Assembly: GCA_963666485.2 (NCBI GenBank)
Contig: CAXXUO010000001.1
Coordinates: forward strand, 1,312,001 to 1,376,000
From: Syntrophorhabdaceae bacterium
GTDB lineage: Bacteria; Desulfobacterota; Syntrophorhabdia; Syntrophorhabdales; Syntrophorhabdaceae
Direction of reading: 5' to 3'
Length of the DNA stretch: 64,000 nucleotides
Shown here: positions 1 to 64,000 of the stretch, piece by piece
Numbering within the stretch: position 1 is the first letter of the stretch
Layout of the letters: every line of letters starts with the position of its first letter
Notes under the pieces: generated by a model
The model's input: the letters and a program-made list of their open reading frames with translations, nothing else
Told to the model about the DNA's origin: nothing
Database searches by the model: none
Made by a program: the position numbers and the translations under genes

Positions 1-1
1 T

Positions 2-874
2 GTGGTGATCGGGCTGACCGTTGTCATTGTGACCCTGTGGAAGATCAGGGAAGAATGGGCCGAAGCAAAGGGTGAACGGTTCGATATCACGGGCTCGGTC
101 CTTTATGCCGGTGCATTTACTGCCGCGATGTACGGATTGACGCTGCTGCCTTCAGCGAACGGCTTCTTTTATCTTGCGGCCGGCGTTGCGGGATTTGTCC
201 TCTTCTGCCTCTGGGAACTCAGGTGCGCCCACCCCGTCCTCGAGATCCGCCTCTTCCTGAACAACAGGGCGTTCCTGTACTCCAACCTCGCGACGCTGAT
301 CAACTACAGTGCGACCTTCGCCGTTACATTCCTGATCAGCCTCTACCTGCAATACGCGAAAGGGTTGAGCCCCCGGGCTGCGGGTCTTATACTGATCTGC
401 CAGCCGTCAATGCAGGCCGTCCTGTCGAGCTATGCAGGCAGGCTCTCGGACCGGGTCGAGCCGCGCATTGTTTCATCGTGCGGCATGGCCCTGCTTACGA
501 TCGCCCTTATCATCTTCGGGTTTATCGGCAGGGATATGCCCCTTTCGCTCATTATCTTCAACCTTCTCTTCCTCGGCTGCGGTTTTGCGCTTTTTGTCTC
601 GCCGAACACAAACGCCGTCATGAGTTCGGTGGACAAGAAGTTTTACGGGGTCGCGTCAGGGACACTGGCGACAATGCGGGTCGTCGGCCAGACCTTCAGC
701 ATGGGCATAGTGATGTTCATCTTTACGGTCTTTATCGGGAAGGTCCAGATCGCTCCCCAGTACTACGAGCAGTTTCTCCGCAGTATCCGGGTCGTGTTCT
801 TTATATTCGCTTTCCTGTCGTTTCTCGGCATATTCGCGTCGCTCGCACGGGGGCGGATCCGCACCGGCTCCTGA
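2..874 (+). CDS. MFS transporter, DHA2/EmrB-QacA-like (5' partial)
   Basis: Many TM helices; motifs AGRLSDRVEPR and ASGTLATMRVVGQ typical of DHA2; runs off the window start. Confidence 0.85.
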   Translation: MVIGLTVVIVTLWKIREEWAEAKGERFDITGSVLYAGAFTAAMYGLTLLPSANGFFYLAAGVAGFVLFCLWELRCAHPVLEIRLFLNNRAFLYSNLATLINYSATFAVTFLISLYLQYAKGLSPRAAGLILICQPSMQAVLSSYAGRLSDRVEPRIVSSCGMALLTIALIIFGFIGRDMPLSLIIFNLLFLGCGFALFVSPNTNAVMSSVDKKFYGVASGTLATMRVVGQTFSMGIVMFIFTVFIGKVQIAPQYYEQFLRSIRVVFFIFAFLSFLGIFASLARGRIRTGS

Positions 875-932
875 GATATCCGCTTAGCATCACCCGATAA
901 GTGCCAACACATTGCCGCGGCCTAAAAACCCC

Positions 933-1180
933 GTCATACCCGCTTTGAGGCTGGGTCACAATTACCCCCCCCGCCGTCATCCCGGCCCCCGAGCCGGGAC
1001 CCAAGGTTTTTCTTTTCGGTTTTTCAAGAATTAAGTAAAAACGACAAACATAAGTAAAAACAGAACCTTGGGTCCCGGGTCAAGCCCGGGATGACGTCGG
1101 CAATGTAACGTCGGCATCTAAAATATACCCTGTTTGGATGCCATTAACGAATTGCGACACAGCCTCAAAGCGGGAATGAC
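933..1180. repeat. Nested inverted-repeat element (MITE/REPIN-like)
   Basis: Outer 31-bp IR 933-963 / 1150-1180 with 3 mismatches; inner REP pair 976-1006 / 1066-1095. Confidence 0.75.
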
Positions 1181-1266
1181 GAAGGGTAGGGGGTATAATT
1201 TTCGTACACTATATGCTAGCGGTCTCTTGGTGCATGACGGCGTGGCACAGAATATACAATTACCAA

Positions 1267-1713
1267 TTACCTCGTGAGCAGCACCGGGCACCGGGCCTTC
1301 TTCAGCACGTTTCTCGCCACGGAACCGACAAAATATTTTGCAAGCCCGCTCTTTCCGAGAGACGCTATAACGATAAGATCGAAGCCCCCGGCCTTCTGTT
1401 GCCGGAGTATCTCTTCATAGGCGATCCCCTTTGCAATATCGCAGCTTACCTCGATATCGGCGGAACCCTGGCACCGGGCGACCTGCGCCCTCATGCTCTG
1501 GAAAGCGCCCTCCAGCTGTTGTTTTTCGAATGCCTCGATCGCCTGCATCGGTATCGAATAGTCCGACAGGGCATACGACAGGTCGAGTGGTATGACGTGG
1601 ATCAGGTGAAGTGCAGCATTGTACTGCCGGGCGATATCAATGCCCTGTTTCAGGGCCTGGTCGGAAGCTTCGGAAAAATCCGTCGGCACGAGGACCTTCG
1701 AAGGCCTCAGCAT
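1267..1713 (-). CDS. Universal stress protein (UspA family)
   Basis: VLVPTDFS...DLIVIAS.G....GSVARNVLKKARCPVLL. Confidence 0.92.
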   Translation of the reverse strand: MLRPSKVLVPTDFSEASDQALKQGIDIARQYNAALHLIHVIPLDLSYALSDYSIPMQAIEAFEKQQLEGAFQSMRAQVARCQGSADIEVSCDIAKGIAYEEILRQQKAGGFDLIVIASLGKSGLAKYFVGSVARNVLKKARCPVLLTR

Positions 1714-1752
1714 GGCTCCCCCCTTTACGGCTATACACCGGTATGGAGCGTC

Positions 1753-2220
1753 TTAGCCCTTGGTAAGCAGAACGGGGCAGGTGGCGCCTTTGAGGACGTT
1801 GCGGGCAACTGAGCCTGTGAAGTATTCTGCGAGGCCGGTGTGGCCGAGTGAGGAGATCACGATGAGATCTATCCCTCTTTCCTTTTGATACTTGAGTATT
1901 TCCGTGACCGGGTCGCCTTTTATGACCCGGGGAAAGACCTTCAGCTGTCTGCCGGCGCCTATCTGGTCTTTGAATTCGATCATCTTGCCTTCCGCGACCC
2001 GGATGCGTGTTGTTTCCAATTCCTTTATGCCTTCCGGTGAGGCCTCTTTTCCTGCGAATTCGTATTCATACATCGTGTGGATCCTCATTTCGACGACATG
2101 AAGTATATGCAGTTCAGCCCCGTATTCCTCGGCGATATCAGCGGCCTGTTTGAGCGCAATATTGGAATAACGGGAAAAATCGGTAGGTACCAGGATCTTG
2201 GTAGGTTTCAGCATGTCCAA
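1753..2220 (-). CDS. Universal stress protein (UspA family), tandem paralog
   Basis: ILVPTDFS...DLIVISS.G...GSVARNVLKGATCPVLL. Confidence 0.92.
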   Translation of the reverse strand: MDMLKPTKILVPTDFSRYSNIALKQAADIAEEYGAELHILHVVEMRIHTMYEYEFAGKEASPEGIKELETTRIRVAEGKMIEFKDQIGAGRQLKVFPRVIKGDPVTEILKYQKERGIDLIVISSLGHTGLAEYFTGSVARNVLKGATCPVLLTKG

Positions 2221-2266
2221 CCTCCTCTAACCGAATTTAGGTTCTCTTGAAATAATTATAGCACAG

Positions 2267-2636
2267 AAAAGATGGTTCAAGGTTTAAGGTTCAAGGTTCA
2301 AAGGAAAGGCAAAAAAGGCGATTCACGATTTAATATTCGTGGGTTAGTGAAGGGAAAGAAAAGATGGTTCCACGTTCCAGGTTCCACAGTTCCACGAAAA
2401 GGCAAAAGGCGATTTGAGGTTCAATGAAGGGGGAAAAAGACGGTTCTAGGGGCGAGCAAAAGGACAACGGCAATACTGTCTCCCTCTTTTTTAGGGGGAT
2501 ATTGCCCAAAGAGCGTCTCCTTTTTCGTGGAACTGTGGAACCTGGAACGTGGAACCATCTTTTAACAGGTCTATGGGGGACATTACCGACCGAGCGACGT
2601 CTTTTACATTGAACCTTGAACCTTGAACCGTCTTTT
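2267..2636. repeat. Nested inverted heptamer-array element (GGTTCAA outer, GTTCCAC inner)
   Basis: Perfect 42-bp IR 2359-2400 / 2522-2563 inside outer arms 2267-2301 / 2609-2636. Confidence 0.8.
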
Positions 2637-4272
2637 AGCACGTCTGCTGCGTGCGGCACGAGAGCACTTGAGAATCACGGCTTGTATCGCGGAAGACGGT
2701 GATGCCTTTGAGGCCCATCTCCCAGGCCTTGAAGTAGATTGACCGTATATCATCCGGGGTTGCTGTTGCGGCGACGTTGACCGTCTTCGAGACGGCGTTG
2801 TCGACGTGGTCCTGAAATGCTTTCTGAATCGCTAAATGCCATCCGGGGCCGACGTCGTATGCCCGCCTGAAGAGTTTTTTCAGGCGGTCCGGGTCCAGGA
2901 TGCCGTCCATTTCCTTGTACAGGTGATCGGTCACATCCACCCGAAGCCCCCCGAAAAGTATCCGGGAATATTCAATGTCGTAGACAGGTTCGATGCCGCT
3001 CGATGTCCCTGCGAGGATGCTCAAGGTGCCGGTCGGGGCTATCGTAGTCGTAGTCGCGTTCCTCAAGGGGACATCTTTCTTCTCCCAGGTGCTTCCCGTG
3101 TAATTCGGGAACACGCCGCGCTCTTCGGCGAGTTCCCGGGAGGCGGCCTTCGATTCACTGTTAATGAAATACATCAGGTCACGCGCGGCGGTGACGGCCT
3201 CATCGGAATCGTACGGGATGCCCCTCTTTATGAGCATATGTGCGAAACCCATCACCCCGAGGCCTATCTTCCGGTTCGCCCGGGACATGTCCCGGATAGC
3301 ATCAATGGGGTATTTCCCGGCGTCGATACTGTCGTCGAGGAAACGCACCGCGTCATGGACGAGGACCTTCAGCCTGTCGTAATCCATCCGCCCCATCCGT
3401 ACGATCTTCGAGACATCTATGGAACCGAGGCAGCAGGATTCGTAGGGAAGAAGCGGCTGTTCGCCGCACGGGTTCGTGGACTCGATACGGCCGAGCTGCG
3501 GGGTCGGGTTGGACCTGTTGATCGTATCGATAAAGATAAGGCCCGGCTCGCCCGAACCCCAGGCGGACCGCGCGATAAGATCGAGAAGGTCGAGGGCCCG
3601 CACCGACCGTACGGTCCCGTTGTCCCGCGGGTTGACGAGTGCAAAAGGCCGGTCGTCCCGGCAGCATCGGAAAAATTCGTCGGTAGCTGCAACGGACAGG
3701 TTGAAGTTGGCCAGTTCACACGGGTCGTTCTTGATGGTTATAAACTCTTCTATGTCGGGATGGTCGATCCGCAGGATACCCATGTTTGCACCCCTGCGCG
3801 TGCCGCCCTGCTTGATGACCTCCGTCGCCATGTTGAACACCCGGATGAAGGATACCGGGCCGCTTGCCGCTCCCATTGTCGATCGGACGACATCGCCTTT
3901 CGGCCGCAGGCGGGAGAAGGAGAAACCCGTTCCGCCTCCGCTCTGGTGGATCTTTGCCGTCTCTTTGACCGATTCGAAAATGGAATCCAGCGAATCTTCC
4001 ACCGGGAGGACAAAACACGCCGCCAGCTGCCCCAGGTCGCGGCCGGCGTTCATCAGGGCAGGCGAATTCGGCAGAAATTCGAGGCTGTTCATCATCTCGA
4101 AATAAATGTCGGATATCCTGCGGTGCGATTCTCCATCGCGGGACCCGCTCGCCGAGGCAACGTGATCGGCCACGCGGCGGAACATATCTTCCACGGTCTC
4201 TAAGGGCATCCCTGCCTCGTCCCGGGCGAGATATCTTTTTTGAAGGACTGTAAGGGCAATATCGTCGATCAT
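2635..4272 (-). CDS. nrdJ: Class II adenosylcobalamin-dependent ribonucleotide reductase (compact, no ATP cone)
   Basis: FLPNSPALMN, LAACFV, GGTRRGANM, TNPCGEQPL, TIAPTGTLS, LKGITVFRD motifs; no nrdB nearby. Confidence 0.88.
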   Translation of the reverse strand: MIDDIALTVLQKRYLARDEAGMPLETVEDMFRRVADHVASASGSRDGESHRRISDIYFEMMNSLEFLPNSPALMNAGRDLGQLAACFVLPVEDSLDSIFESVKETAKIHQSGGGTGFSFSRLRPKGDVVRSTMGAASGPVSFIRVFNMATEVIKQGGTRRGANMGILRIDHPDIEEFITIKNDPCELANFNLSVAATDEFFRCCRDDRPFALVNPRDNGTVRSVRALDLLDLIARSAWGSGEPGLIFIDTINRSNPTPQLGRIESTNPCGEQPLLPYESCCLGSIDVSKIVRMGRMDYDRLKVLVHDAVRFLDDSIDAGKYPIDAIRDMSRANRKIGLGVMGFAHMLIKRGIPYDSDEAVTAARDLMYFINSESKAASRELAEERGVFPNYTGSTWEKKDVPLRNATTTTIAPTGTLSILAGTSSGIEPVYDIEYSRILFGGLRVDVTDHLYKEMDGILDPDRLKKLFRRAYDVGPGWHLAIQKAFQDHVDNAVSKTVNVAATATPDDIRSIYFKAWEMGLKGITVFRDTSRDSQVLSCRTQQTC

Positions 4273-4412
4273 GCTGATGTCCTCGTTACATAGTACGAAG
4301 CGCCGCCGGGGGTGTCAAGCGCCGCGCCACTGTACGCGCCACTTATGGTTTTGCCAAAAATATCCTGCTGTGCTATTCTTTGCAGATCAAATAAAACTTA
4401 ACGGGGGCAGCC

Positions 4413-5618
4413 ATGAAAACTATTTCCCTGATCGCGGCAGTGGTATGTTTGGTCCTGTGCATTGTATTGCCGTCCTTCGGCGCGGAACCGATCAAGGTCG
4501 GCATCGTCGACACGTATACCGGGCCGGCGCTGACATATTCGCAGGACGTGCTGGACGGGTTCAAACTTGCCGTCGATGAGGTCAATGCGAAAGGCGGTGT
4601 GCTGGGGAGAAAGATCGAATTCGTTGTCCGGGACGATAAGTTCAAACCGGACATTGCGCTCACGATGGCAAAGGACCTTGTGTTGAAGGAGCACGTGGAC
4701 CTTATTATCGGCACGACGAACAGCGCGGCCGCCCTTGCCATATCGGACTTTGCCAAAAAGGAGAAGATCCCCTTCATCGTTACGGATGCGAAGAGCGAGA
4801 AGATAACCGGGGAAAAGGGACATCGGTACGTTTTCAACATGAATGAGAACACGGCCATGATCGGCAAGGCGACAGCGATCGTACTGGCGAAGAAGCCGTA
4901 CAAGAGGTATTTCATAGCCGGGGAAGACTACGAGTTTGGCCACGCATGCGCTGATGCGGTATGGAAGAACCTGAAGGCCCTGAAACCGGATGTGCAGCTC
5001 ATCGGCCAGTCATGGAGAAAGGTGGGTGAGGCGGACGTTGTACCCTATCTCACGGCGGTGCTCCAGGAGAAGCCGGATTTCGTCATCCATGCTTCGGGCG
5101 GAAGCGGTGTCGTGAACCTGCTCAAGACCATAAAAGCCATGGGCTTCAACACGAAGGTCCCGTCATACCAGCATAACGCCACGGAGCTTGCAGCGCTTGC
5201 ACCGCTCGGGATGGAGGCGCCCGAAGGGATAATGGGAACGAGCAATTACCATTACTATTTCCCGTCGACCCCCGAGAACAAGGCGTTCGTTGCCAAATTC
5301 CAGAAGGCATACAAGCGGTACCCGAGATCGACCGCCCTGTACGGCTATATTACCGGCCAGTTCATCGCGAAGGCGTACGAGAAGGCAAAGTCGGCAAACC
5401 GCGAAAAATTTATCGATGCGATGAGCGGTTTGTCCATCAATTCGCCTGTCGGCAAGATCGACGTGCGTTCATGCGATCACCAGGCGACTTTGCCCATGTT
5501 CTTCGGTGTGACGAAGAAGGTTGCCGGATATGATTTCCTCATCGCTTCCGATATCGTCACCATTCCCGGAAAGGACTATCTGCCGACATGCGACGAAGTG
5601 CTGAAATCGAGGAAATGA
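4413..5618 (+). CDS. ABC transporter substrate-binding protein, branched-chain amino acid (LivJ-like) family
   Basis: Signal peptide; EPIKVGIV..TGP, AVDEVNAKGGVLGRKIE..RDD. Confidence 0.88.
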   Translation: MKTISLIAAVVCLVLCIVLPSFGAEPIKVGIVDTYTGPALTYSQDVLDGFKLAVDEVNAKGGVLGRKIEFVVRDDKFKPDIALTMAKDLVLKEHVDLIIGTTNSAAALAISDFAKKEKIPFIVTDAKSEKITGEKGHRYVFNMNENTAMIGKATAIVLAKKPYKRYFIAGEDYEFGHACADAVWKNLKALKPDVQLIGQSWRKVGEADVVPYLTAVLQEKPDFVIHASGGSGVVNLLKTIKAMGFNTKVPSYQHNATELAALAPLGMEAPEGIMGTSNYHYYFPSTPENKAFVAKFQKAYKRYPRSTALYGYITGQFIAKAYEKAKSANREKFIDAMSGLSINSPVGKIDVRSCDHQATLPMFFGVTKKVAGYDFLIASDIVTIPGKDYLPTCDEVLKSRK

Positions 5619-6932
5619 TCAAATATCTTTGATCTTTATGTTCGCTGCGGACCTGTCCATGTTTTGAAACAGGTTTTGCAGCGAGAGAGCTGTCGGGTCA
5701 TTGTGATCCATGGGAAGGCCGCCTACCTGGGCGGTCTTTTCATATGCATCGATGACGTCCTTGATCGTCGTGCCGCTTATCGGCCGGGCAGGCTGATACG
5801 TTGACATCCGGCGCGGACCCCGTGTTATCTCCGACACAAGGTCAACATCCACGAGGTTGAGAAGGATGTGCCTGACAAAGCGCTCGGGAATGGCGAGCTC
5901 CTTCGAGATCTGCCCCGATGTCAGGGGGTGTTGTCCGTTTTCGAACCTCATTGCCAGGAGATGGAATATGCGCAGCATGATAAGCCGCCTGCCGGATACG
6001 CCGATCCGTGAAAAATCCGGGTGAAACCCGTATGTTTCGTAATTCTCCACCGCGTTGGCCGTCTCGGCACCAAAAAGGACGATGAGCCAGCTTGTCTGGA
6101 GGTATGCGAGGAAGAGCGGGATAGCCGCGAAGCTTCCGTAGATCGCGCTCTGGGTCGTGACCCCGATCTGAAACTTTATATATGCCCATTGCACGAGCTG
6201 GATGAGGACACCCGACACGATGGCAGCTATGAGCGCAGAACGGAACGAGATCCGTGTGTTCGGCATCACGAGGAACAGGAGCACGAGCAGCATGCATATC
6301 GAGACGTAGGGAAGGAGCCTCAAGAGAAACAGTATGGGGCCTCCCAAAAACGCGATATCATGTATGAAGCCCGTGACCTCACCGGCTATGAGCACGTTGA
6401 CGCTGCTCCACAGGGCGAACAATATAGGGGCCAGCACGATCATGGACAGGTAGTCGGTAAATTTCCGGATGATCGTCCGGGACTGACGCGCCTCCCATAT
6501 CGTGTTGAAGCTTTCCTCGATCCGGCTCAATATCGAGATCACCGTCCAGAAAAGAATGACGGCCCCGAACCCGACGATAACCTCACCTTTGGCATTTGCA
6601 AGCATCGAACGCGAAAAATCGATGATCCTCGCGGTGATGTCTCCTTGCCAGTTGAGGTCCCTGCCCACCTGCATGATCTGGCGGACAATGAGCTTTTCGA
6701 GACCGAAGCCCTTGGTGATAGCAAAGAGGACCGCAAAGAGGGGGACTATGTTCAGGAGCGAATAATAGGTAAGAACGGACGCGCTGCGCTGGCAATCGTC
6801 CTTTTCAAACCTGACGGAGGCCATGATGACGATTCGCAATACGCGCAGGGCCCACGCCTTGAAGGAGGGGTACTTTTGGAGGTCGGCCTTCCAGATGCCG
6901 TTCTGCAGAAAATCCATTATCCGCGATATCAT
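5619..6932 (-). CDS. YihY/BrkB family inner membrane protein with C-terminal winged-helix-like domain
   Basis: ASVLTYYSLLNIVP, IYGSFAAIPLFL.YLQ.SW.IVLFGAE; start uncertain (6932 or 6959). Confidence 0.85.
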   Translation of the reverse strand: MISRIMDFLQNGIWKADLQKYPSFKAWALRVLRIVIMASVRFEKDDCQRSASVLTYYSLLNIVPLFAVLFAITKGFGLEKLIVRQIMQVGRDLNWQGDITARIIDFSRSMLANAKGEVIVGFGAVILFWTVISILSRIEESFNTIWEARQSRTIIRKFTDYLSMIVLAPILFALWSSVNVLIAGEVTGFIHDIAFLGGPILFLLRLLPYVSICMLLVLLFLVMPNTRISFRSALIAAIVSGVLIQLVQWAYIKFQIGVTTQSAIYGSFAAIPLFLAYLQTSWLIVLFGAETANAVENYETYGFHPDFSRIGVSGRRLIMLRIFHLLAMRFENGQHPLTSGQISKELAIPERFVRHILLNLVDVDLVSEITRGPRRMSTYQPARPISGTTIKDVIDAYEKTAQVGGLPMDHNDPTALSLQNLFQNMDRSAANIKIKDI

Positions 6933-7253
6933 GATCGAGCCTATTACAAAATGTTCCACATACCGGGGTTCCAGTCAAGAACGATCCGGTGCTTCCCCGG
7001 GATCACCTTGCCCTGCCCGGTGCACGCGCAAAGCCGAATGGTTTGTCCAGCCTGCTGATGGGTTACTATATCGGAATATCATTCCCAATTGAAGCATATT
7101 GGTTTTTTTATTCAAAATCAATGGGTTAGCCTGTTGCCCGGCAAAAAAATCTTGTTTTTCTTTTGGTAAAACAGGTCATAAAGGTATACAATAAAAATCA
7201 AAATCGGTCCTGACCATCGAATTTTTTACTTTTATTGGGGGGTATTTTTTTCT

Positions 7254-9953
7254 ATGGAAACCATAAAGATCACGATTGACGGCAAAGAGGTGACAGGCGA
7301 ACGCGGCCAGACGATAATGGAAGTGGCCAATGCCAACGGCATCGATATCCCGCATCTTTGCTACCATCCGAAGCTCAGCAAGACCGGCGCCTGCCGGCTA
7401 TGCCTCGTGCGGATCGACGGGAAGATGCTCAAGACGTCCTGTACCGAATTTGCCCTGGATGGGATGAGCGTCGTTACCGAGGACGAGGCGCTCGTCAATA
7501 TCCGGAAATGGCTCCTCGGCCTTCTGCTCCTGGAAGGGGATCACAACTGCCTCTACTGCGATGCCGACGGCGATTGCGAGCTTCAGACCTATGTGAAAAT
7601 GTACAATGTCGAACGGCCTGATGAGGATTTTCCCCGGAACCCGCGGGAGGTCGACTATGTCACGAGCAATGCCATAAAAAGGAACGAGAACCGCTGCATA
7701 CTCTGTGGCAGGTGCATCAGGGCATGCAAGGAAGTCCAGGTACAGAATGTCTGGGGCTTCACCGAACGCGGCAGCCAGACCCATCTTATCGCCGACGATG
7801 ACAAGAGGATCGGGGAATCGAGCTGTGTCAAGTGCGGCGCCTGCGTCCAGCTGTGCCCCACCGGGGCGCTTACGTTCCAGCCGGTCCTCGGCAAGGGCCT
7901 TAACTGGGAACTGAAGAAGGAATCGAGTATCTGCATTTACTGCGGGGTCGGGTGCAAGATAGATTTTTTCACGAACAAGGAAGGCCTCCTCGTAAAGACT
8001 ATAGGAAGCGAAGACGGCCCGAACGTGGGGCACCTGTGCATAAAGGGGCGTTTCGGGTTCGATTTTGTACAGAAGCAGAACCGGCTGAAAGCCCCGCTGA
8101 TGAAAAAGGATGGTCAGTTTGTCGAGGTCAGCTGGGATGAGGCACTCGATTTCGTGGCCGACAAGTTAAAGGCGGTCAAAAAACAGAACGGCCCGGACGC
8201 GATAGCCGCCCTCTCATCGGCGAAATGCACGAACGAAGAGAACTACCTGATGCAGAAGTTCATGCGGGGGGTCATCGGCACCAACAACGTGGACCATTGC
8301 GCGCGTCTCTGACACAGCTCGACCGTCGCCGGTCTGGCGACAGTTTTCGGTTCGGGCGCAATGACAAACTCGATCCGCGAGGTCCCGCTGTCGGAAGGTT
8401 TCCTGGTTATCGGCTCGAACACGACCGAGAACCATCCCGTTATTGGCTCAATGATAAAGAACGAAGTCCAGAATAAGAAGAAGAAACTCGTCGTGGTCGA
8501 CCCGCGCAGGATCGAGCTCGCGAAATTTGCCGATTACTACTTCCCCATCAGGCCGGGAACGAACATTGCTATCCTCAACGGTTTCATGCACGTCATCGTC
8601 AAGGAAGGCCTGTACGACAAGACGTTCGTCGACACCAGGACGGAGGGTTTCGAGGAACTCAAGAAGGCCCTCGAGAAATACACGCCGCAGTATGTCGCTG
8701 AAATATGCGGGCTTGCCAATCCGGATGATATCGTCGCCGCGGCACGCCTGATGGCATCGCTCAAGCCCCTCGCCCTCTATTATTCGATGGGCATAACGCA
8801 GTTCGTTTCAGGTGTGAACGGGGTTAAATCAACAGCGAACTTCCAGATGCTCCTTGGCAACATGGGGGTTCCCGGCGGCGGGGTCAACCCGCTTCGCGGC
8901 CAGAACAACGTCCAGGGCGCGTGCGATATGGGCGCCCTGCCGGCGACGTATCCCGCGTATCAGCCCGTTGCGAGCGAGGAGAACAAGGCGAAATTCGAAG
9001 GGTTCTGGGGTGCGACGGACATGTCGGTCAAGCCGGGCCTTACCCTTGTCGAGATGATGAACGCGGCGCATGCCGGCGACGTAAAGGCTATGTACATCAT
9101 GGGTGAGAATCCCGTGATGTCGGACCCCAATCAGCAGCATGTCATCGAGGCCCTTGAGCACCTGGAGCTGCTCGTTGTTCAGGATATCTTCCTCACAGAG
9201 ACCGCGCAGTACGCCGATGTCGTTTTTCCTGCGTGCGCGTTCCTCGAAAAAGAGGGCACAGTTTCGAATACCGAACGCCGGGTCCAGCCCATGCACAGGG
9301 TGCTCGAGCCCGCCCCGCTCGTGCGGGACGACTGGTGGATCACGATGCAGATCGCCAACCGGATGGGCGCAAAATGGGAATATGAAGAAGCGAAGGACAT
9401 ATTCGCCGAGATTAGGAAGGTAACGCCATCCTACGCAGGCATCACCTATGCCCGGATCGAAAAGGAGCTTATCCAGTGGCCGTGCCCGACAACGGAGCAC
9501 CCGGGGACCCAGCTTCTCCACCGGGACGTCTTCTCACGCGGCAAAGGCTTATTTACCGCGGTAGAATATACGGCACCTTTTGAAGAGACCGACCGGGAAT
9601 ACCCGCTTGCCATGACGACGGGACGGGTCCTTCCGCAGTTCCATACCGGTACGATGTCGCGGAACTCGAAGGTCCTCGAGGAAACAGCCCCGGAAGGGTT
9701 TGTCGAGGTCAACCCGAACGATGCGAGCGATCTCAACATTGCGGACGGTGAGTTGGTCTCTGTGTCGACACGGCGCGGCAGTATCAGGATAAAGGCCAAA
9801 GTGGTCAGCCGGTCGAAACCCGGCGTCGTCTTTATCCCCTTCCATTTTTACGAATCCTGCGCGAACAGACTGACGGTGGATTGCCTCGATCCTGTTTGCA
9901 AGATACCGGAATATAAGGTATGTGCCTGCAGGGTGGAGAAGATCGTGGCGTAA
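7254..9953 (+). CDS. fdhA: Selenocysteine formate dehydrogenase alpha subunit (Mo/W-bisPGD) with N-terminal NuoG-like Fe-S domains, 899 aa
   Basis: ORFs 7254-8312 and 8361-9953 are in frame; DHCARL-UGA-HSSTVAGL at the metal-ligand position; PLRGQNNVQG; SECIS follows. Confidence 0.93.
8313..8347 (+). promoter_or_regulatory. Bacterial SECIS element
   Basis: Stem GTCGCC/GGCGAC (8325-8341) around GGTCT, same register after UGA as E. coli fdhF SECIS. Confidence 0.85.
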
Positions 9954-9973
9954 CCCGATAGAAAGACTATGAG

Positions 9974-10007
9974 AAGCCCGGGATGGTGAGGTCCCGGGCT
10001 TTTTTTT
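9974..10007 (+). terminator. Rho-independent terminator
   Basis: AGCCCGGGA..TCCCGGGCT hairpin plus T8 after fdh stop. Confidence 0.8.
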
Positions 10008-10010
10008 ATG

Positions 10011-10439
10011 CTACGACAATATTTCGATCAGTTCGAGGTCGAAAACGAGCTCTTTCCCCGCGAGGGGATGGTTGAGGTCGAGCGTAACGAAGGACTCCGT
10101 TACGTCCAGAACGAGGGCCCGGGTGGAAGGCCCCCGGGATGACTGTACGTCGAGCTTCGTTCCCGGACGCAGATTGATATTTTCAGGGATGCGCGACCGC
10201 GCGATGACGGCGCAGAGATCTTCACGGTGCAGCCCGTATGCATCTTCCGGTTGAATAGTGACGGTTTTCTTATCGCCGGCCTGCATGCCGACGACGCTTT
10301 TTTCGAAGCCCGGGATGACCGCGCCCCTGCCGATGATAAAGATGAAAGGTTCTTTCCCGATTGACGAATCGAAAATGGTCCCGTCACGCAAGGACCCTTT
10401 GTAATGGACCTTTACCCTGTCATTGGCCTTAGCCCGCAT
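10011..10439 (-). CDS. FKBP-type peptidyl-prolyl isomerase (SlyD/SlpA-like)
   Basis: VKVHYKG.L.DG.IFDSS, VIPGFE, LDLNHPLAGKEL.F. Confidence 0.92.
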   Translation of the reverse strand: MRAKANDRVKVHYKGSLRDGTIFDSSIGKEPFIFIIGRGAVIPGFEKSVVGMQAGDKKTVTIQPEDAYGLHREDLCAVIARSRIPENINLRPGTKLDVQSSRGPSTRALVLDVTESFVTLDLNHPLAGKELVFDLELIEILS

Positions 10440-10544
10440 GATGCCTCCGTTGAGGATGAGAAGATTGCCCCGGGTGCAATGTCCGCAATACTATTTTTGT
10501 AACCCAAGTGGATTATTGAAGTCAATGACGGGGACAGGTTTTTC

Positions 10545-10973
10545 TCAGGCGATCTCGACGAGCTCTATCTCGAAGGTGAGGTCCTGGCCTGCCAGCGGGT
10601 GGTTCAGATCGAGCGTGATCTCGGTTTCCGTAAGGTCGCGTACCATAGCCCGGGCGATCTGCCCTTCCGCCGAGCGGACCTGCAGGGGCATACCGACCTC
10701 GAGTTCGAGCTCCGGCGGCACCTGTGAGCGCGGCACCACGGCGACAAGTTCGTTGTTATACGGGCCGTATGCATCATCAGCCGGGATCGAAACCTTCTTC
10801 GATTCGCCCACGCTCATCCCCACGATGCCATTCTCGAACCCGGGTATGACCATATTCTGCCCGATCGTGAACTCGAGGGGATCCCCCCCGCGTGATGAAT
10901 CAAATTCTGTATTGTCGGAAAGTGTCCCTGTGTAGTGGACCTTTACCGTATCGCCTTCTTTTGCCTGTGCCAT
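10545..10973 (-). CDS. FKBP-type peptidyl-prolyl isomerase (SlyD/SlpA-like), tandem paralog
   Basis: VKVHYTG.L, VIPGFE, LDLNHPLAGQDLTF; GGAGG RBS before ATG at 10973. Confidence 0.92.
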   Translation of the reverse strand: MAQAKEGDTVKVHYTGTLSDNTEFDSSRGGDPLEFTIGQNMVIPGFENGIVGMSVGESKKVSIPADDAYGPYNNELVAVVPRSQVPPELELEVGMPLQVRSAEGQIARAMVRDLTETEITLDLNHPLAGQDLTFEIELVEIA

Positions 10974-11111
10974 AACGGCCTCCATATTTGTTATAGTCTT
11001 GCAGCATATACATCCGCCTGTCATAGAGAGGTATTTCCCGTGAAAAATGAAAAGAAGAGAGGGAAAAAGGGAGACGCGGCTGACACGTTATCATAAAACG
11101 CTTTGCAGGCA

Positions 11112-11140
11112 TTGACAAGGGAAATGTATTTCTTTACGAT
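11112..11140 (+). promoter_or_regulatory. Sigma70-type promoter
   Basis: TTGACA-17 nt-TACGAT, 30 nt upstream of the ORF at 11171. Confidence 0.55.
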
Positions 11141-11170
11141 GTAGGAAAATCACGGTCGGAGGGTCCATAC

Positions 11171-11884
11171 ATGAGAGGAATGCGTGCGAGATCTTCAGCA
11201 CTGATCTGCATGATCGCTATACTATGTTCACTTATTTTCATCCCGCACAATGTTTCGGCAGAAGACGCGACGCAGGCACGGCATCTCGTCGAAAAAGCCC
11301 GGATGACGCTGGAATCAATTGCGAATGCCCCTGAAATGGGGGCCTTGCGGGAGCTCTTGAGAACTGCGCAGGGCGTCTTCATCTCGCCCCAGATATTAAG
11401 GGGTGCCTTTATTATCGGCGCTTCCGGGGGCAGCGGGGTGTTTCTTGTGCGCGATAAGAACAAGGGCGATTGGGCGGGACCTGCTTTTTATACCATCGGC
11501 GAAGCCAGTTTTGGCTTCCAGATAGGCGGGGATGCGTCGGAGGTGGTCCTCGTCGCGATGACGGAACGAGGCGTCAATTCCTTGCTCGGCAGCAGTGTGA
11601 AGCTCGGCGCCGATGTGGGCATCGCCGTCGGGCCGGTGGGCGCCGGGGCCGAGGCATCAACGGCCAACCTGAGTGCCGATATCATAAGCTTTTCCCGTTC
11701 AAAGGGGTTGTACGGGGGAATCTCCCTGGAAGGAGCGGTTGTAGCGGTCCGGGGGTCGTTGAACTCTGCGTATTACGGGCGGGAGGTTTCTCCTGCAGAC
11801 ATCCTGATCGCACGCGTGGTCGGCAGTTCACATTCCCTGCTCCTTCGTTCGGAATTGGCAAAGCTCGCAGGGGGACGCATTTAA
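11171..11884 (+). CDS. SYLF/Ysc84 lipid-binding domain protein, secreted
   Basis: Signal peptide; GAFIIG.SGGSGV, ASFGFQIG, SRSKGLYGGISLEG. Confidence 0.85.
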   Translation: MRGMRARSSALICMIAILCSLIFIPHNVSAEDATQARHLVEKARMTLESIANAPEMGALRELLRTAQGVFISPQILRGAFIIGASGGSGVFLVRDKNKGDWAGPAFYTIGEASFGFQIGGDASEVVLVAMTERGVNSLLGSSVKLGADVGIAVGPVGAGAEASTANLSADIISFSRSKGLYGGISLEGAVVAVRGSLNSAYYGREVSPADILIARVVGSSHSLLLRSELAKLAGGRI

Positions 11885-11965
11885 AGAGCTCTAAAAAAAG
11901 CGTGAATTCTCAAGGTTTTTTGGTTTTGCGGCGATAAGATCACAGTAAAAAAGGGGGATGCCGGC

Positions 11966-12766
11966 ATGAGATCACGTCACATTCCATATATCCTCACAGC
12001 ACTGGCGGTAATACTGGTATCGATCTTCGCACAGGTCGAAACGGGCTTAACTTCCATTGACCCCGCCTACCAGGACGGCTTGAATTCGCTCAGGGCAAGT
12101 CTCGAACAGCAGGGATTCACGTCCCAGGAACTGACGAACGTTTTTTCTGACAGCCGTTTTCAGCTGTATCCCCAGATCCTGGGGAAAACCGGGAAGGGAC
12201 TGAACTACCTGAGCAGGAAGTTCGGCCTCCTGTCAAAGAACTCGGTCAAGCGCGGCAAGGGCATCCTCACGCAATACAGGGCTTCCTTGAAAAATGTGGA
12301 GCAGACCTACGGGGTCCAGAAAGAGGTCATCGTCGCCATATTGCGTGTCGAGACGAATTTCGGTTCATTTACCGGGGCATACCCGATATTGAACAGCCTC
12401 GCGACCATGGCGATCATAGAGAACAGGCGCACCGAGTGGGCGCGCAAAGAAGTCGCAGAATTATTGAAGATGTGCAAGGCCCAGCAGAAGGACCCTTTTT
12501 CGATCCGGGGTTCCTGGGCCGGCGCGTTCGGCATCGCTCAGTTCATCCCGTCCTCGTACATGAACTACGCGGTCGACGGGAACGGGGACGGTACCATAGA
12601 CCTCCTGACGATGTCGGATGCACTCGCGAGCGTGGCCAATTACCTGAAGTCGCACGGTTGGGTGACAGACGATTCGGCCGGCAAATGGCGCGCCGTCTAC
12701 GCCTACAACCACTGCGACAATTACGTTCGCGCCGTCTTCGCCTATGCAAGGGCTTTGACGAAATAA
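11966..12766 (+). CDS. Lytic murein transglycosylase (MltB family)
   Basis: VIVAILRVETNFG, GSWAGAFG.AQFIPSSY, AVDGNGDG.IDL, YAYNH. Confidence 0.88.
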   Translation: MRSRHIPYILTALAVILVSIFAQVETGLTSIDPAYQDGLNSLRASLEQQGFTSQELTNVFSDSRFQLYPQILGKTGKGLNYLSRKFGLLSKNSVKRGKGILTQYRASLKNVEQTYGVQKEVIVAILRVETNFGSFTGAYPILNSLATMAIIENRRTEWARKEVAELLKMCKAQQKDPFSIRGSWAGAFGIAQFIPSSYMNYAVDGNGDGTIDLLTMSDALASVANYLKSHGWVTDDSAGKWRAVYAYNHCDNYVRAVFAYARALTK

Positions 12767-12773
12767 TGACCCC

Positions 12774-13544
12774 ATGGAAAAACTCATCGATACGCATTGC
12801 CACCTGAACGACCCCTCCTTTCATGATACGATCGATGAGGTTCTCGAACGTGCGCGTAAGAACGGGATCGCGGGATGCGTTGTGCCGGCGTACGACCGGG
12901 GATCGTTCGCGCGGACGGCGGAACTGGCACGGCTATACCCGGACACCATCTTCCCTGGATTCGGTATCCATCCCTGGTTTCTCGACGATGAGGCGCTTCG
13001 GGAACTCGAGCTTTACCTGAAAATGCCCGAAACGGTATGTCTCGGCGAGGTGGGGCTCGACCTGTCCCCGGGCATGCCGCCCCGGGACAGGCAGGAAGAG
13101 TTTTTCGGTGCACAACTTGAACGTGCTGCCGGACATGGGCTGCCCGTCGCCGTCCACTGCAGGAAGGCACATGAGAGGGTATACGGGATGCTCGCACCAT
13201 ACCGCGGCCGGATAACGGCCATTATGCATTCTTTTTCGGGAAGCGTCGAGATGATGAAGAAGTTCCTCGATCTTGGTTGTTATATCTCTTTTTCCGGGTC
13301 CGTGACACGCGACACGGCGAAAAAATACCATCGCTGCGCAGTTGCCGTTCCCGATGACCGGTTCCTTATCGAAACGGACGCCCCGTCGATCGCAACACAG
13401 ACGACGGAGGCTTCCCGTGTGGAACCTATGCATGCTTCAGAGGTGGCTGCAAAGATCGCCGGCCTCAGGGGCATGTCGGTGAGCGAGGTCTGCCGCCTTT
13501 CGACCTTGAACGCGCGCCATGTCTTCGGGAACAAAATAAAATGA
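12774..13544 (+). CDS. TatD family DNase
   Basis: IDTHCHL, GIHPW, GEVGLD, HSFSG, IETDAP. Confidence 0.92.
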   Translation: MEKLIDTHCHLNDPSFHDTIDEVLERARKNGIAGCVVPAYDRGSFARTAELARLYPDTIFPGFGIHPWFLDDEALRELELYLKMPETVCLGEVGLDLSPGMPPRDRQEEFFGAQLERAAGHGLPVAVHCRKAHERVYGMLAPYRGRITAIMHSFSGSVEMMKKFLDLGCYISFSGSVTRDTAKKYHRCAVAVPDDRFLIETDAPSIATQTTEASRVEPMHASEVAAKIAGLRGMSVSEVCRLSTLNARHVFGNKIK

Positions 13545-14299
13545 CCACGCCGGATGCATATTTTTCCCGAAGCATTATGCTGTACGGATATGAAGGGTTC
13601 GATCGCCTCCAAAGAAGCACGGTGACCGTGGTGGGAATGGGAGGGGTCGGCTCCCAGGCTGCGGAAGCCCTGTGCCGGGCCGGAATAGGGGGCCTTAAGA
13701 TCATTGATTGCGACATTTTAAAGCCGACCGATGTCAACAGGCAGATCATCGCACTCGCGACAAATACAGGAGAGAGAAAGGTCGATGCGGCCGCTTCGCG
13801 GCTCAAGGAGATCAACCCGGCCATCCGCCTGGACGCCCGATATGCTTTTTTTCACCAGGATACGGCAGATGAACTCCTCGGAGATGCGTGTGACTTCGTG
13901 ATAGACGCGATTGACAGCATGAACCCCAAGGCGGAGCTCATAAGCCAGTGCGTCCGGCGTTCGCTCCCGGTCATCTCGGCGCTCGGCGCCGCCGGAAGGA
14001 CCGATCCCGCGCAAGTCCGTTCCGGCATCCTGAAAAATACCGAGGTATGTCCTCTCGCGCGGACCTTGAGGCGTTATCTCCGCAGTCGGGACATAACGAC
14101 AGACATCCCCGTCGTCTATTCGACGGAAAAACCGGCATCTGCCCGCGGGGACGGTCCCGCCGAAACATCTGAGACATCCGGGACGTACGTACGGGGCAGA
14201 GCGCGCCGGTCCCTGCCGAGCATCTCCACATTACCCTCTATTTTTGGCCTCATCGCAGCGAATTATGTCATTTTCGAACTGCTTAGGACGCAAAAGTAA
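13541..14299 (+). CDS. tcdA: tRNA threonylcarbamoyladenosine dehydratase (ThiF/TcdA family)
   Basis: GMGGVGS, D.D...TDVNRQ, VIDAID, CPLAR, VVYSTE. Confidence 0.8.
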   Translation: MTTPDAYFSRSIMLYGYEGFDRLQRSTVTVVGMGGVGSQAAEALCRAGIGGLKIIDCDILKPTDVNRQIIALATNTGERKVDAAASRLKEINPAIRLDARYAFFHQDTADELLGDACDFVIDAIDSMNPKAELISQCVRRSLPVISALGAAGRTDPAQVRSGILKNTEVCPLARTLRRYLRSRDITTDIPVVYSTEKPASARGDGPAETSETSGTYVRGRARRSLPSISTLPSIFGLIAANYVIFELLRTQK

Positions 14300-14499
14300 A
14301 GCTGGTCCTCGAGGCCTGATGTGTCTGCAATCTACATGGTTTTTACCCCCGGACGATGAGAGGCAGCTCCGTATTGCTTTGCATTGCCCGTAATGCTATA
14401 TTCGGTTCTGAACGTCAGTGTAAAACGTAAACAGCCATTTTCTGCGACTGTTATTTCCATCGTGCGTTTTACGTTGTACGCAATTCAAAGGAGGGATCA

Positions 14500-14988
14500 A
14501 TGGTACGGGGCAAGGATATACTTTGTATCGCGATCATCGCATCTTTTCTTTTCGCGGGATATGGCTGCGGGGATTCCGGGAAGCAGGACCCGTCCCCGGC
14601 CGGGAAAACACCGCCACCGGTGGAGAAAGCGGGCGGTTTCGTAGTACCTGCCGACGGGACCCCGGGTGAACGCGTGAAGAAGCTCTGGGAAAGCACATCC
14701 CCCGTCATCCGTGCGGACGCCAGGGCATCCCTTGGCGACAAGGAATACCAGGATAAGAGGACATCCCTTTTCTCCGCATGGGTAATGCTCCAGGGAAAAC
14801 TCTCTCTCGCTGAACCGAAGGATGAGAAGGCCCAGAGAATAATCCCGGACATTTTGAAAATGATCGACAATCTCTACGGGTTCCCCGGTTTTGATCAAGC
14901 CCGGCGCGAGAAAGACCGGGAGATCGCGAAGAAATATTTCGATGAGCGGTTTCAGAAGCTGGATGTTCAGGTGAAGGGGCTGAAATAG
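14500..14988 (+). CDS. Hypothetical lipoprotein
   Basis: GGAGG RBS; hydrophobic leader ending AGYGC. Confidence 0.65.
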   Translation: MVRGKDILCIAIIASFLFAGYGCGDSGKQDPSPAGKTPPPVEKAGGFVVPADGTPGERVKKLWESTSPVIRADARASLGDKEYQDKRTSLFSAWVMLQGKLSLAEPKDEKAQRIIPDILKMIDNLYGFPGFDQARREKDREIAKKYFDERFQKLDVQVKGLK

Positions 14989-14989
14989 A

Positions 14990-15017
14990 GGCCGTAAGGC
15001 GTAAGGCGTGAGGCGTA
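14990..15017 (+). repeat. Heptamer tandem repeat (GGCGTAA)n
   Basis: ggccgtaaggcgtaaggcgtgaggcgtaa directly after a stop codon. Confidence 0.6.
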
Positions 15018-15029
15018 AAAGGTCAGGAG

Positions 15030-15467
15030 ATGAAGATGAAGGTTATTGTTGTTGTGGTCTTGTTACTTTGTTTGTTTTCTGCATGTTCGGGCAATAAGGG
15101 GACTTATGAACAATTAGAGACCACGGATCTTCCGGTGGTCGGCACTTTCACCGATCCTTCCCGGACAATACGCGTCACTATCGGAAACAAGTTCGTCATA
15201 ATTCTCGATTCCAATGCGACAACCGGCTATTCCTGGCAGGCCCCGGAAAGAACGACAACTGTTTCCCTGAACGCGCACCGTTACGAAGCCCCCCAATCAC
15301 CGTTGCCGGGTGCAGGAGGCAGGGAGCATTTCGAATTTACCGTTCGGTCGGCTGGCAAGGAAAACCTCGTCTTTAACTATGTGCGTCCCTGGGAAAAAGG
15401 GATCCCCCCGGTAAAAACAGTGACATTTACGGTGGAAGTGGAAAATAAGAAAGGCGATAGGCAATAG
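15030..15467 (+). CDS. Chagasin-family (I42) protease inhibitor lipoprotein
   Basis: Lipobox FSAC; SNATTGYSW, GAGG, YVRPWE loops. Confidence 0.88.
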   Translation: MKMKVIVVVVLLLCLFSACSGNKGTYEQLETTDLPVVGTFTDPSRTIRVTIGNKFVIILDSNATTGYSWQAPERTTTVSLNAHRYEAPQSPLPGAGGREHFEFTVRSAGKENLVFNYVRPWEKGIPPVKTVTFTVEVENKKGDRQ

Positions 15468-15474
15468 GCAATAG

Positions 15475-16281
15475 GTGATTAAAATTCGCGAAAAGATCTT
15501 TTCCCATCGCCCGGTTTTTTCCCGCATCCTGCTTTTGATCTCGATCACCATCGCTATGATCGCGGCAATGTGCTGTGTCCCCCGCTTCGGGCAGCCGCCG
15601 GCATACCATGTATTCGCCGATACCAGGACAGTGTCCGGCATCCCCAATTTTCTCAATGTGATATCGAACGGCGCATTTTTTATTGTGGGGGTTGCCGGCC
15701 TTAGCATACTGATCTTCCGTCCGAGGATGTTTGTTTTCGAAAGGTCTGTGGAGAAGATCCCCTATATGGTGCTCTTTGCCGGTATCCTGCTCACCGCGCT
15801 CGGGTCGTCCTGGTATCACCTGTCACCCTCACATGACAGCCTCATGTGGGACCGGCTCCCCATGTCCATCATTTTCGCTGCGTTCATTTCCATAACAATA
15901 GCGGAACGGATAGGAGTGAAGGCAGGACTCGTCTCCCTTATCCCCTGCGTGCTGATCGGCCTCGCAACGGTCATTTACTGGCATGCGACGGAAATGGCGG
16001 GCCAGGGGGACCTGAGGCCTTACGTGTTCATGCAGTTCTACCCGACGGTAGCGATACCGCTGGCAATGGCGCTTCTGCCGCCGCGCTACACACACGCGGG
16101 CTGTCTCCTCTTTATCGTTGTTCTTTACGGATGTTCGCGGATCCCGGAGGTGTATGATGCTGTGGTATATTCACGGCTCGGCATCATAAGCGGCCACACC
16201 GTGAAGCATATCATCGCGGCCATTGCGCTGGTGCCGATCTTCATGATGCTGAAAAAAAGGGCAATAGGCAATGGGCAATAG
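15475..16281 (+). CDS. Ceramidase-like (CREST superfamily) membrane protein
   Basis: YHVFADTR, NVISN, GSSWYH, WDRLPM, SGHTVKH. Confidence 0.78.
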   Translation: MIKIREKIFSHRPVFSRILLLISITIAMIAAMCCVPRFGQPPAYHVFADTRTVSGIPNFLNVISNGAFFIVGVAGLSILIFRPRMFVFERSVEKIPYMVLFAGILLTALGSSWYHLSPSHDSLMWDRLPMSIIFAAFISITIAERIGVKAGLVSLIPCVLIGLATVIYWHATEMAGQGDLRPYVFMQFYPTVAIPLAMALLPPRYTHAGCLLFIVVLYGCSRIPEVYDAVVYSRLGIISGHTVKHIIAAIALVPIFMMLKKRAIGNGQ

Positions 16282-16335
16282 GCAATGGGGACTGAAACTG
16301 CCCTCCTATCGCCCATAGCCCATCGCCTATTGCCT
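16259..16335. repeat. Inverted (GGCAATA/G)n heptamer arrays between convergent genes
   Basis: gggcaataggcaatgggcaataggcaatggg ... cctatcgcccatagcccatcgcctattgcct; same heptamer at 15453-15475. Confidence 0.7.
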
Positions 16336-16336
16336 G

Positions 16337-17914
16337 TTATCTCAACCTGAACCTCTGTATCTTCCCCGTCGAGCTTTTCGGCAGCTCATCGACGAATTCT
16401 ATCCAGCGGGGATATTTGAACTTGGCCTGCCTTTCAAGTACCCATTGCTTTAATTCTTCTTTCAACGTATCGGAAGGTTTATAGCCATCCCGCAGGCGGA
16501 CGAATGCCTTGGGCTTGGTCAGGCCTTTTTCGTCCGGTGCACCGACGACGGCACATTCAAATACGGCAGGGTGCTGGCTCAAGGTATTTTCGACTTCCAG
16601 GGGGGATACCCAGATGCCGCCGACCTTCAGCATGTCGTCCGCGCGGCCCGCGCACCAGTAGTATCCTTCCTCGTCAACATAGTACTTATCACCGGTATTG
16701 ACCCACTCGCCCTGCATCGTTATCTTGGTCTTTTCACGTTTTCTCCAGTACTGCTGCGCCGCGCTGTCGCCTTTCACGTGCAGTGTGCCGATCTCGCCGC
16801 GGGGCACTTCCTGCCCGTTCTCGTCGACAAGCTTGAGCTCATACCCCGGGACGGGTTTTCCCGTTGAGCCCGGCCTTATATCGCCGGGGCGGTTGCTCAG
16901 GAAAATATGCAGCATTTCCGTCGAGCCGATGCCGTCAATGATCTCGATCCCGAACCTTTTTTTCCATCGCTCGAAGATGTCGGTGGGTAGCGCCTCGCCG
17001 GCGGAGACGCATATCCTGACCGAGGAGAGCTCGTGCTGGTCGTTGGGATTGCCCTCCCGGCCGGCCTCCTTGTCCTGTTTTGCCTTGTATTCAAGCATCT
17101 GGCCATACAGCGTCGGGACGCCGAAGAATATGGTCGGGCGGAACTTTTCCAGATGCCGGAAAACATTCTCGGGGCTCGGCGCGTTGACATTGAGGACCGC
17201 CGAAGCGCCAACGGACATCGGGAAATACATGCCGTTGCCGAGGCCGTACGAGAAGAAAAGGCGCGCCGCGGAAAAGACGATGTCGTTCTCGTTGATGCCG
17301 AGAACGCCCTGTGCAAAGGATTCCGAGGTGACGACCATATCATACTGGGAATGGATCGCGCCTTTCGGTGAGCCGGTCGAGCCGGAACTGTAAAGCCAGA
17401 AGCCGACATCGTCCTTCGTGGTGTACTCCGTCTTGACGACGCTCGATGCGTGCCTGTATTTCTGCTTGAAAGGTATGTGAGCGCCCTGGACCTCGGATAT
17501 GACGATGAGGTCGCGCAGGTAGAGGAGGTCGCCCTTGATCTTCGCAAGGACCGGCAGGAGCTGCTCGGATATGACGAGGACCTTTGCCCGGGAATCGTTC
17601 AGGTAATATTCGTAATCCTCGGGGGTGAGCATCGTGTTGACGGGTATCGGAACGGCCCCGATCTGGATGGCGCCCCAGAAGACGGCGTAGAACTGGGGGA
17701 CGTCGAGCATGATCATCATGATCCGGTCGTCGACGGTCAGCCCCACCTCGCGAAACGCGTTCGCTGTTTTGTTGGTCATTTTCTGGATATCGTTGTATGT
17801 GTAATTCCGGTACTCGGTATAGACTGCCGTCTTATGACCGCGCCCCTGGCGTATGTTGCGGTTCACGAAATAATCGGCTGCATTGAAGAAATCAACGGGT
17901 AATCCTGCTGTCAT
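16337..17914 (-). CDS. Benzoate-CoA ligase family protein
   Basis: FNAADYFV, WLYSSGSTGSPKG, ARLFFSYGLGN, DGIGSTEMLHIF, GKIQRF; AAGGAGG RBS before 17914. Confidence 0.88.
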   Translation of the reverse strand: MTAGLPVDFFNAADYFVNRNIRQGRGHKTAVYTEYRNYTYNDIQKMTNKTANAFREVGLTVDDRIMMIMLDVPQFYAVFWGAIQIGAVPIPVNTMLTPEDYEYYLNDSRAKVLVISEQLLPVLAKIKGDLLYLRDLIVISEVQGAHIPFKQKYRHASSVVKTEYTTKDDVGFWLYSSGSTGSPKGAIHSQYDMVVTSESFAQGVLGINENDIVFSAARLFFSYGLGNGMYFPMSVGASAVLNVNAPSPENVFRHLEKFRPTIFFGVPTLYGQMLEYKAKQDKEAGREGNPNDQHELSSVRICVSAGEALPTDIFERWKKRFGIEIIDGIGSTEMLHIFLSNRPGDIRPGSTGKPVPGYELKLVDENGQEVPRGEIGTLHVKGDSAAQQYWRKREKTKITMQGEWVNTGDKYYVDEEGYYWCAGRADDMLKVGGIWVSPLEVENTLSQHPAVFECAVVGAPDEKGLTKPKAFVRLRDGYKPSDTLKEELKQWVLERQAKFKYPRWIEFVDELPKSSTGKIQRFRLR

Positions 17915-17970
17915 GGTACCTCCTTCGGATTGTGAGGGGAACGGCACCGGACCGTTCTTTTCAGCCCCTT

Positions 17971-19140
17971 TTAAACGTATATGATGTTGATGAGCTTCCC
18001 CATCGTCTTGAGCTTTTCCGCGAGAAGCTTGACGATGACCTCCCGGGGATATATTCCCATCTGCCTGAATACGATATGCTCATGCCCCGTGTTCGCCGCA
18101 GTGCCGACGAGAAAATTGATCGTGTCGGCCGCATGGAAGAACCTGTACAGGTCGGATACCGATGAATCGGGCTCGAGCTTTTCAGGCGGCTCGCCAAGGA
18201 TATTATAAACCTGGTTGAGCGTTATCGCACCCTCGGTCGCGTAATCGATGCCTTTTATATAATAGGAAGGCGGCTTGTGGTAGGCATTGGACATTGTCTT
18301 TATCTCGATGGGCCGGCCGAGGTTGCGGGCGACGAGCTCCGAGGTTGAAGACCCGCAGACTATCCTCATGCCCCGCATAGCGACAAATTCCTTTACCACC
18401 TTCTCGTCACTTGTTTTTCTTGCCGGGGGACCGGTGAGGACATTGAGGACCTGCGCCTCGCGGCACAGAAGCAGGCTGCAGCTCGTGTCATCGCCGTAGG
18501 TCGTGCCCGAGATGTCGCGCACCTTGCCGACGACCTTTTTCGGGATGTCCCGTACTCGTGTCCCCTGCGCGAGGAGGCCGTTGATGAAGTCGCATGCGCC
18601 CTCGATCCCCCATCCCATGCGGTATTGCTGGCCGAGGCCCGCCTGGCTCACGCCATCGCTGACCATCACGATCCCGTCGCCGTACTCGAGCATGCAGTTG
18701 ACCTCACCGACCATCTCGAGCCCCATCGGGAAGACCCTCTGTTTCGGAAGGTATGCCGCCAGCCGGTTGTTGATGAGGACAGGCGGAGGTATCTCGTACG
18801 ACATGACCGTAGCGTGGCCGCTGCCGAGAACACGGCTGACGGAAAACGCGGAAAAAGGAATGTCGGTCGTGCGGGCGGCGTGCATGGTGTCGATGATCTT
18901 CTGGCATGCCTCGCGAAGGGTGAACCCCACGCGCAAGAGCTCCATGAGCCGGGACGCGCACATGACCGCCGCGACGTGCGCCTTGATACCGGTGCCGATA
19001 CCGTCGGCGAGGACGGTCGTCGTCGCCTCGGCGGTCCGCTCGGTTATGATGTAGTCGCCGCATATCCCGCCCGGCTTTTTCGCCGCCTGCGAATTTACGG
19101 TCTCGACATATTTTCTCGGTTCATCGGGGGTTGGCTTCAT
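17971..19140 (-). CDS. SpoIIE/PP2C-type Ser/Thr phosphatase, hydrogenase-associated
   Basis: CGD, LADGIGTG, SDGV, GDDTS motifs plus C-terminal extension. Confidence 0.85.
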   Translation of the reverse strand: MKPTPDEPRKYVETVNSQAAKKPGGICGDYIITERTAEATTTVLADGIGTGIKAHVAAVMCASRLMELLRVGFTLREACQKIIDTMHAARTTDIPFSAFSVSRVLGSGHATVMSYEIPPPVLINNRLAAYLPKQRVFPMGLEMVGEVNCMLEYGDGIVMVSDGVSQAGLGQQYRMGWGIEGACDFINGLLAQGTRVRDIPKKVVGKVRDISGTTYGDDTSCSLLLCREAQVLNVLTGPPARKTSDEKVVKEFVAMRGMRIVCGSSTSELVARNLGRPIEIKTMSNAYHKPPSYYIKGIDYATEGAITLNQVYNILGEPPEKLEPDSSVSDLYRFFHAADTINFLVGTAANTGHEHIVFRQMGIYPREVIVKLLAEKLKTMGKLINIIYV

Positions 19141-20860
19141 CTGACTCGCTCAGGCTCATAAGCTTTCTGACAAGTTCCTCGCCGCGCGCGGTGCTCTCCC
19201 CGAGGAACTGCGCTATCTTTTGTGCCATCTTGATCTGGTGCTCGAGGAGTTCATGCGCCTGCTCGACCGTCTGGGACCGTATCTCTTTCAATTTCTTTTC
19301 GTGTTCCTGCTGGCTCGTTATGTTGATAAAGATGCCGACGATCTGTTTCTCGTCCTTGAGCATGTAGAGAAGTTCCCTGCACAGGAGATTGTAGGGACGG
19401 TGGAAAATGGTGATATCGAGGTTCTGTTCCTGGCCGGATATCAGCTTCTCGAAGGGCGCCGGGTCCATAAGATACGATATGTGGCGACCCAGTATCACGT
19501 CGCTGCACGAGAAGAATTTTTTGAACGCCGGGTTCATCCCGATAATATTGAGCTCGTCGTCGAGCATGATGACGCCGTTCGGCGTTGTGCCGAATATCTG
19601 GTCAGTGCGCCTCTCTGCCAGTCTGCGCATGTACGGTATGCACATCTCCGGCTCAGCCATGCCGAGTGCGACGGCTATCGCCTTTTCGCGGCAACTGTCA
19701 TAGCCGCACGCCCCGCAGTTGAGCTGTTGCTCGGGGTCCTGTTTGCCTGTCTGGGCAAGGATCTTCTGGATCGCTTCTTCCGTTACGTCCTTCGGCGACG
19801 GGCCGCTTTCCGCCGTACCGAAGGCTGCCGTGAAAAGACCGCCGTCCGCCGCCTCGGGCGGGGGCGTCCCCGGCGCTATCGTGCTGTTGTATTCGATAAT
19901 ATCGCGCCTGCGCTCGAAGAGGTTCTTTCCGGGCTCGATGCCGGGCCCGTTGATGCATCCCTGGCTGCAGAAAAGAGGCTCGATGATGGCGTGGTCGGGG
20001 CCTTCCCCGATCCCGTTCAACAATTCACGGACACCCTGGATACTGTCGACCTTGAGGAGCTTGAGGTTGAGTCCGTCGTCGTCGAGTCCGGCTGTCTTGA
20101 TGAGCCCTCCCGGGAGCGGGTACAACTGCGCCTCATGGACCGGTTTCTCGTCAAAATTGCTTTCTTCGCACATGGACAGGTCGATCCCTTTCTGGGCAAA
20201 CCACTGGTTCAACTCCCTGAAAGTGAGAACGCAGTCGACAATGCCTTTGACCTCCTGCCGTGTCAGTTCCGATTTTTTTGCCACGCACGGCCCGATAAAG
20301 AGGACCTTGATCTCCTGTCCGAGCTTTTCCTTGAGGAGGCGTGCGTGTGCCGCCATCGGGGAGACGAGGGGCAACAGGTGCCCCGTCAGTTCGGGCTGGT
20401 ATTTCTCGATATAGTTGACGAGGGCCGGGCATGCTGTTGCGATATGCGGGCCGCCCTCGGCCATTTCCTCGGCCAGGCGCCGGGATTCAAGGGATATCTG
20501 GTAGGCGCCGTGGGACGTTTGTCCCACATAGCGGATGCCGAGCGCACGCAGGGCGGACGGAAGCCGCGACAGCTGCCATGAGTTGAAGACGGCGGCAAAG
20601 GATGGCGCTATACTTGCCGCCACGAAATGCCCTTCGTCGATGAGGCGCTTGGCAACATCGATGTCGTTGCGGAACGTCTTTGCCTGCTGCGGACATTCGC
20701 GAATGCAGGTGCCGCAGGCAATGCAGCGCTTCTCGTCAACATACGCCTGCCCTTTCTGCATGCGGATCGCCTTCACCGGGCATGCCCGAAGGCACCTGTA
20801 GCAGTCCCGGCACCGTGCTGTCAGCGTGTAAACGATCTGTGGTTTGGATATGTCAAACAT
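19121..20860 (-). CDS. Sensory-type [FeFe]-hydrogenase (HydS-like, group C) with FeS and PAS domains
   Basis: 2x[4Fe-4S] N-terminus; ATACP, GPCVAKKSE, FCSQGCING; LNCGACGYDSC; C-terminal PAS-like domain and coiled coil. Confidence 0.85.
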   Translation of the reverse strand: MFDISKPQIVYTLTARCRDCYRCLRACPVKAIRMQKGQAYVDEKRCIACGTCIRECPQQAKTFRNDIDVAKRLIDEGHFVAASIAPSFAAVFNSWQLSRLPSALRALGIRYVGQTSHGAYQISLESRRLAEEMAEGGPHIATACPALVNYIEKYQPELTGHLLPLVSPMAAHARLLKEKLGQEIKVLFIGPCVAKKSELTRQEVKGIVDCVLTFRELNQWFAQKGIDLSMCEESNFDEKPVHEAQLYPLPGGLIKTAGLDDDGLNLKLLKVDSIQGVRELLNGIGEGPDHAIIEPLFCSQGCINGPGIEPGKNLFERRRDIIEYNSTIAPGTPPPEAADGGLFTAAFGTAESGPSPKDVTEEAIQKILAQTGKQDPEQQLNCGACGYDSCREKAIAVALGMAEPEMCIPYMRRLAERRTDQIFGTTPNGVIMLDDELNIIGMNPAFKKFFSCSDVILGRHISYLMDPAPFEKLISGQEQNLDITIFHRPYNLLCRELLYMLKDEKQIVGIFINITSQQEHEKKLKEIRSQTVEQAHELLEHQIKMAQKIAQFLGESTARGEELVRKLMSLSESDEANPR

Positions 20861-20882
20861 CTGTGGTACCTCTTACGGGGGT

Positions 20883-22874
20883 TCAAACCTCGCGTTTGAT
20901 GGCCTCGATGGCCATGTCCGTGGTGCAGCCTTCGATGATCCTGCTGCCTACCTTGATCGTCGGCCCCTTGTCGCACTTCTCAAAACAGAAGGATGCCTTA
21001 ACATTCACCCTGTCGTCAAGCCCTTTGACATTGATGTGCTCGAGTATGTCGCGCAGCAGCTTTTGTGAACCTTTGAGGAAACAGCTGGTCCCGAAGCAGA
21101 CGCTGATATCGAGGCTCTTCTCGACCCCGGAACTGATGTTCAGGTCTTCGTCGATGATGCGCTTGCGCGAGGAATAGCTCGTGTGGAGAAGCTTGTGTGC
21201 CTTTGCGCTGCCTATGTCGCCGAGCTCTTTTTCGTAGAGTTCGGTAATGTAGGGGTTATCTTGCGATTTGTGGAGCTCCAGCATCCGGTCGCTCTCGTAG
21301 AGTCCCTTCGTGCGCTGGCGTTTAACGGCCGGGTCGGTGAAGACCGGTTGCCCGGCACCGCCGATACACCCGCCCGGGCATGCCATGACCTCGACGAGGT
21401 CATAATGGACTTTCCCCGTCTGTATGTCTTCGAGGACCTTCCGGGCGTTGCCGAGCCCGCTGACGATCGCGAGTGTGAATTCATTGCCTCCTACCGCAAG
21501 CTTTGCCTCGCGTATCCCGTTGTCCCCGCGCACTGACATGAATTCGTACGCATCGTGCTTCTGCCCGGTCAGCTTTTCGCTCGCATACCGCAGGACGGCT
21601 TCGCTCACGCCGCCCGAGTTGCCGAATATGACCCCGGCCCCTGTTTTGAAACCGAAGGGGAGGTGGTATGATTCGGGGCCGAGGTCCTTGAAATGCAGGC
21701 CGGCTTCTTCGATCATGCGCCCGAACTCCTGGGTCGTCAGGACGTGATCGACGTCGCGCACGCCGTCGCTTTCGAATTCGGGCCTCTTCGCCTCGAATTT
21801 TTTCGCCGTGCACGGCATGATAGATACGACGACAATGTCTTCGCGCTTCACCTTCAGTTCGCTGGCGAGCATCTCTTTTGCCAGCGCCCCGAACATCTGC
21901 TGGGGAGAGCGGCAGCTGGAAAGATGGTTGACGAATTCGGGGTAATACTGTTCTACGAACTTGACCCATGCCGGGCAGCAGGAAGTGAACTGCGGGATCC
22001 TGTCGCCTGCTGTCACGCGCTTGATGAACTCGTTGCTTTCTTCGAGGACGGTAAGGTCGGCCGTGAACGACGTGTCGTATATCTTGTCAAAGCCGATGGC
22101 CCTCAGGGCCGCAGCGATCTGTCCCGTCGTGAGCGTCCCCGGCGGGAGCCCGAACATCTCGCCGATGGCGACCCGCACAGCCGGTGCGACCTGGGCGACG
22201 ACGACCTTTCCCGGGTCATGGATGGCCTTCCATACCTCATCCACCTCGGATTTGGGCGTGAGCGCACCGGTGGGGCAGATGCGGGCACACTGGCCGCAGT
22301 TCACGCACTCGACCTGGTCGAGGGCCTTGCCGAAGGACGGGATGACGACTGTCTGGGCGCCCCTGTAGGCGAAGTCGATGGCGCCGACGGACTGTACCTC
22401 GGAGCAGATGCGAACGCAGTCGCCGCACAGCACGCATTTATTGGGGTCGCGTACGATAGACGGCGATGATTCGTCGGCCGGCATTTCCTTGAGCTGGTTT
22501 TTGAACCGGACCTTCGTTATGCCGAGCCGTTTGGCGAGCGCCTGCAGCTGGCACGTCGTGCTTTTCTGGCACGTCGGGCAGTTCTGGCTGTGGTTTGCGA
22601 GTAACAGTTCGACAATGATCTTGCGCATCCTGCGTATCTCGCCGGTGTTGGTGCTGACCTTCATCTCCGCAGACGGCGGGGTGGAACATGCCGGAACGAG
22701 GCCCATGCCGTCGACCTGCACCATGCACAGGCGGCAGGCGCCGTAGACGCTGAGCTCCGAATGGTAGCAGAACGTGGGAAGGTCTATCCGCGCCTTCCTG
22801 ATCAGCTCGAGGAGGTTCTGTTCGTTTTCGATGGGGATCTCTTTATTATCTATATAGACGAAAGTGCCGGTCAT
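20883..22874 (-). CDS. hydA: [FeFe]-hydrogenase catalytic subunit (group A3) with C-terminal thioredoxin-like [2Fe-2S] domain
   Basis: FTSCCPAW, MPCTAKKFE, EVMACPGGCIGG; C-terminal CFGTSC...FCFEKC. Confidence 0.93.
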   Translation of the reverse strand: MTGTFVYIDNKEIPIENEQNLLELIRKARIDLPTFCYHSELSVYGACRLCMVQVDGMGLVPACSTPPSAEMKVSTNTGEIRRMRKIIVELLLANHSQNCPTCQKSTTCQLQALAKRLGITKVRFKNQLKEMPADESSPSIVRDPNKCVLCGDCVRICSEVQSVGAIDFAYRGAQTVVIPSFGKALDQVECVNCGQCARICPTGALTPKSEVDEVWKAIHDPGKVVVAQVAPAVRVAIGEMFGLPPGTLTTGQIAAALRAIGFDKIYDTSFTADLTVLEESNEFIKRVTAGDRIPQFTSCCPAWVKFVEQYYPEFVNHLSSCRSPQQMFGALAKEMLASELKVKREDIVVVSIMPCTAKKFEAKRPEFESDGVRDVDHVLTTQEFGRMIEEAGLHFKDLGPESYHLPFGFKTGAGVIFGNSGGVSEAVLRYASEKLTGQKHDAYEFMSVRGDNGIREAKLAVGGNEFTLAIVSGLGNARKVLEDIQTGKVHYDLVEVMACPGGCIGGAGQPVFTDPAVKRQRTKGLYESDRMLELHKSQDNPYITELYEKELGDIGSAKAHKLLHTSYSSRKRIIDEDLNISSGVEKSLDISVCFGTSCFLKGSQKLLRDILEHINVKGLDDRVNVKASFCFEKCDKGPTIKVGSRIIEGCTTDMAIEAIKREV

Positions 22875-22876
22875 GG

Positions 22877-24769
22877 TCATTCTCCTTTGATCGCCTTGAA
22901 TTTGCATGCTTCAACGCAGATGTAGCATTTTCTGCAGGTCTTGTCGTCGATGCGGTGCGGTTTGCCTTTTTCGCCCGAGATGGCGCCTACCGGGCATTTC
23001 GCGGCGCACAGCGTACAGCCCTTGCAGAGTTCCTCATCGACGACGAGTCTCACGAGTGCCTTGCACTTGCCCGTCGGGCACCTCTTGTCCCGGACGTGGG
23101 CGATGTATTCATCACGGAAATGCTTCATCGTGGAGAGGACGGGGTTCGGTGCGGTCTTGCCGAGGCCGCAGAGAGAACCTTTCTGGACGGCGCCGGCAAG
23201 GTCCTCGAGCAGGTCGAGTGTCCCCATCGTCGCGCGCCCCTCGATGATATCGTCGAGCAGTGCCAGCATCTGCTTGGTACCCTCGCGGCACAGGACGCAT
23301 TTCCCGCACGACTCGTGCTGGGTGAACTGCATGAAGAAACGCGCCACGCTGACCATGCAGGTGTTCTTGTTCATGACGACGAGCCCGCCCGAGCCGACCA
23401 TTGCCCCGACAGTCTTCAGGGAGTCGAAATCGATCGGCAGGTCGAGGTGGTCGCGCGTCAGGCATCCGCCCGAAGGGCCGCCTATCTGGACGGCCTTGAA
23501 GCCGTCGCTCACCGCCTTGCCGCTGTCGGACGTCATGCCGCCGGCGACGCCGTAGATGATCTCGCGCAGGGTCGCGCCGAAGGGCATCTCGATAAGGCCC
23601 GAATTGGCGACATGGCCTGTCAGCGCGAACGTCTTGGTCCCCGGGGAGTCCTTCGTCCCGACCTTCCGGTATCCTTCCGGGCCGATCTTCAGGACCAGGG
23701 GCACCTGGGAGAGTGTCTCGACGTTATTTATTATCGTCGGTTTCCCCCACAGGCCGCTGACCGACGGAAAAGGCGGTTTCGGTGACGGCATCCCGCGCTT
23801 GCCTTCGATCGACGCGATGAGCGCCGTTTCTTCGCCGCAGACAAAGGCGCCGGCGCCTTCCATGATGTTCAGGTTGAAGGAGTGCGTGGACCCGAAGAGG
23901 TTCTTTCCAAGAAGCCCGACGCGGTACGCGTCGTCGATCGCCTTGCGGAGCCTCTTGACAGCGAGCGGATATTCGGCCCGCACGTATATGTACCCCTCGT
24001 TGGCCTCGATGGCGCGGGCCGCTATGGCCATGCCCTCTATAACGCTGTGGGGGTTGCCTTCCATAATGCCCATGTCCATGAACGCCCCGGGGTCACCCTC
24101 GTCGCCGTTGCATATCACATATTTCTTCTCGTTCACCTCGCGCCGGGCGACGTCCCATTTTCTGCCCGCGGGGAAACCTCCGCCGCCGCGCCCGCGCAAG
24201 CCTGATGCGAAGATAAGCTCGCAGATCTCTTCGGATGTCATTTCGAGGTATGCACGGACAGCCTGCTGGTACCCGCCGGCAGCTATATATTCGTTGATGT
24301 CCTCGGGGTCGATGGCCCCGCAGTTCTCAAGCACGAACCGGTGCTGCCTGCGGTAAAAGGGGATATCGTCCTTCGTGCGGCACATCCTCTGACTGTCGGG
24401 CTCGACATAGAGGAGCCTCTCGACGACGTCGCCGCCCTTGACGGTCTTCTCGACTATTTCGCCGACGTCGAGCGGTTTTACCCGGGTATAGAAGATACCT
24501 TCCGGCAGTATGGTGACGAGCGGCCCTATCTGGCAGAACCCCTGGCACCCCGTCCGGGAGACGAAAATGCCCTCTTCTTCCTTTTTCAGCTCGACGATCG
24601 CGTTAAGGCCGCTTTCCTCGATGGCCTTCACAAACGCCTCGTATACCTTGAGAGACCCGTTGACAAGGCATCCCGTTCCGGCACACACGAGGACCCTGCG
24701 CGTGGCAGCCTGTGACCTGACGGCAAAGTCCGTCCCTATTTTATTAAGCCCCGTGAGCATCAGATTCAT
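22877..24769 (-). CDS. hydB: HydB/NuoF-like flavoprotein, bifurcating-type signature
   Basis: GDEGDPGAFMD, GAGAFVCGEET, GGPSGG; N-terminal Cys domain; C-terminal 2x[4Fe-4S]. Confidence 0.92.
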   Translation of the reverse strand: MNLMLTGLNKIGTDFAVRSQAATRRVLVCAGTGCLVNGSLKVYEAFVKAIEESGLNAIVELKKEEEGIFVSRTGCQGFCQIGPLVTILPEGIFYTRVKPLDVGEIVEKTVKGGDVVERLLYVEPDSQRMCRTKDDIPFYRRQHRFVLENCGAIDPEDINEYIAAGGYQQAVRAYLEMTSEEICELIFASGLRGRGGGGFPAGRKWDVARREVNEKKYVICNGDEGDPGAFMDMGIMEGNPHSVIEGMAIAARAIEANEGYIYVRAEYPLAVKRLRKAIDDAYRVGLLGKNLFGSTHSFNLNIMEGAGAFVCGEETALIASIEGKRGMPSPKPPFPSVSGLWGKPTIINNVETLSQVPLVLKIGPEGYRKVGTKDSPGTKTFALTGHVANSGLIEMPFGATLREIIYGVAGGMTSDSGKAVSDGFKAVQIGGPSGGCLTRDHLDLPIDFDSLKTVGAMVGSGGLVVMNKNTCMVSVARFFMQFTQHESCGKCVLCREGTKQMLALLDDIIEGRATMGTLDLLEDLAGAVQKGSLCGLGKTAPNPVLSTMKHFRDEYIAHVRDKRCPTGKCKALVRLVVDEELCKGCTLCAAKCPVGAISGEKGKPHRIDDKTCRKCYICVEACKFKAIKGE

Positions 24770-25253
24770 TGTGCGCCTCCTTGAGAACGATCTCGTCGAT
24801 AATGTCGGATACCCTCTGCGGCGTCAGCTGCCCGTACACCTCTTCGTTGACGACCATTGCGGGGGAGAGCCCGCAGGCTCCGAGGCAGTTCACCGTTTCG
24901 ACCGTGAAGAGCATGTCGGACGTCGAGTCTTCGCCGTCCTTGAGGCCAAGCTTTTTGACGATGGCACCGTAAAGGCCCATAGACCCTTTTACGTGGCACG
25001 CCGTTCCGTTGCAGACGCGGATAAGATATTTGCCTTTCGGTTTCAAGGTGAACAGGGAGTAGAATGTCGCCACCCCGAACACCCTCGCGGGCGATATGCC
25101 GAGCGATGTTGCGACAAAGGTCAATATCTCTTCGGGCAGGTACCGGTATTCCGCCTGTACCGCCTGAAGGATAGGTATGAGCCGTGCGGCGCTCCTCTGG
25201 TTCTGGTCGATGATCTCGAATACACGTTCAAATTTTCTTATTGTTTCCATCAT
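24744..25253 (-). CDS. hydC: HydC/NuoE-like [2Fe-2S] subunit
   Basis: VCNGTACH, NCLGACG. Confidence 0.92.
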   Translation of the reverse strand: MMETIRKFERVFEIIDQNQRSAARLIPILQAVQAEYRYLPEEILTFVATSLGISPARVFGVATFYSLFTLKPKGKYLIRVCNGTACHVKGSMGLYGAIVKKLGLKDGEDSTSDMLFTVETVNCLGACGLSPAMVVNEEVYGQLTPQRVSDIIDEIVLKEAHNESDAHGA

Positions 25254-25935
25254 TCACCCCATCCTGCGATTGAGTTGTTCTTGCCAGTGTCAGTTTCTTC
25301 GAAAGCACAACGAGAGATGAAGCCAGGTTCTCGTGCTGGACGATGATGCCTGCCGGTACGGCGACCTTTACCGGCGAAAAGTTCCATATGGCCTCGATGC
25401 CGGCATGCACCATTTCGTTGGTCAGGTCCTGTGCGGGCGTCGACGGCACGGTGAGGATCCCTATCTTTATGCCCATCCTCTTGACCATGTTGTCGAGCTT
25501 CCCGATGTGGAACACCTTGACGCCGTGGATCGTCTTCCCGATCTTGTCCTTGTCGACATCGAATGCGGCTATTATGTTGAGCCCGTACTCCTTGAACCTC
25601 TCAAATCCGAGAAGCGCCGTCCCGAGGTGCCCGACCCCGACAAGGTAGGCGTCCTTCGTGTTGTTCCATCCGAGGAACTCCTCGATGATCGTAATGAGCT
25701 CGTCGATAGAGTACCCGAGCTTCGGCTTCCCCACGGCATCCGTAACGCCGAGGTCCTTGCGGACCTGGATCGGAAGAACGCTCAGGTCATTGCCGATCTG
25801 CGTGCAGGATATATAGTCGCCCTTTTTCTCATCCCGTACCTTTTTCAGATACTGGTAATAAAGCGGCAGCCTCCTGAGCGTCGGCTCGGGGATCGCCTTT
25901 ATCACCGGTTCCTTTGTGGCTTCGACCTTTGGCAT
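25228..25935 (-). CDS. rex: Redox-sensing transcriptional repressor Rex
   Basis: IPEPTLRRLPLY, QVRKDL, VGVGHLG, IWNFSP. Confidence 0.93.
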   Translation of the reverse strand: MPKVEATKEPVIKAIPEPTLRRLPLYYQYLKKVRDEKKGDYISCTQIGNDLSVLPIQVRKDLGVTDAVGKPKLGYSIDELITIIEEFLGWNNTKDAYLVGVGHLGTALLGFERFKEYGLNIIAAFDVDKDKIGKTIHGVKVFHIGKLDNMVKRMGIKIGILTVPSTPAQDLTNEMVHAGIEAIWNFSPVKVAVPAGIIVQHENLASSLVVLSKKLTLARTTQSQDGVNDGNNKKI

Positions 25936-25989
25936 ATCAGGCCTCCATCATATTAGATAAATATCTATCTATAAATTAATATCGATAAA

Positions 25990-26018
25990 AATATATCGAA
26001 TAAGAGGGAGGGAGTCAA
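25990..26018 (-). promoter_or_regulatory. Sigma70-type promoter of the rex-hydCBA-hydS operon
   Basis: TTGACT-17 nt-TATATT on the minus strand. Confidence 0.6.
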
Positions 26019-26099
26019 GAAAAAAAACGGCGTACGGCTAACGGAAAAGGCGAAAGGAAAAGGAAAAGGCGAAAGGCTAAAGGCTAAAGGCGAAATGGC

Positions 26100-26487
26100 G
26101 AGTGCCAGGATATCGTGGACTAAAATTATACCGCCACACCAGCCGTCATTCCGGCTTGCCGGAATCCAGTGTCTTTGTTTTTCCGTCGTTCACGTTCATA
26201 GAGTTAATACTTCTGTGTATAAGGCTGCCAGCGTCTGATCTATCAGTACAAGTTATGGGCAGGTTTCCAAAGAGAGTTACCGCAAGAAAAACCAACTGAA
26301 AAGACACTGGATTCCGGCAAGCCGGAATGACGGTTAGAGGGAAACGCCACTGGATTCCGGCAAGGGAATGACGGATCGAGGGAAAAGACGCTGGATTCCG
26401 GCAAGCCGGAATGACGGATAGAATTGTCTGGCACTCTCAGTCCAGGATGTCCTGGCACATTTTTTAGTCCACGATGTCGTGACACTC
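26100..26487. mobile_element. MITE-like element carrying four REP-like palindromes
   Basis: Terminal IR GAGTGCCAGGATATCGTGGACTAAAA / TTTTAGTCCACGATGTCGTGACACTC; internal GTCATTCCGGCTTGCCGGAATCCAG, one forward and three reverse copies. Confidence 0.65.
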
Positions 26488-26520
26488 AACAGCTAAAGCT
26501 AAAGGCGTGCATTCTTTTCG

Positions 26521-27267
26521 TCACCCCGGCGAAGGCCGGGGTCCAGAGTCTTTGCTCTTTTGGTTTAACCAGAATTTTCTCTCGTCCGGGGTGAATCTCT
26601 CAATGCTGTATCGGAGCATGGTCCTCGGCATGGATGAGGCGTGGTGTCCGAGGAAGGTTCGCAACGCGGAAAGGTCCCGTTTGCCGGCCTCGCGGAGCAT
26701 CCAGCCGGTTGCTTTATGAATGAGTTCCTCCTTGTCGGAAAGAAGTGTCCGGGCAATTTCGAGAGTGTCGGCAAGATCATTGCGCCGGATAAAGTGGAAC
26801 GTGGCAACGATCGCGATCCGTCTCTCCCACAGGCTCCCGGATATGGCCAGTTCGTAGAGCTTGCCGCGCGGCCTTTTGTGGAGGTAATCCCCCACAATGT
26901 TCGGTGCCGATATGTCCACGAGGTCCCAGTTGTTGATGCGATGCGTATTGGCGAGGTACATCTCGTACACGCGGTCCCGCCCCGGACCATCGACCCTTTT
27001 GTAGATATCGGTCAGGCACACCAGCGCGAACAGGCGTTCCTCGTGGAATTCCGAATGAAGAAATTCACGGGCAAAGTTCTCGTCGATACCTTTACATGCC
27101 GAAGCGAGCCGTCGGAGTTTCGGCACCACGATCCCCAAAAACTTGTCCCCCTCCCCGTATTCCCCGGGCCCCGTCTTGAAAAACCTCCGCAGCACCGTCG
27201 CCTTGTCGGGGTCCGCCATTGACCTCAACTGCGCCCTGACCTCATCAACGGAAACGTTCCTTCCCAT
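26521..27267 (-). CDS. DNA alkylation repair protein (AlkD-like HEAT-repeat family)
   Basis: FFKTGPGEYGEGDKFLG, NNWDLVD, LWERRIA, IHKATGWMLRE; start uncertain (27267 or 27330). Confidence 0.88.
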   Translation of the reverse strand: MGRNVSVDEVRAQLRSMADPDKATVLRRFFKTGPGEYGEGDKFLGIVVPKLRRLASACKGIDENFAREFLHSEFHEERLFALVCLTDIYKRVDGPGRDRVYEMYLANTHRINNWDLVDISAPNIVGDYLHKRPRGKLYELAISGSLWERRIAIVATFHFIRRNDLADTLEIARTLLSDKEELIHKATGWMLREAGKRDLSALRTFLGHHASSMPRTMLRYSIERFTPDERKFWLNQKSKDSGPRPSPG

Positions 27268-27332
27268 CCTCCACGCCCTATCGACATTTTTCACAGAGGA
27301 ATGATACCCCAAACTTTCGGGAAAAAGCATGA

Positions 27333-27650
27333 AAAAAACGGTTCAAGGTTCAAAGTTCAAAGTTCAAGGCGAAAAGAAAAAACAGTACCCTGGGTCCCGG
27401 TGCCAAGCCACGGATTGAAGGAGCCAATTCATGGGGAATCAGTTGACCCTCTAACCGCCTTCACCCCGAAACCTTGAACCGGACCCCCTTTAATTAATTT
27501 GAAAGACAAAGACTGGACCCCGGCCTTCGCCGGGGTGACGGTGGGGGGGGTGGACCGCCTTTATCGTGGAACGTGGAACCCGGAACGTGGAACCATCTTT
27601 TACCGTTGACCATCTTCTATCCTTGAACATTGAACATTGAACCATCTTTT
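27333..27650. repeat. Inverted heptamer-array element with an embedded REP
   Basis: (GGTTCAA)n left arm, (TTGAACA/C)n-CATCTTTT right arm, (GTGGAAC)n inner arm, REP at 27508-27541. Confidence 0.72.
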
Positions 27651-27657
27651 AAGGGGG

Positions 27658-27689
27658 TTGCCCCCGGGAGGCGACCGGGGGCAATTTTT
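27658..27689. terminator. Hairpin, possible terminator
   Basis: TTGCCCCCGG..CCGGGGGCAA followed by TTTTT. Confidence 0.5.
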
Positions 27690-27716
27690 AAAACGTATAA
27701 GGGGGGGGTGATGGTG

Positions 27717-27956
27717 TCAGTATGTCAAAGCTCTTGAGAGGCTTTGGCTGGTAAAATTTTGTGAGTCGGGGACATGACCTGAAAAAGCGGTTCGGGATCC
27801 TTCCCTGGCAACGGTGGTAGCGTGTGCCAGCAGGCGAGGGGTGAAGTAGGAACGTGAACGTGTGCGGGCATGCCGAAAAGAGGGGGAAAAGCATATTCCG
27901 GTGGTAGCGGCGAAAACGAGCGCGAGAATGAGCATTGTCAGTATCAGAGCGAGCAT
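27717..27956 (-). CDS. Possible small membrane-anchored protein
   Basis: Hydrophobic N-terminus MLALILTMLILALVFAA; purine-rich upstream; no recognisable family. Confidence 0.3.
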   Translation of the reverse strand: MLALILTMLILALVFAATTGICFSPSFRHARTRSRSYFTPRLLAHATTVAREGSRTAFSGHVPDSQNFTSQSLSRALTY

Positions 27957-28050
27957 TCCTTCACGTCCCTCGACTCACGGTTGGGAAGGAAAGGCGAGGG
28001 ATTCCGAAATCCTTCGCATATCCTTCCCGGTGTCGTATATTCAAAGGCAT

Positions 28051-28365
28051 TCATCCCGTCACCTGCCGCGCATTTTCACCATGTACGGTTTCCATGAGCC
28101 AGACAGTATGGTCGAGAATGCCATATTTTCTTAAGGTATCGGCCACCATCAGGCCGATCTCGCTTTCCTTGAACAGTCCCTGGACCGTGTTCCACATGAT
28201 ATGGAGGCTTATGTCGCCAGGGATCGCAGAATGTGTATATATCCTGGCTTCATCGAGTCCGGGTGTCCCGTTCATGCTGCGGATCATATCCTTGAGCCAC
28301 CGTATAACAGATGGTTCAACATCGGGTTGTGTCCTTAAGCGTATGATCTCTATCCATTCCATCAT
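28051..28365 (-). CDS. Hypothetical protein divergent from the sigma54 activator
   Basis: 104-aa ORF with globular composition, preceded by a sigma54 promoter motif. Confidence 0.65.
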   Translation of the reverse strand: MMEWIEIIRLRTQPDVEPSVIRWLKDMIRSMNGTPGLDEARIYTHSAIPGDISLHIMWNTVQGLFKESEIGLMVADTLRKYGILDHTVWLMETVHGENARQVTG

Positions 28366-28380
28366 TTCTTCATTTCCTAA

Positions 28381-28397
28381 AGCACTTTGCGTGCCAG
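28381..28397 (-). promoter_or_regulatory. Sigma54 -24/-12 promoter
   Basis: CTGGCACGCAAAGTGCT (GG-N10-GC); IHF-like TTTCAATAACTTA at 28415-28427. Confidence 0.7.
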
Positions 28398-28538
28398 AGG
28401 TCTATATCATGTAATTTCAATAACTTACAGAAATCTGATGACATTTCTGACACATGTGACGGAAAATACTGGCATATTTGTCAGTTTTTGCCTATACTAT
28501 CGCATACGATAGTAATATACTAGGGACAAGGAGACGCG

Positions 28539-30095
28539 ATGATCGCGGATGAAAATGAATTTTTTCGGGAACTTACATTACGGATCTGCGGGACCCTCGA
28601 CCTGGGAAAGGCGCTCTGGAATTGTTTCCTGTATGTCAGTTCCATCATGCCGGCGGACGACCTGGAGCTCATTACGTATGACCCGGCCCTGGGGACGATA
28701 GACGTTGTCACGACGGCGAACGCCTCGGGCGGCATTACAAGGATGGACAAGACCCACCTTCCCCCGGAGCTCAGGCAGGAGATAGAGGAGGCGTACCGCC
28801 ATCCCCGTGTCCGGGTAGCAGATAATGTGTTCAACGACCCGATCCTGGGCAGGATTGCGAAAAATGTCGGGTGGGAGCCGTGCTCGATGATGCTCGGCAG
28901 GCTCATTATCGACGGGAAGTACATCGGGGCGCTGGGTGTGAGATCGGCCGGGACCGGCCGCTATTCGGAAGACCATGTGCGGCTGTGGTCGCTCGTCAAC
29001 GAACCTGCCGCGATCGCGCTTGCCAACAGCCGGCGGCTTCGCGAGGTGATCGACCTTAAGGATATGCTCGCGGATGATAACCGCTACCTGCGCGACGAGC
29101 TGCGCAAGAACACCGTCGAGATCGTCGGTGCGGACTTCGGCCTGAAGGATGTCATGGAAGACGTTCGCAAGGTCGCACCCCTGTCGAGCCCGGTCCTTCT
29201 CGTCGGCGAAACGGGAACGGGAAAAGAGGTCATCGCGAACGCGATCCACAACCTCTCGCCCCGGTATAACGCTCCCTTCGTCAAGGTCAACTGCGGTGCG
29301 ATACCGGAGTCCCTGATCGACAGCGAACTCTTCGGCCACGAAAAAGGGGCTTTCACCGGTGCCCTGGCACGTAAAAGGGGACGCTTCGAGCGGGCCCATG
29401 GCGGAACGATATTCCTCGACGAGATAAGCGAGCTGCCGCCGCATGCCCAGGTAAGGCTCCTGCGTGTCCTGCAGGAAAAGGAGATCGAGCGGGTGGGCGG
29501 GACCGAACCCGTCAAGGTTGATATCAGGATAATCTCCGCCACGAACAGGAACCTCGAAAGGATGGTCGAGCAGGGAGATTTCCGGGGAGACCTCTATTTC
29601 CGCATCAAGGTTTTCCCCATCGAGGTGCCTCCCTTGCGGACACGCAAAAATGACATTCCCGCACTCGTCCAGCACTTCATCCGGAAAAAGAGCCGTGAGA
29701 TGGTCCGCCACACCGTTCCCGTCCTTGGCCCCGGGGCTATAGACGCACTCATGACGTACGACTGGCCGGGCAATGTCAGGGAGGTCGAGAATGCCGTGGA
29801 GCGGGCGCTCATACTGTCGGATGGAAAACCGTTGAAGTTCGACGGCATCCTGGGGGTTTCAAAATCGGCACGGGGCAGTTCCGTCCCGGTTTCGGGAGGT
29901 GACCAGCCGGTGGGGGCTCTCAGGGATATCGAAGCGGACCATATTCGCCGTGTCCTCGAGACGGCCGGGGGGAAAATAGAGGGACCGGGCGGGGCCGCCG
30001 AGGTCCTCGGCATGAACCCCGGGACTCTCCGTCACCGTATGAGGAAGCTGGGAATACCGTTCGGGAGGAAGGCGCGGGGCCGGGGCAACAATTAA
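28539..30095 (+). CDS. Sigma54-dependent transcriptional activator (GAF-like, AAA+, HTH)
   Basis: GETGTGKE, ELFGHEKGAFTGA, FLDEI, WPGNVRE, C-terminal HTH. Confidence 0.93.
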   Translation: MIADENEFFRELTLRICGTLDLGKALWNCFLYVSSIMPADDLELITYDPALGTIDVVTTANASGGITRMDKTHLPPELRQEIEEAYRHPRVRVADNVFNDPILGRIAKNVGWEPCSMMLGRLIIDGKYIGALGVRSAGTGRYSEDHVRLWSLVNEPAAIALANSRRLREVIDLKDMLADDNRYLRDELRKNTVEIVGADFGLKDVMEDVRKVAPLSSPVLLVGETGTGKEVIANAIHNLSPRYNAPFVKVNCGAIPESLIDSELFGHEKGAFTGALARKRGRFERAHGGTIFLDEISELPPHAQVRLLRVLQEKEIERVGGTEPVKVDIRIISATNRNLERMVEQGDFRGDLYFRIKVFPIEVPPLRTRKNDIPALVQHFIRKKSREMVRHTVPVLGPGAIDALMTYDWPGNVREVENAVERALILSDGKPLKFDGILGVSKSARGSSVPVSGGDQPVGALRDIEADHIRRVLETAGGKIEGPGGAAEVLGMNPGTLRHRMRKLGIPFGRKARGRGNN

Positions 30096-30129
30096 TTAGG
30101 ATATAATAGCAATTTTCTTCACTGTCCTT

Positions 30130-30158
30130 TTGACTTCGTTTTAAAAATTTATTATACT
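30130..30158 (+). promoter_or_regulatory. Sigma70-type promoter of the second hydrogenase cluster
   Basis: TTGACT-17 nt-TATACT. Confidence 0.65.
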
Positions 30159-30288
30159 GAACGCACGAAACTTAGCTGAAATTTCATTTTCGGCCTTTGA
30201 CCTGTTTGTCAATGGTTGTAATCAGTTTGGGATCTTCCCGGGATGGGATCGCAATACAACCATATAGTGACTAATGTGAGGTTCTTTC

Positions 30289-30639
30289 ATGACGTTGAAA
30301 GAAGTCCAAAAACTTCTTGAAGCAGACATACTGTGCGGAGACGACGAGTGTCTCCAGCGCGATGTCAGAATTTGTTTTGCGTGTGACCTCATCAGTGAAA
30401 TGCTCCTGTACCTCAAACCTCACTCTCTTCTGATCACATCCCTGACAAATGCCCATGTGATACACACGGCGCAGGTAATGGATGCGAAGTCTATCCTCTT
30501 CGTCGGCGGGCGAAAGCCCGATGCTTCCGTTATCACAAGCGGGGAACAGAACAAGATACCACTGCTCGTGACGCCGCTTCTCACGTTCGATTGCTGCGGC
30601 AGGCTTTACGAGAACGGGGTACGGGGGGACACGTATTAG
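30289..30639 (+). CDS. DRTGG-domain protein
   Basis: FACDLISEML, LLITSLTN, ILFVGGRKP; hydrogenase-cluster context. Confidence 0.78.
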   Translation: MTLKEVQKLLEADILCGDDECLQRDVRICFACDLISEMLLYLKPHSLLITSLTNAHVIHTAQVMDAKSILFVGGRKPDASVITSGEQNKIPLLVTPLLTFDCCGRLYENGVRGDTY

Positions 30640-30658
30640 CCGGCTGGGAACCTGACCT

Positions 30659-31123
30659 ATGGTTGATAGTTTAACGTATACACCAAAGATCACGGTTGAA
30701 TATGAGATTGGTGAAAAGGATTTCTTTGTTGCCGGAGAATGTGCATCCCGCGTCAAGAAAACGCTTCAGCAGCTCGGGCTCAAACAGGAAGTTATCAAGC
30801 GGATCGCCATCATCATATACGAGGCGGCAATGAATGTCGCCATTCATGCCACCTCCGGGAGGTTGATCGTCCATGTGGACCCCGAAGGCATCACGATATT
30901 GACGCAGGATATCGGGGCAGGGATCGAGGATATCGATCTGGCGATGAAGGAAGGCTATTCCACGGCGACCTACGAGATCCGGGAAATGGGTTTCGGGGCC
31001 GGCATGGGGCTGTCGAACATAAAGCAATGCTCGGACGACCTGTATATAGAATCGAAGGTAGGCGTCGGCACAAACCTCGAGGCAAAGGTCTTTTTCACGA
31101 AAAAGGCTGTTGAGGATATATGA
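30659..31123 (+). CDS. RsbT/RsbW-like Ser/Thr kinase (anti-sigma regulatory factor)
   Basis: YEAAMNVAIHA, DIGAGIEDI, EGYST, GFGAGMGL. Confidence 0.87.
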   Translation: MVDSLTYTPKITVEYEIGEKDFFVAGECASRVKKTLQQLGLKQEVIKRIAIIIYEAAMNVAIHATSGRLIVHVDPEGITILTQDIGAGIEDIDLAMKEGYSTATYEIREMGFGAGMGLSNIKQCSDDLYIESKVGVGTNLEAKVFFTKKAVEDI

Positions 31124-32469
31124 CACAGTATTTTCACTCGGTCACCCTTGATACGGAAAAATGCAAGGGATGCACGAACTGCATCAAGCGCTGTCCCGTA
31201 GAGGCGATCAGGGTCCGTGACGGCAAGGCGATGATCGTGCAGGAGCGCTGCATCGATTGCGGCGAATGCATCCGCGAATGTCCCAACCACGCAAAAGTGG
31301 CCGTAACGGATACGCTCGACAAGCTGTCGGATTACTATTACAACATAGCGCTCCCGGCGCCATCCTTCTTTGGCCAGTTTAAGGAACAGGTCAACATCGA
31401 GGATGTTCTCGCCGCATTTGCCGGAATAGGGTTCGACGAGGTGTTCGAGGTCGCCCTGGCCGCGGAGATCGTGGGCCATGCGGTCCATGAGTACCTCGCA
31501 CAGTACAAGGGGAAAAGGCCGATATTCTCTTCGGCGTGCCCGGCGGTGCTGCGGCTCATGCAGATAAAATACCCCGAACTCCTCGAGCAGGTCGCACCGT
31601 TCCTGACGCCCATGGAAGTGGCGGCACGGCTCGCGAAAGAAGATGCCGCGCGCAGGATCGGCGTCCCGTACGAGGAGATAGGCGCGTTCTTCATATCGCC
31701 CTGCCCCGCGAAGGTGACCGAGATGAGAAATCCCATGACGACGAAAAACTCGGCCGTCAATGGCGTCATAGGGGTCAACCTTATATATAAGGATATTATT
31801 AAGCACCTGGGCGACAGGAACCAGACCGGGGCCGTTGAGAACCTCCAGCGCGCCACCCGGCTCGGCATGGCATGGGGCTATGTCACCGGGGAATCGCACA
31901 ATATAGCGGCCGGGTCGACGCTTGCGGTCAGCGGCATCCACAATGTCATCAGCCTTCTCGAGGAGATCGAAAGGGGCGAATTGAAAGATGTCGATTTCGT
32001 CGAACTTCAGGCGTGCACCGGCGGATGCGTCGGCGGCCCCTTGAACATTCAGAACCTGTTCGTGGGACGGATACGGCTTCGGGACCTCATAAAGCGGTTT
32101 GGCTCACGGGGAAGCCACTTCAGCGAGGAAGAGCTTTCCGCCATGAACAGGGACAACCGCTTCACCGCAACGGAACCCATCGAGCCGAGGGCGATCATGA
32201 CCCTTGACGAGGATGTCTCCCGCGCGCTTATGAAGATGGAGCGGCTCGACCAGATAACGAACGAACTCCCGGGGCTCGATTGCGGTGCCTGCGGGTCTCC
32301 GAGCTGCCGCGCGCTCGCCGAGGATATCATCCGGGGTATCGCCTACGAGTCGGACTGCGTGATCAAGCTCCGTGAAAAGGTGAAGACCCTCGCGGAGGAG
32401 ATCCTTGACCTTGCGCGCATCATCCCGCCGTCGATGAGCGACGGGTCAAAAAAGAACGGGCCGGGTTAA
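31120..32469 (+). CDS. Sensory-type [FeFe]-hydrogenase-like Fe-S protein with C-terminal FeS domain
   Basis: 2x[4Fe-4S]; SSACPA, SPCPAKVTE, ELQACTGGCVGG; LPGLDCGACGSPSC. Confidence 0.83.
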   Translation: MTQYFHSVTLDTEKCKGCTNCIKRCPVEAIRVRDGKAMIVQERCIDCGECIRECPNHAKVAVTDTLDKLSDYYYNIALPAPSFFGQFKEQVNIEDVLAAFAGIGFDEVFEVALAAEIVGHAVHEYLAQYKGKRPIFSSACPAVLRLMQIKYPELLEQVAPFLTPMEVAARLAKEDAARRIGVPYEEIGAFFISPCPAKVTEMRNPMTTKNSAVNGVIGVNLIYKDIIKHLGDRNQTGAVENLQRATRLGMAWGYVTGESHNIAAGSTLAVSGIHNVISLLEEIERGELKDVDFVELQACTGGCVGGPLNIQNLFVGRIRLRDLIKRFGSRGSHFSEEELSAMNRDNRFTATEPIEPRAIMTLDEDVSRALMKMERLDQITNELPGLDCGACGSPSCRALAEDIIRGIAYESDCVIKLREKVKTLAEEILDLARIIPPSMSDGSKKNGPG

Positions 32470-32538
32470 GGCCGGCCAAACGCGGCAAAATGCAATTTGG
32501 GGGCATACGATGCCGGAATGGAAAGGGGGGAGGAGAAG

Positions 32539-32889
32539 ATGACCGTTAACGAACTCGCCGGGACCTTGGGTCTCGAGATACTTACGGGAACTATCAATCT
32601 CGACAGGCAGGTAGGTTCAGGGTACACGTCAGATCTGCTCTCCGATGTCATAGCAAATATCGGCGACGACGCGGTGTGGATCACCATACAGCGTCACGTG
32701 AATATTCTCGGCGTTGCCAAGCTCAAAGACGTCTCGGCAATAGTAATACCGCGAGGCCTGGGGCTTGACGACGCGTTCCTGATCAAGGCGAAAGAGGAAG
32801 GGATAGCCGTGCTGAGGGGTGCACAATCAGCATTCGAGCTGTCCGCAATGATATACAATGAGATGAAGAGAGGCCAGGGGGTTGCCTGA
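32539..32889 (+). CDS. DRTGG-domain protein
   Basis: GYTSDLLSDV, VWITIQRHVNI; AGGAG RBS before 32539. Confidence 0.78.
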   Translation: MTVNELAGTLGLEILTGTINLDRQVGSGYTSDLLSDVIANIGDDAVWITIQRHVNILGVAKLKDVSAIVIPRGLGLDDAFLIKAKEEGIAVLRGAQSAFELSAMIYNEMKRGQGVA

Positions 32890-33625
32890 TTTTGCCTGCG
32901 ACCTGCACATACATTCGATCCTGTCGCCGTGCGGAAGTCTTGACATGTCGCCCAGGGTCATCGTGCAGAAGGCGCGGGAAGCGAGGCTCGATATTATAGC
33001 GGTAACCGATCATAACATGACCGAGAACGCCCCGTACGTGAAAGAACTGGGCGAGCGCAGCGGGCTCATCGTCCTGAGCGGCATGGAATTGCAGACACGG
33101 GAGGAGATCCATCTCCTTGCCGTTTTTGACGAGTATGACCGTGCCCGCGAATTGCAGTCGATGGTCTATGACCTTCTGCCGGATGTCCCGAACGACACGG
33201 AATTCTGGGGAGATCAGGCCGTGGTCGACACGGAGGATAACATTGTCCGGATGGAGGAAAGGCTGCTCATAAACTCGGCAGACATATCTGTCGAGGATGC
33301 CGCGTCCTGGATCAAGGCCCATGGCGGGATCGCCATCGCGTCCCATATCGACAGCGCGACATTCAGCATAATAAGCCAGCTGGGTTTCATCCCGGAGCAT
33401 ATAGAGCTCGATGCCCTGGAGGTCCGCAACATCGACGGGGCAGGAGAGTTGGCTCCCTTTATAATGAAGAAGGGCATACCGTTCGTGACGTTCTCGGATG
33501 CCCATTACCCGGACGATATCGGGCGGCGAAGGACGAATCTGACGATGGACGCACCCGGCTGCAGGGGCATAGAAAAGGCCCTGAAAACGTTAGGAGAGAA
33601 GGCGCTGGCCGCGGGACAGGGTTGA
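32882..33625 (+). CDS. PHP-domain phosphoesterase
   Basis: DLHIHS.LSPC, AVTDHN, GME...EEIHLL, SDAH. Confidence 0.88.
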   Translation: MPDFACDLHIHSILSPCGSLDMSPRVIVQKAREARLDIIAVTDHNMTENAPYVKELGERSGLIVLSGMELQTREEIHLLAVFDEYDRARELQSMVYDLLPDVPNDTEFWGDQAVVDTEDNIVRMEERLLINSADISVEDAASWIKAHGGIAIASHIDSATFSIISQLGFIPEHIELDALEVRNIDGAGELAPFIMKKGIPFVTFSDAHYPDDIGRRRTNLTMDAPGCRGIEKALKTLGEKALAAGQG

Positions 33626-33650
33626 AACGGATTGATGGGAACGAACGATC

Positions 33651-34181
33651 ATGATGGAAGATCTTTCGCTGCACATAATGGATATAGTGACGAACTCGGT
33701 ACGGGCCGGGGCAAAAAATATCCTGATAGCTATAGAAAAGGATGATACGACGTCGATGATGAGGCTTGAAGTTTCCGATGACGGTCACGGCATGGATGCC
33801 GAAACGGCCATGAAGGTCCAGGACCCGTTCTTCTCCACGAAAGAGGGGAGGAAGGTCGGGCTCGGGATACCCCTCCTGAAGGGGACGGCCGAGACGACCG
33901 GCGGATCATTTTCCTTAACGAGCGAGGTCGGGGTCGGCACGTGTATCAGGGTAACCTTCGATGCGCTGCACCCGGACCTGCCGCCGCTCGGGAATATCAG
34001 GGACACCTTTTTTGTGCTTATTGTGAGCCATCCGGAGATCGACTTTAACCTGCGCTATGCAGTTGACGGAAAAGACTTCGTTCTCAACACCGTCGAGTGG
34101 CGCAAGGAGCTTGACGGAATTCCGCTCAATCATCCGGAAGTCATTGGATTCTTGAGCAATTATCTTGACGAACATCTGTGA
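33651..34181 (+). CDS. Stand-alone histidine-kinase-like ATPase (HATPase_c)
   Basis: DIVTNS.RAGA, DDGHGMD, DPFFSTK, GLGIP; no HisKA domain. Confidence 0.85.
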   Translation: MMEDLSLHIMDIVTNSVRAGAKNILIAIEKDDTTSMMRLEVSDDGHGMDAETAMKVQDPFFSTKEGRKVGLGIPLLKGTAETTGGSFSLTSEVGVGTCIRVTFDALHPDLPPLGNIRDTFFVLIVSHPEIDFNLRYAVDGKDFVLNTVEWRKELDGIPLNHPEVIGFLSNYLDEHL

Positions 34182-34218
34182 TTTTATATAGATTGTTAAC
34201 ACAAAAGGAGGCGATGAG

Positions 34219-34569
34219 ATGAATCTTGAAGAGCTGAAAAAAATAAGGGAAAAAGCGCAGAAAGATGTCGAACTGAGGCAGAAACAGGCCAGGATCCGTA
34301 TCGTTGTCGGAATGGGCACGAGCGGGATCGCGGCCGGCGCACGGGACGTCCTCAAGACGTTCGTCGAAGAAGTGGGGAAGAGGAACCTGACGGATGTTAT
34401 TGTCACGCAGACAGGCGAAAAGGGCCTGGCTTCACAGGAACCGATGGTAGAAGTTTTCGAAGAAAATAAGCCTGCCGTTGTCTATGGCAATATGGATCCG
34501 GAAAAAGCGAAAAGGGTTGTTGTGGAGCACGTTGTCAACGGGCAGCCCGTTTCAGAGTTTGCCATCTAA
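34219..34569 (+). CDS. HydD/HndB-like thioredoxin-fold subunit with no cysteines
   Basis: VGMGTSGIAAGA and QTGEKGLASQEP align to VGM.TCGIAAGA and QTGC.G.C..EP. Confidence 0.8.
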   Translation: MNLEELKKIREKAQKDVELRQKQARIRIVVGMGTSGIAAGARDVLKTFVEEVGKRNLTDVIVTQTGEKGLASQEPMVEVFEENKPAVVYGNMDPEKAKRVVVEHVVNGQPVSEFAI

Positions 34570-34590
34570 GCAATCAACAAGGAGGCCGGC

Positions 34591-35049
34591 TTGGACAGAG
34601 AAGCTATACTCAAGAAATTTGAACCAAACCTGAGCAACATACTCTATATCATGCACGATCTTCAGGATACGAACCCGCAGAGATACCTGGCAAAAGAGGA
34701 TATCGAAGCCTGTGCGGATTACCTGAATGTCCCCTACAGCTATGTACACAGTGTCGCAAGTTTTTACACCATGTTCAGCCTGAAACCGCGCGGGAAGAAT
34801 ATCATCCGGTTGTGTGAATCCCCGCCGTGCCATCTTATGGGGGCCAAGTCACTTCTCGATTACCTGAAAACCTCGCTCAAAGTCGATGTCGGAGGCACGA
34901 CAAAGGACGGTACATTCACGCTTGAAACAACGAGCTGTCTTGGTGCGTGCGGCGTCGCTCCGGCCATGATGCTAAATGAAGAGATGTTCGGCAATCTCAC
35001 ACCAGAGAAGGTCGATACCATCCTTGACCAGAGGAGAAAAGAGATATGA
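34591..35049 (+). CDS. hydC: HydC/NuoE-like [2Fe-2S] subunit
   Basis: LCESPPCH, SCLGACG; TTG start after AAGGAGG. Confidence 0.9.
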   Translation: MDREAILKKFEPNLSNILYIMHDLQDTNPQRYLAKEDIEACADYLNVPYSYVHSVASFYTMFSLKPRGKNIIRLCESPPCHLMGAKSLLDYLKTSLKVDVGGTTKDGTFTLETTSCLGACGVAPAMMLNEEMFGNLTPEKVDTILDQRRKEI

Positions 35050-36632
35050 ACCTCGTAAGAAACCACGTACTGATCAGCATTGATGCAGGGACGGTCATGG
35101 CGGGAGCCAGGGCTGTCGAGAAAGCACTGGTCGACGAGATCGGCAAGCAGGGTCTTTCGGGTGAGATAGCCGTACTGGAAACGGGCAGCATAGGTGCCAC
35201 GGGGCAGGGCGTTGTCATCGTCGTGTACCCGGAAGGGCTGTATTATGCCAACGTCACTCCCGAAGACGCGCATGAGATCGTCGAGGAGCATCTCCTGAAA
35301 GGACGCCCCGTCAAGCGGCTCATGATGACGGAGATGCCGAAGCAGCAGGTCATCCGCAAGGAAAAAACGGGCCTTTTGAAAGAACAGCCCCGGATCGTGC
35401 TCAAGAACAGCGGCGTGATCAACCCTGAAAATATCGACGAATATATAGCCGCCGGCGGGTACGAGGCCATTGAAAAGGCGTTTACCGAGCTCAAACCGGC
35501 GGGTGTCATAAAAGAGATCAAAGACTCGGGGCTCATGGGCCGCGGCGGCGCAGCATTCACGACCGGCATGAAATGGGACTTTGCAAGCAAGGCGCCCGGC
35601 CAGCCGAAATACATCATCTGCAACGCCGACGAAGGCGAGCCGGGGACGTTCAAGGACAGGCTGATCCTTGAAGGTGACCCGCACAAGCTGATCGAGGGCA
35701 TGATGCTCGCGGCATACGCGTTCGGCGGCTCGAAAGGCTTTATCTATATCCGCGGCGAGTACGCCCTTTCGATCGAGCGCCTTGAAAAGGCCATCCAGCA
35801 GGCACGGGACTACGGCATCCTCGGCGACAACATCCTCGAGAGCGGGTTCAATTTCGACCTTGCCGTGATGAAGGGCGCCGGCGCCTATGTGTGCGGCGAG
35901 GAGACCGCCCTCATCGAATCACTCGAGGGCAAGAGGGGCCATCCCCGCAACAAGCCGCCTTACCCGGTAACGGAAGGCCTCTGGGGGAAACCGACCGTCG
36001 TCAACAACGTGGAGACGCTGGCAAACGTCCCGGAGATCATCCGCAACGGCGCGGAGTGGTACCGGGGATACGGGACAGACAAGTGTCCCGGCACGAAGGT
36101 CTACACGATCATCGGGAACGTCGCGACACCGGGCCTTATCGAGGCCGAAATGGGCACGACGCTCCGCGACATCATTTATGAATATGCGGGCGGCATAAAG
36201 GCCGGCAAGCAGTTCAAGGGAGCGCTGTGCGGCGGGGCGGCGGGTGCCTTCTTAGGGCCCGAGATGCTCGACGCCCAGATGGATTTCGTCAATCTCAGGG
36301 AATACGCAGCGGTCCTTGGCTCGGGCGCGATCCTCGTCATGGACGAACAGACGGACATCGTCGATATGCTGCAGAGCGTGCTTCATTTCTTCAAGCACGA
36401 ATCGTGCGGCCACTGCGTGCCCTGCCGTCTCGGGACGAAGCAGCTCGTCGAGATAATCGACCGGATCGCCGCCGGCAAGGGAAAGGCCGGGGATATCGAA
36501 AAGATGGTCAAGATATCGGAGGTCATGCGGGATACGTCGTTCTGCCCGCTGGGACAGTCCCTGAACCTCCCGATCTCCAGTTCTCTGAAATATTTTAAGG
36601 ATGAAGTGTACGGCCGGATACCCCAGGCATAA
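35046..36632 (+). CDS. hydB: Short HydB/NuoF-like flavoprotein, non-bifurcating signature
   Basis: ADEGEPGTFKD, GAGAYVCGEET, GGAAG; no C-terminal ferredoxin domain; Cys-less N-terminal domain. Confidence 0.9.
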   Translation: MNLVRNHVLISIDAGTVMAGARAVEKALVDEIGKQGLSGEIAVLETGSIGATGQGVVIVVYPEGLYYANVTPEDAHEIVEEHLLKGRPVKRLMMTEMPKQQVIRKEKTGLLKEQPRIVLKNSGVINPENIDEYIAAGGYEAIEKAFTELKPAGVIKEIKDSGLMGRGGAAFTTGMKWDFASKAPGQPKYIICNADEGEPGTFKDRLILEGDPHKLIEGMMLAAYAFGGSKGFIYIRGEYALSIERLEKAIQQARDYGILGDNILESGFNFDLAVMKGAGAYVCGEETALIESLEGKRGHPRNKPPYPVTEGLWGKPTVVNNVETLANVPEIIRNGAEWYRGYGTDKCPGTKVYTIIGNVATPGLIEAEMGTTLRDIIYEYAGGIKAGKQFKGALCGGAAGAFLGPEMLDAQMDFVNLREYAAVLGSGAILVMDEQTDIVDMLQSVLHFFKHESCGHCVPCRLGTKQLVEIIDRIAAGKGKAGDIEKMVKISEVMRDTSFCPLGQSLNLPISSSLKYFKDEVYGRIPQA

Positions 36633-36650
36633 GCACATCTCAGGAGGCAG

Positions 36651-38417
36651 TTGATACCTATGATAAAAGCGACCATAAATAACGTTGAGATAGAGGTGCC
36701 GGACGGCACCAACATACTCTGGGCGGCAAAGAAAGCAGGCTTTACGATACCGACGCTGTGCAACCATCCCGACCTTCCGCCGGGAGGCCAGTGCGGTGTC
36801 TGCGTCGTCGAGATCGAGGGGCTGCCTGGCCTGAAAAGGGCCTGTATGACCCCCGTTGGCGAGGGTTTCAAGATCAAGACACATACGCCGAGACTGCAGG
36901 CGACACGCCGGCAGATCGTCGAGCTCATCCTCGCGGACCACGACACGAGCTGCCTGACATGCGTCAAGAACAACAACTGTGAATTGCAGCAGCTTGCATC
37001 GACAGTTGGCCTCAATACACTCGATTACAAGGATGCGCTGAGGGAGAAACACCCCATCGATCATTCAAGCGTGTCGATCGTACGGGACCCGAACAAGTGC
37101 ATACTCTGCGGACGGTGCCTCACGGTCTGCAGCAAGATCCAGACGGTCAATGCCCTTGCCGTCAATCACAGGGGGTCTGAGACTTTGATCTCGACCGCCT
37201 TCGACGCGGGGCTCGGCAACAGCGTCTGCATCAACTGCGGGCAGTGTGTCGTTCATTGCCCTGTCGGCGCCCTGTATGAAAGAAGCGCAACGGAAGAGGT
37301 TTGGGAAGCCCTCCACGATCCCGACAAGTTTGTTGTTGTGCAGGAAGCCCCCGCGGTCCGCGTCATGCTCGGCGAAGAGTTCGGCATGCCCGTCGGAACG
37401 CTCGTCAGCGGCAAGATGCATGCGGCTTTAAGGAGGATGGGCTTTGACGCCGTCCTCGACACGAACTTTGCAGCCGACCTGACGATCCTGGAAGAAGGGA
37501 CGGAGCTCGTCAGCAGGCTTACCTCCGGTAAGAACCTGCCGCTCATCACGTCCTGCAGTCCCGGCTGGATAAAGTTCATGGAAACGTTCTTCCACGACAT
37601 GATACCGCATATGTCGACGGCAAAATCGCCGCAGCAGATGTTCGGCGCGCTGGCCAAGACATATTATGCAAAAGAAAAGGGAATTGACCCCGCAAAAATA
37701 GTTTCCGTTTCGATCATGCCCTGTACGGCGAAAAAGTTCGAGTGCTTACGGCCCGAGATGAACGCCAGCGGGTACCGGGATGTCGACTATGTCCTCACGT
37801 CCCGTGAGATAGGCAGGATGATGCGCGAGGCGGGCATCGATATGAATGAAATGCCCGATGAACACGCCGACCCGATCCTGGGTGAATACACCGGTGCGGC
37901 CACCATCTTCGGTGCAACGGGCGGTGTTATGGAAGCTGCCGTCCGGAGCGCCTATGCTCTCGTTACCGGCAAAGAGCTCGAGAACGTCGAGATCACGCCC
38001 GTGAGGGGCCTCAAAGGGATAAAAGAGGCAGAGGTGGATATAGACGGCACGAAGGTCAAGGTTGCTGTCGCGCACAGTTGCGGCCATGCGAGGGCCCTGC
38101 TCGAGAAGGTGCAGGAGCAGTTGAAGAAAGACGGCAAGTGCGAATACCAGTTCATCGAAATGATGGCGTGCCCCGGCGGGTGTGTGGGCGGCGGCGGCCA
38201 GTCATGGGGCAGCAACATGGCGAAACGTGCACGGCGCGGCGAATCCCTCTACGCAGAGGACAGGAGCCTGCCGATGCGGCGTTCGCATGAGAACCCCGAA
38301 GTAACGGCAGTATACGAAAAGTTTCTCGAGAAACCGAATTCGGAGAAGGCCCACAAGCTTCTCCATACACATTACTTTAAACGGAGTGCTGTAGACGGCA
38401 AAATTCTGCCGGGCTAA
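36651..38417 (+). CDS. hydA: [FeFe]-hydrogenase catalytic subunit (group A)
   Basis: ITSCSPGW, MPCTAKKFE, EMMACPGGCVGG; NuoG-like N-terminus; start 36651 or 36660. Confidence 0.92.
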   Translation: MIPMIKATINNVEIEVPDGTNILWAAKKAGFTIPTLCNHPDLPPGGQCGVCVVEIEGLPGLKRACMTPVGEGFKIKTHTPRLQATRRQIVELILADHDTSCLTCVKNNNCELQQLASTVGLNTLDYKDALREKHPIDHSSVSIVRDPNKCILCGRCLTVCSKIQTVNALAVNHRGSETLISTAFDAGLGNSVCINCGQCVVHCPVGALYERSATEEVWEALHDPDKFVVVQEAPAVRVMLGEEFGMPVGTLVSGKMHAALRRMGFDAVLDTNFAADLTILEEGTELVSRLTSGKNLPLITSCSPGWIKFMETFFHDMIPHMSTAKSPQQMFGALAKTYYAKEKGIDPAKIVSVSIMPCTAKKFECLRPEMNASGYRDVDYVLTSREIGRMMREAGIDMNEMPDEHADPILGEYTGAATIFGATGGVMEAAVRSAYALVTGKELENVEITPVRGLKGIKEAEVDIDGTKVKVAVAHSCGHARALLEKVQEQLKKDGKCEYQFIEMMACPGGCVGGGGQSWGSNMAKRARRGESLYAEDRSLPMRRSHENPEVTAVYEKFLEKPNSEKAHKLLHTHYFKRSAVDGKILPG

Positions 38418-38454
38418 TCTCAAATACACAGGTCACTCTGAGGGAGGAATTACG

Positions 38455-38952
38455 ATGTCGGAAGAAAAACAATGTCAGTGCGCCGAGATTCAGGAGGAGG
38501 AGCTCTACCCCCGGCTGGACGAGGTGATAAACCAGCACAAGGGGAAAGGGGAAGACCTTATCATGGTTCTCCACAAGGCGCAGAACCTGTTTGGCTATCT
38601 TCCCAGACGTGCGCAGGAAATGGTTGCCGAGGGATTGAATGTCTCCCTCAATGAGGTCTATGGCGTCATAACATTCTACAATTTCTTCTCCACCGTGCCT
38701 CAGGGACGCAACAGCGTCAAGGTATGCCTCGGTACGGCATGCTATGTCAGGGGTTCCCAGGAAGTCCTCGACAAAGCGCAGAAAGAGCTCGGGATCAAAG
38801 TGGGCGGGACGACCGAGGACCGCCGCTATTCCCTCGATGTTGTGCGCTGTATCGGTGCATGCGGCCTTGCGCCTGCAATGCTGGTGAATGAAGATGTGTA
38901 TGGGCGTGTGAAATCGCCGCATCTCGTCGATATACTCAAAAAGTACGAGTAA
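38455..38952 (+). CDS. hydC: HydC/NuoE-like [2Fe-2S] subunit
   Basis: VCLGTACY, RCIGACG. Confidence 0.92.
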   Translation: MSEEKQCQCAEIQEEELYPRLDEVINQHKGKGEDLIMVLHKAQNLFGYLPRRAQEMVAEGLNVSLNEVYGVITFYNFFSTVPQGRNSVKVCLGTACYVRGSQEVLDKAQKELGIKVGGTTEDRRYSLDVVRCIGACGLAPAMLVNEDVYGRVKSPHLVDILKKYE

Positions 38953-38967
38953 GGAGGAAGGTTAACC

Positions 38968-41900
38968 ATGGAGGTATCTCGCGCTCACATATTGGTATGT
39001 GCAGGAGCTGCATGCGTCTCGTCCGGCTGCCGCCAGATCAGGGATGCTGTTGTCAATAAAATCGTCGAGCAGGGTTTGCAGAATGAGATCAAGGTCATCG
39101 AGACAGGCTGTATCGGTTCATGTGATCTGGGTCCGCTCGCACTGGTCTATCCCGAAGGCGTCCTCTACCAGAAGCTGAAACCAGAGGATGCGGAAGAGAT
39201 CGTTACCGAGCACCTGCTCAAGGGACGGATCGTCGACCGCCTGTTGTATAAGGAAGCGACGACGGCAAAGGCGATCCCTTCAATGAAAGAGATCGACTTC
39301 TTCAAGAACCAGATCAAGATCGTCTTGCGCAATTGCGGCGTCATCAACCCGATGAACATCGAGGAATACATTGCGCGGGACGGCTACCTGGCCCTCGGCA
39401 AGGCCCTTACCTCGATGACGAGAGAAGATGTTGTCGAGGAGGTCTTGAAATCAGGGCTTCGCGGCCGCGGCGGCGGCGGGTTCCCGACCGGCCTCAAGTG
39501 GAAATTTGCCCAGCAGTCGCCGGGCGACGTGAAATACGTTGTCTGCAACGCCGATGAAGGCGACCCCGGGGCTTTCATGGACCGCAGCGTTCTCGAAGGC
39601 GACCCGCATAGCGTCATCGAGGCGATGGCAATAGCCGCGTACGCGATAGGGGCGCAGCAGGGCTACGTGTATGTCAGGGCCGAGTATCCGCTTGCGATCG
39701 ACCGCCTGAACTGGGCGATCGGGCAGGCCAGGGAATACAAGTTCCTCGGCAAGAACATCCTGGAGACGGGGTTCAATTTCGACCTCGAGATCCGTATCGG
39801 CGCCGGCGCATTCGTCTGCGGCGAAGAGACGGCCCTCATGATATCGATCGAAGGCAAGCGCGGCGAGCCAAGGCCACGGCCGCCTTTCCCGGTCGTCAAA
39901 GGCCTCTTCAACGCCCCGACACTCCTCAACAACGTCGAAACATACGCCAACATAGCGGCGATCATCAATAACGGTGCCGCCTGGTACGCCCAGTACGGGA
40001 CCGAAAAGAGCAAGGGAACGAAGGTCTTCGCCCTTGCCGGCGCGGTCAACAACACGGGCCTCGTGGAAGTCCCCATGGGCACACCGCTCGGCGACATCGT
40101 CTTCAACATAGGCGGCGGCATCAAGGACGGCAAGAAATATAAAGCCGCACAGTTAGGCGGGCCGTCGGGGGGATGTATTCCCATACAGCACCTGAACGTA
40201 CCGGTCGATTATGAATCGGTCGCGGAGCTTGGTGCGATCGTCGGTTCCGGCGGTCTCATCGTGGCCGACGAAGATACATGTATGGTCGACTTTGCCCGGT
40301 TCTTCCTCGACTTCATCCAGCACGAGTCCTGCGGCAAGTGCCCGCCGTGCCGTATCGGTACGAAAAGGATGCTCGAGATCTTAAAGAGGATCACCCATGG
40401 TGAAGGAAAGCCGACCGACATAGATGACCTCGTCGAGCTTGCGACAAGGATCAAGGATGCAGCGCTCTGCGGCCTCGGCCAGACGGCGCCGAACCCCATT
40501 CTGTCCACACTCAAATTCTTCAAAGATGAATACCTCGAACACATCGAGGACAAGCATTGCCGCGCAGGCGTCTGCAGTGCCCTGTTTGACGCGCCATGCC
40601 AGAACGCATGCCCCGCCGACCAGAATGCGTGGGGCTATGTCACCCTGATAGGCGAAGGCAAAATGAAAGAGGCCATCGCGGTCATCAAGGAAGCGAACCC
40701 GTTCCCGGCCACATTGGGCAGGGTCTGCGTGCACCCGTGCGAAGCGAAATGCCGCCGGGCCCAGATAGACGCACCGGTGTCGATATGTTCACTGAAGCGC
40801 TATGCGGCGGATGTGGACATGGCCTCGTACCCGCGCTACAAACCGCAGGTAGAGCAGCCGAAGGGCAAGAAGGTCGCCGTTATCGGCGCAGGCCCGGCCG
40901 GTCTCGCGGGCGCGTACTTCCTCGCCCTGAAGGGCTACGGGGTGACCGTCTTCGAATCCCTGCCGGTCGCAGGCGGAATGCTGGCAGTCGGTATCCCCGA
41001 TTACCGGCTCCCGCGCGATGTTCTCAACAACGAGATAAAGTCCATCACGGACCTTGGCATCGAGATCAAGTACAACACCGTGTTTGGTAAAGATATAACG
41101 AGCGAGAAGCTTTTCAAGGATGGCTACAGCGCGGTCCTTATCGCAACAGGGGCGCACAAGGGACAGAAACTCGGTGTCCCGGGTGAGGAGACGAAAGGCG
41201 TCCTCGACGGCGTGACCTTCTTGAGGGATGTCAATCTCGGTAATACCATGAAGGTAGAAGGAAAGGTTGTCGTGATAGGCGGCGGAAACGTGGCGATCGA
41301 TGCCGCGCGCGCTGCCTTGAGGCTCGGCGCGGCTGACGTGTCGATCCTGTACAGGCGCGAGAGATCGGACATGCCTGCCTACATCGAGGAGATCGACGAG
41401 GCGGAAGTTGAAGGCATCAAGATCCATACGCTGGTGGCCCCGAAATCAGTCGTGGAAAAAGACGGCAAAGTGGCAGGGATCTCCTGCATGCGGATGCTGC
41501 TCGGCAAGTTCGATTCGGGCGGCAGGCGCAGACCGGAACCAATCACCGGGTCCGACTTTGTTGTCGATGCCGATATGATCATAGCGGCTATCGGCCAGGT
41601 CCCCGACCTGTCATGGATGAACGGTGACGGGGTGAAGGCGGACAAAGCCGGAACAGTCGACGTTAATATGAAGACCCTGGCCACGGCAGCCGAAGGTATA
41701 TTCGCGGCAGGCGACAATGTCAGGGGTCCCGCAACGGTCGTCGAGGCGGTCGGTGACGGCAAGAATGCCGCCATGGCTATCGATGAGTTCCTGGGCGGCG
41801 ACGGTATAGCACCGAACGCATTCCGTGATGAACTCGTCCAGATGACGGTATCGTACGATGAGGCGGAATACCAGAAAGAGATCGGCAGGATGAAAATGCC

Positions 41901-42021
41901 TCACCTGCCGGTATCGAAACGCGACAAGAACTTCAACGAGGTCGTCCTTGGCTATGATAACAAAGCGGCCGTTGAGGAAGCGAAACGGTGTCTCCACTGC
42001 TATGTGAGGACAAGCGAGTAA
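38968..42021 (+). CDS. HydB/NuoF fused to a GltD/NfnB-like FAD/NAD(P)H oxidoreductase, 1017 aa
   Basis: ADEGDPGAFMD, GAGAFVCGEET, GGPSGG, then PCQNACP, GRVCVHPCE, IGAGPAG, IGGGNVAID, YRR, AAGD. Confidence 0.9.
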   Translation: MEVSRAHILVCAGAACVSSGCRQIRDAVVNKIVEQGLQNEIKVIETGCIGSCDLGPLALVYPEGVLYQKLKPEDAEEIVTEHLLKGRIVDRLLYKEATTAKAIPSMKEIDFFKNQIKIVLRNCGVINPMNIEEYIARDGYLALGKALTSMTREDVVEEVLKSGLRGRGGGGFPTGLKWKFAQQSPGDVKYVVCNADEGDPGAFMDRSVLEGDPHSVIEAMAIAAYAIGAQQGYVYVRAEYPLAIDRLNWAIGQAREYKFLGKNILETGFNFDLEIRIGAGAFVCGEETALMISIEGKRGEPRPRPPFPVVKGLFNAPTLLNNVETYANIAAIINNGAAWYAQYGTEKSKGTKVFALAGAVNNTGLVEVPMGTPLGDIVFNIGGGIKDGKKYKAAQLGGPSGGCIPIQHLNVPVDYESVAELGAIVGSGGLIVADEDTCMVDFARFFLDFIQHESCGKCPPCRIGTKRMLEILKRITHGEGKPTDIDDLVELATRIKDAALCGLGQTAPNPILSTLKFFKDEYLEHIEDKHCRAGVCSALFDAPCQNACPADQNAWGYVTLIGEGKMKEAIAVIKEANPFPATLGRVCVHPCEAKCRRAQIDAPVSICSLKRYAADVDMASYPRYKPQVEQPKGKKVAVIGAGPAGLAGAYFLALKGYGVTVFESLPVAGGMLAVGIPDYRLPRDVLNNEIKSITDLGIEIKYNTVFGKDITSEKLFKDGYSAVLIATGAHKGQKLGVPGEETKGVLDGVTFLRDVNLGNTMKVEGKVVVIGGGNVAIDAARAALRLGAADVSILYRRERSDMPAYIEEIDEAEVEGIKIHTLVAPKSVVEKDGKVAGISCMRMLLGKFDSGGRRRPEPITGSDFVVDADMIIAAIGQVPDLSWMNGDGVKADKAGTVDVNMKTLATAAEGIFAAGDNVRGPATVVEAVGDGKNAAMAIDEFLGGDGIAPNAFRDELVQMTVSYDEAEYQKEIGRMKMPHLPVSKRDKNFNEVVLGYDNKAAVEEAKRCLHCYVRTSE

Positions 42022-42048
42022 ACAGGATAAATTAAGGAGCGTGCCTAT

Positions 42049-43773
42049 ATGAAGATCAGCCTTACTATTGACGGGCGTCCGCTGGAGGTCGAAGAGGGGA
42101 TAAGCATTCTTGACGCGGCCAAATCGGCAAATGTCCATATACCGACGCTATGCTACCTGCCCGAGGTCCAGGCGATCGGGGCGTGCAGGGTTTGCCTTGT
42201 CGAGATCGAGGGGAACCGTACGCTTCAGGCGGCCTGTGTATCACCGGTCGCCAAGGGCCAGGTAATATATACGAACACAGACAGGGTCCGCAAGGCGCGG
42301 CGTTTTGCCGTCGAAATGCTCCTGTCCAACCACCCCTTCGACTGCTTGAGCTGTGCAAAGAACCTCCATTGCGACCTGCAGTCGCTTGCCTATGAACTCG
42401 GCATCCGTGAGATCAGGTTCACCGGGGAACAATCAACCGGCAGGATCGATGAATCCTCCCCGTCCATACGGCGTGACCAGAATAAATGCATCCTGTGCAG
42501 GCGGTGTGTGACCGTGTGCCAGGATATCCAGTCCGTAACCGCCCTTTTCATGCAGGGCAGGGGCTTTGAGACCCGGGTCGAACCCGCATTTGACCGCGAC
42601 ATCAACGATGTCGCATGCACGAATTGCGGCCAGTGCTCGATCGTCTGCCCCGTTGGTGCAATTACGGAAAAAGAATATATCGATGACGTGTTCGCGGCCA
42701 TTTACGATCCCACGAAATTTGTCGTCATCCAGGATGCGCCCGCGGTGAGGGCGGCCCTCGGCGAGGAATTCGGGTATCCCCCGGGCACCCTCGTCACGGG
42801 AAAGATGCTCGCAGCCGCCCGGAAGCTCGGTTTTGACCGGGTTTTCGATACCAATTTTGCCGCCGACCTGACCATCCTCGAAGAAGGGACCGAATTGTTG
42901 ACCCGGGTCAAGGAAGGCGGGACACTCCCCATGATAACGAGCTGCAGTCCCGGCTGGATCAAGTTCATTGAGCATTTCTACCCGGAACTGCTCGACCATC
43001 TCTCCACGTGCAAATCACCGCACATGATGCTGGGCGCACTGACAAAGACGTATTTCGCTAAAAAGGCGGGCGTCGACCCGAAGGATATCGTGGTCGTATC
43101 CGTCATGCCGTGTACGGCGAAGAAGTTCGAGTGCAACCGGCCGGAGATGTATGACAGCGGGTATAAGGATGTCGATTACGTCCTGACAACGCGCGAATTT
43201 GCGAAAATGATCAAACAGGCCGGAATTGATTTCGAGAACCTTCCCGATGAAATGTATGATGACCCTATGGGTGAATATACCGGCGCAGCCACGATCTTCG
43301 GCGCAACCGGCGGGGTTATGGAAGCGGCATTGAGGACTGCCTACGAGGTAGCGACCGGCCGTGTCCTTGAAAATGTTGAATTTACGGCGGTGCGCGGGCT
43401 TGAAGGGATAAAAGAGGCGACAGTGCCCGTCGAAGGCCTGGGAGATGTGAGGGTTGCCGTGTCGCACGGTCTTGGCAATGCCCGCAAACTGCTCGACAGG
43501 ATAAAGGCAGGCGAGGCCAACTACCACTTCATCGAAGTCATGGCCTGTCCCGGCGGGTGCGTGGGCGGCGGCGGCCAGCCGATCCCGGTCACGAACGAGA
43601 TCAGGATCTTGAGGGCACAGGCCCTGTACAACGAGGACGCACACCTGAAATACAGGAAGTCCCACGAGAACCCGTCGATCACGAAGATCTACGAAGAATT
43701 CCTGGGTGCGCCGCTGGGTGAGAAATCACATCACCTGCTGCATACCCACTATACACCGCGAAACAAAATCTAG
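42049..43773 (+). CDS. hydA: [FeFe]-hydrogenase catalytic subunit (group A)
   Basis: ITSCSPGW, MPCTAKKFE, EVMACPGGCVGG. Confidence 0.93.
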   Translation: MKISLTIDGRPLEVEEGISILDAAKSANVHIPTLCYLPEVQAIGACRVCLVEIEGNRTLQAACVSPVAKGQVIYTNTDRVRKARRFAVEMLLSNHPFDCLSCAKNLHCDLQSLAYELGIREIRFTGEQSTGRIDESSPSIRRDQNKCILCRRCVTVCQDIQSVTALFMQGRGFETRVEPAFDRDINDVACTNCGQCSIVCPVGAITEKEYIDDVFAAIYDPTKFVVIQDAPAVRAALGEEFGYPPGTLVTGKMLAAARKLGFDRVFDTNFAADLTILEEGTELLTRVKEGGTLPMITSCSPGWIKFIEHFYPELLDHLSTCKSPHMMLGALTKTYFAKKAGVDPKDIVVVSVMPCTAKKFECNRPEMYDSGYKDVDYVLTTREFAKMIKQAGIDFENLPDEMYDDPMGEYTGAATIFGATGGVMEAALRTAYEVATGRVLENVEFTAVRGLEGIKEATVPVEGLGDVRVAVSHGLGNARKLLDRIKAGEANYHFIEVMACPGGCVGGGGQPIPVTNEIRILRAQALYNEDAHLKYRKSHENPSITKIYEEFLGAPLGEKSHHLLHTHYTPRNKI

Positions 43774-43786
43774 AGCGGCCTTATAA

Positions 43787-43826
43787 TCCCTGCGCTCCCG
43801 GCGGTCCATGCCGGAAGCGCAGGGAT
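43787..43826. terminator. Hairpin between convergent genes
   Basis: ATCCCTGCGCTCCCGGC..GCCGGAAGCGCAGGGAT, no long U tract. Confidence 0.5.
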
Positions 43827-43875
43827 GCTGTACCTGTACACTACCGGATCTCCACTCGCTGCGTTTCGATCTTCG

Positions 43876-44211
43876 CTACTTGATCATGACAAGGAGCATT
43901 TTATAACGCGTGACCGCTTTCAGGGCATGAGGCTTATGTGCCGGCATAATGATCATCTCCCCTTCCTTGACGGTGTGCGGCTTGCCGTCTATCGTTATCG
44001 TCGCCTCGCCTTCAAGGATAAGGACGGCTGCATCGAACGGGGCGGTATGCTCGCTCAGGCCCTCGCCCTCATCGAACGCGAATACCGTCATCGTGCTGGC
44101 AGGTTTCCGGACTATCTCACGGCTCACGACAGAATGGTCCTGGTATGCAGCCAGGTCTTTCAGGCAAAACGGTCGGGTTTCCCTGTCGAGTGCGATAAAG
44201 TTTTCGCTCAT
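43876..44211 (-). CDS. Cupin domain protein
   Basis: FAFDEGEGLSEHTAPFDA, MPAHKPHAL; GGAGG RBS before 44211. Confidence 0.87.
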   Translation of the reverse strand: MSENFIALDRETRPFCLKDLAAYQDHSVVSREIVRKPASTMTVFAFDEGEGLSEHTAPFDAAVLILEGEATITIDGKPHTVKEGEMIIMPAHKPHALKAVTRYKMLLVMIK

Positions 44212-44323
44212 GGAATCCTCCTTCTTTATATTTTTAACATACAACAGAAAATTCCGTATGTTTTTGACCCAGGTCAAATTTTGTGGATTGTTTCGGTGCT
44301 AAGGTTTAAAAGAATGGAAGGGC

Positions 44324-45757
44324 ATGATGACTGATTTCAGGACTGAAAGGGATGCGCTGGGCGAAATGAATGTCCCCGCCGATGCCTACTGGGGCATCCA
44401 TACACAGAGGGCCTTGAAGAACTTTGCCGTCTCTTCCTTCCGTGTCCCCGGCGAAATGATCATCGCGCTCGCAGAGGTCAAGCTCGCCTGCGCACGAGCG
44501 AACATGCGCGCGGGGCTTCTCGACACCGGCATCGGTGATGCGATCGCTCAGGCTGCGAAGGAAGTGGCCGGCGGCGCATTAGCCGATCAGTTCATCGTGG
44601 ACGCCTTCCAGGGAGGGGCCGGGACTTCGACCAATATGAATATGAACGAGGTGCTTGCCAACCGGGCCATCGAGCTCACCGGTGGGCAAAAAGGCGATTA
44701 CAGCATCGTCCACCCCCTCGACCATGTCAATCTTTCGCAATCGACCAATGATGTCTATCCGACCGCGCTGAAGGTCGCAGCTGTGAGGCTCGTCATAACG
44801 TTAAGCGAGGGTATCGCCCGGCTGCAGGGATCATTTCAGAATAAGGAAAAGGAATTCGCAGGCATCCTGAAGCTCGGGCGGACCGAGATGCGCGACGCCG
44901 TTCCGATCATGCTGGGACAGGAATTCGGTGCGTACGCCGAGGCATTCGCCCGGGACAGGTGGCGCCTTTTCAAGGTCGAAGAACGCTTACGCCAGGTGAA
45001 TCTCGGCGGGACTGCCGTCGGGACGGGCCTTAACGCGCGACGCGAATATATCGCATACGCCATAGAAGAACTGCAGGATATTACCGGGCTTGGTATCGCG
45101 CGCGCGGAGAACATGATCGACATAACCCAGAACGCCGACGTCTTCGCCGAGGTCTCGGCTCTCATCAAGGCAGCGGCTGTCAACCTCGCCAAGGTGTCTG
45201 CGGACCTGCGCCTTCTTTCCCTGGGGCCCCGCGGCGGCCTCGCGGAGATCAGCCTGCCCGTCCGCCAGGAAGGGTCCTCGATCATGCCCGACAAGGCAAA
45301 TCCTGTCATCAGCGAGATGGCGTCGAGCGTTGCCTTCCAGGTTATGAGCCTCGACCACGCGGTGACCCTTGCGGCATCGTCGGGGCAGCTCGAGCTCAAC
45401 GCCTTCATGCCGCTTATCGCCTTCAACCTTCTCACGGAACTCAAGATCATGATAAATGCCGTGTCCATCTTCCGGACGGAGCTCGTCGACGGGGTGACCG
45501 CGGATGAAGGGCGCTGCAGGAAATGGCTCGAGGACAGCCTGTGCCTCGCCACGGCCCTTGCCCCGTATATCGGGCACGAGGCGGCGGCGGAGATATCGCG
45601 GGTGGCGCGCACCGAGGGTAAGACGATCGGCGAGATCGCTGTTGAAAAAGGGTATTTTTCCGCTGAAGAGATCGGGTCCATATTCAAATCCCGGGAACTG
45701 ACTCGCCCGGGAATAGCGGGATCAAGCAAGGTAAAGAGGCAGGACAACAAAAAATGA
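44324..45757 (+). CDS. aspA: Aspartate ammonia-lyase
   Basis: YWGIHTQRA, QGGAGTSTNMN.NEV, SQSTND, GSSIMPDKANPV. Confidence 0.88.
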   Translation: MMTDFRTERDALGEMNVPADAYWGIHTQRALKNFAVSSFRVPGEMIIALAEVKLACARANMRAGLLDTGIGDAIAQAAKEVAGGALADQFIVDAFQGGAGTSTNMNMNEVLANRAIELTGGQKGDYSIVHPLDHVNLSQSTNDVYPTALKVAAVRLVITLSEGIARLQGSFQNKEKEFAGILKLGRTEMRDAVPIMLGQEFGAYAEAFARDRWRLFKVEERLRQVNLGGTAVGTGLNARREYIAYAIEELQDITGLGIARAENMIDITQNADVFAEVSALIKAAAVNLAKVSADLRLLSLGPRGGLAEISLPVRQEGSSIMPDKANPVISEMASSVAFQVMSLDHAVTLAASSGQLELNAFMPLIAFNLLTELKIMINAVSIFRTELVDGVTADEGRCRKWLEDSLCLATALAPYIGHEAAAEISRVARTEGKTIGEIAVEKGYFSAEEIGSIFKSRELTRPGIAGSSKVKRQDNKK

Positions 45758-46992
45758 CAGACACGCTTAACCAGACACCGCGGGGCAGCCGCCTCCACAT
45801 CGCGATCTTCGGCAGGCGCAACGCCGGTAAGTCAAGCCTTATCAACGCACTGACGAGCCAGGACATTGCGATCGTCTCCGACGTCCCGGGAACCACGACG
45901 GACCCTGTCTACAAATCCATGGAGATCCTGCCGATCGGGCCGGTCGTCATTATCGACACGGCGGGCATCGACGACACCGGCGATCTCGGCAGGCTCAGGA
46001 TAGAAAAGGCGCTCGGCGTCCTGAACAAAACAGACCTCATGCTCCTCGTCGTCGACCCGGTCGCCGGTTACGGGCAATTCGAAGAGGATATCATTGCCCG
46101 TGCGGCCGAGAACAAGGTACCCGTCGTTATCGTTGTGAATAAAATGGACCGGCACCCCGGATACGTTCCGGATGAGGCGTTAAGCCGCGCCGGCCGTCCC
46201 GTGATCATGGTGAGCGCGCTTACCCGTCAGGGCATCGATGATCTCAAGATGGCGATGATCAAAGAGGCCCCGAAGGACTTCATGAACCCGACGATCTTGG
46301 GGGACCTCATAGGCCCCGGTGACACCGTTGTCCTTGTCACCCCGATCGACCTTGCCGCCCCGAAAGGCAGGCTTATCCTCCCGCAGGTCCAGACGATCCG
46401 GGACATACTCGACAACGAGGCCATGGCTTTCGTCGTAAAGGAAAGGGAGCTCAAGGGTGCGCTCGCCGCGCTGAAAGACAAGCCGCGCCTCGTCGTTACG
46501 GATTCCCAGGCCTTCAACAAGGTGGCTGCGGACACACCCAAAGACGTTCCTATGACGTCTTTCTCGATACTCTTCGCGCGCCACAAAGGGAACCTCACCG
46601 CACTCGTAAAAGGCGTCAAAGCAATCGATGATCTCGAGCCGGGAGACAGGGTGCTGATTTCGGAGGCCTGTACCCATCACAGGGTGGAAGATGATATTGG
46701 AACGGTAAAGATACCGCGATGGCTGAATCAGCTTGTCGGGGGCCCGCTCGATTACGCGACGGTGAGCGGCCTTGAATTGCCGCAGGACCTCACGCAGTAC
46801 AAGCTCATCATACATTGCGGGGCATGCATGATAAACCGGAAGGAAATGCTTCACCGGATCATGGTGGCGCAGCACGCCGGGATACCGATCGTGAATTACG
46901 GGGTCCTTATAGCCCACGTCATGGGTATACTCGAAAGGGCACTGAGGCCATTCCCCGAGGTCCGGGAGGTTTTGGAAAATGGCGAAAAATAA
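45754..46992 (+). CDS. hydF: [FeFe]-hydrogenase maturation GTPase HydF
   Basis: GRRNAGKSS, DTAG, NKMD, EACTHH, HCGACM. Confidence 0.95.
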   Translation: MTDTLNQTPRGSRLHIAIFGRRNAGKSSLINALTSQDIAIVSDVPGTTTDPVYKSMEILPIGPVVIIDTAGIDDTGDLGRLRIEKALGVLNKTDLMLLVVDPVAGYGQFEEDIIARAAENKVPVVIVVNKMDRHPGYVPDEALSRAGRPVIMVSALTRQGIDDLKMAMIKEAPKDFMNPTILGDLIGPGDTVVLVTPIDLAAPKGRLILPQVQTIRDILDNEAMAFVVKERELKGALAALKDKPRLVVTDSQAFNKVAADTPKDVPMTSFSILFARHKGNLTALVKGVKAIDDLEPGDRVLISEACTHHRVEDDIGTVKIPRWLNQLVGGPLDYATVSGLELPQDLTQYKLIIHCGACMINRKEMLHRIMVAQHAGIPIVNYGVLIAHVMGILERALRPFPEVREVLENGEK

Positions 46993-47055
46993 GGGCATCG
47001 GGGTTTCTTTACATTTCGCAGAACGCGCAATATACTTAGGTGACGGAGGCCGCAT

Positions 47056-48471
47056 ATGAAGAGAAATGACGAGGTACAGCGGGCCGATTTTATTGATGAA
47101 GCAAAAATATTCCGGACGCTGGAAAAGGCAAAGAACGCTTCGGTTGCCGAGGTGCTCGACATCATAGAAAAAGGACGTGAGGCAAAGGGCCTTGACCCCT
47201 ATGAGACCGCGGTGCTCCTGCACGCCGCGGACGGAGATGTCGAGCATGCCCTCTTTAAGGCGTCCCGTGAGGTCAAGGAAAAGATATACGGGCAGCGCCT
47301 TGTTCTCTTTGCGCCGCTCTATATCAGCAATTACTGCATCAACAATTGTACATATTGCGGGTACAGGCGGCACAACGCAATACCGAGGGAACGCCTTACG
47401 ATGGACGAGATCGAGCGCGAGGTCATCGCCCTCGAGGCCATGGGGCACAAGCGGATCGCCCTGGAAGTCGGTGAGGACCCGAAGAATTGCCCGATCGACT
47501 ATGTCCTCGAGGCCATGAAAAAGATCTATTCCGTCAAAGAATCGACGGGGAGCATCCGGCGCATTAACGTCAACATCGCCGCGACGACGGTCGAGGATTA
47601 TCGCAAGCTCAAAGAGGCGGGGATAGGCACGTACATCCTTTTCCAGGAGACCTACCACCGCGAGACATATAAAAAGAGCCACCCCGCAGGCCCGAAAAAG
47701 GATTATGACTGGCACACGACGGCAATGGACCGTGCGATGCAGGCGGGCATCGACGATGTCGGTTTAGGGGTCCTTTTCGGCCTTTTCGACTACAAATACG
47801 AGGTCCTCGGACTCCTCTACCATTCGCTCCACCTCGAGGAGCGCTTCGGGGTCGGGTGCCACACCATCTCTGTCCCGCGCATGAGGCCGGCCGAAGGGAT
47901 CAATTTCGACACATTCCCATACCTGGTGAACGATCACGATTTCAAGAGGATGGTATCCATCATACGGCTTGCAGTTCCCTACACCGGTATGATACTGTCG
48001 ACACGGGAACCTGCCGGATACCGGGACGAGGTCATAGCGCTCGGCATTTCGCAGATCAGCGCGGGTTCCTGCACGGGTGTCGGCGGCTACCACAAGGACA
48101 TCGAAAAGCCGGACAAGAAAACGTACGGGCAGTTCCAGGTGGAAGACAACCGCACGACCGACGAAATGCTCCTGAGTGTTTGCAAGTCGGGTTACCTTCC
48201 CAGTTTTTGCACGGCATGCTACCGGCAGGGACGGACCGGCGACAGGTTCATGGCCCTCGCAAAGACAGGCGAGATCCAGAATATCTGCCAGCCGAACGCG
48301 ATACTGACCTTTAAGGAATTTGTGGTGGACTACGCATCGCCCGAGACCAAAGCGGCAGGTGAAGAGGTGATACGCATGCATCTCGACAAGATAGCGAACC
48401 CGAAGATGCGCAAGGAGATAGAAAAACGGCTCGCGAAGATCGAGGCCGGGGAGAGGGACCTCTATTTTTGA
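47056..48471 (+). CDS. hydG: [FeFe]-hydrogenase maturation radical SAM enzyme HydG
   Basis: NYCINNCTYCGY; C-terminal SFCTACYR...C auxiliary cluster motif (absent from ThiH). Confidence 0.95.
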   Translation: MKRNDEVQRADFIDEAKIFRTLEKAKNASVAEVLDIIEKGREAKGLDPYETAVLLHAADGDVEHALFKASREVKEKIYGQRLVLFAPLYISNYCINNCTYCGYRRHNAIPRERLTMDEIEREVIALEAMGHKRIALEVGEDPKNCPIDYVLEAMKKIYSVKESTGSIRRINVNIAATTVEDYRKLKEAGIGTYILFQETYHRETYKKSHPAGPKKDYDWHTTAMDRAMQAGIDDVGLGVLFGLFDYKYEVLGLLYHSLHLEERFGVGCHTISVPRMRPAEGINFDTFPYLVNDHDFKRMVSIIRLAVPYTGMILSTREPAGYRDEVIALGISQISAGSCTGVGGYHKDIEKPDKKTYGQFQVEDNRTTDEMLLSVCKSGYLPSFCTACYRQGRTGDRFMALAKTGEIQNICQPNAILTFKEFVVDYASPETKAAGEEVIRMHLDKIANPKMRKEIEKRLAKIEAGERDLYF

Positions 48472-48570
48472 CGGTTTACGTCAAAATGACCTTGCCTGCG
48501 CCCGGATTTGCTTATATACTTAGGAAGGCAGAGTGTTGAGTATTAAGGGTTAAATAATTTTTAGGGGGCT

Positions 48571-49023
48571 TTGGATATGAAAACTGCACAAGAAATGCTG
48601 AAAAACAAAAGCAAAGAGATCTGGTCCGTAAAACCGGACAATACCGTATTCGATGCCTTGCAGTTGATGGGTGAAAAAGAGATCGGTGCCCTGATGGTCA
48701 TCGGTGACAATGGAAAGGTCCAGGGGATCATTTCAGAGAGGGACTATGCCCGTAAAATTATCCTTGTGGGTAAATCATCCCGTGATACGAAGGTCTCAGA
48801 GATCATGACCCCGGTCGATAAAATGTTTACGGTAAAGCCGGATACGAGCGTCGAGGACTGCATGGTCCTCATCACGGCGAAACGTATACGCCACGTCCCC
48901 GTGTTTGACAACGATAAGTTCATCGGCCTCGTTTCGATCGGTGACGTCGTAAAATCTATCATTTCCGAAAAAGACATGCTGATCGAGCACCTGTCGAATT
49001 ACATTGCGGGGAAGTACGTCTAA
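48571..49023 (+). CDS. CBS domain pair protein
   Basis: GIISERDYARK, RIRHVPV, GLVSIGDVVK; start 48571 (TTG) or 48577. Confidence 0.9.
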   Translation: MDMKTAQEMLKNKSKEIWSVKPDNTVFDALQLMGEKEIGALMVIGDNGKVQGIISERDYARKIILVGKSSRDTKVSEIMTPVDKMFTVKPDTSVEDCMVLITAKRIRHVPVFDNDKFIGLVSIGDVVKSIISEKDMLIEHLSNYIAGKYV

Positions 49024-49158
49024 AAGACGGTTCAAGGTTCAAAGTTCAAGGTTCAAGGTTAAAAACGATCCAACGCCGCCATTCCGAAAGGATGGCGGCT
49101 TTTCTTATGAAGTTTTTTTATCTTTTCCTTTGAACTTTGAACCTTGAACCTTGAACTA
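49021..49158. repeat. Inverted heptamer-array element filling a convergent intergenic gap
   Basis: TAAAAGACGGTTCAA(GGTTCAA)n ... (TTGAACC)n with central hairpin GCCGCCATTC-CGAAAG-GATGGCGGC followed by TTTT. Confidence 0.75.
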
Positions 49159-49482
49159 TTTTTTGATGTGCACTGCCAACCACACCGTCGGCTGTTTTTC
49201 ATCTGTGCGTGTTACCCTGTGACGGGTGAAGGCGGGGATGAAGACGTAGTCTCCCGGCTTGAGGGTGACGGGCTGGCCTTCATCTTCGAAGACAAGTTCA
49301 GCTGTGCCCTTGAGGAGGATGACCCATTCGTCATGGGCCTGATCGTACCAGCTTTCCTCGGGGGTTGTGTGCCCGTCGGATATGATCCTTTCTATCCTGA
49401 CGTCCCCTTTTTCAACGATCGTTTCGAATATCTCGTCAGGGATGATTGCCGGGACCTTTAAGAATATATTGTCTTTTTTCAT
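49156..49482 (-). CDS. Cupin domain protein
   Basis: VRIERIISDGH, WYDQ..DEWV, IPA..RHRV, WLAVH. Confidence 0.85.
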   Translation of the reverse strand: MKKDNIFLKVPAIIPDEIFETIVEKGDVRIERIISDGHTTPEESWYDQAHDEWVILLKGTAELVFEDEGQPVTLKPGDYVFIPAFTRHRVTRTDEKQPTVWLAVHIKK

Positions 49483-49964
49483 CAGTCCCGCCCGGGCCTC
49501 ACGGCTTTGATCGTCCGTTTTTCCCGTATCTTTGTCAGTGTGTCACTGAATTCCTCGTTTTTCGGCTGCATGGTAACGGCCGTCTGCGCCAGGCTTTCCG
49601 CTTCGTCGAGGTTGGTGTCCTCCGAGTAATAAAGCCACGCGAGGTTATTATAAGCGTTCGGGTCCTGCGTCTTGTCTATCACCTCGCGGTAGGCTTTTTC
49701 GGCCTTATCGGTCATTCCTCTCTGGAAATACACGTTGCCCAGGTAAAGGTACGCGATGGGCATCTCCCTAGATGCTATCCTGTATTCCCTCTCCGCGCCA
49801 TCAAAATCGTGCAGATTTTCATAGGCAACGCCGAGGTTTATATGTTCCTGTGGTGTGAGGAGGCCATTTCCGGTTGGGTAGGGAAGCCCGCAGCCGGCGA
49901 CCAGGGCCGTGAAAAATATCAGGAGGGCACAATACGCAAAGCCCGGTATCCGGTTCTTCTTCAT
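49482..49964 (-). CDS. TPR-repeat lipoprotein
   Basis: Lipobox VAGC; HINLGVAY, AYLYLGNVY, AYNNLAWLY. Confidence 0.82.
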   Translation of the reverse strand: MKKNRIPGFAYCALLIFFTALVAGCGLPYPTGNGLLTPQEHINLGVAYENLHDFDGAEREYRIASREMPIAYLYLGNVYFQRGMTDKAEKAYREVIDKTQDPNAYNNLAWLYYSEDTNLDEAESLAQTAVTMQPKNEEFSDTLTKIREKRTIKAVRPGRD

Positions 49965-50002
49965 ATTTTCTCCAGGTCTGAGTTCGGGATAATCTCCTTT
50001 AA

Positions 50003-51472
<1,470 letters not shown>

Positions 51473-51493
51473 GGGGCTTTACATATGCGGGAG

Positions 51494-51535
51494 GTCAGCG
51501 CCCCGGATGCAGGGGGGGCGCTGACCGCTTTTTTT
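51494..51535 (+). terminator. Rho-independent terminator
   Basis: GGTCAGCGCCCC..GGGGCGCTGACC plus T tract. Confidence 0.78.
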
Positions 51536-51755
51536 ATGAGGGAGGAGGCTGCTGGGTCGGCTGCTCGGGGGGCCGGCATGAATTCATGCAATTGTAATAA
51601 CATTCAGATTGCTTCTTGTTCGAGCACTTTGATTCGGTGCAGCAATTTGATACGCACTTCTCATGGCACGACAGCGCCGCGAACGCAGGGGATCCTGACG
51701 TGATGAACATAGTCGCGGCGAACAAAATTACCAGGAGTAGAAAACATTTTTTCAT
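51534..51755 (-). CDS. Small secreted cysteine-rich protein, 73 aa
   Basis: GGAGGTG RBS, upstream TTGACG..TATAAA, signal peptide ending AFA, 8 Cys in mature part. Confidence 0.72.
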   Translation of the reverse strand: MKKCFLLLVILFAATMFITSGSPAFAALSCHEKCVSNCCTESKCSNKKQSECYYNCMNSCRPPEQPTQQPPPS

Positions 51756-51920
51756 CGATTCACCTCCATAGGTGCATGACGATTTATAACACTATCGGGA
51801 CATTTCCGTCAATGACGGACGTCACACTTAAAATGGCGGAATGTTAAGAATTTGGATGCTTTTTAGTACGATATGGGATAGATTAAGGACAGACAATCCG
51901 GGCAAAAATGGTAGTGCAGA

Positions 51921-52835
51921 ATGGTAAAAAATTACAGCATCGTAGATTCCCGCGTCGTGGAAGGCAGGGGCGAAAAGGAGCGCATCTCCGTCTACATCAA
52001 CCCTGATGAAAGTGAACGGCGTCACCTCATAGACCATCACCAGATAGACGAGCACACCCTTCTGTCCGCCCTCGACCCCGACGAGCTTTCCCGTATCGAG
52101 ATCGAATCGGACCATATCGCGATAATCCTTAAATCCCCGGTAAATTACCTGGCCGAGCACGCCTTTGAGTTCCTGGTATCGTCGATGGGAATGTTCCTGT
52201 TCGAGGATAAGCTTATCATCGTCATGGCCGAAGACCTTCCTATCTTCGACAGCAAGACATTTTCCCGGGTGAACCGCCTTGCAGAGACGATGCTGAAGAT
52301 TGTAAGTTACAGTATTTTCCGTTTCCTCGAGCACTTAAGGGTCATCGACATGGTTTCCGATGAACTGGCGGATAAGATCAGCACATCCATGGAGAACACC
52401 TACCTACTGAACCTTTTTGCACTCGAAAAATCCCTTGTCTATTACCAGAATGCCATCAATTCCAACTCGGTCCTCATTGAGAAAATGAAGATCTATACCC
52501 AGAGGATCGGATTCACACGGGACGACACCGAATTGCTCGATGACGTCACCATCGAGAACACCCAGTGCTACAAGCAGGCGGAGATATACTCGAACATTCT
52601 CGCGAGCATGATGGACGCCCGCGTTTCTATCGTGAACAACAACCTGAACATTCTCATGAAGAAACTGACGTTCGTCACGATCGCCATCATGGTCCCGACA
52701 TTTGTTGTCAGCGCGTTCTCCATGAACGTCGCTTTTCCTTTCCAGGGCCATCCCTACGCGTTCTGGATAATCCTCACCCTCGCGATCTGCGCAATGGGGA
52801 GCTTTTTCTTTTTCTGGAGCCTCAGAAACAAATAA
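51921..52835 (+). CDS. CorA family Mg2+/Co2+ transporter
   Basis: LDPDELSRIE, NNNLN..MKKLT, SMN in place of GMN, two C-terminal TMs. Confidence 0.87.
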   Translation: MVKNYSIVDSRVVEGRGEKERISVYINPDESERRHLIDHHQIDEHTLLSALDPDELSRIEIESDHIAIILKSPVNYLAEHAFEFLVSSMGMFLFEDKLIIVMAEDLPIFDSKTFSRVNRLAETMLKIVSYSIFRFLEHLRVIDMVSDELADKISTSMENTYLLNLFALEKSLVYYQNAINSNSVLIEKMKIYTQRIGFTRDDTELLDDVTIENTQCYKQAEIYSNILASMMDARVSIVNNNLNILMKKLTFVTIAIMVPTFVVSAFSMNVAFPFQGHPYAFWIILTLAICAMGSFFFFWSLRNK

Positions 52836-52844
52836 CCGGGTCTT

Positions 52845-53194
52845 AAAGACATCCTCTCGCCCGCTTCGCTCAAGCTCACAGAGGTCACAGAGAACTGCGA
52901 AGGAAAAAGACTTTGCCGGCTGGTCGCGGAGCCGACCACGACCAGCCGGCACTTTCATCGGCTTCGCCGAGGAAAAGAAAAAAACAATACAAGGAAATTA
53001 ACGGTCCAAGCGGTCCATCCTGCCTGAAGGGCAGGATTGAAGATGCCGCCCTGATAGCCGGGTACCCGCCTCCGAGCTTGCTATTGGCGGGTGGCAATGG
53101 TAAGGCTCCGGGCTCCCGCGGCCTCCGCCTTTCTCCGCGGCCTCCGCGAGCTCGAGAGAGGAGCGCAAGCGACGAGCGGGCGAGAGAGTGTCTT
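52845..53194. mobile_element. Structured intergenic element with terminal inverted repeats (MITE or ncRNA candidate)
   Basis: AAAGACATCCTCTCGCCCGCT / AGCGGGCGAGAGAGTGTCTTT ends and several internal hairpins. Confidence 0.55.
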
Positions 53195-53265
53195 TTATGT
53201 TCGCAATTTCCTGCTGGATACTCTTTTTGGTTTTGATTACAATGTATCAGGTTCACCAACACGAC

Positions 53266-53742
53266 ATGATAGCTGCCTCAGGAAAAAGAAGTGCGGGATT
53301 GCTCATGTTCCGCCGGAAGGGGACTGCTGTAGAGGTTCTGCTTGTCCATCCCGGCGGGCCCTTCTGGGCAAAAAAGGACGAAGGCGCCTGGAGTCTGCCC
53401 AAAGGCGTGATAGACCCGGGAGAAGATGAACTCCTTGCCGCCATACGCGAATTCGAGGAGGAGACGGGTTTCACGGCGGAAGGGGACTTTATTGCCCTGA
53501 CGCCGAGGCGTCAGCCGAGCGGGAAGATCATATACGCATGGGCCATCGAGGGCGACGGCGACCCTTCGGCCATGAAAAGCAACACGTTTACCATGGAATG
53601 GCCCCCGCGATCGGGAAAAATGGGCGAATTTCCCGAGGCGGACCGGGTCGAATGGTTCGATATCGAATCGGCCAAATCAAAGATAATCAAGGGCCAGAAA
53701 GACTTCATCGAAGAATTCGAAGATTTTATAAAAGAACAGTGA
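53266..53742 (+). CDS. NUDIX hydrolase
   Basis: SAGLLMFR, HPGGPFW, PKG.....E..L.AAIREFEEETG, FPEADR. Confidence 0.88.
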   Translation: MIAASGKRSAGLLMFRRKGTAVEVLLVHPGGPFWAKKDEGAWSLPKGVIDPGEDELLAAIREFEEETGFTAEGDFIALTPRRQPSGKIIYAWAIEGDGDPSAMKSNTFTMEWPPRSGKMGEFPEADRVEWFDIESAKSKIIKGQKDFIEEFEDFIKEQ

Positions 53743-53766
53743 CGCACCCGGAATTAATGCGGATGA

Positions 53767-54063
53767 TCAGCCCAGGAATTCGGCTAAGAGTTTATCTATA
53801 TCGTCCTGCGACATTGTCTCAGAGCCCGAGGAAGACGGGGCACCAGCTTCCCTGCCGGGTTCCTCTCCCGTTTGCATGAGATCAAGCCCCCCCGGGGTTT
53901 CCGGTGGTCCGCCTGTTTCAGCGGTCTCGGTACCCTGTGCTGACGTTATATCCCCGAAGAGGGCATCGAGGTCTGACTGGGAGAGCCCGCTGCTCTCATC
54001 TTTCTGAGGCGCACCGCCCCCGAAGAGGGCATCGAGATCTGATTGAGAAAGTACTTCACTCAT
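53767..54063 (-). CDS. Small acidic protein with three FliM-N-like motifs
   Basis: LSQSDLDALF twice and MSQDDIDKLL, separated by G/S/E/P-rich linkers. Confidence 0.72.
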   Translation of the reverse strand: MSEVLSQSDLDALFGGGAPQKDESSGLSQSDLDALFGDITSAQGTETAETGGPPETPGGLDLMQTGEEPGREAGAPSSSGSETMSQDDIDKLLAEFLG

Positions 54064-54195
54064 GTATTATTATGACCTTCCTGTGCCTGGTACTATACTT
54101 ATCGGCAGGGACCCAAAAAACGTTATTCCCGGCCGATCCGGCCACCTCGTGCCTTGACAGTTATTCCCGCATCTGGTAAGGAATGAGTACGTCGC

Positions 54196-55437
54196 ATGAA
54201 AATCAAATATGCTCTCTTGATCATGACGCTTATCGTTCTGTCCCCGGTGATAGTGGGGGGAGAAAGCTGTACGGACTGCCATACCGATGAATCGATCATG
54301 AGATCTCTCGTTGAGATGCCCAAACAAAAAGCGGGCACGACCCCGGGGCTCATCGGGCCTCAAGGGCCGTATCCCCTGATCAAGGCCGACACATATTACA
54401 AAAGATACTATGTCGATAAGGCCCTTCTGGAAAAGGACCCTCACCTCCTGGAAGGCTGCACGCCCTGTCATAAAGGGAATGAGAAGGCGACAGATAAGGA
54501 CGACGCACATAAGGGCTTCGTGAAGAAGCCATCAGCCGACCTGAAATTGTGCGGCAGATGCCACGACGATGTCACGAAACCCTATGAGAATTCGCTTCAC
54601 GCGTCACTGCAGGGCTTCACGACAAAGATGTCGAAGAGGCTCGGCGCGAAAGAAGAAAAGGTCTTCACGGAGAAGGTCTTCGGCCAATCCTGCCGGAGCT
54701 GCCACGCGACCTGCGGCGATTGCCACGTGAGTTCCCCTGCGGTTGACGGGATCAGGACGGGCTTCATAAAGGGACACGCCTTCGTAAGGAAAGACGAGGG
54801 GAAAACCTGCGCCGTCTGCCATGGCGGGCGGGTCTACCCGGAGTACACGGGTACATATGGCGGACCGCCCGACGTTCATTATCAGAAAGGGATGTCCTGT
54901 GTGCAATGCCACAAGAAAGGCCAGGTGCACGGGGACGGCAACGCATACAGGATGATGGGCGAATCGAGGTCGACCCCGGCTTGCAGGGACTGCCACAAGA
55001 AAGGTTCTGAGAAAAAGGGCGTTGCCCGGCTTGCCCATACGAAGCATGATGGCAGGGTAACCTGCTACGGATGCCACGTCGACGGCGAATATCGCACCTG
55101 CTCCGGATGCCACGACGGGAAAACCGTGACGTCGAAACCGGGCTTTGTCCTCGGGGCTGACCCCTCTGATAAGAGGGTCCTGACGACGCTCAGGCAGGTA
55201 CCGGTGACGCGGGACAGCTTCGTCAAGGCAGGCATCAGAATGGAACGTTACGATGCCCTGCCGGATTATCGCGCCGCGTATGTTCACAAGATACGAAGGG
55301 TAACCGACCGGACCCGTTCATGCGATATCTGTCACGTGAGCAGGAAGGGTTTTCTTACGAAGGATTCCGCCGTGAAAGGCGCATCCCGGGCAAACGAAGA
55401 CCTGATCTTCAAAATGGCCCCTTTTAATTTGGAATGA
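54196..55437 (+). CDS. Periplasmic multiheme cytochrome c (11 CxxCH)
   Basis: Signal peptide; 11 CxxCH counted. Confidence 0.9.
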   Translation: MKIKYALLIMTLIVLSPVIVGGESCTDCHTDESIMRSLVEMPKQKAGTTPGLIGPQGPYPLIKADTYYKRYYVDKALLEKDPHLLEGCTPCHKGNEKATDKDDAHKGFVKKPSADLKLCGRCHDDVTKPYENSLHASLQGFTTKMSKRLGAKEEKVFTEKVFGQSCRSCHATCGDCHVSSPAVDGIRTGFIKGHAFVRKDEGKTCAVCHGGRVYPEYTGTYGGPPDVHYQKGMSCVQCHKKGQVHGDGNAYRMMGESRSTPACRDCHKKGSEKKGVARLAHTKHDGRVTCYGCHVDGEYRTCSGCHDGKTVTSKPGFVLGADPSDKRVLTTLRQVPVTRDSFVKAGIRMERYDALPDYRAAYVHKIRRVTDRTRSCDICHVSRKGFLTKDSAVKGASRANEDLIFKMAPFNLE

Positions 55438-57323
55438 GGCGAAAGGCAATGAGGTTGATCACGGCGGCTCGACAAGCCAAAGATTTTTTCCTGGGCACCC
55501 TTCTTGTCGCCCTTATGACCTTCGGCCTCGCTTTCAGCGCGAACGCGGCTGTAAGCTGTGTTGATTGCCACGATGGCAAGAAATTCACGACGCTCCACAA
55601 AGAGTCCGCCCACGGGAACATCGCGTGCATTTCATGCCACACGATCTCGGGCGGCCTCGACAGGCACGTGCTGAAAAAGGAAAAACCGGCCCTCATCTCG
55701 TGCGGGCAATGCCATAAGGAAACAGAGAAGACCTACAGAACGAGCGTCCACTCTGTCAAGGCGGGCCTTACGTGCTACGGTTGCCATACGGATATCCATA
55801 CCTTCAAACCGCTGAAAGACAATGTTAAGACAGCCGTGATACGCAGCTGCACGCGGTGCCATGCCGGTGATACGTATGTCATGTCGGGGCACGGTGCTGC
55901 GGTCATGGCCGGAAACAACGATTCTGCGGCATGCAGCGACTGCCACGGCGTGCATGGCATAAAGGCCTACCGGACGCATGGCGACAGGCGGCAAACCCTG
56001 GAGGCGCGGGAGTTCTACAATAAATCCTGCAAGTCCTGCCATTCCGACAGGCAGATGATGCTGCGGAACAAGTTGTCCCCTGATATCGTCAAATTCTACG
56101 AGGAAACATATCACGGCAAGGTCGAGGACCTGGGCTACCCGACGAGCGTCGCGGGATGCGCCGACTGTCATACGAACCATAATATACTGCCCCCGTCGGA
56201 CCCGGCGTCCATCTTAAACCCCCGCAACCTCGTGAAGAACTGCAGGACGTGCCACGCCGGCATCCATCAGCGCTTCGCCGAGTACAAGGCCCATCCCGAT
56301 TACCGGAACGCAAAAAAGTACCCTCTCCTCTACATAAGTTTTATCGCCATGGCGGCCCTCCTGCTCGTGACATTCACGTTTTACTGGACGCACACGATCC
56401 TGTGGTGGAGAAAGGTATACTGGGAAAAACACAGGCTCGAGGAAATGGGGATAAAGCTTGAGAGCCCCTTTACCCACGAAGAGGGTGTTCAGGAGATCAG
56501 ACGCTTCAGGGTCCGTGACCGCATCATGCACGTTTTCCTGGTCATGTCTTTCTTTGGCCTTGTCATCACCGGCTTCCCCTTAAAGTATCACAGCACCCTC
56601 TGGGCGAAGCTGCTCATTAAGGGCATGGGAGGCGCTTTCAACGCGGGGTTCTACCACAGGGTATCCGCCGTTGTCCTTATCATTCTCTTCCTTATCACGA
56701 TCGGAAGATCGCTTCGCTTCCTCTTCCCGAAGGGTCTCGGGAAAAATGCCCGGAAGGGATGGGTCGAGAGGCTTTTCGGCCCCGACTCCCTGGTGCCGAA
56801 CGCCAACGACTGGCGGCAGTTCAAGCAGATGGTGCGGTGGTTTTTCAACAAAGACGAATACCCGAAGTTTGACAGGTGGACATACTGGGAAAAATTCGAC
56901 TTCCTCGCAGTCTTCTGGGGCATGGTGATCATCGGAGGCTCAGGGATTACCCTCTGGGCACCCGAGTGGGCATCATACATTTATCCCGGATGGATATTCA
57001 ACATCGCGAGCATCCTTCATTCCGAGGAGGCGCTGCTGGCGGCTCTCTTCATATTCACGGTCCACTTCTTCAACACGCACCTCGTCCCCACCCGGTTCCC
57101 CATGGACCCCGTCATATTCACGGGCAGTTACCAGCAGGAAGAATTGTGGCGGTCGAGGGCCCTCGAATATGAAAGACTGGTAAAAGAAGGCAGGTTAGAG
57201 GACCTCAAGATAAAACACCCGTCCATTTCGCTCAAGATCTTCGCCGCCATATTCGGTCACGTGAGCCTGTGGCTCGGCATACTCTTCACCCTCATCCTGC
57301 TGTGGACGTTCTTTTACGGATAA
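55434..57323 (+). CDS. Multiheme cytochrome c (9 CxxCH) fused to a cytochrome b-type membrane domain (CbcL-like)
   Basis: 9 CxxCH, then TM domain with RIMH, FYHR, YWEKFDF.AVFWG, LHSEEALLA, VHFF. Confidence 0.88.
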   Translation: MRRKAMRLITAARQAKDFFLGTLLVALMTFGLAFSANAAVSCVDCHDGKKFTTLHKESAHGNIACISCHTISGGLDRHVLKKEKPALISCGQCHKETEKTYRTSVHSVKAGLTCYGCHTDIHTFKPLKDNVKTAVIRSCTRCHAGDTYVMSGHGAAVMAGNNDSAACSDCHGVHGIKAYRTHGDRRQTLEAREFYNKSCKSCHSDRQMMLRNKLSPDIVKFYEETYHGKVEDLGYPTSVAGCADCHTNHNILPPSDPASILNPRNLVKNCRTCHAGIHQRFAEYKAHPDYRNAKKYPLLYISFIAMAALLLVTFTFYWTHTILWWRKVYWEKHRLEEMGIKLESPFTHEEGVQEIRRFRVRDRIMHVFLVMSFFGLVITGFPLKYHSTLWAKLLIKGMGGAFNAGFYHRVSAVVLIILFLITIGRSLRFLFPKGLGKNARKGWVERLFGPDSLVPNANDWRQFKQMVRWFFNKDEYPKFDRWTYWEKFDFLAVFWGMVIIGGSGITLWAPEWASYIYPGWIFNIASILHSEEALLAALFIFTVHFFNTHLVPTRFPMDPVIFTGSYQQEELWRSRALEYERLVKEGRLEDLKIKHPSISLKIFAAIFGHVSLWLGILFTLILLWTFFYG

Positions 57324-57444
57324 AAAACAGTTCCAGGTTCCACGTTCCACATTCTGTGTTTCTACGTTCGGTCTTCCAGATTCCAGGTTATAATTTTTCC
57401 ATCATTTCCGATTTGATCTCCATCATTTCCGATTCCTATTTTCC

Positions 57445-57540
57445 GTCATCCCGGGCCTGACCCGGGACCCAAGGTTTTTCTTTTTTCTCTTTGCGGGTTC
57501 ATTTGCATACGAATGGGTCCCGGGTCAAGCCCGGGATGAC
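57445..57540. repeat. REP doublet (REPIN-like)
   Basis: GTCATCCCGGGCCTGACCCGGGACCCA ... TGGGTCCCGGGTCAAGCCCGGGATGAC; near-identical to 976-1095. Confidence 0.8.
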
Positions 57541-57626
57541 GACGAGGCTTAATTGCTATGGCCGGAATGTCGGGTTGACCGGCATTATCGTTGCACCTGC
57601 CCGACTTCTCTGTTATCCTTTTTTCC

Positions 57627-58571
57627 ATGGCACTCGTCAATATCGATAAAAAGGACGTCAAGCTCATCATGATCGGCGGCAAGGGCGGGGTCGGCAAGAC
57701 GACCTGCGCCTCGGCGATAGCCCTCAAGATGGCGAAGGAAGGCCGGAAGGTGCTTATCATCACGAGCGACCCGGCGCCTTCATTATCGGACATTTTCGAG
57801 AAGGAAATAGGCGATGCCGAGACGCGCATCCATGACACGTACGAGCTGTACGGGCTCGAGGTGTCCTCAGACATTGTCCTGAAGAGATGGAAGGAGCGTT
57901 TCGGGCCGGAGATCTACGAGGTCGTATCGTCGTTCGCGGCCGTCGATTATGATTTTGTCGAATATATCGGCACCGCGCCGGGCATAGAAGAGGAGTATAT
58001 GCTCAACTTCATCATGGAGCTCGTCGAGGGCGGATCGTATGATGTCGTGGTGTGGGACACGGCGCCGGCGGGGCATACGCTGCGGCTCCTCAAGCTTCCC
58101 GAGCTTTTTCTTTCGCACATGGAAGCCGCCACGAAATTCTACATGAACATCTACGGATATATCGAGAAGGTCAAGGATACGGTGCGCCTGAAGGAATCGA
58201 AGAAGACGCTCCTGCAGATCATCGCGGGGTGGGAGGCACTGTCGGAACGCATCGTCGAATTCATCCGGGACGGCAGGTCGGTGAAATACCTCATCGTCAC
58301 GATACCGGAGGCCCTCGGCGTGAAGATGACGAACCGCGTCATCAGTGAGCTTGAAGATAATCACCTCACCGTCGAGAACCTCGTTATCAACAACGTGGTG
58401 GAAGAAGCGGACTGCGAGTTCCACCGTCAGCGCAAGGCCATGCAGGAACAGTACATCGGGGAGCTCAGAAAAACCTACGACGGCAAGAACATTACCATCA
58501 TTTACCTTGCCCCGCATGAAATAAAGGGTGTGGAAAAGATCGCCGGCATAGCCGGTGTTCTTTTCGGGTAG
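57627..58571 (+). CDS. ArsA/GET3-family ATPase (single domain)
   Basis: GGKGGVGKTT, SDPAPSLSD, DTAPAGHTLRLL. Confidence 0.9.
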   Translation: MALVNIDKKDVKLIMIGGKGGVGKTTCASAIALKMAKEGRKVLIITSDPAPSLSDIFEKEIGDAETRIHDTYELYGLEVSSDIVLKRWKERFGPEIYEVVSSFAAVDYDFVEYIGTAPGIEEEYMLNFIMELVEGGSYDVVVWDTAPAGHTLRLLKLPELFLSHMEAATKFYMNIYGYIEKVKDTVRLKESKKTLLQIIAGWEALSERIVEFIRDGRSVKYLIVTIPEALGVKMTNRVISELEDNHLTVENLVINNVVEEADCEFHRQRKAMQEQYIGELRKTYDGKNITIIYLAPHEIKGVEKIAGIAGVLFG

Positions 58572-58573
58572 CC

Positions 58574-59146
58574 ATGTCAACGATACGGATCACCGGCGGC
58601 AGACTGAACGGGATGTCGATACAGGTCCGTGCCAATGAGGTCGCCCGGTACACCTCTTCCAAGGTCAGGCAGGCCATATTCAACATGTTAGGCGACATTG
58701 AAGGCCTCAGTGTGCTTGAATTGTTCGCCGGATCGGGCTCGTTCTCGATCGAGGCATTGAGCAGGGGAGCGTCGTCGGCAACCCTCGTCGAGGCCGACAG
58801 GAGAATGACCGGTCTCATAGCGAAGAATCTCGACAAAACAGGCCTAAATAAATATTGCGAAGTCCACCATATGGATGTAAGATATGCCGTCCCTTTGCTC
58901 TTTGGAAGGAAGTGCATTTATGATATTATTTTCATGGATCCTCCTTATGAAATGGGATACGTGATGCAGGTCATGACACTTCTCGAAGCACATCCGCTGT
59001 ACAATCACGATACTACCGTTATAGCTGAATACTCCCGGCGGGAAAATGACACGTTGGCCTTCTGTGAAGGCTTCGCCGGCCAAAAGACCAGGAAGTACGG
59101 GGATACTGTCATTACCATCGTGAGAAACATCAATCTTCCGGCATAA
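58574..59146 (+). CDS. rsmD: 16S rRNA m2G966 methyltransferase RsmD
   Basis: IRITGG, LELFAGSGS..IEALSRGA, FMDPPY; upstream of coaD. Confidence 0.9.
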   Translation: MSTIRITGGRLNGMSIQVRANEVARYTSSKVRQAIFNMLGDIEGLSVLELFAGSGSFSIEALSRGASSATLVEADRRMTGLIAKNLDKTGLNKYCEVHHMDVRYAVPLLFGRKCIYDIIFMDPPYEMGYVMQVMTLLEAHPLYNHDTTVIAEYSRRENDTLAFCEGFAGQKTRKYGDTVITIVRNINLPA

Positions 59147-59155
59147 GGAGAGGCC

Positions 59156-59641
59156 ATGAAAAGAAAGCTCGCTGTCTATCCAGGTTCCTTTGATCCCGTC
59201 ACGTTCGGTCATCTCGATATACTCCAGCGGGGGCTTGAGCTGTTCGACAAGGTCATTATCGCCATAGCGTACAATATAGAGAAGAAAGGGTTGTTCAGCT
59301 TCGAGGAACGCAAAGAGCTCATCCAGCAGTCCATAAACGGGAACGAGAACGTCATCATCGACAGCTTCGACGGCCTGCTCATCGATTACGTGAAAAAAGT
59401 GAACGCGATGTTTGTCATCAGGGGCTTAAGGGCCATGAGCGATTTTGAGTATGAGTTCCAGATGGCGTCTATCAACCGGACGTTGAACCCGGGGATGGAC
59501 ACCCTGTTCATGATGACGAGCAAGGACTATTTTTTCATAAGCTCCCGGACGATCAAGGAAGTGGCGCAATTTCACGGGTCAGTCAGCAGTTTCGTCCCGG
59601 CCCCTGTTGAAAAGAGGCTCAGGGAGATCTTCGAGGGGTAA
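59156..59641 (+). CDS. coaD: Phosphopantetheine adenylyltransferase
   Basis: YPGSFDPVTFGH, RGLRAMSDFEYE. Confidence 0.96.
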   Translation: MKRKLAVYPGSFDPVTFGHLDILQRGLELFDKVIIAIAYNIEKKGLFSFEERKELIQQSINGNENVIIDSFDGLLIDYVKKVNAMFVIRGLRAMSDFEYEFQMASINRTLNPGMDTLFMMTSKDYFFISSRTIKEVAQFHGSVSSFVPAPVEKRLREIFEG

Positions 59642-60928
59642 TGAAGAAACTCTGCATCGCCTTCATATGCGTCATCTGCATCCTGTCCGCATATACCCTC
59701 CATGCAAAAGATGTCTATACGGTCAGCATCAACGGGGCGATAAACCCCCCGATCGCCGGTTTTCTTGAAAGCTGCCTCAAGAAGGCGGACAAGGACGGCG
59801 CAGAGGCGCTCGTCATCCTGCTCGACACCCCGGGAGGGCTCGATTCCTCCATGCGGGAGATCATCAAGGGAATAATGGATTCCTCTGTCCCTGTCGTCGT
59901 CTACGTGGCGCCGTCCGGTGCACGCGCGGCATCGGCGGGGGCGATCATTCTCCTCGCCTCCCACGTGGCCGCCATGGCGCCGGGGACCAACGCCGGTGCG
60001 GCCCATCCGGTCAATATAGGGAAGGAAAAGACCGATGAGGTCATGATGAAAAAGGTGGTGAAGGATGCCGAGGCCTACGCGAAGAGCATAGCGGCGCAGA
60101 GGGGCAGGAGCGTCGATTTCGCCGCAAAGGCCGTGACGGAGAGCATCTCGATCCCGGCGAGGGACGCGCTCGCGAAAAAGGTCATAGATGTCGTTGCCGA
60201 CTCCGTCGATGACCTCTTGAGGCAGATCGACGGCAGGAGCGTCTCCACGAAAAAAGGCACCGTTGTCCTGCACACGAAGGACGCGAAGAAGGTCGCCCTG
60301 GCCATGCCCTTCAAATTTCGTTTCCTTGCGTATGTCAGCGACCCGAATGTCGCATACATCCTTATGATGCTCGGCATCTACGGTATACTCTTCGAGTTCT
60401 ACAGCCCGGGAACGATTTTTCCCGGTGTGATTGGCGGCATATGCCTTATCCTTGCGCTGTATGCCTTTCAGGCGATACCGATCAGCTTTGCAGGCCTTGC
60501 GTTGATCCTGCTCGGTATCGTATTTTTTATATTGGAGGTCAAGATCGTGAGGCCACGGGGCGCTCGGCATCGCCGGCATAATATCTGTCGTCATAGGGTC
60601 GCTTATGCTCGTAGACCTTCCCGGAAGCGCCCTGTCGATCTCTATTTCAACCATAGTTCTCGTCGCGGTCATTTCGGCCGTGTTCGTTTTTGGTATACTT
60701 TCCTTCGCTGTCAGGGCACAATTTCTTAAGGTGAAGACCGGCCGCGAGGGCCTTGTCGGGGAGACCGGATTTGCCCGCGAGAAATTCACGGCAGGCGGGA
60801 AGGGAAAGGTCAATGTACATGGGGAGATCTGGGCCGCTGTAAGCGAAGACGATCTGAACGAAGGTGACGAGATCGTTATAGCCTCTGTTGACAGGCTTGT
60901 TGTGAAGGTACGTAAAAAAGGAGGGTAG
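59641..60928 (+). pseudogene. nfeD: NfeD membrane-bound protease, frameshifted by one extra base near 60551
   Basis: LDTPGG, AASAG, PGTN.GAA; removing one G restores LEVKIVSHGALGIAG..GSLMLVD and joins the C-terminal ORF 60605-60928; may be a sequencing error. Confidence 0.82.
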
Positions 60929-60931
60929 AGC

Positions 60932-61693
60932 ATGGCTTTCTTGTCAATTCCGTTTCTGTTCATTGTCATAATCGTCATTTTCTTTCTTTTCAGCGCCATC
61001 AAGATTCTGAATGAATACGAGAGGGGCGTCATATTCCGGTTAGGACGCGTTCTCGGTACGCCAAAAGGCCCCGGGCTTATTATCCTCATCCCGATCATCG
61101 ACAGGATGATCAAGGTGAGCCTGCGGACGGTCGTCCTCGACATTCCGCCGCAGGACGTCATCACGCGCGACAACGTCTCGATAAAGGTGAACGCGGTTGT
61201 GTATTTTCGCGTTGTCGACCCGCTGAAGGCCATAATCGACGTCGAGAACTTCCTGTACGCAACGAGCCAGCTTTCCCAGACAACCTTGCGGAGCGTCCTC
61301 GGGCAGGCGGAGCTTGACGACCTGCTTTCACACAGGGAACAGCTGAACGAAAGGCTGCAGGAGATCCTCGATACCCATACCGAGCCGTGGGGCATCAAGG
61401 TTTCCAATGTCGAAGTAAAGAACGTCGACCTCCCGCAGGAGATGCAGAGGGCCATTGCCCGCCAGGCGGAAGCGGAAAGGGAAAGAAGGGCGAAGGTCAT
61501 CGGGGCCGAGGGCGAATACCAGGCGGCATCGAAACTGGCGGAGGCGTCGGATATACTTGCCAGGAACCCGATGTCGCTCCAGCTGCGTTATCTGCAGACG
61601 CTGATCGAGATATCAACGGAGAAGAACTCTACGGTCATTTTCCCGTTGCCGATAGATATAATAAAGATCTTTGTAGACAAACTAAGCAAGTAA
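60932..61693 (+). CDS. Stomatin/SPFH (slipin) family protein
   Basis: [40 protein letters not shown]. Confidence 0.94.
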
Positions 61694-61707
61694 AGGAACT
61701 CGAATTA

Positions 61708-62895
61708 ATGAAAAAAGTTTTGGTCTCTCTCATCATCGTGTCACTCTGCCTTCTCGGCACCGCCTATGCGGCGCCAACGAAAAATGCAGGCAAGAAGCCG
61801 CAGGCTTCCGTCAAAAAGGCGAAGCAGGTGGATGTGCCTTACAAGGCTTTTATAGTCGTGGAGGCGGACGGGGGCAAGATGATCGACGGTGAGAACGTCC
61901 ACGAGCGGCGGGCCCCCGCGAGCATCACGAAGTTGATGGTGGCGTATGTCGTTATGGACAAGCTCGCATCAGGGGCAATAAAATTGACCGATAAGGTCAC
62001 GATATCAAAACAGGCTTCGCAGATCGGGGGAAGCCAGGTCTACCTGAAAGAGGGTGAAACATTCACGCTCGAGCAGCTGATGAAGGCCATGATGGTCGCG
62101 TCCGCCAATGACGCGGCCTACGCGATCAGCGAGTATGTGGCCGGCAGCAAGGATGAGATGGTAAAGCTGATGAACGCGCAGGCAAAAACGCTCGGCCTCA
62201 ACGACACGGAATTTCACTCAGTCCATGGCCTGCCGCCCTCAAAAGGGGACAAGGAAGACCTGACATCCTGCAGCGACCTTGTGATCCTTGCGCGGGAGCT
62301 CCTCAAGAGCCCGAAGATCCTCGAGTGGACGTCGATACAGACGGATTCATTCCGCGACGGCAAATTTGTCCTGACGAATACCAATAAACTGCTCGGGAAA
62401 TTCTCGGGAACGGACGGCCTCAAAACCGGTTTTTATTCCCAGACCGGCTTCAATATTGTCGCCACGGCAAAAAGGGGCGACATGCGATTCATAGCCGTTG
62501 TCATGGGCAGTCCGTCGGGGAAGGTACGCGACGCGTCGACAATGGAAAAGTTGCAAAAGGCATTTGCTCAGTATAAAATGATAGGCGTCGTCAAAAAGGG
62601 CGAAGTTATAGAGCAGGATGTCTTTCTCGTTGACGGTAAATACAGAAAAATGAAAGGAGTGGCCGAGAAGAGTTTCCTGTACCCGATGGACATAAACAAA
62701 AAGGGTGCAATAACGAAAGAGATCGTCATGCCCGAGAGGGTGAAAGGGGAGATCAAGGAAGGGCAGAAACTCGGAGAGCTTGTCGTCAAGCTTGACAACA
62801 AGGCGGTCGGCAAGGTGAATATCGTTTCTCCCGTGTTTGTCCCCAAGGCGAACCTCTTCACGCGGTTCATCCGGAGACTCGGCCTCAACATCTAA
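61708..62895 (+). CDS. D-alanyl-D-alanine carboxypeptidase (PBP5 family)
   Basis: Signal peptide; PASITKLM (SxxK), SANDAA (SxN), GLKTG. Confidence 0.92.
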   Translation: MKKVLVSLIIVSLCLLGTAYAAPTKNAGKKPQASVKKAKQVDVPYKAFIVVEADGGKMIDGENVHERRAPASITKLMVAYVVMDKLASGAIKLTDKVTISKQASQIGGSQVYLKEGETFTLEQLMKAMMVASANDAAYAISEYVAGSKDEMVKLMNAQAKTLGLNDTEFHSVHGLPPSKGDKEDLTSCSDLVILARELLKSPKILEWTSIQTDSFRDGKFVLTNTNKLLGKFSGTDGLKTGFYSQTGFNIVATAKRGDMRFIAVVMGSPSGKVRDASTMEKLQKAFAQYKMIGVVKKGEVIEQDVFLVDGKYRKMKGVAEKSFLYPMDINKKGAITKEIVMPERVKGEIKEGQKLGELVVKLDNKAVGKVNIVSPVFVPKANLFTRFIRRLGLNI

Positions 62896-62896
62896 A

Positions 62897-64000
62897 ATGA
62901 TAGAACCCCAGTTCAGCAAACTTCGCAACAAGGAGATCATCGTCGGGATCACCGGCGGGATCGCGGCATACAAGACGGCGGAACTTATCAGGCTGCTGAC
63001 CAGGCGGGGCGCCAACGTCCACGTCGTCATGACGAAGAACGCGATGCAGTTCGTGACGCCGCTGACCTTCCAGACGCTGTCGGGCAACCCGGTCATCCAC
63101 GAGATGTTCGAGCTTTTCAGGGGTTCGAAGATAGGCCATATCGCTTTATCAGACATAGCGGACCTTCTCCTTATTGCGCCGGCGACCGCGAATATCATCG
63201 GCAAGATAGCGAACGGCATCGCAGACGACTTCCTGACCACGATGGTCATGGCGACCACGGTGCCCGTCTTTTTCGTGCCGTCGATGAACACCAAGATGTG
63301 GTCGAGTAAAATGGTCCAGGCGAACATGGTCAGGCTGCGCGAAGCGGGCTATGAGGTCATGGAGCCTGCGAGCGGGGACTTGGCCTGCGGCACGGAAGGC
63401 AAGGGCCGCCTGCCGAGCATCGAGGAAATAGTCGAGCGCGTCGAGGAGATCTTCACCGAAAAAGACCTGACATCAGAGAGGATCCTCGTGACCGCCGGGC
63501 CCACCACGGAATATATCGATCCCGTGCGGTGCATCACGAACAGGTCGTCGGGGAAGATGGGCTACGCGATCGCCAAGATGGCGCGCAGGCGCGGGGCGGA
63601 GGTCATGATCATCTCGGGGCCGACGTCGATACCGGTCCCGCGGGACGATATCAGGGTCATCCCCGTTGTGACGGCGGTTGAAATGCGCGACGCCGTCATG
63701 CGGTTCTACAAGGATTGCAGCGTGGTGATCAAGGCGGCAGCCGTGGCCGATTTCAAGTGTGCGACCGAGAACTGCCAGAAGATAAAGAAGAAAGGCGATG
63801 TCAACCGTGTCATGCTCGAGCTCGAAAAGAACCCCGATATCATCGGCGAGCTGTGCCAGGTCAAAGGACACAGGGTCGTCGTCGGTTTCGCGGCGGAGAC
63901 GGAGAACATCATCGAGCATGCCGTCGATAAACTGAAGCGGAAAGACCTCGATCTCATCATTGCAAACAACGTTGCCCAGGAAGGGATCGGGTTCGGTTCC
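62897..64000 (+). CDS. coaBC: Bifunctional CoaBC (3' partial; absent from the ORF track)
   Basis: Manual translation: GITGGIAAYK, APATAN.IGK, PSMN, LACG..GKGRL, VTAGPT.E.IDPVR, NRSSGKMG, GFAAET. Confidence 0.93.
   Translation, partial: MIEPQFSKLRNKEIIVGITGGIAAYKTAELIRLLTRRGANVHVVMTKNAMQFVTPLTFQTLSGNPVIHEMFELFRGSKIGHIALSDIADLLLIAPATANIIGKIANGIADDFLTTMVMATTVPVFFVPSMNTKMWSSKMVQANMVRLREAGYEVMEPASGDLACGTEGKGRLPSIEEIVERVEEIFTEKDLTSERILVTAGPTTEYIDPVRCITNRSSGKMGYAIAKMARRRGAEVMIISGPTSIPVPRDDIRVIPVVTAVEMRDAVMRFYKDCSVVIKAAAVADFKCATENCQKIKKKGDVNRVMLELEKNPDIIGELCQVKGHRVVVGFAAETENIIEHAVDKLKRKDLDLIIANNVAQEGIGFGS

Follow-up and report, generated by a model that had tools for sequence, protein, structure and literature searches.

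Working close to equilibrium, syntrophs must shed the electrons of NADH in the form of H2 or formate, and several enzymes that bear on this have been described. The FeFe-Bfu HydABC hydrogenases (A. woodii 7q4v, T. kivui 8a6t, T. maritima 7p5h; PMC9304861) have their ferredoxin binding site in the C-terminal B3/B4 domain of HydB (PMC12018979), and a bifurcating HydB is recognized by A/E232, M234, F367 and GGPSG (PMC7311640). Non-bifurcating NADH-dependent HydABC enzymes, such as Hyd1ABC of Syntrophomonas wolfei and HydAB of Syntrophus aciditrophicus (PMC5626996, PMC7311640), have T/S232, K/S/A234, Y367 and no GGPSG, with cluster B1 kept and B2-B5 absent. It has been said of a single enzyme that, being uncoupled, it ties H2 to the NADH pool (PMC5626996). 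Among the BfuABC enzymes of Hydrogenedentota, the available part of the report describes sub-types I, II and IV coexisting in one genome (Zheng and Huang 2024, PMC11406978). In the StnABC/Nfn-Bfu transhydrogenases (8oh5, 9bov, 9n5u; PMC10482914, PMC12018979), NADPH enters at the mid-potential input, with ferredoxin serving as low-potential partner. The literature searched yielded no test of how coupled and uncoupled hydrogenases share one cell without a short-circuit. The locus described here brings three designs, a definite 46-bp candidate operator and candidate sensors together in one place and, as the family has a cultured member, makes the question testable.

A three-module hydrogenase cluster in the Syntrophorhabdaceae

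The cluster occupies positions 17971..48471 of a 64,000-nt window, the whole stretch of DNA analyzed, from a Syntrophorhabdaceae bacterium (GCA_963666485.2, contig CAXXUO010000001.1, forward strand 1,312,001-1,376,000). ORF and domain calls identify three HydABC modules together with two sensor-type hydrogenases, Rex, kinases/phosphatases and hydFG. A preliminary description had placed the same modules, with their motif sets, and the same accessory genes here, and our ORFs, domains and motif positions agree with it. HydA1, HydA2 and HydA3 score 768, 849 and 921 bits, all above the NCBIfam NF040763 cut-off of 765. The features outside the module operons are as follows.

26521-27330: alkD
28539-30095: sigma-54 activator
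44324..48471, plus strand: aspA-like lyase, hydF and hydG (maturation; Pfam/NCBIfam domains)

The first two are later insertions between rex and the first DRTGG gene, as these are directly divergent in genomes G057, G058 and G040. hydE lies on another contig of the same genome.

The cluster had also been called an island. We rejected a foreign origin, given a GC content (0.568) near that of the genome (0.545) and family-wide occurrence; the cluster is inherited within the Syntrophorhabdaceae. Across 69 family genomes, 40 have all three HydB types (24 of them within 30 kb) and 10 have none. Modules 2 and 3 are co-inherited and adjacent in 47/52 genomes, that is, in all 47 that have both on one contig. 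Module 1 has been lost or unlinked independently: it was not found in any of seven genomes of genus g14, five of which have modules 2/3, and HydB1 sits on a different contig in 18 of the 45 genomes having both HydB1 and HydB2. G062 has no second sensor and G007 is without most of the signalling block. The motif and ligand sets of the three modules separate cleanly and are invariant in aligned family orthologues.

Module 1 is separately controlled

17971..19140, minus strand: SpoIIE/PP2C-type Ser/Thr phosphatase (PF07228), last gene of the module 1 operon
19121..20860, minus strand: HydS, sensor-type [FeFe] H-domain protein with FeS and PAS (group C3-like; PF02906, PF04060, weak PAS_8)
20883..22907, minus strand: HydA1, catalytic subunit (M3c) with a C-terminal thioredoxin-like [2Fe-2S] domain
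22877..24769, minus strand: HydB1, complete bifurcating-type beta subunit with B1-B5 ligands and ferredoxin arm
24744..25253, minus strand: HydC1 (PF01257)
25228..25935, minus strand: Rex, local paralogue heading the operon (PF06971 and PF02629)
25954..25999, unstranded: three overlapping 18-bp palindromes, TCGATAA-N4-TTATCGA type, 14-bp period; candidate Rex operator
25990..26018, minus strand: sigma-70-like promoter of rex-hydCBA1-hydS-spoIIE (TTGACT-17-TATATT, 10/12 matches)

HydB1 carries AFMD229, AFVC308 and GGPSG430, the bifurcating set of PMC7311640, plus two CxxCxxCxxxC motifs. All B1-B5 ligands, including those of the 2x[4Fe-4S] ferredoxin arm, and the HydC [2Fe-2S] ligands are present, and the P1 motif of HydA1 is TSCCPAW. 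The fifth B2 ligand position, known from A. mobile, is Ile in HydB1 and varies among homologues. From these residues, module 1 very probably uses NADH and ferredoxin.

The palindrome array overlies the -10 and start region of the module 1 promoter and is the sole tandem match in this genome. It is present in 44 of the 47 genomes having module 1 and in 1 of the 22 without hydB1; 43 of the 45 genomes with the array (69 surveyed) place it 1.2-1.6 kb upstream of hydB1. A reversed control pattern gave only two matches in total across the 69. The canonical Rex box is TTGTGAA-N4-TTCACAA, from which the conserved 18-bp palindrome differs while sharing its geometry. No canonical box was found upstream of the target; a single 3-mismatch match, at chance level, falls inside hydA2. 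A second Rex, 33% identical to the local one, is encoded elsewhere in the genome. From its position, the array is probably bound by the local Rex, and separate control of module 1, through its own promoter and the conserved candidate operator, is supported.

HydS (PAS_8 E 5e-6; motifs ATACPAL/GPCVAKKSE/EPLFCSQGCING) resembles group C sensory hydrogenases in having a PAS domain and having lost the cysteine close to the H-cluster (ATACPAL), and spoIIE follows it in 9/10 relatives mapped.

Modules 2 and 3 are probably co-transcribed

30130..30158, plus strand: sigma-70-like promoter of the module 2/3 operon (TTGACT-17-TATACT)
30289..34181, plus strand: signalling block (DRTGG, anti-sigma-type HATPase kinase, sensor-type H-domain protein, second DRTGG-type gene, PHP phosphatase, HATPase)
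31120-32469, plus strand: second sensor-type H-domain protein, PAS-less, within the signalling block
34219..34569, plus strand: HydD, thioredoxin-like fold, cysteine-free
34591..38417, plus strand: module 2 (HydC2, HydB2, HydA2); HydB2 keeps only cluster B1 ligands
34591-35049, plus strand: HydC2
35046-36632, plus strand: HydB2 (528 aa; TFKD201, AYVC280, GGAAG396)
36651-38417, plus strand: HydA2
38455..43773, plus strand: module 3 (HydC3, HydB3-GltD fusion, HydA3)
38455-38952, plus strand: HydC3
38968-42021, plus strand: HydB3 (1017 aa; AFMD/AFVC/GGPSG with Fer4_20 and Pyr_redox_2)
42049-43773, plus strand: HydA3

All gaps across 30289-43773 are at most 69 bp, with a single strong promoter in front (aligned in four same-genus relatives and G040), and no terminator-like sites were found between the genes. 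Modules 2 and 3 therefore look like one transcript and, being adjacent in those 47 genomes, could not be chosen between by transcription. Of the proposed choice among three outputs, the supported part is separate control of module 1 by its own promoter and candidate operator; a three-way transcriptional choice is not supported. Within the signalling block, the second DRTGG-type gene was assigned by blastp to relatives only (no Pfam match at 1e-5), and the sensor-type protein has SSACPAV and no PAS domain detected by Pfam. HydD is 67-99% identical across the family relatives examined.

HydB2 has the non-bifurcating signature (TFKD, AYVC, GGAAG; B1 kept, B2-B5 gone) and retains a B5-type N-terminal domain minus its four cysteines. 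It is highly likely that module 2 uses NADH alone.

HydB3 combines bifurcating motifs and, within module 3, the B1, B2, B5 and C1 ligands with a different C-terminal half. Its first 540 residues match 7q4v_B at E 1e-238; beyond them, PF14691 (531-619) and PF07992 (634-931) give the sub-type I arrangement, DPD_II plus FAD/NAD(P)-binding domains in place of B3/B4, closest to the GltD-like NADPH domain of StnABC/Nfn-Bfu enzymes. No B3/B4-type CxxCxxCxxxC occurs past residue 540 in HydB3 or in 66/66 full-length homologues. The last B2 ligand, C536, sits 8 residues from C544, a GltD-cluster cysteine, and the chain is predicted to fold as one compact unit (pLDDT 90.1, pTM 0.88). K610 occupies the StnC K170 position (68 K, 6 H and 0 E among 74 aligned rows), and the NfnB/NfnL-type Glu ligand of the FAD-proximal [4Fe-4S] cluster is absent. 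The YRR motif, an NADPH-type motif also visible in our alignments, is kept in 73/74 rows; both this and the Lys are features of an StnC-type NADPH/FAD domain. We found no solved structure spanning both halves of a module 3-type enzyme, and no assay of one in the literature searched. Replacement of the ferredoxin arm by this domain points to coupling of NADH and NADPH, and we give that cofactor use for module 3 slightly better than even odds. The three electron inputs proposed earlier agree with published criteria and with the residues examined here; the third, given as NADPH-linked, is read as NADH+NADPH.

One further gene in the window lies outside the cluster, although relatives frequently have it linked.

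7254..9953, plus strand: selenocysteine formate dehydrogenase alpha subunit (FdhA) with a HydA-like N-terminus; no adjacent B/C genes

Nfn-type genes and a separate GltD-HydA fusion occur elsewhere in the genome, so simple NADPH-to-H2 conversion seems already covered.

A proposed two-tier model and its alternatives

The best explanation overall, to which we assign a probability of about 0.5, is a two-tier electron-disposal system in which three enzymes put differing driving force behind H2. Modules 2 and 3 would form a co-transcribed core and module 1 an add-on. Module 2 would oxidize NADH alone, with a very low H2 limit (about 3 Pa with NADH at -280 mV). Module 3, retaining the gated FMN/FeS core of bifurcating hydrogenases but with an NADPH/FAD domain, not ferredoxin, at the end of its low-potential arm, would couple NADH and NADPH, the latter from Nfn, to two H2 up to about 145 Pa; module 1 would couple NADH and ferredoxin up to about 15 kPa. 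These equilibrium pressures, computed with potentials from PMC9304861 Table 1, move about 20-fold with the assumed NADH potential (from 3 Pa at -280 mV to about 70 Pa at -320 mV). The local Rex would repress module 1 through the palindrome array until NADH accumulates, and HydS/SpoIIE would act as a second input. H2 from modules 1 or 3 would be re-consumed by an uncoupled NADH hydrogenase, so module 2 may be damped after translation, a tentative proposal for which the sensor/kinase/phosphatase block and cysteine-free HydD are candidates. Modules 2 and 3 run together at intermediate H2 would cycle H2, which counts against this explanation, as do the relatives without module 1, the second sensor, most of the signalling block or any of the three HydBs.

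Modules 2 and 3 could instead be a ferredoxin-free coupling unit: a Bfu enzyme confurcating NADH and NADPH to H2 (an intermediate gear near 100-150 Pa) and joined, physically or in function, to an arm using NADH only. HydA and a partnerless Sec-FdhA would be interchangeable heads, kinase-controlled cysteine-free HydD would block H2 back-cycling, and Rex would add the ferredoxin gear only under NADH overload. We consider this unlikely. Equally doubtful is a single twin-diaphorase complex whose NADH-only and gated NADH/NADPH arms share HydA/FdhA heads, acting as an NADPH-to-NAD+ transhydrogenase that vents H2 or formate. Outside the family, all five close relatives of HydB2 are encoded about 5 kb or less from a HydB-GltD fusion, against 137/401 sampled phylum genomes having the fusion at all. 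Both B/C modules accompany a single HydA in operons L009, L018 and L025, flank one FdhA in L013 and G080, and are paired with an Fdh-like subunit in L055 and G238; FdhA, moreover, is the only Fdh-alpha encoded in this genome and is not accompanied by B/C genes, and of the 44 genomes having both it and hydB2, 19 place the two at most 16 kb apart. However, HydA2 and HydA3 are separate here (56% identical), a TFKD-type HydB occurs at only 11/76 non-family fusion loci (many truncated), 8 of the 10 family genomes with none of the three HydBs still have FdhA, and the paired HydB2 proteins are not one clade in a quick tree.

Less probable still is a different mode for module 3, with its FAD as a second bifurcation site, ferredoxin docking on the GltD clusters (a possibility raised in PMC11406978), or uncoupled NADPH/NADH hydrogenase activity. 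NfnB, of the same fold, bears a ferredoxin site (PMC10482914), and the Arg near FAD (NfnB R201/StnC R239; R680 in HydB3) is kept in 74/74 rows; the NfnB/NfnL Arg is hydrogen-bonded to FAD N5, and StnC R239 makes no contact with it. HydB3 has A554 at the StnC C114 position (V/A/I/S in homologues), C114 itself not being strictly conserved in StnC, and family members have a Cys three residues before K610. Against this mode, every row has Lys or His as cluster ligand and none has Glu, as in StnC, for which a non-bifurcating FAD has been proposed; Pfam finds no NfnA-like high-potential partner in the operon; and the full gating signature is kept, which uncoupled enzymes tend to lose, as HydB2 has. 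The least probable reading is one of redundant hydrogenases gathered around shared maturases without coordinated switching. Many relatives lack module 1 or have it unlinked, and in G050 and G051 it is rearranged; the quick tree puts the three HydBs into separate clades, and several sub-types per genome are common in the part of PMC11406978 available. Yet the operator array follows module 1 almost exactly, and modules 2 and 3 never part on a single contig.

Comparison with known systems

Like TmHydS, TamHydS, RaHydS and TsHfsB, in the available part of PMC8924675, HydS has a PAS domain and an Ala before the P1 ligand and adjoins a phosphatase gene, whereas the second putative sensor protein is, by its sequence, unlike those group C enzymes in being PAS-less. 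Module 1 shares all beta-subunit motifs and cluster ligands with FeFe-Bfu HydABC, while module 3 is without the B3/B4 ferredoxin domain; the portion of PMC9304861 available describes no such enzyme next to non-bifurcating and GltD-fused paralogues. HydB2, likened to Hyd1ABC and HydAB by published criteria rather than sequence alignment, shares their T/K, Y, non-GGPSG and lost B2-B5 ligands, but keeps a cysteine-less B5-type domain, comes after HydD, which lacks cysteine, and is linked to a HydB-GltD module.

By the domain layouts given in PMC11406978, modules 3, 2 and 1 have the sub-type I, II and IV architectures, the last with an M3c HydA, Cys in P1 and a PAS sensor. There the FAD is put forward as a site where a second bifurcation might occur; the Lys ligand here favors an StnC-type FAD. 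The available text contains no description of the three types in one cluster, of the operator or of Syntrophorhabdaceae, a name without a match in 10 supplement files. Since published work (PMC7311640, PMC11406978) already covers the module types and their occurrence together in a single genome, the system is less new than the preliminary description held. Neither the module 2/3 pairing nor the operator array nor a linked partnerless Sec-FdhA turned up in our literature search, and the fixed pairing with separate module 1 control appears undescribed.

The C-terminal half of HydB3 shares the RCxxC arrangement and the K170 equivalent with StnABC/Nfn-Bfu. There the GltD domain is fused to BfuA, the mid-potential input; in module 3 it is fused to the HydB C-terminus, so that the NADPH domain occupies the place of the ferredoxin arm, with H2 as the third substrate. 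If read correctly, module 3, whose design occurs in about a third of the sampled phylum genomes, is a bifurcating-type enzyme with NADPH, not ferredoxin, as its low-potential partner.

Three hydrogenase modules of different type

The preliminary description had assigned genes and HydB motifs to three modules, and ORF, domain and motif checks bore out both throughout:

20883-25253, minus strand: module 1, behind rex
34219-38417, plus strand: module 2
38455-43773, plus strand: module 3, HydB-GltD fusion

HydB1 carries AFMD, AFVC and GGPSG together with two ferredoxin-type motifs; the ligand positions checked for FeS clusters B1, B2 and B5 are all present, and HydA1 has a [2Fe-2S] domain at its C-terminus. 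HydB2 (528 aa; TFKD, AYVC and GGAAG) has serine or threonine in place of the B5 cysteines and has lost the B2 ligands, keeping B1 alone. In HydB3 (1017 aa) a GltD-like domain comes after the bifurcating motifs. The claim that such motifs separate enzyme types also held up: by the HydB criteria that tell bifurcating from non-bifurcating types in the accessible part of Losey et al. 2020 (PMC7311640), the sequences would make module 1 bifurcating-type and module 2 non-bifurcating. Pairwise identity is 46-56% among the three HydAs and 43-51% among the three HydBs, and the HydB types fall into separate clades in a tree of 41 HydB cores (a quick search, with long-branch warnings), so the three modules are not recent duplicates. 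A single origin of the paired HydB2 proteins was not shown by this quick tree, to which the same warnings apply.

The HydB-GltD fusion

HydB3 matches A. woodii HydB over its N-terminal 540 residues, and its C-terminal 470 residues are a better match to the GltD domains of StnC and Nfn-Bfu than to NfnB. Structure-sequence comparison found no solved chain covering both halves. AlphaFold modelled HydB3 with confidence from a 64-row alignment (pLDDT 90.1, pTM 0.88), and C536, the last B2 ligand, lies 8 residues ahead of C544 of the GltD domain. In a 74-row HydB3 alignment (66 of 80 loci with an ORF >900 aa, plus 8 family members; a few rows are possibly duplicates), every row has the cysteines of B1, B2 and the GltD domain, and 73 rows have YRR. 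The position of StnC K170, a ligand of the FAD-proximal [4Fe-4S] cluster (K610 in HydB3), is lysine in 68 rows, histidine in 6 and glutamate in none. StnC itself has lysine in place of the NfnB glutamate, and its FAD is proposed to be non-bifurcating (PMC10482914, portion available). We infer from the HydB3 sequence that the low-potential arm of module 3 now ends at NADP(H). HydB-GltD fusions are widespread, occurring in 137 of 401 genomes of the phylum.

C607 (about window position 40786), three residues before the lysine ligand, occurs in family members and a few others (17/74 rows) and is a possible alternative cluster ligand.

Modules 2 and 3 as neighbors

Intergenic gaps do not exceed 69 bp from the first DRTGG gene through hydA3. 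Judged by consensus matches only, the two strongest sigma-70-like promoters between 25800 and 45000 stand ahead of the first DRTGG gene and ahead of rex, and the plus-strand terminator-like matches between that DRTGG gene and hydA3 are all within ORFs. A search of sequencing runs listed four with matching sequence, all from one study and none of RNA, a result that has no bearing on expression. Outside the family, each of the five HydB2 relatives at least 55% identical has a HydB-GltD fusion no more than about 5 kb away (phylum sample, three candidates per genome scored). HydD, which is 67-99% identical across the family relatives examined, has no cysteine, and cysteine-free HydD is found as well in two further genomes (G080, G238) and one fusion locus (L013).

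In two Balneolales records (L061, 7966-17117; L069, 3802-14156), a HydB-GltD fusion and a TFKD-type HydB have on their flanks H-domain-like and small NuoG-like genes that lack the P1 motif.

A palindrome array upstream of rex

Three overlapping 18-bp palindromes with a 14-bp period (25954-25999) lie upstream of rex, over the -10 region, and the array is present in 10/10 sequences aligned. A weight matrix trained without the window's genome ranked these palindromes first to third in that genome and found no other tandem pair. A 30-base array pattern matched in 45 of 69 family genomes, and in 43 of the 45 the match lies 1.2-1.6 kb upstream of hydB1; it was present in 44/47 genomes with HydB1 versus 1/22 without, and a reversed control pattern gave two matches in family genomes. 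Since these promoters were used to build the pattern, its matches there are in part expected, and the information lies in where it does not match. In geometry the array resembles the Rex box; its sequence differs. Canonical Rex boxes occur within the window at chance level only, no array-type site lies ahead of modules 2 and 3 in the window's genome, and a second Rex is encoded elsewhere in it. In two relatives (G057, G058) the array sits in a short divergent gap common to both operons.

A second pair of DRTGG and anti-sigma-type kinase genes lies at C9:354210-355026 of the window's genome, with no hydrogenase gene in the 14 kb checked.

Inheritance within the family

Of the 69 family genomes, a set that includes the window's own, 47 have HydB1, 57 have HydB2 (rows of at least 74% identity; two partial) and 53 have the GltD half of HydB3. 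All three HydBs occur in 40, within 30 kb in 24 of these, and none in 10. HydB2 and HydB3 co-occur in 52 genomes, neighboring in 47 and split over different contigs in the remaining 5; HydB1 and HydB2 co-occur in 45, at most 30 kb apart in 27 and on separate contigs in 18. One genus (g14) has modules 2 and 3 in 5/7 genomes and module 1 in 0/7. As these genomes are kin and not independent, the counts are evidence of inheritance and not of selection acting repeatedly. The named proteins most similar to HydB3 share 90% identity with it, and one carries the label uncultured Syntrophorhabdus sp., so the family is probably Syntrophorhabdaceae.

A search for the gene order in other genomes had been proposed; among 10 relatives mapped, four of the same genus and G057, G058 and G040 share it, G050 and G051 have it rearranged, and G062 has lost module 1 and the second sensor. 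We rejected a foreign-island reading, given the GC content (0.568 versus 0.545 for the genome) and family-wide inheritance. The alkD and sigma-54 activator genes are insertions, and matches to a sigma-54 promoter for the activator (two, at chance level) include none ahead of a module. Several further features lie in or beside the cluster:

16337-17947, minus strand: aromatic acid-CoA ligase-like (AMP-binding) gene immediately downstream of the module 1 operon; position kept in five relatives mapped
26100-27660, separating rex from the sigma-54 activator: REP-like palindromic repeats (perfect inverted arms of 34 nt; arms of 28 nt on either side of alkD) along with simple repeats
28539-30095, plus strand: sigma-54 activator gene, inserted between both operons in the four same-genus relatives mapped
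48571-49023, plus strand: CBS-domain gene, which stays beside the cluster in most relatives mapped, even after rearrangement

Formate dehydrogenase and other redox genes

Window positions 7254-9953 (plus strand) read through one TGA as an 899-aa formate dehydrogenase alpha subunit, the only one above cut-off in the genome. The selenocysteine reading follows from the open frame, the CARLUH position and the selA matches; a SECIS-like hairpin after the TGA (-19.8 kcal/mol, z = -1.1) is not significant. FdhA has no B/C (diaphorase) genes alongside. Of the 44 genomes having both FdhA and hydB2, 19 have the two no more than 16 kb apart, 24 no more than 30 kb apart, and 17 on different contigs; FdhA is also found in 8/10 family genomes without the cluster. 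In L013 and G080 a single FdhA, interrupted at the position where the window's Sec-FdhA is too, stands between both B/C modules; in L055 and G238 an Fdh-like subunit follows. FdhA may borrow the cluster's B/C modules, or an Nfn-linked B/C pair on contig C1 near 749 kb. In relatives, the FdhA gene often adjoins the hydrogenase cluster and is then followed by a 272-aa ORF.

The genome has Nfn-type genes, one matching the Glu motif. Rnf was rejected as a ferredoxin source: PF03116 was not found in this 99%-complete genome. Two C1 loci were noted:

C1:734088-749815, minus strand: two Nfn-type loci, a 708-aa hydrogenase-like sensor protein, and a BfuCB pair (AFMN/AFVC/GGPSG) whose 750-aa A subunit lacks H-cluster motifs
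C1:1214783-1218211, minus strand: StnC-like GltD domain (Lys motif) fused to a HydA with intact H-cluster motifs, 1142 aa in all, a candidate monomeric NADPH-linked hydrogenase

Energetics and interpretation

With redox potentials from Table 1 of PMC9304861 (part available), the H2 pressure computed for equilibrium comes to about 3 Pa with NADH, 145 Pa with NADH plus NADPH, 213 Pa with three NADH per ferredoxin via Nfn and 15 kPa with NADH plus ferredoxin; NADH alone reaches about 70 Pa if held at -320 mV. For S. wolfei Hyd1ABC, 17-40 Pa has been measured (PMC5626996, in part).

In the reading that we find best, modules 2 and 3 would form a constitutive core, to which module 1 would be added as a Rex-gated ferredoxin module; module 2 would then require post-translational damping. 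We put the probability of this reading at about 0.5.

A twin-diaphorase complex is a weaker but serious contender, at perhaps half those odds. Three fusion loci (L009, 259-8717; L018, 793-9357; L025, 8840-17279) pair a HydB-GltD module with a TFKD-type HydB module and have one common HydA (L058, its HydB-GltD split in two ORFs, was excluded from this single-head count); the cluster here encodes three HydAs. Plain clustering seems the least probable account. Against general pairing, a TFKD-type HydB occurs in only 11/76 non-family fusion loci, many of them incomplete; the close HydB2 relatives all have a fusion nearby. Somewhat less improbable, though still doubtful, is a different chemistry for module 3; a published suggestion that the FAD is a possible second bifurcation site (PMC11406978, available text) speaks for it and the StnC-like lysine against it.

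Comparison with known systems

Novelty had been claimed for the arrangement, with precedents for its parts. Every part does belong to a described kind and the whole cluster was not found in the literature searched, but the types and their coexistence are in print: the available text of PMC11406978 gives the HydB-GltD architecture as sub-type I BfuB, with no biochemistry, describes a non-bifurcating sub-type II and an M3c/PAS-sensor sub-type IV, and reports up to five Bfu sub-types in one genome. A full-text search, judged by title and abstract start, returned no description of the cluster, of modules 2 and 3 as a pair or of the palindrome array; papers on the S. aromaticivorans genome and proteome, which possibly mention these genes, were outside its reach. 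'Syntrophorhabd' is absent from the supplement text available for PMC11406978, PMC7311640 and PMC9304861 (for the last, one small file), and the accessible part of PMC7382037 brings up the family solely in connection with formate-coupled amino acid use.

Module 3 is predicted to work like a Bfu enzyme, yet lacks the ferredoxin arm. A. woodii has a HydD that carries no cofactor (PMC6288185, in part). The second H-domain protein, a candidate sensor, has no PAS domain, unlike HydS. HydS, with its PAS domain and adjoining phosphatase gene, is likewise a candidate sensor and in both features resembles, by sequence, the proposed group C sensors (PMC8924675, accessible portion).

Follow-up and report, generated by a model that had tools for sequence, protein, structure and literature searches.

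The DNA analyzed is a window of 64,000 nt that contains no N. An open reading frame of 1017 aa, stop-free and in a single frame, extends from position 38968 to 42021 on the forward strand and encodes a fused HydB subunit. The gene is separated from hydC by 15 nt and from hydA by 27 nt, and a purine-rich, Shine-Dalgarno-like run is found in each gap. The features of the locus and of the fused protein are as follows.

30289..34181, + strand: regulatory cassette (DRTGG, anti-sigma-type kinase, hydrogenase-like Fe-S protein, PHP, HATPase) that heads the same-strand run
34219..38417, + strand: adjacent hydD-hydC-hydB(528 aa)-hydA set with non-bifurcating signatures
38455..38952, + strand: hydC (BfuC/NuoE-like, 165 aa; PF01257, E=1.6e-49), C1 [2Fe-2S] ligands C91, C96, C132, C136
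38968..42021, + strand: hydB fusion, 1017 aa, BfuB core with StnC/NfnA-type FAD/NADP module
38974..39210, + strand: N-terminal thioredoxin-like domain (PF01257, residues 3-81), B5 ligands C11, C16, C48, C52
39445..39957, + strand: FMN/NAD(H) Rossmann domain (PF01512; ungapped alignment to Csac NfnB 9bov_B), glycine loop 166-173, A202-F-M204, E287
40027..40173, + strand: SLBB domain with F354 and GGPSG (397-401), bifurcating-type signatures
40288..40542, + strand: four-helix bundle (PF10589), B1 [4Fe-4S] ligands C455, C458, C461, C501
40540..40575, + strand: Zn (B2) hinge ligands H525, C531, C536 (with C438), then a 7-residue spacer to the first Cys of the module
40597..40824, + strand: DPD-II dicluster domain, predicted A7 (C548, C587, C591, K610; compare Csac NfnA C108/C147/C151/K170 and StnC K170) and half of A6 (C544, C595)
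40867..41760, + strand: GltD fold (PF07992), FAD Rossmann (GAGPAG, R680 = StnC R239) and predicted NADP(H) Rossmann (GGGNVA, YRR)
41857..42000, + strand: circularly permuted segment ending in CxxC (C1008, C1011), predicted to complete A6
42049..43773, + strand: hydA, [FeFe]-hydrogenase catalytic subunit, 574 aa, H-cluster motifs P1-P3 intact
44324..48471, + strand: aspA, hydF, hydG (aspartate ammonia-lyase and H-cluster maturation genes)

The hydA product matches NCBIfam NF040763 with 921 bits against a cut-off of 765. The neighboring 528-aa HydB carries T-F-K, Y and GGAAG in place of the bifurcating motifs and is without Zn, B5 or B3/B4 ligands. The hydC-hydB-hydA part of this upstream set is kept in 21/23 close loci, and its hydD-like gene (34219-34569; BfuD is optional in sub-type I) precedes the set and does not adjoin the fusion. 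A promoter and terminator scan gave 11 (8.3 ± 2.5) and 15 (13.2 ± 3.9) candidates, near the shuffled counts in brackets. Elsewhere in the host genome, which is 99% complete, two NfnAB copies and a GltD-HydA fusion are encoded; PntB gave no match, and RnfC none over the cut-off.

Among the listed homologs of the fusion, 115 of the 119 other than the query reach a length of 1000 aa or more and cover both parts of the protein with 68-96% identity, which rules out chance read-through as the origin of the reading frame. A frameshift or assembly chimera was rejected from the full-length homologs together with the comparison of close loci; breaks occur in 4/23 of the latter, each at a different place, and are probably sequence errors. 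Residues 1-540 constitute the HydB/NuoF core and residues 542-1011 the GltD-fold FAD/NADP module. The order of the Pfam domains is thioredoxin-like [2Fe-2S] (3-81), Complex1_51K (160-330), SLBB (354-402), NADH_4Fe-4S (441-525), Fer4_20 (DPD II, 531-619) and Pyr_redox_2 (634-931), with GAGPAG at 640-645, GGGNVA at 771-776 and YRR at 795-797. No Pfam match to a Fer4 dicluster domain (the B3/B4 ferredoxin type) was obtained in the fused HydB. The first-pass annotation, which described a NuoF core joined to a GltD-type module between hydC and hydA, with the module in the place of the C-terminal 2x[4Fe-4S] domain, is thus borne out. This architecture is masked by the automatic labels (NuoF, HndC, FAD-dependent oxidoreductase).

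The bifurcating-type motifs that had been read in the core were also confirmed. The residues given for bifurcating-type beta subunits by Losey et al. 2020 (A/E232 with M234, F367 and GGPSG) are represented by A202, M204, F354 and GGPSG 397-401. The NADH contacts F159, K164, E274 and F294 of Caldicellulosiruptor NfnB (PMC11829005) are kept at the FMN site as F172, K177, E287 and F307. Among 178 fusions, A-x-M is found in 177, F354 in 178, GGPSG in 176, the Zn ligands in 178 and the four B5 Cys in 171; these counts come from related sequences, 115 of them 68-96% identical to the query, and the conservation may reflect ancestry in part. The distance from the last Zn ligand to the first A6 ligand is exactly 7 residues in 179/179 sequences (query included), and in canonical HydB the first Cys of the ferredoxin domain follows the last Zn ligand by 11-12 residues in 50/51. 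PMC9499530 describes the Zn site as the point about which the mobile B3/B4 domain hinges.

The fused module is of the StnC/NfnA type and not of the NfnB type, as judged from its ligands, topology and scores. Bit scores are 393-426 for NfnA/StnC and 279-299 for NfnB/L. The proximal A7 cluster has three Cys and a Lys, and this Lys (K610) is present in 178/178 fusions, whereas both host NfnB copies have Glu. The CxxC segment is N-terminal in NfnB/NfnL and C-terminal here, where it aligns, as an HSP of its own, with the N-terminal end of 4ylf_B, 5jca_L and the host's own NfnB. The GxGxxA and YRR motifs of the second Rossmann fold are shared with StnC, NfnA and NfnB, all of them NADPH enzymes. A StnC/NfnA trait that differs is placement: the module is fused to the B subunit and not located inside an A subunit that feeds A3, and the HydA of this enzyme is of the ordinary kind. 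The best matches for residues 542-1011 are StnC (8oh5), Csac NfnA (9bov) and Tsi NfnA (9n5u), which share the Lys-ligated A7, C-terminal CxxC, GxGxxA and arginine; StnC C114 is Ala in the fusion. Unlike the fusion enzyme, Stn/NfnABC has the module as an insertion in its A subunit, on the mid-potential wire; it also retains B3/B4 and lacks an H-cluster. NfnAB/NfnSL (4ylf, 5jca) have in common with the fusion a GltD fold, two [4Fe-4S] clusters, FAD and an NADP(H) site, all predicted sites in the present protein; their Glu-ligated cluster, N-terminal CxxC and NfnS partner are not found here.

These results bear on whether the FAD is a second, NfnB-type bifurcation center, as proposed in the computational study of Zheng & Huang 2024 (PMC11406978) and as one reading of the first-pass annotation would have it. 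The fold is shared with NfnB (295 bits to 4ylf_B), and R680, the equivalent of NfnB R201, is kept in 178/178 fusions; however, StnC also keeps this arginine and does not bifurcate. In bifurcating NfnB/NfnL the arginine is hydrogen-bonded to FAD N5, and it is this geometry, more than the conserved residue, that is decisive. Since the proximal ligand is Lys as in the non-bifurcating StnC and NfnA, and not Glu, the fused FAD is predicted not to be of the bifurcating NfnB sort. The permuted, StnC-type topology and the higher NfnA/StnC scores point the same way, and no NfnA(S)-type partner gene lies among the neighbors of the fusion. A second bifurcating flavin is accordingly judged highly improbable. 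Of the label "GltD/NfnB-like", the GltD fold, Fe-S motifs, GAGPAG, GGGNVA and YRR stand and the NfnB type does not. The two nucleotide sites that had been postulated are supported at the level of sequence, by the NADH contacts at the FMN and by GxGxxA with YRR in the second Rossmann fold.

The fusion design is real and was already catalogued from genomes in 2024. In PMC11406978, sub-type I BfuABC(D) of the group A3 [FeFe]-hydrogenases is described with B3/B4 of BfuB replaced by DPD_II and a C-terminal FAD/NAD(P) domain, and a two-flavin hypothesis is given; the novelty that the first-pass annotation implied for the domain swap was overstated. The same replacement is observed here, together with adjacent bfuC and a bfuA with P1-P3 motifs, and no architectural difference from the published description was found. 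Sub-type I is listed there for Syntrophus gentianae, Desulfotignum balticum, Spirochaetota and Planctomycetota, with BfuD optional. The text available makes no mention of formate dehydrogenase or other partners, and its supplement gave no matches for Syntrophorhabdus or Syntrophus. The literature searched, which covered few subscription papers, yielded no biochemical work on a full HydB-GltD fusion.

The BfuB FMN, SLBB and NuoF Fe-S domains, BfuC and BfuA of the BfuABC family (Schut et al. 2022) are all present; by that definition the enzyme is not a member, since the required IPR017896 (B3/B4) is absent from BfuB, although it likely works like one. Residues 3-543 align to A. woodii HydB with 798 bits. 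The FMN/NAD site, B1, B5, Zn hinge, HydC and HydA are shared with the bifurcating HydABC of A. woodii (7q4v), A. mobile (7t2r), T. maritima (7p5h) and T. kivui (8a6t), in which a C-terminal 2x[4Fe-4S] ferredoxin-like domain occupies the place of the second flavin module.

The enzyme likely couples H2 to both NADH and NADPH. With a little under an even chance of being correct, we propose a trimeric [FeFe]-hydrogenase that bifurcates at the FMN and whose low-potential arm would end on NADP+ rather than ferredoxin. Three steps are known from relatives: the HydA clusters would relay electrons of the H-cluster to the B1-FMN-C1 site, the FMN would transfer a hydride to NAD+, and low-potential electrons would travel on the mobile HydC cluster C1 to the cluster that lies beyond the Zn hinge. 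The steps specific to the fusion would be C1 to A6 to A7 to FAD, with the FAD as a plain 1e/2e converter to NADP+. The net, ferredoxin-independent reaction would be 2 H2 + NAD+ + NADP+ <-> NADH + NADPH + 2 H+. In a syntroph-type host it would run mainly toward H2, with NADPH pulling NADH oxidation. This proposal is favored by the positional swap, in which the 7-residue spacer places the module behind the hinge of the mobile B3/B4 domain, and by retention of the bifurcation apparatus despite the loss of B3/B4, the neighboring truncated HydB being non-bifurcating. Cyanobacterial HoxEFUYH has a BfuB-like core with the three motifs (AFM, F, GGPSG), lacks B3/B4 like the fusion and bifurcates (preprint 10.64898/2026.06.25.734504), so that loss of B3/B4 is not enough by itself to end bifurcation. 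It differs from the fusion as an [NiFe] enzyme that has no GltD module, uses free ferredoxin and is inactive with NADPH. The authors of the T. sibiricus NfnABC study conclude that C1 does not reduce ferredoxin directly, and removal of B4 lowers the activity from 17.2 to 0.76 U/mg (PMC12018979). C1 would thus need a bound acceptor, for which A6 is the only candidate in the fusion hydrogenase.

The same retention of motifs bears on an uncoupled dual-specificity hydrogenase, in which FMN/NAD and FAD/NADP would be independent exits of one wire (H2:NAD+, H2:NADP+ and energy-independent NADPH-to-NAD+ transhydrogenation). The fusion lacks B3/B4 like the non-bifurcating enzymes of syntrophs, no ferredoxin site is evident from the sequence and the host genome is without a PntB match. 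The bifurcating signatures, B5 and Zn hinge are nevertheless near-invariant in the 178 fusions and absent from the adjacent non-bifurcating HydB, and an ungated link would drain NADPH. We regard this arrangement as improbable.

The junction of the fusion was matched in 50/61 Syntrophorhabdaceae genomes; the fusion is near-core in this family and common in the phylum. The module changes its catalytic partner between loci: in 40 hand-picked relatives the partners are hydrogenases (5), formate dehydrogenases (12) and other subunits (16), with none nearby in 7. Five genomes with such stand-alone loci were searched for a spare A subunit (PF10588 only), and the outcome is mixed: two are without one and three have an unpaired A elsewhere. 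Four relatives with a dead FMN site (L150, L179-L181) have no neighboring NuoE, all have gained a C-terminal ferredoxin domain, and three have lost a B1 ligand. These relatives, from two families, are a weak hint, in favor of the NADP+ proposal, that A6 has no direct connection to B1.

Proteins of ~650 aa that combine the B1 bundle with the same module, and have no thioredoxin, FMN or SLBB domain, are taken to be SfrB-type from their domain layout. The name follows the NADPH oxidoreductase subunit of Geobacter SfrAB (PMC7483475, PMC3543383). The B1-to-A6 spacer is 43-48 residues in 13/13 fetched loci and 43 in the fusion. The Zn ligands are gone from most of these proteins and partial in some, and their modules fall among the fusion modules with weak support (83-87) in a quick tree of 83 rows, from which one candidate was left out for a short match and in which deep forks are weak or open.

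The SfrB-type spacing, kept without an FMN domain, is consistent with a hydrogenase/Stn hybrid. The FAD module would then sit on the mid-potential wire, as it does in StnC/NfnA, with A6 connected to B1 or to a HydA cluster; NADPH and H2 would be alternative mid-potential substrates, and the FMN would bifurcate to NAD+ and free ferredoxin, docked either at A6 or, by analogy with the proposal for HoxEF, near HydC/B5. The partial Zn ligands and tree position of some SfrB-type proteins, the use of ferredoxin by HoxEFUYH without B3/B4, and the 7/40 BfuBC(D) loci without a nearby A, explicable as compact NADPH/NAD/ferredoxin transhydrogenases, agree with it. Loss of the Zn ligands from most SfrB-type proteins, however, means that their modules are possibly reoriented, and the unpaired A subunits in 3/5 stand-alone genomes weaken the transhydrogenase argument. 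The lack of direct ferredoxin reduction by C1 in T. sibiricus also counts against the hybrid, the 475-residue module would fill the ferredoxin-binding place of NfnABC, and two NfnAB copies and the GltD-HydA fusion are already available to the host. The hybrid is considered unlikely, though less so than the uncoupled enzyme.

Several points also weigh against NADP+ as the low-potential acceptor. The C1-to-A6 contact is predicted from sequence, every Bfu enzyme of solved structure has the Lys-ligated module on the mid-potential wire and not on the low-potential arm, the SfrB-type spacer allows a direct A6-B1 link, and the 7/40 loci without a nearby A subunit would have no third substrate. The standard potential is the same for NAD and NADP, and the energetic gain is therefore small. 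In favor of the proposal, the computed equilibrium H2 pressure is ~3 Pa with NADH alone (-280 mV) and ~100 Pa with the NADH/NADPH pair, for an NADPH potential of -370 mV, and H2 in syntroph cultures reaches 5.9-36.6 Pa (PMC7311640).

What is new here is the residue-level argument against the published FAD-bifurcation idea and the change of catalytic partner by the module. With a probability slightly below that of the proposed mechanism, HydC and the fused subunit would form a portable, ferredoxin-free bifurcation module (NAD high, NADP low) that serves various catalytic subunits in different anaerobes, among them hydrogenases, formate dehydrogenases and aldehyde oxidoreductases. Either leading outcome, NADP as a low-potential sink or a combined hydrogenase/Stn enzyme, would inform the Bfu mechanism. 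The distribution of the fusion, near-core in the host family and common in its phylum, makes it relevant to the disposal of NADH by syntrophs at low H2. If NADP+ is the low-potential acceptor, this would be a Bfu-type enzyme of that kind and would provide syntrophs with an intermediate gear, near 10-100 Pa, for making H2 and formate.

The open reading frame at 38968-42021 is uninterrupted and encodes a protein of 1017 residues, closely flanked by hydC and a complete hydA. Pfam assigns to it thioredoxin-like [2Fe-2S], FMN, SLBB, NuoF [4Fe-4S] bundle, DPD-II and Pyr_redox_2 domains; no ferredoxin-type dicluster was found by Pfam. Each half resembles a different solved protein: for residues 3-543 the match is HydB of A. 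woodii (798 bits), and for residues 542-1011 it is NfnA/StnC from the Stn/NfnABC transhydrogenases. None of the best 60 matches is a solved chain covering both halves. The anatomy described in the first-pass annotation, a HydB core joined to a GltD module in place of the dicluster and located between hydC and hydA, is correct. Exactly this domain swap is the sub-type I BfuB of Zheng and Huang, who mention Syntrophus gentianae and Desulfotignum balticum as further carriers of homologs and postulate an additional FAD bifurcation centre (PMC11406978). Schut et al. made the ferredoxin domain a requirement in their survey of Bfu enzymes (PMC9304861), so such fusions would be left out by definition. 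Full-text literature searches found no biochemical study of a HydB-GltD fusion. The earlier functional proposal, a hydrogenase linking H2 to NAD(H) as well as NADP(H), is plausible but not new; the protein is a real, well-conserved member of an already published hydrogenase sub-type, with a predicted function. The features of the window referred to here are as follows.

7254-9953, + strand: formate dehydrogenase alpha subunit in two ORFs, with a break just past the active-site motif that is probably a selenocysteine codon
17971-25935, − strand: third, canonical bifurcating hydCBA set (HydB of 630 aa with the B3/B4 ferredoxin-type domain, HydA of 674 aa)
38968-42021, + strand: HydB-GltD fusion
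54196-57323, + strand: adjacent pair of genes for multiheme cytochromes c of 413 and 629 aa

With the third set, canonical, non-bifurcating and NADP-module hydrogenases all lie in a single 27-kb island. The third set is accompanied by a regulator resembling Rex, a hydrogenase-like protein of sensory type and a SpoIIE phosphatase.

Three signatures split bifurcating from non-bifurcating beta subunits according to Losey et al. (PMC7311640). All three are present in the HydB half (A202/M204, F354 and GGPSG), as the first-pass annotation had claimed for its core. Cluster B1, the four ligands of the Zn site and the four B5 cysteines are also retained. The NADH contacts of Csac NfnB (PMC11829005) map to F172, K177, E287 and F307 in an ungapped alignment. 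Conservation was counted over 178 full-length fusions, which are related and partly redundant rows (115 of the 119 other listed homologs, four shorter than 1000 aa being omitted, and 63 from loci). A-x-M is found in 177, F354 in 178, GGPSG in 176, the Zn ligands in 178 and B5 in 171. The 528-aa HydB encoded directly upstream serves as an internal control: its motifs are T-F-K, Y and GGAAG, and the ligands of Zn and B5 are missing from it. The canonical 630-aa HydB has the bifurcating signature set plus B3/B4.

The comparison of the appended module with NfnB needs correcting. In alignment, the 3Cys+Lys ligands of cluster A7 in NfnA/StnC correspond to C548, C587, C591 and K610, and R239 of StnC corresponds to R680. 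K610 is conserved in 178/178 fusions and the module CxxC is C-terminal, both as in StnC/NfnA, whereas both NfnB copies of the host genome have a Glu ligand and the CxxC of NfnB is N-terminal. Kumar et al. argued from structure and mutants that the StnC-type FAD is non-bifurcating (PMC10482914). Bifurcation at the FAD of this module is very improbable. Among distant 50%-cluster representatives, Glu or His also occurs at the A7 ligand, mostly in proteins with a decayed FMN site, which is a point against the generality of Lys. The distant full-length fusions P0124, P0129, P0132 and P0133 combine a decayed FMN loop with Glu at this position, as in bifurcating NfnB. The second Rossmann fold contains GxGxxA, proposed to be NADP-type for StnC (PMC7483475), and YRR in 175 of the 178 fusions. 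The other three have CLES (L137, L146 and L154, each with a molybdopterin-fold subunit on one side and MetV/MetF-type genes on the other), and this sequence change suggests an altered nucleotide site.

The host genome is 99% complete; within it no match to RnfC above the cut-off and no match to PntB was found. It also encodes NfnAB twice, another BfuABC set and a GltD-HydA fusion. The 1142-aa GltD-HydA fusion (L002:784-4212) has a Lys-type A7 and is a candidate single-chain NADPH-linked [FeFe]-hydrogenase. At L001:2299-6655, on the same contig, the place of NuoEFG in a nuo operon is taken by a 649-aa SfrB-like B1+GltD protein together with a NuoG-like subunit. L003:9522-16307, also on this contig, holds BfuC-BfuB-BfuA-like genes followed directly by NfnA and NfnB, and a fused NfnAB of 753 aa lies nearby. 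PMC3543383 describes a hydrogenase with an SfrB-like partner next to it, and aspA in the company of hydrogenase maturation genes; both arrangements are seen here too.

Judged by the names of its homologs, the host belongs to Syntrophorhabdaceae. A 150-aa junction query matched 50 of 61 genomes of this family at E<=1e-40, including 12/12 in the genus, and 48 of the 50 matches have at least 74% identity. In the phylum sample 170/301 genomes matched at E<=1e-25, full fusions and shorter SfrB-type proteins being counted together. Among 23 close loci, hydA lies downstream of the fusion in 21 (one other ends at a contig edge and one is without hydA), and the non-bifurcating set lies upstream in 21. 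In L026 the upstream set has no hydA of its own, nor was one detected downstream of the fusion, giving two B and two C genes and no A in the locus. Forty long-frame phylum matches, hand-chosen for family diversity, were all fusions (40/40), with these partners.

HydA: 5/40
FdhA-like: 12/40
Molybdopterin-fold subunit upstream and MetV-sized ORF downstream: 9/40
NuoG-like: 4/40
Aldehyde oxidoreductase: 1/40
Glutamate-synthase-like: 1/40
Decayed fusion copy adjoining a molybdopterin enzyme: 1/40
No partner nearby: 7/40

For the nine loci with MetV-sized ORFs (L118, L127, L128, L131, L137, L143, L146, L151 and L154), Pfam confirms MetV in two and MetF in one, the rest being judged by ORF size. L117, L119, L130, L134, L135, L139 and L142 have HydC/HydD and the fusion with no catalytic A subunit within the DNA fetched, and often a DRTGG-kinase-PHP-HATPase cassette. 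The fusions of L150, L179, L180 and L181 (1131-1231 aa) have a dead FMN site and an extra C-terminal ferredoxin domain; they lie behind molybdopterin and Fe-S subunit genes, with no neighbouring NuoE. Catalytic partners interleave on a quick module tree, a pattern that fits a portable module.

The mobile cluster C1 of solved Bfu enzymes passes low-potential electrons to a domain whose hinge is the Zn site (PMC8880783, PMC9499530). The spacing from this hinge to the first A6 ligand is an invariant 7 residues in the fusions, so A6 most simply occupies the former place of B3. HoxEFUYH shows the motifs to be predictive of bifurcation also where B3/B4 is missing (preprint 10.64898/2026.06.25.734504), and NfnABC of T. 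sibiricus points to C1 requiring a bound acceptor (PMC12018979). On these grounds ferredoxin-free coupling of H2, NAD and NADP was chosen, tentatively and at slightly less than even confidence. The evidence against it is real. The FAD module may instead sit on a mid-potential wire with ferredoxin still used, a rather unlikely arrangement for which several observations speak: the module is mid-potential in all solved relatives, SfrB-type proteins without the FMN domain keep the B1-to-A6 spacing nearly unchanged (43-48 residues in 13/13 loci), Hox uses free ferredoxin, and the A subunit is absent from some fusion loci. Use of both nucleotides without coupling is improbable, and mixed cases, such as ferredoxin docked at A6, are more doubtful still. 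For the favoured ferredoxin-free coupling, H2 was estimated from potentials of −370 mV for NADPH, a general background value, and −280 mV for NADH, from a published abstract. With these inputs the NADH/NADPH pair would support about 100 Pa of H2, versus 3 Pa for NADH alone.
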